DNA from: Tubulanus polymorphus
Taxonomy: Eukaryota; Animalia; Nemertea
Direction of reading: 5' to 3'
NCBI RefSeq assembly: GCF_964204645.1
Contig: NC_134025.1
Span: 15,376,001 to 15,440,000, forward strand
DNA: 64,000 bases
Below the pieces are notes generated by a model that was given only the letters and a program-made list of their open reading frames with translations, had not been told where the DNA came from and made no database searches. The position numbers and the translations under genes are program-made. This document shows positions 1 to 64,000 of this stretch, piece by piece (within the stretch, counting starts at the first letter, position 1; every line of letters begins with the position of its first letter).

Positions 1-480
1 AGTACCGTTTTTACTGTCGCATGCGAGTCGAAACAAAAAGATCTATCCAACTGCATATCTTCGGGTATAAACTGTGATATCCTACTGTATGTTATGAATC
101 TTTAAAAATTTGTGTTCTAGTATAATACCCGAAGGTTTAACTATCGGACACATAAAAGATTCGCCATAATCAAAGTTTTTAAGAAAATCTTTCTTCGAGA
201 AAGAAAGATCTTTAAAAGAACGATTGGCGTCAAACTAATCCATAATGGACTGTTGTGAATTCATTGAATAATCCACCTGAGAAATGTAAAGATTTCGAAA
301 CGAAATTTATTCATATAAATAAAAAATGCATGAATAACTTGATGTTATTTGCGGGTCTCATGAAACACTTTCGTGCGCTCTTTTTAAATCTAAAATAGCA
401 TAAATACATGCGTGTTTCGTTATCAAGAAGGTTAAATTCCAAACGCACATGAAATATGGAGCCTGTATCACACGATATAC
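1..480. repeat. Unclassified interspersed repeat, copy 1, left part (continues at 3293-3937 after the LINE)
   Basis: Near-identical to 8553-9034. The 8553-9665 copy reads straight through the point where the LINE sits in copy 1. Confidence 0.85.
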
Positions 481-2966
481 CCGGACAAAGCATAAATGGC
501 TTTAATAATGAATTAATTCCACTTTTAGTGAAACTTAATAGAGAAGACAAAGTATGCTATCTTATGGGCGATTTCAATATCGATTTACTACAAGTTAACG
601 CCCACAGACCAACTGATAACTATTTAGAAACTATGACTTCATTTGGGTTCATTCCATTAGTTGATAAACCCACAAGAATCACTCCCACATCCTCGACGCT
701 TATAGATAATATTTTTTGTAACGATATTCGCCATGTGTTTAGTACGGGTATTATTTGTACCGATATTTCGGATCATTTTCCTATTTTTACTGTCTGTAAT
801 CACGTTGAGCCCAAAATTGACCAAGAGGTGACTTCGAACAGAAACTATTGTGAACGTAACATTTCAAAATTCAATAGAGCTCTTCTGGCCACTGATTGGT
901 CGGATATCTATAGTAATGCAGACCCGCAACTCTCATACAGCGCATTTAACACTAAATTCATGGAATTATATAATGAATGTTTTCCTTTTTCAACTCCCCG
1001 TAAAATAAACGAAAATAAATTACATAAACCGTGGTTATCATCTGGATTATTGAAATGTATTAAACACAAAACTCGCTTGTACAGAAAATCTTTGCGTAAT
1101 AGATCACATTTGAAAAATTATTTGAATTACAAACGTACCTTGTCTCGTACACTCAAATATGCCGAGAAAAAGTATTATGAGACAAAATTACTTGCAGCCA
1201 AATCCGACATGAAAAAATCATGGAATATCTTAAACAGTCTAATTGGAAAATCTTCCAATGATCGGTGTAGATTACCTTGCTCTTTCAAAAGGAACGGTAT
1301 CGTTGTAAACGGCTATGAAAATATCGCTAATGAATTTAATTCTTTCTTTGTAAATATTGGTAGCAACCTAGCCAATCAAATACCAGATACAGGTGTCCAC
1401 TTCAGTGAATATCTGACAGATCCAGTAAATGAAAACTTTTTCTTTTTCCCGACCCACCCTGATGAAATCAGTCAGATTATAAATGATTTCTCACCCAGCA
1501 AAGGCGCTGGTGCTGATGGTTTCTCTGTAAAAGTAGTTAAGAAAATAATTGATTCTGTAAAATACCCGCTAACTCATATATTTAACCTTAGCTTAAATTC
1601 CGGTATAGTGCCGGCTGAACTGAAGGTAGCGCGAATACGTCCACTCTATAAAGCTGGCAATAATGACTCTTTTGATAATTACAGACCGATATCCGTACTG
1701 CCTTGCTTTTCTAAAATTCTCGAAAAGATAGTGTATAATCGATTAAGCGAATATTGTAACAAGTTTCATATCATTCAACCAAACCAGTTCGGCTTTCGAA
1801 AGAACCATTCAACTGCCATGGCCTTAACATTGATAACTGATGAAATTTCACAAAATTTAGAAGAAAACAAATCAACTATTGGGGTATTCTTAGATTTATC
1901 AAAAGCCTTTGACACCGTTGATCACGAAATCTTATTAAGAAAATTATGTTTTTATGGAATAAGAGGCATCTCTAACAACTGGTTTGAAAACTATTTGAAG
2001 AATAGAAAACAATTTGTTCAAATTCAAAATTATAAATCCTCGTTATGTACCGTTAAAACTGGAGTACCCCAAGGCTCAATTTTAGGTTCCTTGCTTTTTT
2101 TATTATATGTAAACCACTGTATTAAATTTTCTAATGTGTTAAAACTTATATTGTTTGCCGATGACACAAATGCCTTTTATAGTGACATTAATTTAGACAG
2201 ATTAGTACGTACAGTAAACATTGAATTATCAAAATTGTATACCTGGTTTCAAACAAACAAGCTGTCATTAAATGTAAAGAAGACGTCATTTATGGTGTTC
2301 GGTAAACTATTGAAACATAACTTGAGAATATCAATTAACAATATAGAGATCAAACAAGTCAATGTCACAAATTTTCTTGGAGTTTTTATTGACAGAAACT
2401 TAACCTGGGACGATCAAATAAAATCAGTTGAAAAAAAAGTTTCTCGAAGCATTGGTATAATAGATAGAGTAAGACATAAGCTGCCAGTGAGTTCTCTTCG
2501 TACCCTTTATTTGTCGCTTATTGATCCTTACCTCCAGTATTGTAACTTAGTTTGGGGACGAAATTTTGAAAATAAACTTCAGCCATTAATTGTATTGCAA
2601 AAAAGAGCTATCAGGCTAATTTCTAATTCCTATTATTTGGCGCACACTGACCCTATATTCAAAGCTTTTAATATCCTCAAGCTCAAAGATATTAATAAAC
2701 TTCAGCTAGGTACTTTTATCTACAGATCTGTCCACTCCGAATTACCGAAATCATTCGAAAATTATTGGAACCAAAATTTTCAAATCCACAGTCACAATAC
2801 TCGGCGACGTCAAGATTTACAAACACTTTCTTTCAATAGTCTAAGAAGAAAATTTTCAGTAAAAGTATCCGGCCCTTTACTTTGGAATAACATCAGTGAA
2901 AATCTAAAAAACATGGAAAATTCTAAACTGTTCCTAAGAAATTATAGAAAGCAACTTTGTGCTTGA
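456..2966 (+). CDS. LINE ORF2: partial AP endonuclease plus reverse transcriptase, uninterrupted 836 aa
   Basis: EN motifs MGDFNIDLL, TLIDNIF, ISDHFPIF. RT motifs NYRPISVLP, QFGFRK, FLDLSKAFDTVDH, GVPQGSILG, FADDT. Confidence 0.93.
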   Translation: MEPVSHDIPGQSINGFNNELIPLLVKLNREDKVCYLMGDFNIDLLQVNAHRPTDNYLETMTSFGFIPLVDKPTRITPTSSTLIDNIFCNDIRHVFSTGIICTDISDHFPIFTVCNHVEPKIDQEVTSNRNYCERNISKFNRALLATDWSDIYSNADPQLSYSAFNTKFMELYNECFPFSTPRKINENKLHKPWLSSGLLKCIKHKTRLYRKSLRNRSHLKNYLNYKRTLSRTLKYAEKKYYETKLLAAKSDMKKSWNILNSLIGKSSNDRCRLPCSFKRNGIVVNGYENIANEFNSFFVNIGSNLANQIPDTGVHFSEYLTDPVNENFFFFPTHPDEISQIINDFSPSKGAGADGFSVKVVKKIIDSVKYPLTHIFNLSLNSGIVPAELKVARIRPLYKAGNNDSFDNYRPISVLPCFSKILEKIVYNRLSEYCNKFHIIQPNQFGFRKNHSTAMALTLITDEISQNLEENKSTIGVFLDLSKAFDTVDHEILLRKLCFYGIRGISNNWFENYLKNRKQFVQIQNYKSSLCTVKTGVPQGSILGSLLFLLYVNHCIKFSNVLKLILFADDTNAFYSDINLDRLVRTVNIELSKLYTWFQTNKLSLNVKKTSFMVFGKLLKHNLRISINNIEIKQVNVTNFLGVFIDRNLTWDDQIKSVEKKVSRSIGIIDRVRHKLPVSSLRTLYLSLIDPYLQYCNLVWGRNFENKLQPLIVLQKRAIRLISNSYYLAHTDPIFKAFNILKLKDINKLQLGTFIYRSVHSELPKSFENYWNQNFQIHSHNTRRRQDLQTLSFNSLRRKFSVKVSGPLLWNNISENLKNMENSKLFLRNYRKQLCA

Positions 2967-3292
2967 TTTTATCATACAGTTATTCGAACTAAAATTATTG
3001 TTTTTGGAATATTTCAGAAAATAACTGGCTTATTAAATGATTATATCTTAATCAAGCTGTTATCATAGTTTACTTTGATTGCATTTTGTGTGTTAAGGGT
3101 TGACTGTGAGCATATTATTTTCCTTATTGCATTTCTCTTTTTTTTCTTTTCTTTTTTGAGGGACCTGTTTTATACAAACTATTCCTTAGTTTCTACAGGC
3201 CCCTCCAGGTCTAATTTACTGTATTTTGTATTATGCTTTGTACACTATGCTGTAAATTATATTTGAAAAATAAAGTGTTCAAATCAAATCAA
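481..3292 (+). mobile_element. 5'-truncated CR1/L2-group LINE
   Basis: EN-RT ORF, AATAAA near 3269, (TCAAA)n tail at about 3279-3294. ATATAC at 475-480 and 3293-3298 is a probable target duplication, and the empty site is visible near 9029-9034. Confidence 0.9.
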
Positions 3293-3937
3293 ATATACAC
3301 ATCTTGAATTTTCTCTAACTACCTAGGCCCTTTCCAAATGGGAATTGTTCAGTTTTTTAACGGCCGACATTCAGAGGCACCTAAAAAACCGGTTGTATAG
3401 CACTTGAGATTTTCAGTGTAGGGCACATCTCACATCGACTCGGCTCGCGGTCGGTGGTTTAATGGGAACACATCTGGTTGTTACTAGTTTAACAGTTGAC
3501 GAATTCGGAAAACTTTTTTCAAATGTCTTTGATAACTTTTTAAACATAGTATTCTTCTTAATTACATTTCGCTGAATCCATAGATATTTTTTCATGAAAA
3601 TTGCTCCAGTTATAACGGATTTAAACATACATGTAAAATGATTATTTTCAAAATATTCAATTTTCTCCGATTTTGAAGAAATTCTGACACAATATCATCT
3701 CCACTCGACACATGATTTTACTTCGGCGCCTTTGAAGGGAGTGTCACTTGTTGTTGAGTTCATATTTAGTCAAACAAGAAGATATGCCTGATTCCTTTTT
3801 AGAATTTAGATTTCGACGGATATCATCAAATTACTAGAAAGGGACAGCAGCTTTCGGTCATCCGCAAAAAATACCTAAAATGCTCTCCTAGGATTATGGA
3901 AAAACATGTCACGAAACATACGGAAAATCCTTTGTTT
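3293..3937. repeat. Unclassified interspersed repeat, copy 1, right part
   Basis: Matches about 9029-9665. The 71-aa ORFs at 3413-3628 and 9140-9355 are near-identical by-products of this duplication. Confidence 0.85.
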
Positions 3938-4706
3938 TTTTGGAATTTAAATTCAAATCGGGGTTCATGACGAATATTGAGCATTCTAGGGCTGGAGCAA
4001 GAAACGTGTGGGATCGTCCGCCAATGGTATCGCCAAAGAAATAATAAGGAGCCAGTCCGTGGTGGCTATTGAAAGCGACGACCGCATGTGAATGCATTGA
4101 TTGAATGACATCTCAAAAGTCAGATTATATAAAATTGAACATGATATATGGATAGGTTATTCCATATACACTGGTAAAAATGATGCCCAATATGTGATAT
4201 AAATGTTCAATTAAAAAGTAGAAACCGAATCCATATATCAGTCTGGTATTGTTATAACATCAAACACTCAAATTTAATCCTTTGTTAGATTGGTAGCCAG
4301 TGTAGATGAGCAAGAATAGTGGTCCCTAATTTTAATGTGGACTGTTCAACAAGTTGGAGTTTGTGTAGAGATGAATGAGTTTAAAATGGAGTGGAATTTA
4401 GATAATACTGCTTAAATGTCTATTACTCAATCTTTTTATTGATCATAAAAAATTGTGGTAAAATATTTGACTCTAGGGTTGATTTTAGATTGTATCTCTC
4501 CACGCCAGAGGTAATCACGGATATTGGACTACACAAAATTCCTTGTGTACAGCTCAACTTTTAGCTCGCCACGGATATATCTCAGTAATGATTATTTTTC
4601 CCACAAATTCTCCCCTTCGAAAAACCTAAACAACCAATGTACGCTTGCTCTAAGTTTGCCAATGCACTATTGTTACCTTTTCTAGCTATTTGCACTAGCT
4701 GTTTGT

Positions 4707-7036
4707 CGCAAATAGATTGCATCCTCTATTACAGGAGTAAAGGATACAGCTCTGGGACCCGTTTCTCAAAAGATAGTTTGAATTAACCATCATCCAATAT
4801 GATACATGACTAAATACACTGAAAAAGATCAACTATGTACACATTTCAAATTTCAAACCATGTTTTATCATTAGAAAATTACGACACAACGTTCGATCTC
4901 TCACTAGAGATAATCTGTTTGAATTTGTACACTGAGTTTTCGTATCGTATTATCGTATTTTCAATTCTCTGCTTTTGAGTCAACAAGTACAAAGTTATTT
5001 TAGCAATGAAAATTTAATTGTCATTAAAGATATTAACTATCCACTGGTAAACTTACTAACTTTTGGCAACTGACCTAAGATCGTGGAATGGTCTCAGGTT
5101 GCCTGCTGATTCACATTTTATTTATACTACTAAAGAAATATACAGTATAAGACATAAAAAGTATATGAACATATTATTTATCTTTATATCGCATTTTCAG
5201 CAATTAACGATCTGGTGAATTAATAAGTGATTCGGTCTTTCGGTGGTTCGAGATAAAATGCCCGCAAAATAAGAACCTAACGAACCAGGGCTAGCCACAA
5301 ATTGCCCAACAGATAAATTTTCGAAACGACACAATCCAATCATGTTTGGTATCAAATGTGGCGTGGACCATGGTCTTTTAACTGACCAATGCATAACCAG
5401 TACTGACCATATAGTAAATTATTTGTTTGCAAACAATTAAGTTGTTTGGTGTCAAATAACTAGATATGATGTGGGCATTAATCTAAAAATTGTATAACTG
5501 ACCAATGCTCGACCAGTACAGACCAGTTACCAGTGCTAACCAGAACCCCCATGAGTAATTTATATGTTTAGTGAATCCTTCGTTAGTACTACTAGCTCTT
5601 ACATTTAAATTTGTCGCTTGAAAAAGTCTTGTCCGATTTTTGTTGTAGGTAGCGAGCTAACTTCGAAATTCCGCTAAAATGCATAAGATTTTTACGTAGG
5701 GTTTTGAACGAACAACGTTTCCATTTGTAATTGTAACGTGCGCATTTGAGCCTGTAACGTGCACATTTCACTCGCGTGAACGTGCGTATCGGTACCAACA
5801 TGCGAGACTTGTCAAACTTTGACGATCAAGACTTTTAAACTGAACAAAGAAGATATCATATCATATTATATATACATGAATAGATGGAATGATAATGTAG
5901 TAGTTTGAAATGTTTCGTAGCTGCTGTCCACTGACAACAGATCAAAGCTAATTGCCTGATATGAAATATATTTTTGTTATAGAGATGTAGTAGATCAGTG
6001 AGAATTCAAACTTATGGTTAATTTTGAGTGATCACAACGCTAACCAATAGAGAAAGCTTTAAGGCCTAAGAAAAGATGCATTAAATATAACATACCTTTC
6101 AATATAATGATGAGGTATTCAACTGGCCATCACAACAATAGTTTGACTTATCTTATTGAAAAATACCGGAGTGTTAATGGGAAAACCTTGAATTCGAAAC
6201 AATTCCACACTCAATCGTTTACTTTGAAAACACAATTTGCATTTTGTGGACATCTATTTTTTTCTGCACCAAAAGCATGAAGTATATTATCTTTGCTTGT
6301 AAAAATTTGAAATTTTGGGGAAGATTTTTGGCCTCGTTAACCTGTGAGCACGTCCTTCATATATTTTCTAAGACCGACCCTTGAACTAATGCTGAGAGTT
6401 TCGAGGATAATTTTGGTAGGATGTAAACTTAGGCTGCTTCGTATCCGTGGAGGGTTGCTAATTATTGATTCTATACACAATAATCATAAGTACCATGAGA
6501 TTCGATAGAATATCGTTTTTCAATCATACGTACACGAATTATCGCGATATAAAGATAGATAATATGTTCATATTCTTTTTACGTCTTATACTGTATATTT
6601 CTTTAGTAGTATAAATAAAGCGTGGATCAGCAGGCCACCTGAGACCATTCCACGATCTAAGGTCAGTTGCCAAAAGTTTAAAGTAAGTTTACCAGTGGAT
6701 AGTTAACATTTATAATGACAATTAAATTTTCATTGCTAAAATAACTTTGTACTTGTTGACTCAAAAGCAGAGAATTGAAAAATACGATAATACGATACGA
6801 AAACTCAGTGTACAAATTCAAAAAGATTATCTCTAGTGAGAGATCGAACGTTGTGTCGTAATTTTCTAATGATAAAACATGGTTTGAAATTTGAAATGTG
6901 TACAAAGTTGATCTTTTTCAGTGTATTTAGTCATGTATCATATTGGATGATGGTTAATTTAAACTATCTTTTGAGAAACGGGTCCTAGAGCTGTATCATT
7001 TACTCCTGTAATAATAGAGGATGCAATCTATTTGCG
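4707..7036. repeat. Long inverted repeat, arms 4707-5192 and 6544-7036 (about 490 bp each)
   Basis: CGCAAATAGATTGCATCCTC at 4707 is the reverse complement of GAGGATGCAATCTATTTGCG ending at 7036. The match runs inward to TCTTTATATCGC / GCGATATAAAGA. Confidence 0.85.
5203..5595. repeat. Interspersed repeat with internal subrepeats (TGGTGTCAAATA...ACTGACCA)
   Basis: Similar to about 30044-30767. Both copies end in TCCTTCGTTAGTACTACTAG. Confidence 0.7.
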
Positions 7037-7564
7037 GTTTGCTCGGCTACCCGTACTGGCGGGGTTGTCTAGAGAGGCTAATGAAAACTCCGGTTTGCTG
7101 AACCACCCCTCTTTGCGGGGATGCGGTATGATGTTTGATCTGACAGTTTCAAGTGGTTAATGGCTGTTTCAAGTGCTTACAACGATGCTTATTACTTCGT
7201 GGTACATGGTGGTTTAAAAAAAGATTTCATAATAACACGCTCACCGCGTGGGCTACGTAGAAAGACCACTACCTGTGACCTTCCCAAATTTTACTTGTCC
7301 TGTCCGATTTGGTTTCATCCAATTGAGAGACTGCCTTTTCCAGTTAGGGAATTTTTGGATCACGTCACTCCAGGAAATGACTTAACGCTTTTGGGCCTCT
7401 TCGTCGGTTCCACGTGTTTCATTTGAGCTATAGACCACAATGGTGACACCATGATGGTCAGTAACTGACCAATTGAGATATCCCCGAGTCTGAACACTTG
7501 ACTTCGAATTTCGGAAATTTATCATGTAATGTTTGTTTTCAAACTACTAAGGAAACATCATTGC

Positions 7565-7835
7565 AAATTCATCACTGACCATCACTGACCACCAATGACC
7601 AATTCAAACTTCTCGAATATGAAAACGATATACCGCGTTATGGTGTCAAACTAGAAAGGATTCACCATTGAAAATTCATAAATTGACCATCACTGACCAC
7701 CACTGACCAATTGAAACTTCTTGAAAGAACGATATACCGGTACCGCATTTGGTGTGAAACTAGAAAGGATTCGCCATTAAAATTCATAAATTGACCATCA
7801 CTGACCACCACTGCCCAAGTGAAACTTCTCAAATA
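7565..7835. repeat. Tandem repeat, about 110-bp unit, about 2.5 copies
   Basis: AAATTCAT..TGACCATCACTGACCACCA.TGACCAATT.AAACTTCT recurs three times. Confidence 0.75.
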
Positions 7836-8552
7836 TCGTGGTCGAATTCGAAAGTGCTTGTCGTCGTATTGCTATTTCTAGAAACCAGCAGAAAGTTTTG
7901 CTACTGTTTTTGAATGGCGTTGACATGATGGAAATTTATTACCCATAAATGGGTTACACATCTGGATCACAGCACCTCACTTGCCACAGTGCGTTATTTT
8001 CACTGCATCGTAATGCTGATACATAAACTTTTTTACTACTTGACTCGAATCATCTGAACAGTACTGCGTTTGAAAACTCAACGAATAGAAAATGTTTGCG
8101 GGAAGCGCCTACGAATAAGTTATAATAAGATTAATTAATCGATGCATGAAAAACAATTAAATCACAAGGTGACTAACACCCGTCTTTCAACCAATCTGCG
8201 CGATACCAATTAATCAAATCATTAAACGCATTGGGTTCCTAATATTTGAAATCATGTGATACAATAGTTGTTCTTAAGACTTGGCCACTTTCATTTCAGA
8301 AAACCGCGTACTAGACCAGTGGTCACTGATGCATTAACCATTCCTTCAAGTTTTGAAAATTCGATGGTAACGCGGATTCTTCGCCTCTAAAAACTGTTTC
8401 GTTAATAGTTTTCTTTATATGAAAAGTGTTCATAGGAATTGAAATTTGGAGTGATATCAGTCACAGCTGTAACCCTTTTTCATTGTCAGTTCTTTTTTGG
8501 AATTCAAGTAGATTAGTGAAAATATCAATGATGAAGTTCACTTATTATATCG

Positions 8553-9665
8553 AGTATCGTTTTTACTGTCGCATGCGAGTCGAAACAAAAAGATCTATCC
8601 AACTGCATATCTTCGGGTATAAACTGTGATATCCTTCAGTATGTTATGAATATCTTTAAAAATTTGTGTTCTAGTATAATACCCGAAGGTTTAACTATCG
8701 GACACATAAAAGATTCGCCATAATCAAAGTTTTTAAGAAAATCTTTCTTCGAGAAAGAAAGATCTTTAAAAGAACGATTGGCGTCAAACTAATCCATAAT
8801 GGACTGTTGTGAATTTATTGAATAATCCACCTGAGAAATTTAAAGATTTCGAAGCGAAATTTATTCATATAAATCAAAAATGCATGAATAACTTGACGTT
8901 ATTTGCGGGTCTCATAGAACACTTTCGTGCGCTCTTTTTAAATCTAAAATAGCATAAATACATGCGTGTTTCGTTATAAACAAGGTTAAATTCCAAACGC
9001 ACATGAAATATGGAGCCTGTATCACACGATATACACATTTCTCTAACTACGTAGGCCCTTTCGAAATGGGAATTGTTCAGTTTTTAACGGCCGACATTCA
9101 GAGGCACCTAAAAAACCGGTTGTATATCACTTGAGATTTTCAGTGTAGGGCACATCTCACATCGACTCGGCTCGCGGTCGGTGGTTTAATGGGAACACAT
9201 CTGGTTGTTACTAGTTTAACAGTTGACGAATTCTGAAAACTTTTTTCAAATGTCTTTGATAACTTTTTAAACATAGTATTCTTCTTAATTACATTTCGCT
9301 GATTCCATAGATATTTTTTCATGAAAAATGCTCCAGTTATAACGGATTTAAACATACATGTAAAATGATTATTTTCAAAATATTCAATTTTCTCCGATTT
9401 TGAAGAAATTCTGACACAATATCATCTCCACTCGACACATAATTTTACTTCGGCGCCTTTGAAGGGAGTGTCACTTATTGTTGAGTTCATATTAAGTCAA
9501 ACAAGAAGATATGCCTGATTCCTTTTTAGAATTTAGATTTCGACGGATATCATCAAATTACTAGAAAGGGACAGCAGCTTTCGGTCATCCGCAAAAAAAT
9601 ACCTAAAATGCTCTCCTAGGGTTATGGAAAAACATGTCACGAAACATACGGAAAATCCTTTGTTT
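8553..9665. repeat. Unclassified interspersed repeat, copy 2 (no LINE)
   Basis: Equals 1-480 joined to 3299-3937 with a few substitutions and indels. It may extend further left than 8553. Confidence 0.85.
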
Positions 9666-9777
9666 GGTAGACTGAAATTATTGAACTCTTAAATAGCTAC
9701 ATTCAGAGAAACAAAAACATAAGAATATATTCTCGCCCACCCTTTAAAAAAACAATGTGATTTCAATTGAAGATGAC

Positions 9778-10181
9778 AGTAATAGGGGTAATGGGCTTTC
9801 AGATCAAAGGTCGAACGGTCGAGCTCATTAAAAAACAAAACATTAAAAGTAATTTAAAACTATAATATATTTTCATAACCGTGTGTATTTTATATTATAA
9901 CTAAATATTTATTCTAAGATATCAATAATTTAAAAAGCATATTGTATTAAATCAATTGGTCGCTCCACTTCGCTACCGCTCCGCTCCGCGACCAATTGAT
10001 TTATTTACAATACACAAATTCATATAATCAAATATATTTTAATAATAATAATTATTCTATTATTCAACTGAAATACACACGGTTATGAAAATATATTACA
10101 GCTTTAAATTACTTTTAATATTTGTTTTTAATGAACTCGACCATTCAACCTTTAACCTGAAAGCCCATTACCCCTATTACT
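9778..10181. repeat. Left terminal fold-back of element A (about 404-bp imperfect palindrome)
   Basis: AGTAATAGGGGTAATGGGCTTTCAG pairs with CTGAAAGCCCATTACCCCTATTACT. Centre: AAATCAATTGGTCGC, GC-rich loop, GCGACCAATTGATTT. Confidence 0.9.
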
Positions 10182-10387
10182 TTTAAAATATTCATGTAAA
10201 TGAATAACATTTAAATTGACAGATTATTCAATATAAAAGTATATATTTACAACATTATTTCAACATTCATATTTGTGTGAGTTAGATTTTTAAACATTAA
10301 AAGTGTTAGTAAAGTGTGATTGAAATAATACATGATATAAATCATTGAACTTCTAAAATCAATTTTAATAAAACATTTAGTATTAAA

Positions 10388-10682
10388 ATGGAAGCAAATA
10401 ATAAGTACTACTGCCCAACATGTAATATCAATATAGATAAATCCCAAAAAGCAAGACACAATAAAACTAAAACACATTTAGAGAATAAATTGAAATTAGA
10501 ATATGAAGATGATATATTAGAAACTAAATTAGATGAATGAATTAAAGAATGAAAAAGAAACATACAAATGTGATACATGTAATCAATCATTCAGTGATTA
10601 AAGATATTATAAAGAACATTTAAAATCTAAAAGAGAAGAAGAGAAAGAAAAGGAAATAATGAACAGGATTTTAAAATGTTAA
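10388..10682 (+). pseudogene. pPolB remnant: 5' start joined directly to the last codons
   Basis: Begins like the reverse complement of 28895 (MEAN.KYYCPTCNINIDKSQK). Near 10630 it switches to the pPolB C-terminus (KREEEKEKEIMNRILKC*), as seen at about 39708-39760. Confidence 0.85.
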
Positions 10683-10711
10683 TCAGTTTTAAATAAAAAT
10701 ATGTATTATAA

Positions 10712-11518
10712 ATGGAGCCGGAATAATCACAAGCTATAAATATAAACAATAATGGTGGCATAAAGATATACCATAAGAAATGTAATAAGTGTGAATTGAA
10801 TAAATCATTAACAGAATTTAATAAACATAAAAAAACTAAAGATGGTAAAAGTTGTTATTGCAAAACTTGTAATAAACTATATAATAAACAATATCGAGCA
10901 AATAATCCAGAAAAATGTAAAGAAAAAGATAAACAATGGAGAGAAAATAATCGAGAAAAGTGGAAAGTTTATAATAAACAATGGAGAGAAAATCACCCAG
11001 AATATATGAGAGAATGGAGAGAAAATCACCCAAAATATATGAGAGAATGGAGGGAAAATAATAGAGAGAATATTAACAATTATCAAAATGAAAAATATCA
11101 AACAGATCTAAATTTTAAAATGAAAAAATGTTTGATAAATAGATTAACACATTTATTCAGTAAAGACAGTCACTCATACACACTATCTAATTTACTAGAT
11201 TGTTCGGAAGAATTCTTCAAATCATGGATAATATTTCAATTCGATGATAAAATGAATATAAATAATTATGGTAATTATTTTCATATTGATCATGTGTTGC
11301 CTATTTCTAAATTTGACATGAATGATGAATATGATAAAAAGTTAATTTGGAATTGGAAGAATTTAAGACCTCTTGAAAAGAAAGAAAATAAAATAAAATT
11401 CAATAAACTAGATTTACAGTTATATTTGGATCAATTAGATAAAGCAAAGAAATTCATTGAATTATGGAATAATGATCAAAATAATGAACAATACGTTGAG
11501 TCTTTAATGAGTGGTTGA
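10712..11518 (+). pseudogene. HNH-type endonuclease with N-terminal CxxC zinc ribbon and WREN repeats; stop at codon 5
   Basis: ATG GAG CCG GAA TAA at 10712 is in frame with ORF 10796-11518. Motifs CNKC..CKTC and NYGNYFHIDHVLPISKF...NWKNLRPLEKKENKIK. Confidence 0.7.
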
Positions 11519-11766
11519 AGAATAATAGAATTTAAATAAAATATGATAAAAAAAACAATAACTTTAACTGCTAGTGAATTCTATTATATTTTTAATATTT
11601 TCTTTTCAAAAAAGAATACTTTATATCACAAATAAAAAATACTAAAAAAACAATAACTAATACTTAAATTCTTTACCTTTAACTAAACCTAGTATTAATC
11701 TAAAGAGATACTGGTATCATTTTATAATACTTATAATATTTTTCTTATTAAATTTCTCTAATATAA

Positions 11767-12376
11767 ATGAATCTAATAAGAAATCTAATAAGAATAGTAT
11801 TGATATTGAAAAGACATTAGATGATTTGGGTATAAGTGATAATAAAGATACAGTTGTAACTAATTGTGCTCAAGTTAATTGTAATATAGATTATGAATAC
11901 TATTTATATTGTAAGCATCATCTAGAACTATTGATTGCCGGTGGAAAAACTAAAGAGTTTTTAAATAGAATTATTACTTTTCAAGAATTAGATGCTATGA
12001 AACCCGATAAAGTAATAAAATATTTTAAGATTTATGAAGAAGCTAGATTAGCCCGAAAAATGATTCTATTTCAGATGGTATTGTCAAATGTTATTCTAAG
12101 TTATGTAACCAGTTAATACCAATTGATGATGAAAATAAATTATATAGTGATTTGAAAAATGACTACTTAGTTATGACTGAATTACAAAAATGGGTCGGTT
12201 ATGCTTCATTTCAATTAGGATCGGTTATGACATTAATTTCTACTGGTGTCATAACATTTTCGAACATCAAGCCTATGGAATATAAATCAGGTAAGAATGA
12301 AACAGATGACGCTGTACAACCAAACGTCGAAACAGAAAATGAATCAGAACAAAAATTAACTAAAATAAATGAGTGA
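11767..12376 (+). pseudogene. Conserved viral hypothetical protein X (frameshifted)
   Basis: TAAATG start at 11767. ORF pieces 11826-12116 and 12152-12376 match 44167-44583. Confidence 0.7.
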
Positions 12377-12686
12377 TGGCGTTAAGAAAAAGCCTAGATC
12401 CGAGAAACAAATTAAATGGGCAAGAGTATTAGGTAAAAGATCTTCAGAATTAAAAAAAGCTAAGAAAACGAAATTAACTGATATAAATGAATCACAGAAA
12501 TTATCTGATATTGATTCAAATAATAATCCATCTAATTCTTCTAATAGTGGAAGAAATAATTACTTATATATTACAATTGGATTAGTAACAGTTATCATAT
12601 TATCCGGTGTAATATATAAATCAAAATTCAAATCTAATGATAAAGATGATTCCAATGATAATAAACCTAATCATACCAGAAAGTAA
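12369..12686 (+). CDS. Small basic protein Y with one transmembrane segment
   Basis: KKPRSEKQIKWA basic N-terminus and hydrophobic YLYITIGLVTVIILSGVIY. Homologue at 44609. Confidence 0.7.
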   Translation: MSDGVKKKPRSEKQIKWARVLGKRSSELKKAKKTKLTDINESQKLSDIDSNNNPSNSSNSGRNNYLYITIGLVTVIILSGVIYKSKFKSNDKDDSNDNKPNHTRK

Positions 12687-12744
12687 ATCAAATGATAAAG
12701 TCATTGAAAATAAACCAAGATTATTATTAATGGATTAAAATAAG

Positions 12745-13856
12745 ATGAAAAAAGAACAATATTTAAGAGAGTTATATTATAACCCAGAAAGTGAATATTC
12801 TAACGTTTCAGAATTATGGAATAAAATTAAATCTGATAATGAAAATGGGGCCATACGGCACCCACACGGTGATATAAAAATATAGTGAATTAAAATCATG
12901 GTTACAAAATCAACCAACATATCAAATACACAAGAAAATGGATAAAACTTATTTAACAAGAAAAGTTATGGTTTCATATATCGATCAACAATGGCAAGCA
13001 GATTTAATTGACATGAAGAACTTAGAGGAATACAACAAAGGATATTTCTGGATATTAAATGTTATAGACATATTCAGTATATACGCATGGTCAATTCCAA
13101 TCAAAAATAAAACTGGAATAGAAGTAACAAATGCTTTTAAATCTATATTTAAAGAAGCTATTCCAGATAAGATACAATTTGATGAAGGTAAGGAATTCTA
13201 TAACAAACATTTTTAAAAACTATTATCTGATAACGATGTAGATTATTTTTCAACACACTCAGATAAAAAAGCATCTATTATAGAAAGATTTAATAAAACA
13301 TTGAAAACTAGAATGTGGAAATATTTTACTGCTAATGAAACATATATATATATATATCGATGTATTAGATGATTTAGTGAAAGGTTATAATAATTCTAAA
13401 CATAGTTCTATAAATATGAAACCTATACAAGCTAGAAAAGAAGATAATTCAGAAATAGTTTGGAATAATTTATATGGAGCATTTGTTACACACGATTTCG
13501 GAGAACCTAAATTTAAAATAGGACAACACGTCAGAATATCTAAATATAGAAAAACATTTTATAAAGGTTATACCCCTAATTTTACTGAAGAAATATTCAA
13601 GATTAAAAAGATAATATTAACTAAACCTCTTGTTTATAAATTAGAAGATCTAAAAGATGAAGAAATATTAGGTTATTTCTATGAACAAGAATTATCACTT
13701 GTACCAAATCCAGATGAAATAGAATACAAAATAGAAAAAGTGTTGAAAACAAAAACTCTTAAAGCAAAAAAGTATTCTTTGGTGAAATATAAAGGATATG
13801 ATGATAAATTTAATGAATGGATTTTATCTAGTAAAATTAAAAGTATAAATGAATAA
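12745..13856 (+). pseudogene. Retroviral-like (rve) DDE integrase with C-terminal chromodomain, frameshifted
   Basis: QWQADLIDM, IQFDEGKEF, KASIIERFNKTLK. Chromo-like YKIEKVLK..YSLVKYKGYDDKFNEWI. Confidence 0.9.
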
Positions 13857-16705
13857 AGATTTATTTATATTTGAACCGCATAATATGTTAGTTACTGGTG
13901 TAACCAATTGTGGTAAAACACATTTCATATTAGATTTGTTAGAAACTATTTATAAGAATCGTTTTGATAATATAGTATTATTCTGCCCTACTTATGAAAT
14001 GGATAAAACATATAATAGAGACATAGTTAAGATGAAAAAGTTTATTATATTAGATCCTAAACCAGTAAAAGAAAATTTAGATAATTGTATTAAAATAGCA
14101 ATTGATACTTATAAAGGATCAAATACATTATTCATTATAGATGATTGCGCAAATTTACATGATTCAAAAGTGAGAGAAAGTGAGTTATGTTATTTAGCTT
14201 TCTCTGGGAGACATTTTGGGATAACAACATGGGTTTTAAATCAAAAATATAATTCAATTGTTAAAGACTTTAGGGAGAATATAAGATGTCTAGTTTTATT
14301 TTATAACAAAGATAAACAAGAGCCCCAAGGGGCACAATGGCCAGCCTGTCAGATTTGCTTTTTATAAATGATGTAATCTGTGGGTTATATTTATCAATAT
14401 ACACTCCCTGCTCAATATCATTTACATAGTAAAATCGTGTGTTAACACAGACAGCAGGAACGAATGTAATATAGAAATACTAAGTTATTGTATTGTTCAA
14501 CGCCCCCTGGTGGCCATAAAAAAAACCAATGAGCTTGAAACTCACCTCGATCATAGAACATGTCATGAGCTACAACTTTCCAATTGATTATAGTAGCAAA
14601 ATATGCTTAAGTATCAATTATGATGTGGAAAAACTTTTTTTCCACCTACGAATGAGTACTGATGACCCCAAGATGGCTGCCAAGTGCGTCATAATTGCCT
14701 GGTCAAAAATACCCTCTCGGATATAAAAGATCACTTTCCAAAGAATACCCATTACAAATTGCAATGAAACATGGCGCACCATTAGAAAGCTACAGTACTC
14801 AGAATTCAGGCCAAAATTGACATTTTTGGGAACAAAAAAGGTCACAGTACGGCCATCTTGAGTCCGATCGACTCAATTTTTCTCATGCCGATGGGCCCTC
14901 GGGGGATACAAATATATACGAATGATCAAGGTTATTGATAAAAGTGTCTTCAAAATTTTCACTCGAAAACTTCAAAAATGTGTAAAAAGTGCTGATTTTG
15001 GCGAACAACAATGGCTGCCAGTCGGCCATCTTGAATCTGACAGGGCCAGTTTTTGGCCTGAAGATGTGTCTAGGGTAGATACACGTATAAAACAAATATC
15101 AAGACATTACCTTGAAGCGTCTTCAAAACTTTGGAACTCTCACGAACTATCTAGATGGTTATCTCTCGACCTCAATAGCTTCAAGACCCATCTCAAAACA
15201 ACTTTGTTCCATGCAGCATACCATTAACTCTCGGAAAGCGAATTTTATTTAACATTTTTTGGCAGAATAAAATTTGATTGAATTTGCAATTCGGGCACAT
15301 GGCTAATTAGCATATCAAGGTCATACACCCGATTTGGTAAAACCTTTTTTTCGCGAACCTTGCGCAATTGTCAAGGATGAATTTTCTGTAGAGCAAATAA
15401 AAATTCCTCCCAAACACCAAATCAACTAAAGACTTCATAGAAATCGATCTTGAAATACAATTTTAAATCTTAAAATAAAACCCGGAAGTAAAACAGTACA
15501 GTAGACGATACCGCGGATTCACGTGAACACCTGATTTCTGTAAACGAAATGTTGGTTGTGACAAAATTGTTCAGACGGTTTTAGGTGGTAATAAGTACGG
15601 AAACGTAACGACCATGGTCGACTTAACCGATGAAATCAGGCCTATGTGATATCCAAATTTTGACTTTTTTATTCTCCAGACCTCCCTGATATAGAAATAA
15701 AAAATTTTGGTGGTACGAAAGTGCAATCACAGCGCCGACGGGGACAGAGCCGTGTCAGAGATCGGCGGAGTGAAAATTGAGGTGGACGAACATGAAGAAG
15801 TAGGCTATTGCGCTACTTGAATCACGAAAACTCCTGGCGCGGCCCCGACGCTTTTCGTTGATTAAGTAATACAAATATCATGCAATGGGTTTTCACAATC
15901 TACCGCTGCCGTATTTACCGGATTTCAATATCACTCCAAAATTCAAAGAAACCTCGAAATATCGAACCGGAACACTTCCGGTAGATATCCGCGGCTGCCC
16001 AACCGGGAAACTTATTTGTTTCAATAGATATTGATAGGATCCATCATCTTCACCCGTCAAGGGATTCGAACCCACTAAGCTAAAGCAATGCCAGAATCTG
16101 GTCGGGCCAATCACAGCGCTTGTAACAAACCACATTAGGCTTCTGTGGAATTTCCCAGTAAATGGGCCAATCAGCGAACACGTAGCGAACGCGGAAGTAT
16201 TGTCGCGTGTTGATACATGACGTCATGCGCAAAAGCGCCAGTAATGAAATCGCGATAATTCACGTGAACAGCTGCTGATATTTTCAGATAAACCAATCAC
16301 AGGGAAGACACAACTTCCTGATTGGCTGATAAAAATTGAAATTTTCCCGATTTAACTTTCGTGAAAAATGCAGAAAACATTTTTATGAGACCCTATTTCA
16401 AAATTCTGCTCGCTACGATTCCGAGAATGGATTACGCTTAAATACGTGATTTGTTCGGATATGCCCTCACTTGGCAAGCAAAAGAGCCTTTTGTGTGGAA
16501 ACCATGTCATTTAAATTCGCTCCATTTGTATAGTAATAGGCTCAGCCTACGGCTGGCCTAAAAATCTATGCAACAATCATTGGAAGAAAATCAAATTATA
16601 CCTACTGAATTACATGATGAATATATGAATAAATTAAAGAATAATAAAGGTTCAAAATTATTACTGAGATTACAATTTCCCTATGAATATAAGTTTATAA
16701 AATAA
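13849..16705 (+). pseudogene. A32/FtsK-HerA-type packaging ATPase split by the insertion at 14315-16560
   Basis: Walker A GVTNCGKT, Walker B LFIIDD, GRH arginine finger. The reading resumes KSMQQSLEENQ at 16561, contiguous in the copy at about 46465-46611. Confidence 0.9.
14315..16560 (-). mobile_element. Non-autonomous Helentron-like (HINE/DINE-type) element
   Basis: Subterminal inverted repeat GGCCAGCC (about 14339) / GGCTGGCC (16551). Stem-loops GCCCC-AA-GGGGC and CAGCC-TAC-GGCTG. AACAAGAG end, A/T-run target, no TSD. Absent from the ATPase of element B. Confidence 0.7.
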
Positions 16706-16726
16706 CTATTTATATATCTATCTATC

Positions 16727-17002
16727 TAATACGTATTAAATACGTATTAGATACGTATTAAATACATTAATATTTTAAACCCCATTTTTAAAATAAATAT
16801 TATTCATATAATTTTCAACCAATTTATTTTTATCTTTTTCAACTAATATATGAATAAGTTTGAAAATAATAAAGGTTATTTATTATTACTGAGGTTTCAA
16901 TATAAATTTAAAAAAGAAATATAATTTAAGGTATTTTCAAATAATATGTATTAGATACGTATTAGATACGTATTAGATATGTATTAAATACGTATTAGAT
17001 AC
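16727..17002. repeat. Two short arrays of a 10-bp unit ATACGTATTA(G/A) between convergent gene blocks
   Basis: Arrays at about 16727-16770 and 16948-17002. The core ATACGTAT is palindromic. Confidence 0.8.
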
Positions 17003-17061
17003 CTTAATACTTAAAACCCCCTTTTTTATTTACTATTATTTTATACAATTTTCAACCTTTA

Positions 17062-17886
17062 TTACTTTTTGAGTGTTAGATAATCACTTTCTGAATCACT
17101 TTCACTATCAGACCCTAACAATTTATTCAAATGCTCTACCGTATCTTCATAGATAATTGGTTTATTGATATACTTATTAGTCATCTCAACTATATCTTTA
17201 TTTTCTGATTTAAGTTTCATAGAATCTTTATTATCAATGCGCTTTCCTGTATTTTCATTATTATCTTTATTAGTGTTTGCTCCTAATATTTCATATACAG
17301 TGTTTGATCCTAATATTTCATTAGCATCGGTTAGATCTAATTCATCTTTATTAGGTGTTGCTAATAATAAATCTTCATATATTTTTTCACCATTTACTTT
17401 TTGATTTGAAACAAACTTTGTAACATATCTAAATGGGTGTTCTATGAATTCTTTTAAACCAACACGTTCTATAACATTATTTATATGTACCCTTGTATTC
17501 ATATGTTTATTCCAATTTGATGGAGCGTTTGAAAATTCACTTTTACAATATCCACAATAATTTCTATTTTCACTAACATTTAATATTATTTAATTATTAG
17601 ATATAGAAGGTATTACATTATTAGATGTAGAAGGTATTGCATTATTAGAAGTAGAAGGTATTACATTATTAGATGTAGAAGGTATTACATTATTATCAAT
17701 TACATTACTTAAATTATCAACAACACCACTTTTATTATTATCGATTTCTATTAGTTTATTTTTATAAATTTTGAAAATAGGATCAAATATCAAAGCTATA
17801 TTACAAGGTATTACATAATATAAACCATCATTATTTTCATGTGTATCGATGTATGGAATATGTTTATATACTTTACCTCCTTCCAT
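17062..17886 (-). pseudogene. Variable protein Z with C2H2-like zinc finger and SNNVIPST repeats (frameshifted)
   Basis: TAAATG start. ORFs 17590-17886 and 17062-17502, with YCGYC..WNKHMNTRVH between them and 24-bp tandem repeats at about 17595-17700. Confidence 0.55.
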
Positions 17887-17918
17887 TTATATAATAGATA
17901 TTTATTAAAGTTAAAATT

Positions 17919-19167
17919 CTAATACATAACACTATCTAATTGAGAATTTAAATATTTAATTGCGCGTCAGATATAATATAAATGTGCATTTTAAAATTTT
18001 TGTCTCCTCTTTTCTTTTTCATGAATAATTGTATTCCATCTTTAGTGTTCTGTAATTTTTTTCCAGAACCATGTAATGAATTATCCTCTGTTGTTCTAAA
18101 ATCTAACCATAATGCATATTTATTACCGGTATAATAATCAATTTGATTAATGTTACAATTTTCAGATGATTTTACTTTTTCATTCATAAAATGTTTTCTA
18201 ATTTCTGGCCATTGATCAATCATTCTCATTCCTTGACAAAATATTTTATTTGCTATTCCTTCGATAGTTATTTCTACTTTTGTTATTTCAGGATTATAAT
18301 AATTATCAACATTTATTGCGCCATTAGTATATGTTGCAATGGTAAAAAATATTAATATACCTTTAATAGATCTTCTTGGGAAGTTAATATTCTCATTAAT
18401 AATTTCATCATTTGCATTAATAGTTACAGTTTTAAATTTATCAATATAATCATATAATAATGAAAATCCTTGATTGTATTGAGTTTGAATTATACTTGAA
18501 ATATTTTCATCAGTAACTGTATCATATTCTAAACATATATTCGATAATTTATAACTCATATCTTTATTAACGCTAGATAATACGATTTCATTTACAGGAG
18601 CAAATGTTATTTCGAATATAACGTCTTCTTGAATTGCGTATTTATATAAAGGTGCATTGTTATTTATCAATTCAAAGTCTAATGGAATTTTATATTTGCT
18701 TCCATAGATACTTTTTATCAATTTATCTACAGCATTAGTTAATATTGCGCTATTAGCTTCTGATCTTAATTTATTTTGGTTTTCTGATTGGATTCCTTGA
18801 AATATCATATTATTTCTGTTTTCTTTAGTTAACCATAAATCTTTATAATGCATAAATAAATTATAATCATCTAATGAGAAAACTGTTTCTGGACCAATCT
18901 TTATAGTTAATTTTTTAATCAAATATCTTCCAACATTATCAACAACATAATTATTATTATTACCGATTACTTTTATATCGGCTGATAAATAAATACTATT
19001 TGGAACATAAAAAGTATTTTGTGTTAATCGAGGAATTCTAACATATAAAGTTAAGTATCAGGATTAATATTAGAAGGGTTATGAGTAATTATATGATGTG
19101 ATCTTTCTGCTTTAATAGCATTAGATATTCTATGATTCTTAGAAGGATTGATATAACTTCCACTCAT
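17919..19167 (-). pseudogene. Major capsid protein (double jelly-roll), two small frameshifts
   Basis: About 415 codons, beta-rich. HNPSNINP..LYVRIPRL, VGRYLIKKLTIKIG, YKLSNICLEYDTV, NINFPRRSIKGILIFF, ALWLDFRT. Highly conserved with 47614-48834. The fold is inferred from size, pattern and context. Confidence 0.78.
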
Positions 19168-19186
19168 TTATTTAACAAAAAATTAA

Positions 19187-20875
19187 TTATTTATTTTTTG
19201 ATATCATATTTACAAACCCAAAAATAATAGCACTTACAACTGTAATTAAAAATAAAATAATATGTTCAGCAGCAAAGTTAATAATATTCCCAGCAGATTT
19301 CAATATAAAACCAACAATTGATGCAATAATTCCTGGCAATGCTGCAGCAGATTTCTTTGATAGTTCCCATAAATATTTTGCTAATTTCTTTAAACCATCT
19401 TTAACTTTATCTTGTATAGAATTATTATCTGGAGGTTTATCTGGTTTATTGGGAGTAGGAGTAGATTTCAAAGAATTTGATATTGCTAAACCAATTGTTG
19501 TAAATAACATAGTTACAGCTGTTAGAATTGAAAGAATTGTTATACCTTCTAACTTAAATAATAATCTTATTCTGTCTTTTAATGATATTTCAGAATTTGG
19601 TTTTATCAACAAATCTTTAAAGTTTTTAATATGATTAAGATCATATGATTTTAATAATGTATCTCTTTCTTCTTTCTGTAATTCTATATTATATTCTAAA
19701 TCATCTATTTCTTTTTCTAAAGCTAACTTTCTGCTTTCATAATCAGCTTCCTCGATTAATTGAAGATTTTTATCTAATTGTAATTGTTTTAATTTTTCAT
19801 TTGCATTAGCTAATTCTTTTTCTAACATGGTTAGTTTAGAAAATCTCATCTTAATATTAGCAATTTCACCAGCTGATTCTTGCATACCTTTAATTTCTCT
19901 ACGTGCTTTTTCAGGAAATTCTTTTAATTCATCATCAGTTAAATCAAGTAATCCTTTTTCTAGTAAAGATTGTATTCGATTTATTCCAGTTTCAGAACCA
20001 GATGTATCTAAAATACTATTCATCTCTTCTTCTGAATCGCTTAATCTATCAATTTGTCAAATGTTAATTGTAATTGACTTGAATCATTATCAATTGTCTC
20101 TTCTCGATGTTTCGGGTGTTGAAGATCTTAATTTATCTAATCGATTTGCAAAATCTTCAGTTTCTGGATCAACATCATTAGGATTTAAATTTGGATTTTT
20201 AAATGGTGAATCCTTGTTTATATCAATATTAGGAATTGGTTCTTCTTTATTTATTCTGTCGAGTGCATTCCATATAATTCTGAGAAATTCTCTACCACCT
20301 TTTGAACCTTCAATTGTAGATAATGCTCGCATTCCAGGTTCAAAAATATTTTCTTGACCCATTCTAGATAATTGAATTGATACAGTATTCCTATTTAATT
20401 CAAGATTATAATACCATGAATCATTTTTAAATTCTAAATTATTCGTGAAATATGGGTCATCTTTAAAAATTTGTTCTACAACATCTTCAGTATCAATTTC
20501 ATCTATTACAACTTTGGGTAATAATTCGTTAACAATTGTATCTGTTACTCTAGATTTCATTTTATATAATTCCATATGTTTATCAGGATATTTTTCTTGT
20601 TGTTCTACTAATAGTTCCATAAATTCTTTTCTTTCTGTTGTAGTTGCAATTCTACCACTTTCAGGAGCTTGTAAATATTTAATTAATTTTTCACGTAATT
20701 CGGAATTAATTCCATCATAATCATCATCATAATCATCATCTTCACCTTAATTAGTATTATATGCCGTTTTATTATCATTACTGAAACTTGTTTCATCAAA
20801 ATCAGGTTGTTGTTCATCACTTATACCGGGTTCATCTAAAGGATCCATTGGAATATCTTCTCCACCTTCTGCCAT
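19187..20875 (-). pseudogene. Long protein: acidic N-terminus, coiled coil, hydrophobic/amphipathic C-terminus (frameshifted)
   Basis: TAAATG start MAEGGEDIPM at 20875. ORF pieces 20090-20620 and 19187-20023, with hydrophobic EGITILSILTAVTMLF.. and LPGIIASIVGFIL.. Confidence 0.65.
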
Positions 20876-20891
20876 TTACATAATAAAAAAA

Positions 20892-22194
20892 TTAAAATTT
20901 AAAATATAATATTCCTCCGATTACAATTCCTATACAAGTTAAAGCTAATTTAGCATTTTCATGGGATTTATTATCATCATTTAGTTTAATTATTTCATGT
21001 TGAATATTATCAGTTTTTATATTTTCTGATGTATTGTAATCTTTTATTTTAGAATCATTATTTAATCTAATATTCTTAGTTTTAGTTTCTGTTGATTGAA
21101 TATGTTTTTTATTTTTTTCACCTTCCATTAATTTTGGAGCAGTAATAATCTTTTTATTTATATCATTCAATCCAAATGAATTATTTATTGTTGCAGTTTT
21201 AATTAGATTATTATAACCAATTATGTTTCCCATCTTTAATACTAAATCATTAGAAATAATTAACAGATTAGGGCCTATACAATAATTTAATCTAATATGT
21301 GATTTATCTAAATAATTTTGATATCTTACAATGTTTTCCGGAATCGATCTATTTTTATCATTATGAATAGAATCTTCAAATAATACTTTGAATTGTTTAT
21401 GCGCATCGAATGAAGTGTTATCATTTCCAATTATTGGGGATCTTGTTTCAACTTGCGCACCTAGAATACAAATTAAATAAGTTCTAATAGATTGATTTAT
21501 TCTTTGTATACCAGCTTTAGTAAAACCTTCACTATTTTCTAAAATGAAATTAACCCAACCATTATTGTTTTGTTGTTGTATATTATTATAATATTTTGGT
21601 AATTCATTCCAATTTAGTGTTCTTATATCTGAATTTGTCATTATTTTTCCAAATTCTTTAGTATATAATATTCCTAATCCACCCATCTTTATTTGAATTA
21701 ATATTAAATTCATTACATATTTTATAAAACTTAGAAAAATTAATATTATTATTCAATTCTTTAAAATATTTTGAACCTGGTAAGGGAATTTCTAATTCAT
21801 CTAATATTAATTTTATTTGAAAATAAGTATGAAATCTAAAAAGTGATAACATCAATGGTAAACTTGGTTTGTTTAAATAATCATTCCAACTAATTCCACA
21901 TCCTGTTGTTGCACAATAAACAGCAAAATTGAATTGGTTCTGCCAATACTTCATATTAGATTTTAATAACCATTGTTTTGCCTCATTTAAATTTTTGAAA
22001 TTAATTGTATACACATGAAATATATTTTCCAACTTTACATGAAAATTATTACTTTCAGTAACATAAATATATAAATCAATTAATGAATTTAAAACTTCAT
22101 TTCTATATGTAATATCTTTATTAAAATCTATTGCTGGAATATTATATTTAATTGATTTATTATATTGGAAAGCTTTTTGAAAACTATCTGCCAT
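20892..22194 (-). pseudogene. Conserved viral hypothetical protein with C-terminal transmembrane anchor (frameshifted)
   Basis: ORFs 21658-22194 (YWQNQFNFAVYCATTGCGIS) and 20892-21713 (NQSIRTYLICILGAQ) are contiguous in the homologue at 42392-43294. Confidence 0.75.
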
Positions 22195-22210
22195 TTATAT
22201 AATTAAAAAA

Positions 22211-22643
22211 TTAATAATTTATTAATTCTTTTAATAATCTATCTTGTTCTTCAACTGTTATATGGCCATTTAAACTTATTATATAATCTAGTGTTCTTTA
22301 ATTTATTAATTTCTTTTATATTAGTTTTAATTTTTTCTTTATTACTTTTTATATTCAATTTTGAACTTATACCAGTTAAAACACTTGAACTTAATTCTTA
22401 TACACCAATTGATATAGCTAAAGGTGTTAATGGACTGAATATTGCTAGAAATGTTATTACAGAACTAATTGTAACCGAACCACTTATAATCAAATAATAT
22501 ATAATTTTAGATTTTAAATATTTTTTCTTTTTAACTTTTAAGTCACTTTCAAATTCTAATATTTGTTTTTCTAAATATGTTTTTTATTTAGTTTTACTGA
22601 TATCATGAGGAATAATATCAATATTATCAACTTTATCATCCAT
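22211..22643 (-). pseudogene. Two-transmembrane coiled-coil protein (disrupted)
   Basis: Reverse complement matches the intact 144-aa ORF at 41867-42301. Confidence 0.7.
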
Positions 22644-22663
22644 TTATTTAGCAAAAAAAATTA

Positions 22664-23086
22664 CTAATTAGTAAACTTATAAGCAACAAATATAACAATA
22701 ACTGTTCCCCCTAAAATCCAAATTATTTCATATTTCTTCTGTTCATTACTCGGGGTATAATAATCTGATAATTTAGGTTTGTATAGATGTAATTTTTCTT
22801 TATTGGTTACCGCGTTATATAAACTCATTGCATCATCAACTGATTGAAAATCTCTATGTGAAATCTTCTGATCATATAATTCCTTGTTAATATAATCCAT
22901 ATAGTTTTGTCGTTTTTCTCTGTATTCTTCTGCAGCTTTATTGTATTTCTCTAATGCTAAGTTATGTCTTCTTTGTTCTCCTAATGAACTATTTTTATCA
23001 ATATGCTTAAATAAATAACCTCCACCAGTAAATGCTACAGCGTTAAAAATTGCCGATCCTATAATAGTTATAATTGCAGAAGCCAT
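22664..23086 (-). CDS. 140-aa protein with hydrophobic N-terminus and C-terminal transmembrane segment
   Basis: Intact ORF, TAAATG start, near-identical homologue at 41425-41847. Confidence 0.8.
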   Translation of the reverse strand: MASAIITIIGSAIFNAVAFTGGGYLFKHIDKNSSLGEQRRHNLALEKYNKAAEEYREKRQNYMDYINKELYDQKISHRDFQSVDDAMSLYNAVTNKEKLHLYKPKLSDYYTPSNEQKKYEIIWILGGTVIVIFVAYKFTN

Positions 23087-23110
23087 TTATTTAGCAAAAA
23101 AATTATGCAA

Positions 23111-23332
23111 TTATATGGGAGGAATATATTTTTGTTTTTCTAAATAATCAATAGTTAAATTAGATAAAGTAACTGCTAATGTTAATTTTAAAATATCATT
23201 TATATCAAATCTATCAACATTAACACTTCCCATTTTGAATACTTTTTTTAATACCATTGAATAACCAATAGTTCCAACTGATAGTAATGCGCCATTATAT
23301 AATCCAGTTATTATCCACTTATTATCACTCAT
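23111..23332 (-). CDS. 73-aa hydrophobic viral protein
   Basis: Differs by one residue from 41180-41401. Confidence 0.8.
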   Translation of the reverse strand: MSDNKWIITGLYNGALLSVGTIGYSMVLKKVFKMGSVNVDRFDINDILKLTLAVTLSNLTIDYLEKQKYIPPI

Positions 23333-23689
23333 TTATTTATCAAAAAAATTACTATCATCAAAATATTTAGTTATCTTATTTATGATTAATTCAACATTTA
23401 TTTCATTACTAGTTTCATTTGTATATATTTCAATTATTATTTTTTTAATATCATCGATGATAAAATCTTCATCTAATTCATAAAATCTTAAAGATTCTCT
23501 AATTAAATTAGTAATCTTTTCTACATTTAAAGTTTCTTTATCTATTGTTGTTTCATACTCAAATGTTGTTTCATTAGAAAATGCAATATTTTTGATATGT
23601 GTAATTACATCATTAATGTTAAATTTCATTTCTTTCTCACGTTTAAAATCAAATCCAAAACATATACTCGGTCCAACAGTTATATTCAT
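23333..23689 (-). CDS. 118-aa hypothetical viral protein
   Basis: Shares both ends (MNITVGPSICFGFDFK, YF.DSNFFDK) with 40913-41179. Confidence 0.7.
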   Translation of the reverse strand: MNITVGPSICFGFDFKREKEMKFNINDVITHIKNIAFSNETTFEYETTIDKETLNVEKITNLIRESLRFYELDEDFIIDDIKKIIIEIYTNETSNEINVELIINKITKYFDDSNFFDK

Positions 23690-23704
23690 TTATATAATGA
23701 AAAA

Positions 23705-24460
23705 TTACTCTCTACATCTTATAACTAATTCATATATCACAGGAAAGTTATTCAAATCAATTAAATAACCATTATGATTTCTTATTTCTAATTTAAAATT
23801 ATTGAAATGTGGAATACAAGGTTTAAAATCACATTCAGTTAAATTATAATTTATTTGAGTTCCAAATTGTTTAACATTTTTTAATGGTAAAATATTTAAT
23901 ATACTAGAATTACAAATTGTATCTTTAGTTGCTTCAAATGTTTTTGTAGGATTAATTAAATTGCAATAAATATAAAAGTGTGTAAAAGTCATTATATTTG
24001 TATAAGTTTCGATACTTGAATAATGTCTATCCGGAAGAATTCCAAACAGTTTAGCTAAAGGTTTTCTTACTAGAAATCTATGTTGTTCATTAGTTAACTT
24101 TATTCTTATTTTATTCGAACTATCATTTTTGATAAATTTAATTTCAAATCAAGCAGCTGAGCCCATTTTTAAACGAGCTCTTTTATTAATTTCTTGCGCT
24201 AATGTTTCTAAATTATATAATCCTGGTTTTAGATAAAGATGAAACCATTTATTCAAATTTCTAACATAAATTTTAAAAGCTAAATGATCAAGAGTTTTAT
24301 TCGATATATTAAAAAAAGAATTACATAAACTTATATTAACTAATTTTAAATCAACACAATTCTTAAATTCTCTATCTAATTGAACTAGTAAATTATGTGA
24401 TTTATAATTTGTAAGTTTTCTAGAATCAACAAATATTCTGTATTCTTTTAATTCTACCAT
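23705..24460 (-). pseudogene. Minor capsid (penton-like) protein, frameshifted
   Basis: N-terminal YRIFVDSR, internal SFFNI and LKPGLYNL, HFYIYCNLI, C-terminal FKLEIRNHNGYLIDLNNFPVIYELVI. These match my recollection of Polinton mCP patterns. Confidence 0.75.
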
Positions 24461-24477
24461 TTATTTTACATATTTTC

Positions 24478-24831
24478 TTATTCGAAATCTATTTCATGGT
24501 GCCCTTTTTCATTCTTACCTTTGTATACGAAATAGAAATCACCAGAACATAATTGTTCTAGATCTTCACTTGATAATCTATGAAATCTATCCGGTAAATA
24601 TGTTCTGAATTTATATGTATTTCCTTTTAATCCTTCATATTCTAAGTGTATAACTAATTTATCTCCATATTTGTTAGTAACTGTATCAATATTTGTAATT
24701 AGATATTTCTTATGGATTATTAATTCTTTTAACTTCTTAAATTCATAATCTACTGATTTGACATTTGAAGTATCTTTTATTCTATCTAGAAATGATTTGT
24801 TGTTCTCACTGTGCGCTTGTTTACTCTCCAT
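24478..24831 (-). CDS. 117-aa protein next to pPolB, putative OB-fold ssDNA-binding protein
   Basis: Intact. FKKLKEL..KKYLI..TNKYGDKLVIHL..TYLPDRF. Homologues at 30852, 34666 and 39790. The function is inference only. Confidence 0.6.
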   Translation of the reverse strand: MESKQAHSENNKSFLDRIKDTSNVKSVDYEFKKLKELIIHKKYLITNIDTVTNKYGDKLVIHLEYEGLKGNTYKFRTYLPDRFHRLSSEDLEQLCSGDFYFVYKGKNEKGHHEIDFE

Positions 24832-24856
24832 TTATAATACATATTTTTATTAAAAT

Positions 24857-27800
24857 TTAGTTACACGTTAGAATTCTTTTCATTATCTCGTTCTCTTTTG
24901 TTTCTTCTCTTTTAAATTTTAAGTATTCATCTAAATTACAACCATAAGCAACTGTATGAATTCCATCTAAAATATATCTTTTATCATCAAATGGGTTTAG
25001 ACTTATCTTTTCAATTTCTTCAATCAACATTTCATGATCTTCAGATCTTAAACATCTCATCTTATGTTTTCTAACTTCTTCATTGAATATACAATTGATG
25101 TAATCTTTGAAATGAATATTCTTTTCTACTACACTTTTTGTTATTCCTTTTAACTTTTTAGCTTCATGTTCTTTAGTTTTATATGAATACATTTTAGATC
25201 TAATAAATGAATTCAATCATTTCTTCACCACCTAATTCATCTTTGAATTTACCAGGAACTTTTTTATTATCATTGCTAAACAATTCATGATTTTTTGGAT
25301 AGTTACTGAAATCAAAATGATGTTTTAATGTTTTTAAATCATCTGTTATGTTATTAGTTTTTATCTTTAATATGTAAGAATCTGTATCAAAATATAATAT
25401 TTCTATATGTTTTTCTCCAAAAAGTGGTTGTAATACATTACAATAGAATTCATACATTAGTAATTTTGATAATTCTAAAACTGAAGCGCCAACATAGATT
25501 GGTTTATTAAATTTCATTGATGTTCTTCTCATCTTAACTGCAGCTAAATTTTCATCAAATATTCTGTTACCCATGAACTTAGGATATGTTTGTAAATGTC
25601 TAATTCTTTTACCATTACTAACTAACTCAATATCATTTCTATTTCTAATATTTTCACAAGTCTTACCATAGAATGCATTATTCATTAACTTGAAGAAATC
25701 TTTCTCGAAATCAGTTTTAGCTTCAGTTCTCTGTTTGGTGTTAAAATCTATATATTTTTCTAACCACTTAGATTGACTAAATGAAATATATCTATGTACT
25801 TTTTTAGAATCATTCCTTGATTCAAATAAAACTTCAACATTCTATAATGTACTACATAATTAGATTTAAATTCCTGAGTTACCATTAACTTTTCTGTATG
25901 AATATGATTTTCGGGTTTAATTCTTTTTTGGTAATTTTATAATTCTTCATGAGTTACAGTTTTATGTTCGGGACAGTGAGCTAGATTTCTAGATTTAAAT
26001 TTAATATGTTCAGGATATTCTAAATCTACAACAAAGAAGTAACCAGTATCTGAATCATCTGCAATATCTAGAATTCTTTTCTTCCAATCAAATTTATCAT
26101 TATTTTCACGTTGTAAAACTTCACTTATTTCAAATACTCCATAAGGTTAAGTTGTGGTTCCATCATTGCCCAACCATACAAATTATTTGCATCTATATGT
26201 AATAACTTATATCCAGGGTTATCATTTACATTGAAATATCTATCACCTAATACACCTGAAACTCCTCCTCTTATAGATTTTTCAAATAATAGTAATTGAT
26301 CTATATTTGTTAACAAATCCATTTTTATATCTGTAAATTTTAATCCACAATCCCATGTTAAACCTGGACTTGAATAACAATGACAAGGATCAATATTGAA
26401 ATATTTTAGGTTTACATATCTAAACCTTTCGAATATATCGGTTAATAATAATACATCTGATTTTAGATATAAATCTACTAATTGCCCATGATTTTTCATT
26501 CTAAAATGATTCCAAATATTCAATGTTCTATTATATACTTCATCTTTAACATATTCATTTTTTAATTCATCATAGAATTGTTCTTTCAATAATTCAGTTA
26601 TGTTAAAATCATTATGATTTTTATAGAAAGAATATGGAATTGCGCCTTTATATCTCATTAATTGAAAATCATCATTATTTGGATAGTGTTGCTTTAATAT
26701 TTTTAATTCATCATCAACTAATGATTTTGATAAGTTATCTAATGAACTATTTAAAAATCTATATGAATCTATAAATCTTAGGCAACCAAATTGGAATGAT
26801 ATATAATTCTCAGATGTTTTAGCTAACATTCTAAATTTATAAGTTGGTATTTTATCTTTTGATCTATTTGAATTTAATCTTTCTATTTCATTATTAATTT
26901 CTTCTATTTTATGGCATAACTGTTTGATGAATAAATGTGCATCATATCCTGATAGATTATGAAATATAACTGGTACAAAGTTAATTTTCTTAGTTTGTAA
27001 CTTACAATTCTCATGTGCAGCGCCTCTAAACTTTCCATTCAAATGATCATGGTCTCTTACTTTTTTATCTTTATAATTAAATATCTTTTCACAATAATAA
27101 CATTTATCTGCAAATGCAAATTCTTCTTTATCTTCTTCTGTCATTATAATTTCTATATTTTTATTCAATAATTTACTTTTATTTCATATTCAATTAATAA
27201 GTCACAAAAATGATTGATAACATTTTCATTTCTATAATCATAATATTCACTTTCAATTAGTTCTGGATAATCAGATTTAATATATAACCCGAAAGCTGCA
27301 GCTGATTGATGAATCTTTTTAATTGTATTTGTTTTTGGTGGTTCATCTGAAAAATCATTTTCATTAGAATTTAATTTCTTTCTTGTACGATATATTTCTT
27401 TTCTATCTTGATCAGTTAATTCTTTATTTAATGATTCAAAATCTCCATATATGACAAATGGTACTTTATTTTTGTAATCATATTTTTTGAATTCTAATAT
27501 TCTATCTTTTTCATTTGGTAAGACTAATTTACAATAATCATGATTTTCACATAATTGTTTATGATTTAATAATGCACTTTCAGTTCTGAATTGATTTAAA
27601 CATTTTCTACATAGATATATTTTATTATCAATATCATTTTCTGATTCAAAAAATAAATCAATTTTTTTAATCCACATATAATGATTCTCATAATATAATA
27701 TATCTATAACATCGTTTGAATCATAATCTTTTGATAGGTATAAAGGTTCTAATGTATAATGTTTTATATTGTTACCTTTTGTATTTGGTAATTTGATTAA

Positions 27801-28895
27801 ATCAAATACATTTATCTTCATATTATTATCTCTTTCTATTTTTGGGATGTTTTTAATTATAACAGGATACTTATCTATCTTATAATTATTTTTAAATGGT
27901 TTATAATGAGTTAATCTAAAACTATGTGTAATATCTTCTGTTGGATGTAAACAACTTATTATAGCCCATAGAAAACATTTATCATCTTTATTTTGTACAT
28001 TTATAACAGCATTAGTTTTAAATGGTAGTTTAATATAACTTGATGCTTCAATATCTGGTTCTTTATAATATGATACATTATTTTCATCAATTGGTTTTGA
28101 TTTAGTTAACTTATTATATTTTGTGTTATAAACATGTAAAGTCATAAATATTATTTCATCGAATATTAAACCTGATCCCTCAAAATATTTCTCTTCTATT
28201 TTAGTTTTTACTTCATTATAACATTTATCTAATTTATCATCTATATGTTGTTTATATATAATATGTTGTGAATGAGAATTTATATTATATATTGGTTTAT
28301 CTTCAGATTTTATAAACTTTACTTTAACTGATATACTAATTTTAGGGTATTCAACATCTATTATTATTTTTATTATTTCTTTCATATTTTCTAAATGTTT
28401 TTTATTTTCTTCTAATGTTTTTCCTTTATGAAATTTAAACTCGATAGCTGCTGGGCCAATATCACTTTTAAATGCTTCGGTTATCTCTATATCTTTTTTA
28501 TTATCTAATGAATTAATATAATTTCTTACATCTTCCATGTATGGTCTTTTATTGTTTAATTTATTTTTTATGCTTTTAATTGTCTTCTGTTTCTTATCAT
28601 TATCTTTATCAAAATAATCTTCACCTAAAATATCATTATTTATATTTCTTATATGACTTTTAGATTTTAAATGTTCTTTATAATATATTTTATCACTGAA
28701 TGATTGATTACATGTATCACATTTGTATGTTTCTTTTTCATTGTTTAATTCATCTAATTTAGTTTCTAATATATCATCTTTATATTCTAGTTTCAATTTA
28801 TTCTCTGAATGTGTTTTAGTTTTATCATGTCTTGATTTTTGGGATTTATCTATATTGATATTACATGTTGGACAGTAGTACTTATTTGCTTCCAT
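24857..28895 (-). pseudogene. Protein-primed family B DNA polymerase (pPolB) with N-terminal zinc fingers and an endonuclease VII-like insert; several frameshifts
   Basis: ExoI FVIYGDFES, CYYC..VRDHDHLNGKFRGAAHENC, ExoII FHNLSGYDAH, ExoIII YLKSDVLLL, PolA DANNLYGWAM, PolB KLMNNAFYGK, PolC YFDTDS. Confidence 0.93.
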
Positions 28896-29133
28896 TTTAA
28901 TACTAAATTTTTTTTTTTAAATTGATTTTAGAAGTTCAACGATTTATATATGAATTATTTCAATCACACTTTACTAACACTTTTAATGTTTAAAAATCTA
29001 ACTCATACAAATATAAATATTGAAATAATGTTTAAAATATATCTATATATCTATTCTATAAGAGCTCGTTAATTACTCGTTACTTATATATGTTATTCAT
29101 TTATATTTTATTCATATATATGAATATTTTAAG

Positions 29134-29326
29134 AGTAATAGGGGTTTAGTTGTTTCATATCAAAGGTTGAATGGTTGAGAAATTTTCCAAATGTTAAAAT
29201 AATAATAATTTCTACTTGAATTAGGAGTGTACGCGACTAATTCAAGTAGAAATTATTATTATTTTAACATTTGGAAAATTTCTCGACCGTTCGACCTTTG
29301 GTATAAACAACTAAACCCCTATTACT
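29134..29326. repeat. Right terminal fold-back of element A (193-bp near-perfect palindrome)
   Basis: AGTAATAGGGGTTTAGTTGTTT...TCTACTTGAATTAG, 12-nt loop, CTAATTCAAGTAGA...AAACAACTAAACCCCTATTACT. Confidence 0.92.
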
Positions 29327-29498
29327 AACGTTATTTCGATTTCGATTTCGTAAATCAACTGTTCGTAAAAATGTCTTTAATTTTGGACAGGCAACCAGTC
29401 TAAAGAAAAGTAAGTTCGAAGTTAGACTGGTTGCCTGTCCAAAATTAAATTCGTTTTTACGAACAATTGATTTACGAAATCGAAATCGAAATCACGTT
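29327..29498. mobile_element. Palindromic MITE-like element abutting the end of element A
   Basis: AACGTTATTTCGATTTCGATTTCGTAAATCAA...GGACAGGCAACCAGTCTAA, loop, TTAGACTGGTTGCCTGTCC...CGAAATCGAAATCGAAATCACGTT. Confidence 0.7.
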
Positions 29499-30043
29499 CA
29501 CGAGTATAATTTAGTGAATCTGATTTAGTAAATCTACGCGTTTACGATAACTATGGAAGACCTCAGACGACATGCGAGATATGATTAATAACATACGAGA
29601 TATGAGATGCAACATACGAGATACGGCATATAACATACGAAATACGACATATGACATACGAGATACGACTTATTTACAACACGGGTGTCCGTCCGCTAGC
29701 GCCTCCGCAGTGTATGTTTTTTTTCCAATACTTACCGCATATACATCGTTTAACATGGTGACGCGTACAGTCATCGTCAATTAAATGATAACTAAAATAG
29801 TTAACATTTTATTCAAACCAGAAATTTTTCCAAAAACTACACTGTCTATCAAAAGGATCGAAACATGGGAGGCGGTGGAGTATAGATAGTTGCGTTTTTA
29901 TTATTATTTAATTACGGTAGTAATGTGAAAATAAGAATTAGATACAGTTCGGTGTTGTTCAGTTAAGGAGATGATTCCATAGCACCCATACCATTTTATT
30001 CAGACAAGGACTATTAGTTAAACACTGATCTTCATTTCCATTA

Positions 30044-30767
30044 ATTAATGATCTGTTGAATTAATTAGTAATTGAGTCTTTCGGTAGTTCGAGATAAAAT
30101 GCCCGCAAGAACCTAACGAACCAGGGCTCCCAACAGGTACATTTTCGAAACGACACAATCCAATCATGTTTGGTATCAAATAACTCGTGGCGTGGATCAT
30201 CGTCTATTAACTGAACAATGCATGACCAGTATCATACAGTAAATTATTTGTTTTGCAAACAATTAAGTTGTTTGGTGTCAAATAACTAGATATGATGTAC
30301 AAAATTGTTTAAATGACCAATGCTTCACCAGTACTGACCAGTTACCAGTGCTAACCAGAACCCCCCATAAGTAATTTATATGTTTAGTACAGCCATGAAA
30401 TCGTTTTTGGGCGTCGAGCGACTAGATATGGTGCGGGCTATGATCTAACAACTACATGACTGACCAATTTTTGACCAATACTGACCCTAAAGTAATTTGT
30501 CTATTTTAGAAGCAACACAGTCGTGTTTGGTGTCAAATATATGGCGTGGGCTTGCATCAACTGACCAAATCTTGACCAATACTGACCACATAGCTTTATT
30601 TATCTGTTTCAGAAACAACCTAGTCGTGTCTGGTATCAAATAATTTAATTTGACCTGAATGTAAATATAACAACTCTTTTACCTGTATAAGCTACACAAG
30701 TACTGTCTAATTACCGGTTAAATGTTTTTAGAAATGACACGCCTGAGTCCTTCGTTAGTACTACTAG
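30044..30767. repeat. Second, longer copy of the subrepeat-containing element at 5203-5595
   Basis: Shares TTCGAGATAAAATGCCCGCAA..GAACCTAACGAACCAGGGCT, repeated TTTGGTGTCAAATA / ACTGACCAA units and the same end. Confidence 0.7.
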
Positions 30768-31331
30768 AGTAATTGGAATATCAGGGGTTCAGGTCAGAGG
30801 ACGAGAGGACGACACACCGCTCATCACCACAAGTAATTTTTTTTCTAATAAATGGGAGATAGAAAGGTATTCTTAGCGGCAATAAATAACAGAATAAAAC
30901 CAGCAAAAAAACAATTTGAAATAAAAAAGTTAGTTGATGTTACAAAAGGAATTGAACACAAAATATTAAAATTAGAAAAGATAAAAACTAAATATGGAGA
31001 TAAAATATCAGCAAATTTAAGTTACTGTAATGTTAGTACAACCCGAGAATTTAAAGTATTTTTACCCGATAAATGGGTTTCATTGAGTACAGAGGAATTA
31101 AAATATTTAGAAGGATTTAAAATAATTTATCATGGGAAAAATGAAGACGGTCATCATGATTTAGAAGTTGTTGATTAAAAAAAATAAATTGATAATAAAA
31201 TAAATTAAATATTAAGAATCCGAAATGACTTATCTGGACAAATTAATTGCTCCGCTTAGATAGACAAAAGTAGTGAGATATTTAATTATTTAAAAATGAA
31301 ATTATTTTTTGCTTTTTTTCTAAGATATTAA
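30768..31331 (+). mobile_element. Polinton-like terminal fragment D (terminus plus SSB-like gene)
   Basis: AGTAATTGGAATATCAGGGGTTCAGGTCAGAGGACGAGAGGACGAC aligns without gaps to the termini at 9778 and 38656. Close match to 34589-35063. Confidence 0.7.
30852..31178 (+). CDS. 108-aa homologue of the 117-aa SSB-like protein
   Basis: Intact. KTKYGDKI, VFLPDKW, YHGKNEDGHHDLE. TAAATG start. Confidence 0.7.
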   Translation: MGDRKVFLAAINNRIKPAKKQFEIKKLVDVTKGIEHKILKLEKIKTKYGDKISANLSYCNVSTTREFKVFLPDKWVSLSTEELKYLEGFKIIYHGKNEDGHHDLEVVD

Positions 31332-31801
31332 TCCTAGAGACTACACAACACGTAATGCGGGATGTGTATCACAGATGCTCGATTTGCAAAACCTAGAAAC
31401 TCGAAGAAAGAAATCTCGTCTTATTCTTATGTATAAGCTTGTTGGGGGTCTAGTACCGGCACTTCCACCCGCAGTTTCTGGAACCAGTTCGCGCAAACAG
31501 GAGGAAAATAAAAACTAGACACCTAATAGAGTTTGAAGCTACCTAGTACAGAGAACAGTGTACAATCACTCTAGGTGCTTTAAAGTGCCGTTCAACAGGA
31601 AAGACCAGTACAAAAACTCTTTCTTTGTGCGTACTACCGCTGAGTGGAACCAATTAGAAGAGACTATCGCCTCTGCCAGTGATTCCTGCGCCTTCCAACA
31701 AGGCATAGGAAGACACTGTTAACGTCCTCGCACGCCCTCTCTCACCCGTCGTTATACGCCTAATAAGGATACTCGACGTATATAATCGAGATCAAGATCA
31801 A
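31332..31801 (+). mobile_element. LINE 3' remnant
   Basis: Translates to LQNLETRRKKSRLILMYKLVG and NSFFVRTTAEWNQL, typical of the LINE ORF2 C-terminus. Ends in a (GATCAA)n tail. Confidence 0.7.
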
Positions 31802-32738
31802 ATATATTTCTTTTGGACACCTGGACCGGACACAACGATTAGGCCATACTGTGAACACCCTGGACTAGGCGCGCCAGCCGTTCCTCTCCCGCGGGCGACG
31901 AAAAGTTTTTCAAATCACAAAACTAAAAAGTTATCAAAGTTCATAATATTATGCTATTTCTTGTCTTCCTTTGGTCTGAAAACGGCCTGGTGTTCAGGGG
32001 CCGGAGTTCCGAATAACTACTGTTCACCGCCCGCCGTAGACCGGCCGGCTTTTCTGCATCAGAAATCAAAATTCTAAAAAAAAATCCGCAGCCGGAAATG
32101 CCGGACCTCTTGTGCCCCTCTTCCGCTGTTTGACACCCCTGCCTGAGTTCTTGAATCCCAAACAACCCGAGAACTCGTACATCACCCTGGTCTCCAGATT
32201 AAGAACTCCCGTGCTCTCTCTCAAGGTTTGAACTCCCCAGCTAGATTCCATCCCTATCGAGCTACCGGGGCAGACTAGGTGAGTCCACTAGACCAGCCGT
32301 TGAGAGTCGAGACTAGCCAGTTTTCGCTAACCGCCAGGCCTGCGTTTTTCAAAGCGGTATTAAGTTATCCCTGTGATAAAACTATCCCAGTGTTAAATTT
32401 AACTATCCCAGTGATTGTTATCACAGGGATAACTTCTCGTTTTTCAAAAGCATTTTACCCCAGTGATAACTATCACCAGGATAAGAGCATTAATCCCAGT
32501 GATAACAATAAGAAAATGGCTGACATTTCAACCTAATATCTCTCACTTCAAGAACTAATTTATAGGATTTCGTCACATCACAGGATCACTGAGGCTACAC
32601 AGTGGTGTTTTCATATATTTTGTTTATCTTATGTCACATGTCTGGATGTATTATTGCCATGATCAGTCACCGTGCAACCATAACAATGAAAAAGAAATCA
32701 ATATTTTGTTCCTATGTCTCTGTACAAGACCATAATTT

Positions 32739-33086
32739 TGTGGAAATATGTGTGTTTCTATTATGATTCAACATGTTATTGCTTGATTGACACACTGACC
32801 TATTTATGTAGGTGTAAACATGTTTATGTATTAAGACAATTCTAGAATGATGACTCAGTAATTACCGGGTAAACAACTATTGTGTATTGTCTCTAGATGT
32901 TACTAGAGAGTTCTTAGATTGTTCCAGAGTTTCTAGAAGATTCTCTAGCCAGTGTATATAAGATCCTGTTCAGAGTGTTGTGTTTTATTATTCTTTATGT
33001 GTTCCTGTGATATACTTACGTCATTAATAAACTAGCTTCAATTAACCACTGCGTCGGATGCTACTCTGATAGTTGAATTGACAACA
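32739..33086 (+). mobile_element. Solo LTR (348 bp)
   Basis: TGTGG...CAACA ends, 5-bp TSD AATTT (32734-32738 and 33087-33091), TATATAA near 32955, AATAAA near 33026. Confidence 0.75.
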
Positions 33087-33115
33087 AATTTAAGTCAGAC
33101 AGTCACAGACATACA

Positions 33116-33525
33116 ATGGATAAATTTTCTGAGGACAAGAATTCTAACCTAAAAAGGAAACGAAAAGCTAATTTTACTTCGAGTGAGCGTGTTATTCTAA
33201 CTGAAATGGTGAAGGCTAATGAAGATGTACTATTTTCAAAACTAACAAACACAGTAACGAATATGAAGAAACAGAAGATCTGGGAGTCAATTGTCGCTCA
33301 AATTAATAGTTTAGGTATCTTTGAAAGGACTGTTGGTGAGGTGAAAGATAAATGGAAGCACTGCGTTTCAGGCGCAAAAAAGTTTGTCACTTATGAGAAA
33401 CGATATAAAGAAGACAGGAGGTGGCACGCCCACAGTTACATTAAACGACACGGATGAAGTAATCTTGGGTATGTTTGAAGACTGTCCTTCTTTTCATGCA
33501 ATCGATACCGGTATAGAATCAGATC
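33116..33525 (+). pseudogene. Harbinger Myb/SANT-like DNA-binding protein, exon 1 (frameshift near 33400)
   Basis: KRKRKANFTSSERVIL...KQKIWESIVAQIN...RTVGEVKDKWKH. GTAAGT donor at about 33526. Confidence 0.8.
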
Positions 33526-33849
33526 GTAAGTTTAATATACAAAAATTAACCCAATTTTCTTAATGACGCCCTCAGAGAATCATCAAATTTAAAACAGCAA
33601 TATACAGTTTTGACAGTTTTATATCTTGAAGGCCGAATTATTTAAACTGCAGTTATTTGTAGTAGTCCGCAGGTAGGCTTGCATGTATTTTATTCATACA
33701 TTTCAGGCTTTGAAAGTAGGTCTACTATTACCAGGTATGCCGCCTACTGCTACAATTTCGAAACAACCAGAATCTGATGAAAGACCAATCTTAACTGAAG
33801 GTAGGCATAGCTGATTATATTTTCTGTATTGCATATTATATTCTTTCTT

Positions 33850-34588
33850 ATGTAATATGCGATTGTCACATGAATACTACAAAAAAACCGTTTTTTTCAA
33901 TTTTCCAAAAGCCATTTCAATTTGTACTCTTGATGATGTATGCGCTCGGTTATAACGCTCCTGTCCTAGATTACTTGGCCGCAAATATGGTGTCATTAGG
34001 TATGATGAGCAACCATAGCCACTATCACCAATAATCAATCCGTCTTCAAGGGTTCTGTAATTATCTTCTAAATATCTAAAATGCAATCTTCAGACAATAT
34101 ATATGAATTAATTCAGACAACATAAATTTAAACAAGGTACCAATTTTTTACCTCTTGAGTGCCGAGTTAAATATGTGAGTCATGGCAGGAGCCTGGCCAC
34201 TTCGCTACAACATTGATAAACTTACCTATTTAAAAGAAAGTTTATTTACTGCTAAAGTCGATACTGACAGAATAAACCAACAAACAAGAAGAAAAACTTA
34301 CCTGTTTGGTCACATACTGCCTGGATATTTTTTGAATGAAATCCTTTTCTGTTGACATATGCATTTTCATTCTCTTGCGGGCCCTTGATACGAATCTGCG
34401 TACAACCAATTGCACCAATACAATTAGGAAACCTCCAAAATCGTAGAAACCTAGGCGTATTCGATTTTTATCCTGATCTGTGGTCGGCCAGACTATATAT
34501 TCGTCACTTTTCCTGGCAAGCGCCTCTGATACTCTATGGACACATTTCCAAACAGTTGATTTAACAAGACCAAATATATCACCCAGCG
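33850..34588 (-). pseudogene. Harbinger/HARBI1-like DDE transposase, intron-containing, decayed, 5' part missing
   Basis: GDIFGLVKSTVWKCVHRVSEAL, KWPGS.HDS, LIIGDSGYGCSSYLMTPY, YNRAHTSSRVQIEMAFGKLK. Confidence 0.85.
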
Positions 34589-34665
34589 AGTAATTGGAAT
34601 ATGGCGTTTTCAGATCAGAGGACGACACACCACTCATCACGACAAGTAATTTTTTCCCATAATAA

Positions 34666-34992
34666 ATGGGAGATAGAAAAGCATTCTTAGCAACAATAAA
34701 TAACAGAATAAAACCAGCAAAAAACAATTTGAAATAAAAAAAGTTTGTTGATGTTACAAAAGAAATTGAACACAAAATATTAAAATTAGAAAAGATAAAA
34801 ACTAAACATGGAGAGAAAGTATCAGCAAATTTAAGTAACTGTAATGTAAGTACAACGCAAGAATTTAAAGTATTTTTACCTGATAAATGGGTTTCATTGA
34901 GTACAGAGGAATTAAAAGATTTAGAAGGATTTAAAATAATTTACCATGGGAAAAATGAAGACGGGCATCATGATTTAGAAGTTGTTGTGTAA
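34666..34992 (+). pseudogene. SSB-like gene, frameshifted copy of 30852-31178
   Basis: Near-identical DNA, with one A missing in the run near 34720. Confidence 0.75.
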
Positions 34993-35072
34993 AAAAAATA
35001 AATTGATAATAAAATTAATTAAATATTAAGAATCCGAAATGACTTATCTGAACAATTTAATTGATCGAGTCG

Positions 35073-35250
35073 CTGACGAGAACGGTCGATTGCGTTGTGC
35101 CATGTATAGTGAGTGCGCGTAACAACAGCTGCGCTTGGATAGATCGATGCAGTGAGGCATTGACGAGAACGGTCGATAGCGTTGTGCTATATATAGTAGT
35201 ACAGTGATCGTGTACCAGCTGCGCTCGGATAGATCGATGCAGTGAGGCAC
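35073..35250. repeat. GC-rich tandem repeat, about 88-bp unit, two copies plus the start of a third at 36023
   Basis: TGACGAGAACGGTCGAT.GCGTTGTGC...CAGCTGCGCT.GGATAGATCGATGCAGTGAGGCA occurs twice. Confidence 0.8.
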
Positions 35251-35253
35251 TAA

Positions 35254-36022
35254 AGGCTGGCTTATGTCGACAAGCAACGAGACGCCTACCGATGCAACTG
35301 GGTTTATCGCGGATTAGCGGCAACTAGCGGCCTACGAGAGGCCGCCAGTTGCTCCTCAATCGGTTCGACATAAGCCGGCTTGCGACGGCAACGCGACGCC
35401 TACCGATTCGTCGCAAGCCGTATCGGGCTAGTTGCCCATGTTCTACTCCGGCCTAAGGTAGGCGGGCAGTTGCTTTCGATCGCAGGCGACATAAGCTCAT
35501 CTGCGACGCGACGGAACTGAGCGCAGGGGTTCCAGCCAATGAGAGACCGCATATACATAGTACAAATTATCATCGCTAGTTAGCGTCAAATTCAAGTAGT
35601 TCAAAACGTAAACCAAACCTTCAGCACGGCAGAGGACTGGACCGAAGATCTAGTAACGAAATTGGTAGAATTATGGTGTGAGCGGCCATCTTTATAGATG
35701 TCGCTAGCACGTTGTATTCAAAACAGAATTAGAAAGATCAAAGTCTTAAAGAAATAGCTTTTCTAATAGAAATATATTTTCTAATAATTCAGATTTATTC
35801 TCAAAATGCTTATCACGTGACCATTTGAGCCGTTGCAGTTGCTAGTAATCGCAACCGACATAAGCAGGGAAGCAACTGGGAGGATCTCATATCCCGCTAG
35901 TCGACCTCAGTTGCTGCGAATCGGAGCGCAGTCGACATAAGCTGGGCTGCGATCGTGGTTGCTCTCAGTTGCGTCGGTAGGAGTCGGTAGGCGTCGCGTT
36001 GCTTGTCGACATAAGCCAGCCT
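35254..36022. mobile_element. PIF/Harbinger-derived MITE with MADF-domain remnant
   Basis: About 39-bp TIR AGGCTGGCTTATGTCGACAAGCAACG.GACGCCTACCGA, TAA TSD on both sides. Internal DWTEDLVTKLVELWCERPSL at about 35635-35700. Confidence 0.85.
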
Positions 36023-36116
36023 TAACGAGAACTGCTTTTTGCAGGGGGAAGCTGACCGCGCTCATATGATCCAGGTTCATTTAATTGTTTAATGAATGAA
36101 TTTTTTTCCCTAATAA

Positions 36117-38567
36117 ATGGGAGGCAGTGAGTACCAGACTGAAAAAATGATGTTTAATGAAAATCAATATTATTGTACATATTGTAAAAAATACATTGAA
36201 AAATCTCATAAATCTCGGCATGAAAAAACTGCAAATCATAAAAAAAATGTTATAGATTTTGAAACTCCAGAAAATTCCAATGAAAGAAAAGAACATTTAG
36301 AAAATATGAATGTGGATGAAATAAAATGTGAAGTTTGTAATGAATTTATAGCAAAAAGGAATTATACAAGACATCTTGAATCGCAAAAACACAAAACAAA
36401 ATTTAAGTAATTAATGTTTGAGGAACAGATTATTTTGATGATAAACCAGTAAAGAGTAAACAAGTAAAAAAAACAGTTTCAAAAACTAAATCTATTTCAA
36501 ATAAACCTTATATGGAAAATGTTAGAAATTATATTGATTCACTAGAAATAAAAGATACAATTGAAATTTTAGAAACATTACGCAGTAAAATTGGGCCTGC
36601 AGCTATTATGTTTAGATTTTTTAAAGGCGCAACAATAGAAGATTATAGCAAATATATTGAAATAATGGAAAAAATAATGGACCTTGTAACAGAAGTTGAA
36701 TATCCAAAAATTAATATTTTTGGAAAAGTAAGTTTTATAAAATCAGAAGTAAAAATGGAGTATAATATTCAAACACATTCTGAAGAAATAATTTCAAAAA
36801 CACAAATAAAAGCGAAATAAGAAAAAATATGTAATGAATTTAAACGACATATCGAAGAAAGATATTTTGAGGGTTCTGGCTAATCATTAAATGAAATTAT
36901 ATTTTTAGATTTAAATGTTTATAATACAAAAAGGAATAAAGCATCAAAAAGTAAAACAATGTTTAAAAATGATTCAACCTTTACAACAGAAAAGGATATT
37001 AAAGCATCATCTTATATTAAATTACCATTTACAACAAAAGCAGTAATAAATGTTCAAAATGAAGATAATAAATGTTTTCTACGGTCAATTATTAGTTATT
37101 TACACCCAAAAGAAGATATTACGCATAGTTTTAGGATAATAGATTACCGGAAATATGAAACATTATATAAAATTGAGCAATATCCAGTAACTATAAAGAT
37201 GATTGCTAAAATAGTAAAGTTAATAATTTAAAAATTAATGTTTTCGAATTAAAGCAATTACCAGAGACAAAAGGTGAAAATATTAAAGATTATACATTAG
37301 AAGCTTTATATTTAACAGAATATTATGATGATGAAAATGTTATAGATTTGTTATATTACAAAAAAGATGAAAATGAACATTTATATGTGGTTAAAACAAA
37401 TTGATTTATTCTTTAGAACAGAAAGTGATCATCATCGTAAAATTTATCTATGTAGAAAATGTTTATCTAAATTTATGACTGAGAATGCATTATTAAAACA
37501 TAAAGAATTTTGTGATAATAAAGATTCTTGCAAATTAATGATGCCAACAGAAAAAGATTATACATTGAAATTTACTAATCATAAATTTAAGAATATAGTG
37601 CCATTTGTAATTTATGGGGATTTTGAATTGTTGAATAAAGAATTAACTGATCAAGATAGAAAAGAAATATATAACAAAAAGCAATTTTTAAAATCAATGG
37701 ATAAAGGAAATGAACTAAATGAAGATATAATTCAAGAACCGCAAATTATAAATACAATTAAAAAAAGTTCATCAAAGAGCTGCTGCTTATGGAATTTATG
37801 TAAAGTCAAATTATCCTGAATTATATGAAAGTCAATATATTTCTTTTAGAGGTGAAGATGTAGTTAATGATTTTTGTAATAAAATAATTGAATTAGAAAG
37901 TGATTTTGCAAAATTATTCAACAAAAATAAAAGAATAGTTATGACAAAAGAAGATGAAATTGATTTTAATAATGCAACTCATTGTTGTTATGTGAAAAAC
38001 GTTTTTATTCATTTGACAAAAGAGTTAGAGATCATGATCATTTAAATTCAAAATATCGTGGAGCTGCTCATGAAGATTGTAATTTACATGCTAAAAAAGT
38101 AAATTTCGTACCAATATTATTTCATATATCAGGGTATGATACCCACTTATTTATAAAACAATTATCAGAAAAATTAGGTGCAAATTATCAAGAAATAGAA
38201 GAATATAATGCTATGAATGGTGCAAATGTAAGAAAATATGATTTTAAACTATTAGCTAAAACATCTGAAAATTATATTTCATTTCAATTTGGTTGCATTA
38301 GATTTTTAGATTTTTGTAATAACTCGACATTATTACCCAAATGAACAAGATTATAAATCATTGAGATATAAAGGCGCAATTCCTTATTTATTTTATAAAA
38401 CACATGATGATTTTAATGTAACAGAATTATTAAAAGAACAAGTTTATGATCAATTAAAAGAGGACTATGTGAAAGATGTGAAGTTTTTAATAGAACATTA
38501 AATATTTGGAATCATTTTTAGATAGAAAATCATGGTGAATTAGTAGATTTATACTTAAAATCAGATA
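36117..38567 (+). pseudogene. Divergent pPolB, N-terminus through exonuclease domain, many stops and frameshifts
   Basis: YYCTYC, SSYIKLPF, VQNEDNKCF, FVIYGDFE, VRDHDHLNSKYRGAAHEDCN, LYLKSD. Colinear with 28895-26450. Confidence 0.88.
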
Positions 38568-39013
38568 AATGAAGAAACCCCACACTTCGAATTTGAAATT
38601 ATACGATCAAATTTATTATTACGAAACCACAACGTTTCGGATGTTGACTAACAGCAGTAATAGAGGTTTAGTTGGTTCAGGCCAAAGGTCGAAAGGTCGA
38701 GCTCGTAAAAAATGAAAAACATGAAAATAATAACAATTTCTACTTGAATTAGTCGCGAAACTCATAAAAATGAAAAATAATCCTCGCACGCTCGAATTTA
38801 TTTTCTATTTTTACTCGCTAAAAAAGTAACGAGTAATTAACGAGTTGTTAGAATTGATATTTTAAACATATTTCAATATTTATATTTGTATGAGCTAGAT
38901 TTTTAAACATTAAAAGTGTGAGTAAAGTGTGAGTGAAATAATTCATATTTAAATCATTGAATATTTATATTTATATGCGTTGGATTCATTTTAATAAAAG
39001 TTTTGTTAATAAA

Positions 39014-39760
39014 ATGAAGAAAGAAGAAGAACCTAAATTCAAAATCGAAATAAAAGAAACCAATAAATTATTTTCACAGTTTAACATTAGAAATTATATT
39101 TCAGCAACAAATTTAGTGTATACAAGGTATTATAAAATCGATAACATTACTATGATTAATCAAATATCATCAGATGAAACATATTTAATTACTGAACTAA
39201 TTGATACTTTTGATAATGGTGTTAAAAATGGTGTTAAACACATATTAAAGATAAAAACTAATAACATAACAGATGATTTAAAAACATTAAAACATCATTT
39301 TGATTTCAGTAACTATCCTAAAGATCATGAATTGTTTAGCAATGATAATAAAAAGCGACCCGGTAAATTCAAGGATGAATTAGGTGGTGAAAAAATGATT
39401 GAATTCATTGGTATTAGATCTAAAATGTATAGTTATAAAACTAAAACTCATGAATCTAAAAAGTTAAAAGGAATTACCAAAAACGTTGTTGAAAAGAATA
39501 TTCATTTCAAAGATTACATCAATTGTATATTCAATGAAGAAGTTAGAAAACATAAGATGAGATGTTTAAGATCTGAAGATCATGAAATGTTTATTGAAGA
39601 AATTGAAAAGGTTAGTCTAAACCCATTTGATGATAAAAGATATATTTTAGATGATGGAATTCATACAGTTGCATATGGTTGTAATTTAGATGAATACTTA
39701 AAATTTAAAAGAGAAGAAACAAAAGAGAAGGAAATAATGAACAGGAATATAACATGTTAA
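39014..39760 (+). CDS. In-frame fusion of an unassigned N-terminus to the pPolB C-terminal part
   Basis: TAAAATG start at 39014. From ILKIKTNNITDDL (about 39243) it matches pPolB downstream of DTDS (GKFKDE, RSKMYS, LNPFDDKRY). Confidence 0.7.
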   Translation: MKKEEEPKFKIEIKETNKLFSQFNIRNYISATNLVYTRYYKIDNITMINQISSDETYLITELIDTFDNGVKNGVKHILKIKTNNITDDLKTLKHHFDFSNYPKDHELFSNDNKKRPGKFKDELGGEKMIEFIGIRSKMYSYKTKTHESKKLKGITKNVVEKNIHFKDYINCIFNEEVRKHKMRCLRSEDHEMFIEEIEKVSLNPFDDKRYILDDGIHTVAYGCNLDEYLKFKREETKEKEIMNRNITC

Positions 39761-39789
39761 TCAAATTTTAATAAAAATATGTATTATAA

Positions 39790-40143
39790 ATGGAGAGTAA
39801 ACAAGCACACAGTGAGAACAACAAATCATTTCTAGATAGAATAAAAGATACTTCAAATGTCAAATCAGTAGATTATAAGTTTAAGAGATTAAAAGAATTA
39901 ACAATCCATAAGAAATATCTAATTACAAATATTGTTACAGTTACTAACAAATATGGAGATAAATTAGTTATACACTTAGAATATGAAGGATTAAAAGGAA
40001 ATAAATATAAATTCAGAACATATTTACCAGATAGATTTCATAGATTATTAAGTGAAGATCTAGAAGAATTATGTTCAGGTGATTTCTATTTCATATATAA
40101 GGGTAAGAATGAAAAAGGACACCATGAAATAGATTTCGAATAA
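39790..40143 (+). CDS. 117-aa SSB-like protein
   Basis: Near-identical to 24478-24831. Confidence 0.7.
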   Translation: MESKQAHSENNKSFLDRIKDTSNVKSVDYKFKRLKELTIHKKYLITNIVTVTNKYGDKLVIHLEYEGLKGNKYKFRTYLPDRFHRLLSEDLEELCSGDFYFIYKGKNEKGHHEIDFE

Positions 40144-40157
40144 AATATGTAAAATAA

Positions 40158-40896
40158 ATGGTAGAATTAAAAGAATACAGAATATTTGTTGATTCAAGAA
40201 GACTTACAATTTATAAATCAAATAATTTACTAGAACAATTAGATAGAGAATTTAAGAATTTTGTTGATTTAAAATTAGTAAATATAAGTTTATGTAATTC
40301 TTTTTATAATATATCGGATAAAAGTGTTGAATATAGAGTCACGATAGAAATAAGAATAAATGTTTCATCTTTATCTAAAACCAGGATTATATAATTTAGA
40401 TACATTAGCTCAAGAAATTAATAAAAGAGCACGCTCAAAAATGGGTGTATCTGCTGGATTTGGATTAAGACTTATTAAAAGTGATAGCTCCGATAAAGTG
40501 AGAATAAAATTAGGCAATGAAGATCAACATCAATTTCTAGTTAAAAAACCTTTAGCTAAAATTTTAGGAATAACCCCAGATGTAAGGATACGTAATGCTA
40601 CAAACTTAATACCTTTTACACACTTTTATATTTATTGCAATTTAATTGATCCTACAAAAACATTCGAAGCAACTAAAGATATAACTTGTAATTCTGGTTT
40701 ATTAAACATTTTACCATTGAAGAATGTTAAAGAATTTGGAACGCAAATAAATTATAATTTAACAGAATGTGATTTCAAACCATGCATTCCTCAATTTAAT
40801 AATTTTAGATTAGAAATTAGAAATCACAATGGATACTTAATTGATTTAGATAATTTCCCTGTAATTTATGAATTAGTTATAAGATGTAAAGAATAA
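40158..40896 (+). pseudogene. Minor capsid (penton-like) protein, one frameshift
   Basis: ORFs 40158-40394 and 40360-40896 are homologous to 23705-24460, with a divergent middle. Confidence 0.75.
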
Positions 40897-40912
40897 TTTT
40901 TTTGATATATAA

Positions 40913-41179
40913 ATGAATATAACAGTAGGGCCGAGTATATGTTTTGGGTTTGATTTTAAACATGGTAATAAAGAAAATTATAATAAAGGAAAAGTAATTG
41001 ATTTAATTAAAACGCCTTTAGAATATTATGAATTAAATGAAGATGGAATTATTGACGATATTAAAAACATATTATCCAAAATATATGATAATCATAAAAG
41101 TAGTAATGAAATAAATGTTGAAATAATCATAACTAAGATAACTAAATATTTTGAAGATAGCAATTTTTTTGATAAATAA
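40913..41179 (+). CDS. 88-aa hypothetical viral protein
   Basis: Homologue of 23333-23689, shorter internally. Confidence 0.7.
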   Translation: MNITVGPSICFGFDFKHGNKENYNKGKVIDLIKTPLEYYELNEDGIIDDIKNILSKIYDNHKSSNEINVEIIITKITKYFEDSNFFDK

Positions 41180-41401
41180 ATGAGTGATAATAAGTGGATA
41201 ATAACTGGTTTATATAATGGAGCATTACTATCAGTTGGAACTGTTGGTTATTCAATGGTATTAAAAAAAGTATTCAAAATGGGAAGTGTTAATGTTGATA
41301 GATTTGATATCAATGATATTTTAAAATTAACGTTAGCAGTAACTTTATCTAATTTAACAATTGATTATTTAGAAAAACAAAAATATATTCCTCCTATATA
41401 A
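41180..41401 (+). CDS. 73-aa hydrophobic viral protein
   Basis: Homologue of 23111-23332. Confidence 0.8.
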   Translation: MSDNKWIITGLYNGALLSVGTVGYSMVLKKVFKMGSVNVDRFDINDILKLTLAVTLSNLTIDYLEKQKYIPPI

Positions 41402-41424
41402 ATGCATAATTTTTTGCTAAATAA

Positions 41425-41847
41425 ATGGCTTCTGCAATTACAACTATTATAGGATCGACAATTGTAAACGCGTTAGCATTTACTGGTGGCGGTTATTTAT
41501 TTAGGCATATTGATAAAAATGGTTCATTATCAGAACAAAAAAGACATAACTTAGCATTAGAGAAATACAATAAAGCTGCAGAAGAATATAGAGAAAAGAG
41601 ACAAAACTATATGGATTATATTAACAAGGAATTATATGATCAGAAGATTTCACATAGAGATTTTCAATCAGTCGATGATGCAATGAGTTTATATAACGCA
41701 GTAACCAATAAAGAAAAATTACATCTATTCAAACCTAATTTATCAGATTATTATACCGCAAGTAAAGAACAACAGAAATATGAAATAATTTGGATTTTAG
41801 GTGGAACAGTTATTGTTATATTTGTAGCATATAAATTTACTAATTAG
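41425..41847 (+). CDS. 140-aa membrane protein
   Basis: Homologue of 22664-23086. Confidence 0.8.
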   Translation: MASAITTIIGSTIVNALAFTGGGYLFRHIDKNGSLSEQKRHNLALEKYNKAAEEYREKRQNYMDYINKELYDQKISHRDFQSVDDAMSLYNAVTNKEKLHLFKPNLSDYYTASKEQQKYEIIWILGGTVIVIFVAYKFTN

Positions 41848-41866
41848 TAATTTCTTTGCTAAATAA

Positions 41867-42301
41867 ATGGATGATAAAGTTGATAATATTGATATTATTC
41901 CTCATGATATAAATAAAACTAAATTAAAAATATATTTAGAAAAACAAATATTAGAATTTGAAAGTGACTTAAAGATAAAAAAGAAAAAATATTTAAAAAG
42001 TAAAATTATATATTATTTTATTATCAGTGGTTCAGTTACAATTAGTTCTGTAATAACATTTTTAGCAATATTCAGCCCATTAACACTTTTAGCTATATCA
42101 ATTGGCGTGTTAGGATTAAGTTCAAGTGTTTTAACCGGTATAAGTTCAAAATTAAATATAAAAAGTAATAAAGAAAAAATTAAAACTAATATAAAAGAAA
42201 TTAATAAATTGAAGAATACACTAGATTATATAATAAGTTTAAATGGTCATATAACAGTTGAAGAACAAGATAAATTATTAAAAGAATTAGTTAATTATTA
42301 A
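41867..42301 (+). CDS. 144-aa two-transmembrane coiled-coil protein
   Basis: Hydrophobic IIYYFIISGSVTISSVITFLAIF and LTLLAISIGVLGLSSSVL segments. Confidence 0.75.
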   Translation: MDDKVDNIDIIPHDINKTKLKIYLEKQILEFESDLKIKKKKYLKSKIIYYFIISGSVTISSVITFLAIFSPLTLLAISIGVLGLSSSVLTGISSKLNIKSNKEKIKTNIKEINKLKNTLDYIISLNGHITVEEQDKLLKELVNY

Positions 42302-42391
42302 TTTTTTAATTATATAAATTGGGTTTCCAAAAGCTTTCCAATATAATTAATCAATTAGTGATAAATTTGATAGTATAATTTCAAATTCGAA

Positions 42392-43432
42392 GTGTGGGAT
42401 TTCTTCATTTATTTACCATTGATGTTATCTGTTTTTAGATTTTATACATATTTTCAAATAAAATTAATATTAGATGAATTAGAATGTCCTTTACCAGGTT
42501 CAAAATATTTTAAAGAATTGAATTATAATATTAATTTTTCTAAGTTTTATAAAATATGTAATGAATTTAATATTAATTCAAATAATGAATTTAGAGCAAA
42601 AATTGGAACAATGGGTGGATTAGGAATATTATATACTAAAGAATTTGGAAAAATGATGACAAATACAGATATAAGAACACTAAATTGGAATGAATTACCA
42701 AAATATTATAATAATATACAACAAGAAAACAATAATGGTTGGATTAATTTTATTTTAGAAAATAGTGAAGGTTTTACTAAAGCTGGAATACAAAGAATAA
42801 ATCAATCTATTAGAACTTATTTGATATGTATTTTAGGCGCGCAAGTTGAAACAGGATCACCAATAGTTGGAAATGATAACACTTCATTTGATGCGCAGAA
42901 ACAATTTAAAGTATTATTTGAAGATTCCATTCGTAATGATAAAAATAGATCGATTCCAGAAAACATTGTAAGATATCAAAATTATTTAGATAAATCACAT
43001 ATTAGATTAAATTATTGTATAGGCCCTAATCTATTAATTATTTCTAATGATTTAGTATTAAAGATGGGAAATATAATTGGTTATAATAATCTAATTAAAA
43101 TTGCACTAATAAATAATTCATTTGGATTAAATGATATAAATAAAAAGATTATTACTGCTCCAAAATTAATGGAAGGTGAACAAAATAAAAAACATATTCA
43201 ATCAACAGAAACTAAAACTAAGAATATTAAATTAAATAATGATTCTAAAATAAAAGATTACAATACTACAGAAAATGGTGCCGTACGGCACTGACACGGT
43301 GATATAAAAACTGATAATATTCAACATGATATAATTAAAACTGATAATGATAATAAATCCCATGAAAATGTTAAATCAGCTATAACTTGTATAGGAATTG
43401 TTATAGGAGGAATATTATATTCTAAATTTTAA
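42392..43432 (+). pseudogene. Homologue of 20892-22194, 5' deleted, with a stop inside a 27-bp insert
   Basis: The 300-aa ORF ends at a TGA within GGTGCCGTACGGCACTGACACGGTGAT, and homology resumes in frame afterwards. Confidence 0.75.
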
Positions 43433-43448
43433 TTTTTTAATTATGTAA

Positions 43449-44140
43449 ATGGATGTAGAAGGTGGAGAAGATTATGAAATGGGAGAAATGGGAAATAATA
43501 ATGAAGTGTATATTGATGATGATTATAATGATGCAGAAACTAATATTGATAATGATGATGAATCAGCATATAATTCTAGTTTAACAGATAGTGGTTCTAA
43601 AGGCCAATCAACAGATGAATTTGATAGAAGAACTAAATCGAGAATAAACCCTGAGAATGAAAATCCAGATTTAGTAAAAAAAGATTAGAATATAATGATT
43701 ATATTTATAAATTCAAACCTGTATTTGAAAGATCTGGATATAATATAAATTATAGAGGCGCCAGACTTTTAGTAGAAGATTTAGAATTTTTAGATGGTGA
43801 ATATCATTATCATTTGAAAGATGATTATAATATTAATATCTCTTATAAAAATCAAAACAAAATATTAGCAGAATCAACTTTGAGTAATAGTAATGAAATA
43901 GAAAATGTTACCGACACAGAAATATATCAAAATAGAAGAGTATTTAAACAAAGAATTAATGATTTATTTGAAACAATCAATAATAATTTAGAACCAGAAA
44001 GAACTTCTGAACAGAATATAACTTCCAAAACTAGTAAACTTAAATCAAATAAAGTACCAATTGAAAAACGTTTACCAAATGGATTACTTGATGCAACAGA
44101 TCAAGAATTAGAAGATTTAAATATATTTTCTGATACTATT
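43449..44140 (+). pseudogene. Divergent N-terminal part of the long acidic protein, truncated at a rearrangement junction
   Basis: MDVEGGEDYEM resembles MAEGGEDIPM (20875). GLLDATDQELE resembles GLLDLTDDELK. Same position after the preceding gene. Confidence 0.6.
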
Positions 44141-44583
44141 TATATTGTAAGCACCATCTAGAACTATTGACTGCTGGAGAGAAATCTAAAGATTTCTTGG
44201 GAAAAATAATAACTTTTCAAGAATTAGACTCTATGAAACCAGATAAAGTAATAAAATATTTTAAGAGTTATGAAGAGGCAAGATTGGCTCGAATAAATGA
44301 TTCTATTGCAGATGGTATTGTCAAATGTTATTCAAAATTATGTAACCGGTTAATGTCAATTGATGATGAAAATAAATTATATAGTGATTTGAAAAATGAC
44401 TATTTAGTTATGACTGAATTACAAAAATGGATCGGATATGCTTCATTCCAATTAGGATCGGTTATGACATTAATTTCTACTGGTGTCATAACATTTTCGA
44501 ATATCAAACCTATGGAATATAAATCAGGTAAGAACGAAACAGATGAGGCCGTAAGACACCCAAACGGTGAAACAGAAAATTAA
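44140..44583 (+). pseudogene. Protein X, 5'-truncated
   Basis: DNA matches about 11903 onward (TATTTATATTGTAAGCA.CATCTAGAACTATTGA). Confidence 0.7.
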
Positions 44584-44608
44584 TCAGAACAAAAATTAAC
44601 TAAAATAA

Positions 44609-45037
44609 ATGAGTGATGATGTTGCCATACGGCACCCACACAGTGACGTTAAGAAAAAGGCTAGATCAGAGAAACAAATTAAATGGGCAAGAGAATTAGG
44701 TAAAAGATCTTCAGAATTAAAAAGAGCTAGGAAAAAGAAATTAATTGATATAAATGAATCACAGAAATTATCTGATATTGATTCAAATAACAATCCATCT
44801 GATTCTTCTAATAGTGGAAGAAATAATTACTTATATATTACAATTGGGTTAATCACAATTATTATATTCTCTGGCGTAATATATAAATCAAAATTCAAAT
44901 ATGATGATAAAGATGATTCCAATGATAATAAACCTTTCATACCAGAAAATAAATCAAATCATGCGTTTCAGAATTATGGGATAAAATTAAATCTGACAAA
45001 GAAAATGGTGTCGTATGGCACCCACATGGTGATATGA
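44609..45037 (+). CDS. Protein Y, 3' end altered by a deletion into the integrase start
   Basis: Homologue of 12369-12686. Near 44960 it jumps to sequence matching about 12805. Confidence 0.65.
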   Translation: MSDDVAIRHPHSDVKKKARSEKQIKWARELGKRSSELKRARKKKLIDINESQKLSDIDSNNNPSDSSNSGRNNYLYITIGLITIIIFSGVIYKSKFKYDDKDDSNDNKPFIPENKSNHAFQNYGIKLNLTKKMVSYGTHMVI

Positions 45038-46011
45038 AATATAGTGAATTGAAATCATGGTTACAAAATCAACCAACATATCAAATCCACAAGAAAATGG
45101 ATAAAACTTATTTAACACGAAAAGTTATGGTTTCAGATATCGATCAACAATGGCAAGCTGATTTAATTGACGTGAAGAACTTAGAAGAATACAACAAAGG
45201 GTATTTCTGGATACTGAATGTTATAGACATATTCAGTAGATACGCATGGTCAATTCCAATCAAAAATAAAACTGGTATAGAAGTGACAAATGCTTTTAAA
45301 TCAATATTTAAAGAAGCTATTCCGGATAAGATACAATTTGATGAAGGTAAGGAATTTTATAATAAAAATTTTAAAAAACTATTATCTGATAACGATGTAG
45401 AATATTTTTCAACACACTCAGATAAAAAAGCATCTATTATAGAAAGATTTAATAAAACATTGAAAACTAGAATGTGGAAATATTTTACTGCTAATGAAAC
45501 AGATAAATATATCGATGTGTTAGATGATTTAGTGAAAGGTTATAATAATTCTAAACATAGTTCTATAAATATGAAACCTATACAAGCTAGAAAAGAAGAT
45601 AATTCAGAAATAGTTTGGAATAATTTATATGGTGCGTCTGTTACACATGATTTTGGTGAACCTAAATTTAAAATAGGACAACACGTTAGAATATCTAAAT
45701 ATAGAAAAACATTTTATAAAGGTTATACTCCAAATTTTACTGAAGAAATATTCAAGATTAAAAAGATAATATTAACTAAACCTTTTGTTTATAAATTAGA
45801 AGATATAAAAGATGAAGAAATATTAGGTTATTTCTATGAACAAGAATTATCACTTGTACCAAATCCAGATGAAATAGAATACAAAATAGAAAAAGTATTG
45901 AAAACAAAAACTCTTAAAGGAAAAAAGTATTCTTTGGTGAAATATAAAGGATATGATGATAAATTTAATGGATGGATTTTATCTAGTAAAATTAAAAGAA
46001 TAAATGAATAA
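45034..46011 (+). CDS. rve integrase with chromodomain; catalytic core open, native start deleted
   Basis: DDE residues in QADL, QFDEG and IIERFN. C-terminal chromo-like domain. Confidence 0.9.
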   Translation: MKYSELKSWLQNQPTYQIHKKMDKTYLTRKVMVSDIDQQWQADLIDVKNLEEYNKGYFWILNVIDIFSRYAWSIPIKNKTGIEVTNAFKSIFKEAIPDKIQFDEGKEFYNKNFKKLLSDNDVEYFSTHSDKKASIIERFNKTLKTRMWKYFTANETDKYIDVLDDLVKGYNNSKHSSINMKPIQARKEDNSEIVWNNLYGASVTHDFGEPKFKIGQHVRISKYRKTFYKGYTPNFTEEIFKIKKIILTKPFVYKLEDIKDEEILGYFYEQELSLVPNPDEIEYKIEKVLKTKTLKGKKYSLVKYKGYDDKFNGWILSSKIKRINE

Positions 46012-46611
46012 AGATTTATTTATATTGGAACCACATAATATGTTAATAACTGGGGTAACAAACTGTGGTAAAACACATTTCATATTAAACTTGTTAGAAA
46101 CTATTTATAAGAATCATTTTCATAATATAATATTATTCTGTCCTACTTATGAAATGAATAAAACATATAATAGAGATATATTTAAAATAAAAAAGTTTAT
46201 TATATTAGATCCTAAAACAGTAAAAGAAAAGATAATTGTATTAAAATAGCAATTGATATTTATAAAGGTTCAAATACATTATTCATTTTAGATGATTGCG
46301 CAAATTTACATGATTCAAAAGTGAGAGAGAGTGAGTTATGTTACCTAGCTTTTTCTGGGAGACATTTCGGGATAACAACATGGGTTTTAAATCAAAAATA
46401 TCATTCAATTGTTAAAGACTTTAGGGAGAATATAAGATTTCTAGTTTTATTTTATAACAAAGATAGAAAATCTATGCAACAATCATTAGAAGAAAATCAA
46501 ATTATACCTACTGAGTTACATGATGAATATATGAATAAATTAAAGAATAATAAAAGTTCAAAATTATTACTGAGGCTTCAATTTCCCTATGAATATAAAT
46601 TTATAAAATAA
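46004..46611 (+). pseudogene. Packaging ATPase, frameshift near 46230
   Basis: GVTNCGKT, FILDD, SGRHFG, LNQKY. Confidence 0.9.
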
Positions 46612-46637
46612 AATTAGAATAATTATTCTAAAACTAT

Positions 46638-47525
46638 TTATACATTTATTTTTCTGTATACTAGACGTACTAAGCATACTAAAGACATTTGGTTACGATT
46701 ATTTTCTGCATAATCTAAAAATTTACGTAATAACAAATTATAGAATATCAAATATTGGTTAATATTAAGATTAAAATATTTGACATATTCTATTGGGTTA
46801 TTTAACAATGATATCATACCCACCTTTTTATAAACATTAATTAGATGTAATTTTGATTTATAATGAGTAATTTTATCAACAGGTTCAATTTCTTTATTAC
46901 AATAATCACATATTAATTCTTTTACATTTTCTATGTGTCCCTTAGATTTTTTATGTTTAGAAAAATTACTTTTAGTAATATCTAAATTACAAATGTTACA
47001 ATGTTTTTTAGAATCATCAATTATTTCATTATCTGTTATATCAATATCATTAGTTTCAATTGGGTTAACATTATTTATTACATTATCTTTTATATTACTA
47101 TCAGATATATTTTTATCATTATTCAATTCATTTATAGTCTTATTCTTATTTTTCTTATGCTTGAGTGAATTAAGATGAGTTGCCCAATTCTTATAACTTT
47201 TATACTGTTTACATACGTCAAAATATTTTTCATTTGTCTTTTTGGTTTTGATATCATATGTAGAGGGCGTATTATAAGATGTAGATGCTGTTACATCTTC
47301 TATTTTAGTTTCAATATTATTACTATCTTCTTTTTTTGTTTCAATATTATCTTCTATTTTAGATTCAATATCATTCTTATCTTCTATTTTAGGTCCAATA
47401 TTATTTTCTATTTTAGTTTCAATATTCTTATCTATTTTACTTATTCTATATTTGAATTGATTAAAGTATTCTCCAAAATACTTACTATATTCATAAGGTA
47501 ATATATAATATATATCTGATATCAT
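46638..47525 (-). CDS. Variable protein Z' with three C2H2/U1-like zinc fingers and IETKIED repeats
   Basis: HCNICNLDITKSNFSKHKKSKGH and ICDYCNKEI..HYKSKLH. Same locus as 17062-17886, with weak N-terminal similarity. Confidence 0.65.
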   Translation of the reverse strand: MISDIYYILPYEYSKYFGEYFNQFKYRISKIDKNIETKIENNIGPKIEDKNDIESKIEDNIETKKEDSNNIETKIEDVTASTSYNTPSTYDIKTKKTNEKYFDVCKQYKSYKNWATHLNSLKHKKNKNKTINELNNDKNISDSNIKDNVINNVNPIETNDIDITDNEIIDDSKKHCNICNLDITKSNFSKHKKSKGHIENVKELICDYCNKEIEPVDKITHYKSKLHLINVYKKVGMISLLNNPIEYVKYFNLNINQYLIFYNLLLRKFLDYAENNRNQMSLVCLVRLVYRKINV

Positions 47526-47613
47526 TTCACTTGGAGTTTGTATTTCATATATTCCACCTTCTATTTATTATATAAATTTTTATTAAAGTTAAAATTTTAA
47601 TATTTCGTAACAC

Positions 47614-48834
47614 TTAATACATAACACTATTTAATTGAGAATTTACAATATTTAATTGTGCGTCAGATATAATATAAATATGCATTTTGAAATTTAAGCT
47701 TCCTTTTTTCTTTGTCATGAATAATTGTATTCCATCTTTAGTTTTCTGTAGTTTTTTCCCAGAACCATGTAATAAGTTATCCTCTGTTGTTCTAAAATCT
47801 AACCATAGTGCATATTTATTACCGGTATAATAATCAATTTAATTAATATTACAATTTTCAGATGATTTTACTTTTTCATTCATAAAATGTTTTCTAATTT
47901 CTGGCCATTGATCTATCATTCTCATTCCTTGACAGAATATTTTATTTGCTATTCCTTCGATAGTTATTTCTACTTTTGTTATTTCAGGATTATAATACTT
48001 ATCAACATTTATTGCGCCATTAGAATATGTTGCAATAGTAAAAAATATTAATATACCTTTAATAGATCTTCTTGGGAAGTTAATATTCTCATTAATTATT
48101 TCATCACTTGCATTAATAGTTACAGTTTTAAATTTATCAATATAATCATATAATAATGAAAATCCTTGATTGTATTGAGTTTGAATTGTGTTAGCAATAT
48201 TTTCATCAGTTACTGTATCATATTCTAAACATATATTCGATAATTTATAACCCATATCTTTAACAACGTTAGATAATACAATTTCATTTACAGGAGCAAA
48301 TGTTATCTCAAATATAACATCTTCTTGAATTGCATATTTATATAAAGGTGCATTATTATTTATCAATTCAAAATCTAATGGAATTTTATATTTGCTTCCA
48401 TAAATCTTTTTAATCAAATTATCTACGTCATTAGCTACTACTGCATTATTGGCTTCAGATCTTAATTTATTTTGGTTTTCTGATTGGATGCCTTGAAATA
48501 TCATATTATTTCTATTTTCTTTAGTTAACCATTAATCTTTGTAATGCATAAATAAATTATAATCATCTAATGAGACTAATGATCTAATGAGATAAAAACT
48601 GTTTCTGGACCAATCTTTATAGTTAATTTTTTAATCAAATATCTTCCAACATTATCAACAACATAATTATTAATTTTACCAGTTACTTTTATATCGGCTG
48701 ATAAATAAATACTATTTGGAACATAAAAAGTATTTTGTGTTAATCTGGGGATTCTAACATATAAAGTTTCATCGGGATTAATATTTGAAGGATAATGAGT
48801 AATTATATGATGAGATCTTTCTGCTTTAATAGCA
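47614..48834 (-). pseudogene. Major capsid protein, stops and indels, extreme 5' end lost
   Basis: Colinear with 17919-19120. Confidence 0.78.
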
Positions 48835-50289
48835 GAAAGATGCGTGTAGGCATTAAGGGACGTGATAAACTCGGGGACAAATGGGAAGAAAATCCATATG
48901 TGATTGTATCCCAGCCTAATACGGAAATATCTACGTGGTTAGAGACACTGTGTCTGGTAAGACGAGGACGCTACATCGGAACTTGCTGTTGTTCCTTTCA
49001 GTTCCGCTGCGTCCAAATCGCAGCTCTGAGGAGAGCGTTTCTCCTGGTGAGGCTAGGCCCGACGTCAGTCCGGTAGGTGTTGATACGTCTCTTGTTGTTG
49101 ACGTGCCTTTTGATGAGATTAAGCCGGTGGTCGATCCATCTAATGAGATGCAATCACCAGATATTTCCGTGCGTCCAGCCCTTGCTGATCGTCCTACAAG
49201 GGTAAGACGTATGCCTGAACGGTTTGCTGACTATCAGGTCGGTGCTTTAACGGCAGGTCCTTTGTGGCAACAGAAGCTGGATACTTTATTATTGGCAAGC
49301 AAAGATGCTTCGATAAGCGGAAATCCGACTCTGTTGGCAGCGGTCTTGAACCTTTGTGAATGAGTATTTTTAAAATGTCATCAAATGTCCGGGTTATTGA
49401 TACATGTATATCCATTATTTTGCGTTGTGCGTTTTAATTCATTTTGGGTTTTTTTTCTTTTCTCTTCATTCAAGTGATGTCTATAAGAAGAAGTCGTGTA
49501 ATACAACAAATTCTTTGAAGCTACGTCGCTTCTTATGTGTTTATCTATCTCGATCTGGGGACAGATCTTCTTTGGAAGGGTGGTAGATATGCCGGGTCTT
49601 TCAATATATATTAATTTATGTGTGTGATGTAAGTTACACGCCTGTATGTGAAACATGGTGTAAAGATTGAAGTGAAATTTTTTTTCTTTAAAGAAAATTA
49701 GTATTATAAATGACTGTGGGAGTGGTTTGGATTGTGTTTATGTAAAATCTATTAAGTCATTATTAATTAAGAGCTAGCAGTAGTTCTTGGTCGGTAATCT
49801 GTGCTTTGTTCTGAATGATTTCTCGCTGCGTTCCGTCCGTCTGGAAGGTAGGAATTTTAGATTGCTGAAACGACATCCTATTCATGTCACTTATTTCGGG
49901 AACGAAAGTTCTTGACGTTAAGTTCGGCAGTATATTTGATAGCCTCCGTTCGATGCTGCCACCTTCATGGTCTGTATATAGTTTGAAGTTTTGGCGGGAA
50001 CAGTGTTAGTTTGTTGGCGGTCGCCTTTCAGGCAACCACTCTGTAAAATATATGTTGATGTAATTTACACTGTTCCCGCAGGTAAGAAAGCTTCGAATGA
50101 TTCTGATTTAATTATTCATCATGTGTAATATTTATTGGTTAGTTTGTTGGCGGTCGCCTTTCAGGCAACCACTCTGTAAAATATATGTTGATGTAATTTA
50201 CACTGTTCCCGCAGGTCTTTTGTTGTTTAATGTTGGTTGGTGGAGACGACAGACGAGGCATTAAGGATTTAAAAGAAAGCCCCGCCACA
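48835..50289 (+). mobile_element. Gypsy-type LTR retrotransposon 3' end (integrase tail, PPT, LTR 49588-50289)
   Basis: GRDKLGDKWEENPYVIVSQPN..GKTRTLHRNLLL..RPTRVRRMPERFADY. Purine tract GGAAGGGTGGTAGA. LTR ends TATGCCGGG...CCCGCCACA. Exact 79-bp duplication at 50005-50083 and 50138-50216. Confidence 0.8.
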
Positions 50290-52298
50290 TACAAGCGATG
50301 ACAGGCCTATGAGGCACCCGTAAATCAAAAATGTATTTCACGGATCTCGCTGTGCGATGCGATAAATTATAAACTTTTAATTTGAAATATTTTTGAAATA
50401 CTATTTGAAATTTGAAATATTATTTTTACGAGTGCGATAACTTTTAGTATTAGTTTAGTATAAATGAAGTATTTCAATCTTTGGATGAACGTCGAAAAAA
50501 TGGCAAGGGGAAAATTGCCGCTAAATAAATATTAGAATTTGCAAGTTTTGTAATAACTTTGAAATTTTAAATTTTATTTGACATTGGTGTATGCTGGATA
50601 TCACCAGCCTGATATCACGAACAACAAAACATATACCAAACACATACAAACGTTGATTGTCTTTTTCATCTTTCTTCATTTCATTAACAATCAATCGATT
50701 TTTAAGTCGATTTAATTACTAGGGAGCGACTATATGCGTTTGTGCTTTTAATCAACTAGTTTCCGAATCCGTGGTATGTCAATCAAAAAAATTTTAAGTC
50801 GAGAAAAAGTAAAATGCATTCTATCAACTAATTTCAATGTAAAGACTATAATGCTTCGTATATGAATCAATACTAAAGCATTCATACCGCAGGCCACTAA
50901 ATCTCAAGCTTGATTGTGAGGTGTTGAAACATAATGGTCACATGAGTAATTAAATGGTTGTGTCACAAAGGGAGAAATCTGCCTTAGACATCATCCCGAA
51001 ATCTGGAGTTCTGGGCTTAGTAACGCACGTTTAGAATGAATTTTATCCGATATTTTTGTAACATAATGTTTTCTCTCAGCAAATTCCTGACTATTTCTGG
51101 GTGCTAACGTTCAGTGGCTAGTAGGCTGGATTGTATTTTCCCCTTTTCATAGATCTCCATTGCATATAAACTTGAACTGAACTGAATGGGAACTGAGTTC
51201 GGTTAGGAGTAAAAACCTCCTTATTAACTCCTATTTCTGAATTGTATATAAAGGAGTGAAGAAAGAAACAAACCCTCATACCGAATACACTTTAACGTAT
51301 AAATGAGAATAATGCATTCTAGGACAATGGCTAATTTGCGAATATTTTTATTTTTATCATGCGTGACACGAGAATCTCCTATTAACGCTAGTAATGAGAG
51401 AAGAACCCACACGAATGAAATGTATCAGCTTCATAATGATCTTTAATCCCTGAATGACGATTCTTAATTAACACAAAACACTTAATATAAATGATTTGTA
51501 TCGATTACTATAGAATTTCCATTTAAAGAATGCATTCATCAAATTACGTCCATTGACTCTGAAAATGAACTTAAACCCGTAAATTAGCTAAACTCGTACC
51601 GTATTAAGCTATTAAGATTTATCGCAGCTGTCTTGTGAAAATTTGTAAGCAGTCCATATATATTCCCTGCATAATCAAAGCTTAATTTCTATGATATGCA
51701 CGTGTTTTAATAACAATTTCCCCTCTACATGTTTATCGAGAAGCGCCTGATTACAATCTGATTACAATTGATTGACAACAAGTTACAGCAATTTACTGTT
51801 AGACAAAGAAAATACTAAATCTATTTAGTTTTCTAAAATTGTAGGTATGTTTCATACCGTCTCATTACCTCGAACACTGTGTATCGTATCACTCGAAATT
51901 CATAAATCTAACTGGCTTTATTGGGTACTATTTAAACAATAAAAAACAAATTACACCCAAAACACCAATACCTATCTTTCTAAAAATTCAGGTTATAGCT
52001 TTTAGTGGTGGGAGGAATATTCCTTTCTAAATCAATATACTTTGAATCTAAGACTCAGGTCCATTTTCCTTCAGAATAGCGCATCAGTGGCGCTTCGAGC
52101 AAGACGTGACTGTGCGTGGCTCCGTAAATTTGCAGGATTTTCGCCACAATTATGTCGACATTGAAGATTTAATGTAAAGGATAGTGTCGGACTCAGTTTT
52201 GTGTCCTACAAGGTATCGTCTGTTTTGCGCCATCGTATGAACTTGTGCATTTATTTGTGTTCCTCTTGATTCGACATTCGGTGCTCGCGATTTCCAAT

Positions 52299-54320
52299 AT
52301 GGCGGCGGGTAGTGTAGTGTCAACAACATTAACAAGCCGAGGTGTTTGCCGTAGCCTCTCGGGGTCAGAAGATCTTTTTTCGCCGTCAGTGGCAGTAAGC
52401 CCTGTTGTTACCGTCCAACCTTCGTCGTCTTTCTCATCGTCGTGTGACCTCCCATTCGATTGTGAGACTAGTTATGAGAATCTATGTTCTCAACCACAAC
52501 CTGAATCCGATAAACAGGATGAGGGTCCGGAGGAAACCCGTTCAGTCGATGACCCACAAATACCTCGTGGATGGTCCTGCCGTCCCGCGCCTATCGTAGA
52601 CGATTTGTTTGACATACTAGAACAATCTTATGATCCGCATGACATAACTGACATCAATGACATGTGCGCGAATTACCGTATTCCGATAAATCCAGTCAAA
52701 TCCAAAGGCAAAATTGCGAAAGCCTTGTTCGAAAAACTGGATATTAACCTATACAAACCATCCGCTAAAATGGTTTGTTTCAAGACATCTGGTGATAGAA
52801 TGCAGTCCCGAGTTTGTGCAATAATGGCTAGATACTTCAAAGCCCTCGAAAGGTCTGACATGTTTCATTGTAGCTGGACTGATCATCAAAATGCAGAGGA
52901 TATCGTCGAAGATATATGTGTTCAGGTTAAACGTCTCTCTGCTGCCGAAAATACAGACGAGATAACCTTATTTACAATCCGCATTTACCTCACGACACAT
53001 AATATATCAATTCAAGGTAATTACCTAGATTTCTGGTCATCAAAGGAATTTCCATCGTTACTGTCCCATGTCGACGACATTTGTAACTCCGAACCGAATG
53101 TCGCACCGGATACCAGACCAAAGGCGGGAAGTGATCAGAATCGGAAAGTAATCAATGAACTATCCTGTCCGTACTGTGGGAACAAACAATACAATGACGA
53201 TGCTGCTCTTCCACTCATAATCAAGGAAGTTGAGGCATCTGTGTCGAAATTAGTTACCCCTGTTCATTATATTAGTGAATCGATTGTCACGGTAATGTCA
53301 GGGATGGTCGCGATCAAAGATAACATCCAACAGCTGTTATCGGATAATGCCTTAACCTTAGCTTCCATTGATAAGAACAATAATCATAGCGACGTTAACC
53401 TCTTATCACAAATCAACAACCTAAAGAAGATAGCTGCAGGCATGTCCGACTCATCTAAAACGGTGCTACATTGCTTAGAGAGTCTACAGCAAGATTCGCA
53501 TTCGCATAACACCGCTCAACAAAACTTCATCGCGTCGACTCAATCTGCGCTAACAAAAAACTGGAACGAAATTATTTGCCTCGGTAATTACGTTGAAGAA
53601 CAGTTCACTCCTATTCGCGAAAAACTGTCGACTGATGGGATGAACACCGTTCAACGGATGAAATGTGTTCAATCGCAACCGCAACCTGCAGCTCCAAAAA
53701 AAGACATACCGTTGTCATCCGTTCGTCAAAACAACCGTGTTCATCTTGAACCGAGTTCGTCGAAAGTTGACATTCCGATCCTACTGTGCTCCGACTCCAT
53801 CACCAATGATATTGACCTCCGAAGACTGACAAAGAACCTCAATGCCGAAATGGACTTCGTAAAAACACCCACATTGGGCAGCCTTGAAAGCTGGGCGAAA
53901 CGTTACGATGGCAACCACCGTCTGATCATCATTCATTGCGGAGTGAATGATCTGCGAAAATGCTTCTCGTATGAGAGCATATACGAAAAGGCTAAAGACT
54001 TGGTAGACATTGCAATAAACATGAAACGGTATTATGGGGCTGAAGTGATGATATCCAATCTAATCCCCAGTCTAGATATTGATTTGGATGGTAACATTGC
54101 CTGTTTTAATAATTGTGTTAGATCGTCACTTCATGATTGTGTAACCAGAATTCCATTTTTTAACAATGATAACTTCTTCAGAAACGGCCTTCTTCCTACG
54201 AGGTTTTTCAGAGATAACATACATCCTTCTAAACAGGGTAGTGCAATCCTAGCGTCTAATATGATCCGCTCCATTTGCAGATCTAAGCAAGGAATAAGTG
54301 TCAACTGTCGTAAACAATAA
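52299..54320 (+). CDS. LINE ORF1 with coiled coil and C-terminal SGNH esterase-like domain
   Basis: Open frame from MAAGSV. LLCSDSIT, IIIHCGVNDL and RDNIHPSKQG correspond to SGNH blocks I, III and V. Confidence 0.8.
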   Translation: MAAGSVVSTTLTSRGVCRSLSGSEDLFSPSVAVSPVVTVQPSSSFSSSCDLPFDCETSYENLCSQPQPESDKQDEGPEETRSVDDPQIPRGWSCRPAPIVDDLFDILEQSYDPHDITDINDMCANYRIPINPVKSKGKIAKALFEKLDINLYKPSAKMVCFKTSGDRMQSRVCAIMARYFKALERSDMFHCSWTDHQNAEDIVEDICVQVKRLSAAENTDEITLFTIRIYLTTHNISIQGNYLDFWSSKEFPSLLSHVDDICNSEPNVAPDTRPKAGSDQNRKVINELSCPYCGNKQYNDDAALPLIIKEVEASVSKLVTPVHYISESIVTVMSGMVAIKDNIQQLLSDNALTLASIDKNNNHSDVNLLSQINNLKKIAAGMSDSSKTVLHCLESLQQDSHSHNTAQQNFIASTQSALTKNWNEIICLGNYVEEQFTPIREKLSTDGMNTVQRMKCVQSQPQPAAPKKDIPLSSVRQNNRVHLEPSSSKVDIPILLCSDSITNDIDLRRLTKNLNAEMDFVKTPTLGSLESWAKRYDGNHRLIIIHCGVNDLRKCFSYESIYEKAKDLVDIAINMKRYYGAEVMISNLIPSLDIDLDGNIACFNNCVRSSLHDCVTRIPFFNNDNFFRNGLLPTRFFRDNIHPSKQGSAILASNMIRSICRSKQGISVNCRKQ

Positions 54321-54404
54321 TAGCAAACCTTCCCTCGATTTTTATTCAAAATCTTATAAAATCGGTTATTGATTCAGCAAAGTCCACTAAGTCAGCAATA
54401 CATT

Positions 54405-57400
54405 CGATTAGGATATGTTCTTGGAACGTTAATGGGTTAATGACGATTGATGAAAACGGTATTCGATCAAACAAAATTCAGCTCGCGAACATAGCTAAAT
54501 CTTATGATATTATATGTATACAGGAAACTCACGCTAATCAATCTACGGTGATCTCTCTTAGCGGTTTTTTCTCCCTCCGTGCTGATAGGGGATCCCCCTC
54601 ATTATCAAGGAGTCACGGTGGTACTGCTGTATTAATCAGGAACGACCTTAAAAATCATATTAAATTTATCAAGGGTACTGAGTATGGTTTGTGGATCAAG
54701 CTCTCACGCCTCTTGTCCACTGACAATAAACCTATATATCTTGCTTGCGTATATATTCCGCCTGCTAACTCTCCAATTCATAAAAGTTCCCAAATAGATA
54801 TGTTTGATTCAATTTATAACGACGTTGTAATGTACAGCCACCACAATAATATCCTGATGTGCGGAGATTTTAATTCTCGTATCTCTACTCTTGAAGATTT
54901 CATTAGTGAATCTTGTGAAAATTCACCTGTGGACCACCTAACGGCTCCGGATTGTTGCAAATCAAGAAACTCTACAGATAAAAAGACCAACTCTTTTGGG
55001 AAAAAACTAATTGATTTATGCACCGCTTGTAACCTTAGGATTATAAACGGCAGGACTATAGGTGATTTATTTGGGATGCCAACATGTTATAAATACAATG
55101 GTTTCAGCACCGTCGATTTCTTTATTTGCAACAACGATTTCCTATGTTCTATTCTAAGTATGAATGTTGAAGATTTTTCGGTTTTCTCAGACCACTGTAG
55201 GTTATCTGTATATATAGCAAGTAATAAAACATCCATCCCCCTTATACCCCGTAGTACATCATCAAAGATTTATAATAAACCGATCAGATACATCTGGTGT
55301 GAAGAAAACGAGCTTAACTTTGTAAATGCTTTTGAATCCCCAGAAACACTAGCCAAAATCAAAGAGATTTGTGAGCATCAAAACAACGACTCAATTAGTT
55401 CAGACTCCAGCTCTCATTCTAGAAAAATGTACGAATATTTATAAATCAATTGCTTTGAATACACTGAAACCAAAATCGACCAAAAAGGGTAGAATTTTTA
55501 AACAGAAATGGTTCGATAAAACTTGCCTTAATCTCAGAAGAAGAACCAAACGTGAAGCTAGCAAGTTATCCTCTACTAGGGATCCTGATCCGGACCTAAT
55601 CTTGGACTATTACAATTTAAAAAGAAACTATAAAAAACTCTTGAAACAAAAAAAAAGCCAGTTTACATCTAAAATTGTCGATGAAATCAATTATACTAAA
55701 AGTACCGGTAGTACTAAAAACTCTAAAACTTTCTGGAAAAACATAAATAGCCTCCGCCACCCCTACACAAAAAACGATTCATCTAATATCACGCTGGATG
55801 AATGGTTTCATCATTTTAAAACTCTGAGCTCATCCGAAAACCTTCCATCCGAAGTTCTCTCTAAGCTTCATCAAGAGTTACTTGAACTCGAGAACTCGAC
55901 GCAAACATTTAATCAACTGGACTTTTCTATAACTGAAGCTGAAATCATAAAAGCTGTAAATAAACTGAAGTCTAACAAAGCTACCGGTCCAGACTCAATT
56001 TCGAACGAAATGATTAAGTGCAGTATAAACTTTATGCTTGAGCCTTTATGTAAACTTTTTAACTCTGTATTATCCAGTGGCACCTATCCTGAAGAATGGT
56101 CCCGAGGTATTATTGCACCTATTTTTAAAAAAGGTGATCCATGTGATACCAACTGTTACAGGGGGATCACTATCTCTAGCTGCTTAGGTAAACTTTTCTG
56201 TAGCATTCTGAACAACCGTCTTGTAAATTACTTGGAAGATAACAACATTCTTAACCCAAACCAAATTGGCTTTAGAAAGGGCTCCCGTACCTCAGATCAC
56301 CTTTTTACTCTGAAGCACTTGATCGATAGAAACACTAGTAAACGCAAACAGAAATTCTACTGCGCCTTTATTGACTTCAGTCGTGCCTTTGATAGCATTC
56401 CCCATGACGGGTTGTTTATTAAATTGATAAAATCCGGTATAAGTGGTTTATTTTATAAAGTTATAAAAAATATGTATGCGAGTGCCTTTTCCAGAGTCCA
56501 AAACGACAAAGGTCTATCTGAGGAATTTCCAGTAAAAATCGGTGTACATCAGGGTAATATTCTAAGTCCGATGCTCTTCAATATCTTTATCAATGACTTA
56601 CATAAATCTTTTAATAATTGTGACTCTCCAACTATAAGGAACATCAATATCCCTTCACCCAGCACTGGCAGCGGTTGTCTCCACCAGTGATCTCCGTCGC
56701 TCTACGATCCTAGTGTAACCAACATGTGGTACATCAGACACTAAGATTCTTGGTGAACAATATCCCATGCCTACTATACGCGGATGATCTTGTTATCTTA
56801 TCCAGAACACCTGAAGGTCTGCAAAAATCACTGGATAATCTAGGTGTATATTGTAACACATGGGGTATTGATGTAAACTATGGAAAATCTAATATAATGG
56901 AATTTAGTAAAGCTAGGAACATGCGTATGACAGAATCTAAATTTAAGATTAATGACTGCACTATAAATTTCTGTAAATCTTATAATTATTTGGGTTTTAC
57001 TGTTCACTGTAATGGTAAACTGGATAGTCTCCAAGATGCATTGGGTAAAAAGGGATCTAGAGCATTATTCAACCTCATAAAAATTCCTGGCTTTAGAAAT
57101 TTAGGCATTATCCAACAACTGCAACAGTCTCATCAAACCTATTATTACATATGGTAGCGAAGTTTGGGGAGTCACACCTTTGATTAAAAATCTAAATAAA
57201 GGAGATGATCGTACTATAAAAGACAACATAGGTGATATCTTCAAACTTTGCTCAATGCAAAAAGTAGTTAACCGTTTCTTTCGTCATATCCTTGGACTCC
57301 ATAACAGATCACCTATTTTACCTCTCCTTGGAGATCTTGGCCAATTTCCCATACTCATTGAAATAATTTAATCTTCTGTGAAATATTGGTTAAATTGCAT

Positions 57401-57800
57401 GAAAAATAATCAAAACTCCCTGCTCTATCTTTGTTTGTTAGATATGCATGAATCCTCGTCCCGAGACTCGTTTTAATTTTGTTTCTTGTATAAAAAAAAT
57501 TCTATTAGACTGTAATCTTAACCATATATGGGAAAATTTAGGGCACAATCCAAATATAACCAGATCAACTAGAATTGTATGTAAATATATGCAGCAGGGT
57601 TTTCTTATTTTTTGGAATTCAGAGATGAATCCCATTTTCTTTTTTATTGTAAACTGCAGGATAATTTAAGAACTAAATATGATATTGTAAATCTAAACCT
57701 AGACACTTTTCTTTCGGCCTTCACTAATCCCAATAAACCAATCTTCTTAAATATTGCGAAATTCATATATCATGGGCTTGTAAATATCAATATCACTTAA
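54405..57800 (+). pseudogene. LINE ORF2 (AP endonuclease plus RT), frameshifted and interrupted
   Basis: ICSWNVNGL, ICIQETH, CGDFNSR, FSDHC, YRGITI, QIGFRKG, FIDFSRAFDSI, GVHQGNILSP, LLYADDLV. Confidence 0.9.
56654..56757. mobile_element. 104-bp insertion with 9-bp TSD (MITE-like)
   Basis: CAATATCCC at 56645-56653 and 56758-56766. Ends TTCACCCAG...CTTGGTGAA form an 8/9 inverted match. Confidence 0.8.
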
Positions 57801-57805
57801 ATAAT

Positions 57806-57949
<144 letters not shown>

Positions 57950-58987
57950 AGACATTGTATTAGTTCTCTCTCCTTTTATTATTTTTCTGTTAGTGCACAT
58001 CTTTGTGTCACACATTTTTGTTTTTTGTCTGTTTGTTATTATTGTTGTTTTCTTCATTCACAATCTTATACTTTGGATTTATGATGAATAAATTGAAATT
58101 GAATTCAGTTGACATATGACGATATTTCGAATATCAGACCAGGTCCATTTTCCTTCGTTTGACATTCGGAGGAACATTCCTCCCGAAGTCGATACTTTGA
58201 ATATCAGACCTGAAGGTCAAATTCTCTTCGTTTGACTTGGGAGGAATATTCCACCGAAGTCATGGATGCAATAAAGTTGCAGACCAGCTTACAGGCAAAA
58301 GTGAATGAAGTTGGTCGCAAGTTATCAATTATTGACAATTTTCACTAAAAAATTAAACCACTACTAAAGTCGAAGACCTGTATCATCTACCCAATCGCCA
58401 AAGCTCATAATTCCCCAAATTTCTTAAAACTTCGATTTCAAATTTGCAATTCCACATTAGCTTGTCACAGAAAATCAACATTTTTTTCGCAGGCGTCAAA
58501 TAATTTACTAAAATTCATTTTCTTGTTTAACGTTACTCCTATAAAAAAACACATAAGGCCACACCAAAAAAATCCTGTTTCTCGGGCGAAATGGGTTGGT
58601 AGGTAGGGAATTTTTTTCTTTTTATGGAAGAAAACATTTCGGTTATTCTTCTAACAGTGGGTAGGTCGCCGTAAATAATTTTTAATAGGAATATGATTAA
58701 CAGCTAGTAGACCATAATAATAGAAGGAAATTCAGGTGTTTGTAGAATTATCTATATTTTGACATATTTCACGGAATTCCTGGAATTTTACAATCCAAGG
58801 TCGCCATCAATGTCCGATTAGGAAAGTTGTCTGAGCATGGCTGCACCATTTCCAGAATGAAATTGTTAAATCCGATGTAATAAAATGTTTTTATGATTTT
58901 GGTCTCAGTGCCGACGGTACGCAATTTGATTGAAAAGAAAAAAATATTTACCAAAAAGAGAATGGAGAGTTTGGTAGTCGGTCGGCC

Positions 58988-59157
58988 ATATATACACATA
59001 TATACATACATATATACACATATATACATACATATATACACATACATACATACACATATATACACACACATATAAACACACATACATACACATATATACA
59101 CACATACATACATATATGTGTGCGCGCGCGCGTGCGTACGTACATAAATATATATTT
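58988..59157. repeat. Compound (TA/CA/TACA)n microsatellite with a short (CG)n
   Basis: Seen directly. Confidence 0.95.
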
Positions 59158-59211
59158 ATTGATTTGAAATAATAATACGTAAAATCACGTAACAAGAGTT
59201 AAAGCAACCAA

Positions 59212-59510
59212 GGACTGGAAATGATATTCGGTTTACTCCCGAGTTCAGCGGGTCCGAGAGGGACATAACGGGAGACCGATAACTGGACAAAAATTCGATC
59301 GTTTTATGTAAAGAAATCACAGCCAATGAAGATTGTATTCAAAATGAGTCATTTCAATGAGGAAGATTCTTGAAACATGCGTAAAAGATCCGTTGAAGAT
59401 GTACAAATACACCGCGCTTATGATCAGTGCACTAAATTGGCAGAGGCAAAATACGATGATATTATTACACTGTGTCAGGGAAATACACCTGTTATTAGTT
59501 TTCCGGGTCA
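59212..59510 (+). pseudogene. Possible DNA-transposase C-terminal remnant
   Basis: Broken frames read DWK..NWTKIRSFYVKKSQPMKIVFKMSH..RAYDQCTKLAEAKYDDIITLC, resembling C-termini of invertebrate transposase-like proteins. Recognition is from memory only. Confidence 0.3.
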
Positions 59511-62500
59511 CCAGTGTTCAGAAAGATTCTGTCAGAGGCGCAAATCTACGAAAGGGCGTACATGGCCATGTCTTCATTAATTGACCATGGATTGAAAACG
59601 ATTTGAGGCACTGATCTAATATTTTATAAAGTCGAGGATTCAGTCCTCGTCTGTACAATCTGGAATTTATGGGTCTAAAACTGTCAGATTAAGTGAAAAG
59701 TGACTTTTTGAAAATAACAAATTTTTCATGTGTTTTTCTCGAAAACTTCAAAATGCCGCGTTCACCCCTGGTCAATCCACCGACGAATTTCAATGTGAAA
59801 TATAATTGATCGAATTAGACTTAAACAGTTACTAAGTTCCTTTCCAGTTTCATTGACAATTCACCAGTGACAGACACTGTAAGGTTGAAAGAATCTTCTC
59901 CAGTTGGTATAATATGCTATTATTCTCAAAGGTATATCTGTCCTGGCTGTTCTCTTTCCAGTCTCGTTTTGTATGCTTCCCGCTGTCTCATCTAATATTA
60001 TTTTACTCTTTAGTAACGTATGCAGGCCCCTTTACCACACATGGCTGCAATTCACGGATTGTGACGTATTTATGCGCCACAACATTCCTCCAGCCCACGT
60101 ATGGAATGTAAGGGTACCTACACACGTCACAACAACCTAAAATAACTTTTGCACTCGTCGGAGCTCATGGCCGTACTAATTTAGGTTTTCCTACGTAGAC
60201 ACTTAGGTCATATGCACGGTCACTCCGAACCATCTTCGAAGGCCTACTTTCTTACCCACATCTTCGGGATGTCAAATAAAAATTTGAATTTAACTGCCAA
60301 AAATTATTCACCGCCAAATAATAAATCAACCGTATTTGAATTTCAACCGCTGCCACCGGTCGACATCTTGAAGGGTAAAGGCACTCCCGACCGTCCTCTG
60401 TGTTACGTCAGTGAACTAACATGAATCATAGGACGTGTCCCGCTGCTTTTAAATGCGATCAATAACAAACAAATCTAGATATCAATTGAATATTGGTTTA
60501 TTACTGAATTTTACGAACAATTCAAATCTGCGAACGTTACAATATTACGTCGATAGTCCAGTATACGGCAATACAGTCCGTGTATAGAGTTACAATGCAT
60601 TTTTGGTCATAAGAGCAATTGAACGTTGACAATCAACAGCTAGAGGAAACGATGAAAAGAGAGGTGACAACCATCAACCATAACTGAAGTATGACAATAT
60701 TTATCTGCCTTTCTGCTTTAAAAAAATTATTTTTCATTGTTTTTCATGAATCCAATCGAAAGGTTACAGATGATTTCAATGATATTGATGGCACATACGT
60801 ATCATATTTGAAATCTTTTAACCGCAGCTTTTGTTTCAGGTCAGTTCATCTTTGAAACCGCGTCCTCATATTTCTCTCTGAAGTTTTTACTTGAATAGGC
60901 CTACATGTCCCCATAAAATCAAACACTACTGACCAATCACTCTGTTCGGACAGATGATTCAAGCACAAATTTTGACGCCCAAACTTTTCGTATAAGATGC
61001 AGGCATGCAAACAGCCAACTTGTACATTTAAGGGAGAAATTTAGAATTGTAACTTTTTAAAATTAGGAATTCTCGGGGATAATTGGGCCCGTATTTAGGC
61101 CATTTTGGGACAATTTGATGGACCAAATTCCAAAATTATGAGATCTTTCAATACTAACGATTGGTACCGTATGTAGGTCTGATCAGGCCGGTCGGTTCAA
61201 ACCCTTGCTCATTGGCGAAGTTCTGCCATGATACCGGTCCTGATACCGGGAAATCTGAGCATCGATTTCAAAAGATGCACTCATATGGAAGACTTTTTCA
61301 TTCGTTTTCGTTCAAAATATACACTAGCTTCCAAACTTAGTCGACTTGAGGCCAAATTGTAGGAAAAAGAAGCCATATTTTTACCCCAAATGCTTAAGTT
61401 ATGAAATTGCTTCTCTTTTTTCATCTCATTTACAAAAACTTTATCGCAAATAATCCACGGACGCAACATTTGCGTGGGTACCTTACAAAAAGTCCCACAC
61501 TGAAGAAAAATATTCCACTTTCATGAAAATTGAACCCCAAAAAGACATGGCTGGCTACACTAAGAGGCTTACCTCTTGAGAAAAACATGTAGGACGTATC
61601 CGAAAATGTGTGGTAGCATGAAAAAGCTAAGGAAAAGCTTAATGATTGATTATTTATCATCTTTAATTGTCATTATTCTTATTGGGGATGTTTGCTGAAG
61701 GATGGAATGTTGAAATGCAATCATAAGTCAAACATGTCTGAGCACTCCCATTTTTTTCAATAGCCTGAAAGGGGGAACAAATAACAAGAAATAAGAATTG
61801 TCCCAATTACATCATTGTTTAAATGACCAGCTGCTATTTGAGATATGAAAATAAGATCAAGTGAGATAACTTTCTCTTTAGTAAATTGTTGATCCTTTGT
61901 ACTAATTAAGCGGCCCCAAAATTTTTCAATATGGTAATCATTTTTTCCAATGCACAGTTAAGCTCGATCACATTTCCCTCATAATCTCTAAAATTGTCTC
62001 AAAATCTGTTACTCTCCAGACACTGAAGTCCTTGGATCGTGCTGATGGCCGGTGTTTTGATAACCATAGTTTATACAATCCCCACAGAAAAATATAACAA
62101 GGAATGTGACCCGGTATTTCCAAATCACTGTCTCAAATGGTAGCTGGTCATTTAACAATAAATGTACCCAACGTAACAATCATTCTATAGTTCTTTCTTA
62201 CACCCAAAAAGATTAATTTGAATTAAAACTAATGAATAATCAATCTGAAAGCTTTTGGTAACACATTTTACGAGACACCCTATTCTGCACCCAGTTACTG
62301 GTTGTTACCCCTTGAGGTACAAAGGAGGTAAAACACCTGAAGCTGATATCCCTCCATACAAAAAGGCCCGCACCAATACACGAGGTAATGAAATTTCCCC
62401 TTGCCTTTTGATATGGAGGAGATCAACAAGACAGAATGGCTGTACTTCACTTCAGACATCAATCAGATAATACCATGTCCCTCGTAATCATCAGAGAGGA

Positions 62501-64000
62501 TGCGACCAGATGCGGTGTGGATGTTTCCGGAAAGTAAAAATTAGGATATGTTAGGAAAATTTGCAAAAAGGCTAACATTTTAGGGAAGCACTAAAATAGG
62601 AAGTTTAGGGCCGTTTGCGCATGCCTGGACGTCCTCGAAACATAAGAAAACTCGATTTCAGTCCATCCCATTGGTTATATGATCGCAGTATCAACAACAG
62701 TTTAATTGATACTGAGAGCTGTAAGTGGTCAAACTCACCATGAGCATTGCTGACTCACTGAACCCCAACTGCTTAATACTATAGTAATAGGCAAGCGTGA
62801 ATAAAGATAAAAACTTCTCGAAACTTACACTAAGAAAATGAAGAAATTAGCAGGGAAAATATAGCTTTGAAGTCTTGTTGCACTCAAGAGTGAATATTTT
62901 CCGAGGATACCAAAGTCAATGTTTACAGTAGAAAGTTTCAGAACTAATTTTCAAGTTGAAACATTATATTTGGACGGTGTTCAAGCAAAATAGCAGCACA
63001 AGTACGTACAACTCATTAGATAATAATCAAATCCACAAATAGTCATTTGTCAACATATTTGCGCATGTCTAGCTTTGTTAGTGCACATAATAACAAATTA
63101 ATCCACGAAAACTTGAATTCCATGCTTAAATACATTTTAAGTAATCGGTGTTCTATGAGAATATACGAGAAAAAAACTAAATCTAGAGGAATTAAGAGAA
63201 GTGAATGACCAGGATGGGAAAACTTTAGTATTATTCACTCTTGAATGAAGTAGTTGCCTGACTTGCAGGGTTGAGCACATAGAAACCACAGGGTTCCAGA
63301 TCTACGATGATATGAACTGTTTGATGCACCGCGATTATGACCACTGGGATAGACTTTAGTAAACACACGGATCCTTGCTGTTGTGCAGGGTGTCAACTGT
63401 CAGCCATCCTGTGCAGTCGTCACCTAACTGGTGTTTAGGGCGTTGGCCTAACTGGTGTTTACTGCCAACCGTCAAGGCATCACTTACGCTTTCATATTTT
63501 AGCTTGTGCATTAATACATTTCTAAGTTTCCCGATATATTCCAAAAATATCTCTATGCTCTATGCATTTGACTATAATGCCATACATCGAACTTTGTCTA
63601 AGTTTTACAAATATAATTCTGACAGACAAGTGTATATTATAATGAATGTCATCCTATCGACATATTTCGTCATCATAGCATGTACCAGGTAATTTTAATG
63701 GTTCATAAAAGGAAATAAATTGAAATTGTAAGCGTTCATAATAGATAAATGATCTCTTAATTAAATATTACTAGAGTACGGATTAGTCGGATACGCTTAA
63801 ATCAGATGTACGCATATGTCGGTCAATTTCTGAAGTCCCGGTCTATTTGGAATAAGATAACACAATGCACAATTAAGTTTGATATCATAAGTCGGAATCG
63901 GACAAAATATCTCGGTTTCCTTCAGATGCAGATGAGTAGGCAGTAATACACGTGTGTTTGACATCTTAGCAGGCATATTCCCAAGCGACACCACTTTACA

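Follow-up and report, generated by a model that had tools for sequence, protein, structure and literature searches.

How did one short GC-rich sequence come to lie in frame in several unrelated viral genes? In the window (the whole 64-kb stretch of DNA analysed here), a 27-bp GC-rich unit is present in five copies, at 12847, 43277, 44545, 44621 and 45007, all on the + strand. They recover the copies that an earlier note, made by eye, had reported from unrelated viral genes, and they differ from its motif at 2 (12847), 2 (43277), 3 (45007), 4 (44621) and 6 (44545) positions. A search of the window at ≤9 mismatches returned these five copies and nothing else. At ≤3 mismatches there were 3 matches versus 0 in 100 shuffles, and when the Polinton DNA was shuffled 200 times the closest match to copy 12847 still had at least 10 mismatches. 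The copies are five of the few GC islands within regions of 23-24% GC, and all five read on the sense strand in one common reading frame, as had also been claimed. They occupy four non-homologous genes in two decayed Polinton copies, denoted A and B. As 12847 and 45007 represent one inherited site, the window holds four independent sites. The host DNA of the window (~28 kb) has no copy at ≤9 mismatches, versus five in ~30 kb of Polinton DNA.

The elements that carry the unit

Element A (9778..29326) is Polinton-like and encodes a protein-primed family B polymerase, pPolB (PF03175, E 1.4e-07, above cut-off, 26128-27144), an rve integrase (PF00665, E 6e-10) with a chromodomain match below cut-off, an A32-type packaging ATPase (PF04665, E 2e-11) and a capsid candidate. 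The candidate matches viral clusters of the Atlas at 0.96-0.98, with Capsid_NCLDV/Capsid_N on 10-18% of members; its recognition value of 1745 is below 2300, and Pfam gave no match. Inverted repeats are present at the termini of A (arms 10241-10633 with 28657-29042), and the ends at 9778 and 29326 match. The flanks at these presumed ends differ, with no 6-bp target duplication; the element may be composite, or its ends misplaced. Element B (36080..48834, ends approximate) is a rearranged, decayed member of the same family. Its identity to A is ~88-95% in most of the blocks that the two share and 71% in the block spanning the N-terminal and middle parts of pPolB. The surrounding host DNA carries retroelements. 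A 2.2-kb insertion in element A ends in a short hairpin similar to the unit, and we take its hairpin ends to be HINE-like.

Filled and empty sites

In the integrase, the unit lies in the N-terminal loop in element A (12847..12873, +, peptide GAIRHPHGD), just before a frameshift, and at the orthologous position in element B (45007..45033, +, GVVWHPHGD), where 106 bp are missing, the integrase start among them. None of the 120 integrase homologues listed has the unit peptide. The modal loop length is 25 residues (41 of the 106 homologues covering the loop) versus 34 in the unit-bearing integrase, and 12 of the 106 have ≥5 extra residues there, so insertions are tolerated. The site is without the unit in 6/6 close loci, about four of these independent. 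A predicted integrase structure (mean pLDDT 50) places the unit in coil between two helices (pLDDT ~45), in a model too poor for use. Ten candidate relatives of the integrase came from IMG/VR, of which none was confirmed.

The copy at 43277..43303 (+, element B) is in gene 42422, where it sits in the linker that precedes a C-terminal hydrophobic helix, and contains a stop codon. As the earlier note had read it, element A is empty near 21020 (21016..21027, -, gene 20892-21713): alignment of A and B leaves a clean 27-nt gap (B 43275, A 21022). The site is also empty in L008 and P0121-P0125. Five of six homologues of gene 20892 align through it without the unit, and the sixth is too distant to align and also without the peptide.

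Four codons past the start of gene 44609, element B carries a further copy (44621..44647, +, VAIRHPHSD). The empty orthologous site in gene 12369 of element A (12369..12392, +) again shows a clean 27-nt gap (B 44620, A 12380). Polarity is weaker at this site, where the empty sequence of A does not match a clean pre-insertion state. The unit may have been lost locally and secondarily at 12380. Outgroups L003 and L008 have longer, unrelated N-termini, and a search with gene 44609 gave 7 candidates and no homologue. The most diverged copy (44545..44571, +, EAVRHPNGE) is found in element B at the C-terminal end of gene 44233, within a variable tail. Its counterpart in A (12305..12331, +), entered earlier at about 12308, proved to be a decayed orthologue with a 3-nt gap (3 nt shorter) and not an empty site. 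The tail is unalignable to outgroups. Contigs in X1 and X2 join a unit-like end to the gene 44233 tail, and a shorter, unit-free tail is found in 8 X5 reads and one X2 contig. Rfam on 43200-45100 gave one match (E 0.12), which fell below cut-off and lay outside the unit.

In raw reads of this species a further site came to light, in a fifth gene. At 17251, element A is empty (17246..17256, -, ORF 17062-17502), and reads have a 33-nt in-frame insertion with a sense-strand copy of the unit, supported by 8 reads with 4 starts. The insert matches copy 12847 at 25/27 positions (4 reads, by eye). The insertion has 6 nt beyond the unit, and ORF 17062 is unalignable to outgroups here. The unit is common to many family copies, with a site-specific frequency. 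It is in the minority at 43277 (70 reads versus 250-687 nearby) and at 44621 (57-64 reads versus 443); the 44545 form is common (370 reads cover 44554). The read analysis seems blind to clean 27-nt gaps, so its 8.8-kb screen gives a lower bound; it returned no 27-nt skip at 43275, and the 21020 site is absent from the best 12 of 68 entries. An assembly artefact is rejected, since reads from a separate study contain the unit.

Insertion and junctions

At two sites, that of the integrase and 43277, the unit is missing from close relatives (~75-83% identical), so it was inserted rather than lost. The earlier note had named two outcomes that would count against its reading. Outgroups with an ancestral unit were not found, all alignable ones being empty at these two sites, and the absence of any further filled and empty pair was answered by the pair at 17251. 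The peptide A[VI]RHP[HN]G[DE] was found in 0 of 206 related proteins, and exact motif scans of JGI metagenomes, IMG/VR and GTDB genomes gave no match. When 80 loci (80 of 96 confirmed, 308 kb) were scanned with mismatches allowed, the only two matches, at 7 and 8 mismatches, lay in distant loci.

A 2-bp AT duplication had been proposed. It fits 12847, 45007 and 43277, that is two of the four window sites, where the empty sites have one AT and the filled ones two. It does not fit 44621, whose ends show a 3-nt repeat, or 44545, where an 8-nt direct repeat with a period of 33 nt borders the unit (by eye). Two sites, 44545 and 17251, span 33 nt. Of the earlier interpretation, a derived, dispersed, in-frame insertion stands, given the empty outgroups, the extra site and the absence of the peptide from the 206 related proteins, and a uniform 2-bp duplication is not supported. 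The further suggestion of a mobile hairpin specific to this virus family is a hypothesis, the host DNA covered being the ~28 kb of the window.

Palindrome and codon composition

The 16-bp palindrome described earlier is not intact in any window copy; the longest perfect one is 14 bp (43278-43291). At position 43292, however, 65 of 70 reads agree with the other four window copies, and the 16-bp form therefore occurs within the family. The unit has this one palindrome, which sits at one end only, and an overlapping, weaker alternative stem. Predicted hairpins of the five copies are of modest stability (-2.7 to -6.0 kcal/mol, z -0.7 to -2.3). Hand counting of six copies gave 20 differences from the earlier motif: 8 affect the stem (12 positions), 5 the loop (4 positions) and 7 the tail (11 positions), a distribution that shows no clear constraint on the stem. 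Across 21 ORFs of element A, GCC accounts for 1 of 111 Ala codons and CGG for 0 of 126 Arg codons. Because the codons of the unit are foreign to the element, the DNA itself appears to have been copied, and a convergent peptide is rejected as its origin.

Comparison with known hairpin elements

Rickettsia palindromic elements are palindromic DNA of ~150 bp, inserted in frame in unrelated bacterial proteins and also common between genes. The Polinton unit shares the in-frame position in unrelated proteins; it is several times shorter, at 27 nt, and is without an exact match in GTDB genomes. In size and make-up, mitochondrial GC clusters are the closer analogue. In yeast these are described as short GC-rich palindromes in an AT-rich genome, with filled and empty homologous sites and short flanking repeats; those of var1 lie in frame within the gene, and the mechanism by which they spread is given as unresolved (PMC4478555, PMC8811140). 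The unit resembles GC42 and the var1 clusters as a GC-rich palindrome in AT-rich DNA, present or absent at homologous sites and inserted in frame. It differs in that it is 27 nt, is not in mtDNA, has known copies that are all coding and in one frame, and has junction repeats that vary. Allomyces double-hairpin elements and the mitochondrial hairpins of sponges and placozoans, reported at 10-100 bp, proliferate in intergenic and coding DNA, and such short hairpin repeats vary among close relatives and are considered mobile (PMC7813641). Unlike these organellar repeats, the unit has a single 16-bp palindrome with its weaker overlapping stem.

Among viral elements, the Submariner MITE of Pandoravirus salinus is described as a non-coding, near-palindromic repeat; 10 of its 30 copies lie within coding sequence, and one paralogous site is unoccupied. 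It is 243 bp long, has terminal inverted repeats of ~100 bp, duplicates TA in a fixed manner and has a known transposase family (PMC4495683), none of which applies to the unit. A MITE is rejected for a 27-nt sequence with a palindrome at one end and variable junctions, as against 100-600 bp, terminal inverted repeats and a fixed TA/TAA duplication (PMC4495683). Helentron-associated HINE and DINE-1 elements are reported to have short palindromes near their ends and no target modification (PMC4067079). These are far longer and are described as needing subterminal inverted repeats and T-rich targets. A Helitron or HINE is rejected, as the unit has neither subterminal inverted repeats nor TC...CTRR ends, and a target between A and T is readable only at the two AT sites. 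One Polinton-virus study places palindromes at termini only (10.64898/2026.07.28.741278). No description of such a unit in Polintons was found in the literature searched by title and abstract opening, a collection with few subscription journals. The unit likely passed from gene to gene as viral DNA was replicated, a habit described in mitochondria and one for which no description in Polintons was found.

Proposed spread of the unit

The explanation we favour, to which we give about an even chance, is that a short GC-rich hairpin, in frame at five unrelated places of the Polinton family, probably spread by template switching and was probably kept where harmless. The insertions would have arisen while the elements were replicating, given that two sites are common to A and B and that the unit is seen at four sites in tens to hundreds of reads. 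Replication by pPolB proceeds by strand displacement. The viral polymerase would copy single-stranded DNA and switch at short shared words: the nascent strand would depart from its acceptor at a GAWRAT-type word, copy the unit from a filled donor, be released once the palindrome folds and re-anneal at a 2-8 nt match. Retention would follow only where nine added residues do no harm. Among stop-free options 68% of GAWRAT words are sense and in frame 0, a word chosen post hoc and one that 44545 does not fit. As these words are mostly sense and in frame 0 in Glu/Asn/Asp-rich linkers, strand and frame could follow without a peptide function. With a plain target between A and T, the chance of the frame lock is ~0.001-0.005, so selection on the peptide would be needed.

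That the unit is instead a 25-bp non-autonomous element moved by an enzyme, either one of the Polinton (its integrase or HNH-like protein) or a transposase of the host (rolling-circle or DNA), with AT duplicated as GC42 has its AG repeat, we regard as unlikely. The change from one AT to two at the integrase and 43277 sites would suit it, as would the 2.2-kb insertion in A if its hairpin ends are HINE-like. The unit, however, has neither terminal inverted repeats nor the TC...CTRR ends of Helitrons, and its orientation is always sense although ATAT is symmetric. GC42 is described with 2-3 nt flanking repeats and filled and empty sites (PMC4478555), which is in keeping with an enzyme, whereas the junctions of the unit differ at 44621, 44545 and 17251. 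Because they vary by site, microhomology template switching is favoured over a transposase with a fixed duplication. A useful peptide, with copies of A[VI]RHP[HN]G[DE] kept as an added binding or cleavage site in several viral proteins, is quite improbable. It would account for the use of one of five stop-free frames, for silent or conservative changes (Gly GGT/GGG, Arg CGG/AGA, Asp/Glu) and for the many reads of the 44545 form. We know of no motif that matches this peptide, and against a function stand its absence from the 206 related proteins, the minority of reads at 43277 and 44621 and a hand count in which no more than 7 of 20 changes are silent. The frame, moreover, can be accounted for by the target word.

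We consider it very doubtful that a micro-repeat spread throughout the host, or what is left of the end of a host transposon, also struck Polintons and was amplified only where it landed harmlessly in frame. The unit is foreign to the Polinton in GC content and codons, and the 2.2-kb insertion in A terminates in a short hairpin like it, but no copy at ≤9 mismatches lies in the ~28 kb of host DNA in the window. Hardly credible is an ancestral unit deleted through its short end repeats in A and elsewhere. The empty 12380 site of A is indeed one change from the deletion product of the filled site in B, yet none of the outgroups that can be aligned carries the unit at the integrase site or at 43277, and deletion cannot account for DNA that is nearly identical across five unrelated genes.

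A stronger statement, which we make tentatively, as one somewhat short of even probability, is the following: a 27-nt selfish hairpin parasitises the Polinton lineage, enzyme-less, copied by viral replication and kept in frame by its length and target words. If so, it would be to a virus what GC clusters are to mitochondria and would rank with the smallest self-spreading units of viruses, giving unrelated viral proteins an identical addition of nine residues. The case also shows how viral proteins can gain one peptide repeatedly. The spread of tiny GC-rich hairpins, presented as unresolved in mitochondria (PMC4478555), now has a case in a virus family. With one replicative polymerase and many integrated copies in one host, these elements provide filled and empty sites side by side, whose junctions could discriminate between template switching and an enzyme-made duplication. 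The sites may also serve as markers for ordering subfamilies; frequency and decay together suggest that 44545 and the integrase site, common to A and B, were filled before 43277 and 44621, and these before 17251.

Unit copies in two Polinton-like elements

Two decayed Polinton-like elements of one family, A (~9778-29326) and B (~36080-48834), occupy much of the window and align at ~88-95% identity over most shared blocks. They lie in DNA of 23-24% GC, and the DNA around them contains retroelement genes, which marks the host as a eukaryote. A and B have inverted ends and, by domain search, encode pPolB, an A32-type ATPase and an rve integrase (chromodomain match weak); a capsid protein candidate is a lead only. 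Integrase matches in nemertean, coral and spider suggest that the host is probably an animal. A mismatch-tolerant motif search recovered all five copies of the 27-bp unit (peptide consensus GAVRHPHGD) claimed in the earlier note (12847 in A; 43277, 44545, 44621 and 45007 in B), all on the plus strand, sense and in one common frame, and no further copy in the window at up to 9 mismatches on either strand. The match is far beyond chance in shuffled-DNA controls, and the copies are among the few GC islands of A and B. The integrase copies at 12847 and 45007 go back to a single inherited site, so the window holds four sites.

The filled/empty contrast is borne out by clean 27-nt gaps in the alignment of A with B at 43275 and 44620. 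A 12305-12331 is a decayed unit copy rather than an empty site. The 16-bp palindrome belongs to the consensus: no copy in the window exceeds 14 bp, but at 43292 the reads (65 of 70) show that the full form exists among family members.

Filled and empty sites in reads of the same species

Part of the window sequence is present in four runs, all of one study. X5 is a raw-read run from a separate study under the same species label, of which ~12% was used. This fraction placed 14,952 reads on 42400-46400, and hence the family has many copies in the host species. A search for further filled/empty pairs, mapping 34,753 X5 reads to 16600-25400, added one, a joint at 17251 (8 reads, 4 different starts) where A is empty. 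The 33-nt insertion consists of the unit plus six further letters. At 25 of its 27 positions the unit agrees with copy 12847 (letters of 4 of the 8 reads). It reads in the sense direction of ORF 17062-17502, shares the frame of the other copies, and is preceded by the six-letter word that also precedes the unit in the integrase and at 43277. The pair was found among the 12 of 68 rows and 15 of 37 joints listed, rows that do not include the known 21020 site, and the screen is thus a lower bound.

X5 depth is 70 at 43292 inside the unit versus 250 at 43371 and 687 at 43107, and 57-64 at 44645-44647 inside the unit versus 443 at 44730; because divergence can also cause depth dips, unit frequencies obtained this way are only rough. 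At 44554 (depth 370), 253 reads have the letter of the other unit copies and ~91-96 lack 12 letters. Contigs in the sets X1 and X2 join a unit-like end to the tail of gene 44233, which also occurs in a shorter, unit-free form (8 X5 reads, one X2 contig), probably a further filled/empty pair seen from its right side. Separately, a 34-nt inverted repeat with 16-bp arms and a 7-nt step back is present in five X5 reads at 18517-18523, in the capsid candidate, and may be a collapsed DNA-transposon remnant.

Polarity of the insertions

The unit peptide is absent from the 120 integrase homologues listed of 2659 matches. The commonest loop length among 106 covering homologues is 9 residues below the A/B form, and 12 of the 106 have at least 5 extra residues of their own, indicating that the loop tolerates insertions. 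Unit DNA is also absent at this site in six close loci (~four independent). Of the six homologues of gene 20892/42422, five (74-81% identical) can be aligned across the empty site, and so can the related locus L008. With alignable outgroups empty at the integrase and 43277 sites, the unit is derived, as the earlier note had proposed, and an ancestral unit lost from A is highly improbable. At 44621, the related loci L001 and L002 start short, like A; the starts of L003 and L008 are longer and unrelated, and so a derived insertion is likely here, short of sure. The comparison covers the sites outside the 44545 tail region, which is not alignable to outgroups.

The motif was found in none of 206 fetched related proteins, and its exact form had no match in JGI metagenomes, IMG/VR or GTDB genomes. 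Weak matches at two distant integrase loci (L030:916 and L073:234; 7 and 8 mismatches) are probably chance. The unit is a real, derived micro-insertion that occupies five sites, each in a different gene, and is family-restricted within the data searched; a host-wide micro-repeat is a poor prospect, rated just below selection on the peptide.

Origin of the insertions

GCC and CGG are nearly absent from the ORFs of A (1/111 and 0/126 of their kinds), and the unit is therefore copied DNA of foreign make-up; these foreign codons rule out a convergent peptide. Five of the six frames of the unit are open and one is used. For a plain A|T target, the probability of this by chance is 0.005 (four sites) or 0.001 (five sites); for the left word GAWRAT, present at 4 of 5 sites and picked after the sites were seen, it is 0.14-0.21. 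Selection on the peptide itself we consider rather unlikely.

The 2-bp AT duplication suggested earlier holds at two sites and fails at 44621 (3-nt repeat) and 44545 (8-nt direct repeat, 33-nt period). A transposase would be expected to leave one duplication length; short-word copying would not. We favour, with about even confidence, template switching or recombination at microhomologies between copies residing together, with subsequent filtering for harmless in-frame positions. An enzyme-made insertion with AT duplication is doubtful. Protein-primed, strand-displacing replication leaves single strands where a palindrome can fold. Under template switching, the unit would fold in strands exposed during Polinton replication and be copied between short shared words of co-resident elements, and insertions would be retained at harmless in-frame positions. 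Against this, the hairpins of the copies are modest in stability, and no stem constraint is visible in 20 changes from the motif (hand count; 7 of 20 CpG-type transitions).

The unit shares a likeness with Rickettsia palindromic elements. Mitochondrial GC clusters and hairpin elements (PMC8811140, PMC4478555, PMC7813641) are GC-rich palindromes found in AT-rich genomes; they show in-frame insertion and both filled and empty sites, by a mechanism described as unknown. The unit resembles them in these respects but is viral, and so is no member of that group. By the published definitions, it is neither a MITE, as Submariner is (PMC4495683), nor a HINE (PMC4067079). Micro-insertions of this sort are already known elsewhere; none was found reported in the Polinton setting, in agreement with the earlier note, by a search of the largely open-access literature.

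Other features of the elements

Gene order differs between A and B at a breakpoint (44120-44135) with numerous loose read ends, and L008 has yet another order. In A, two 11-bp-repeat arrays (16708-17013) separate gene blocks that converge. An ORF at 11006-11518 in A is HNH-endonuclease-like by its motif; it has matching DNA in L001 and L003 and no Pfam match. Two short pieces, 30767-31252 and 34588-35066 (91% identical to each other), open with a word resembling a Polinton end, after which comes a small ORF related to L008 DNA; they are possibly a miniature derivative.

Another GC-rich hairpin (11-bp arms, 9953-10001) lies inside the left end of A; in a poor alignment, it did not appear in the right end of A or in B. 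The ATPase gene of A contains a 2.2-kb insertion (14315-16560), absent from B, with a short palindrome at its start and, at its end, an A run and a GC-rich hairpin similar to the core of the unit; in its ends it is like a non-autonomous Helentron.
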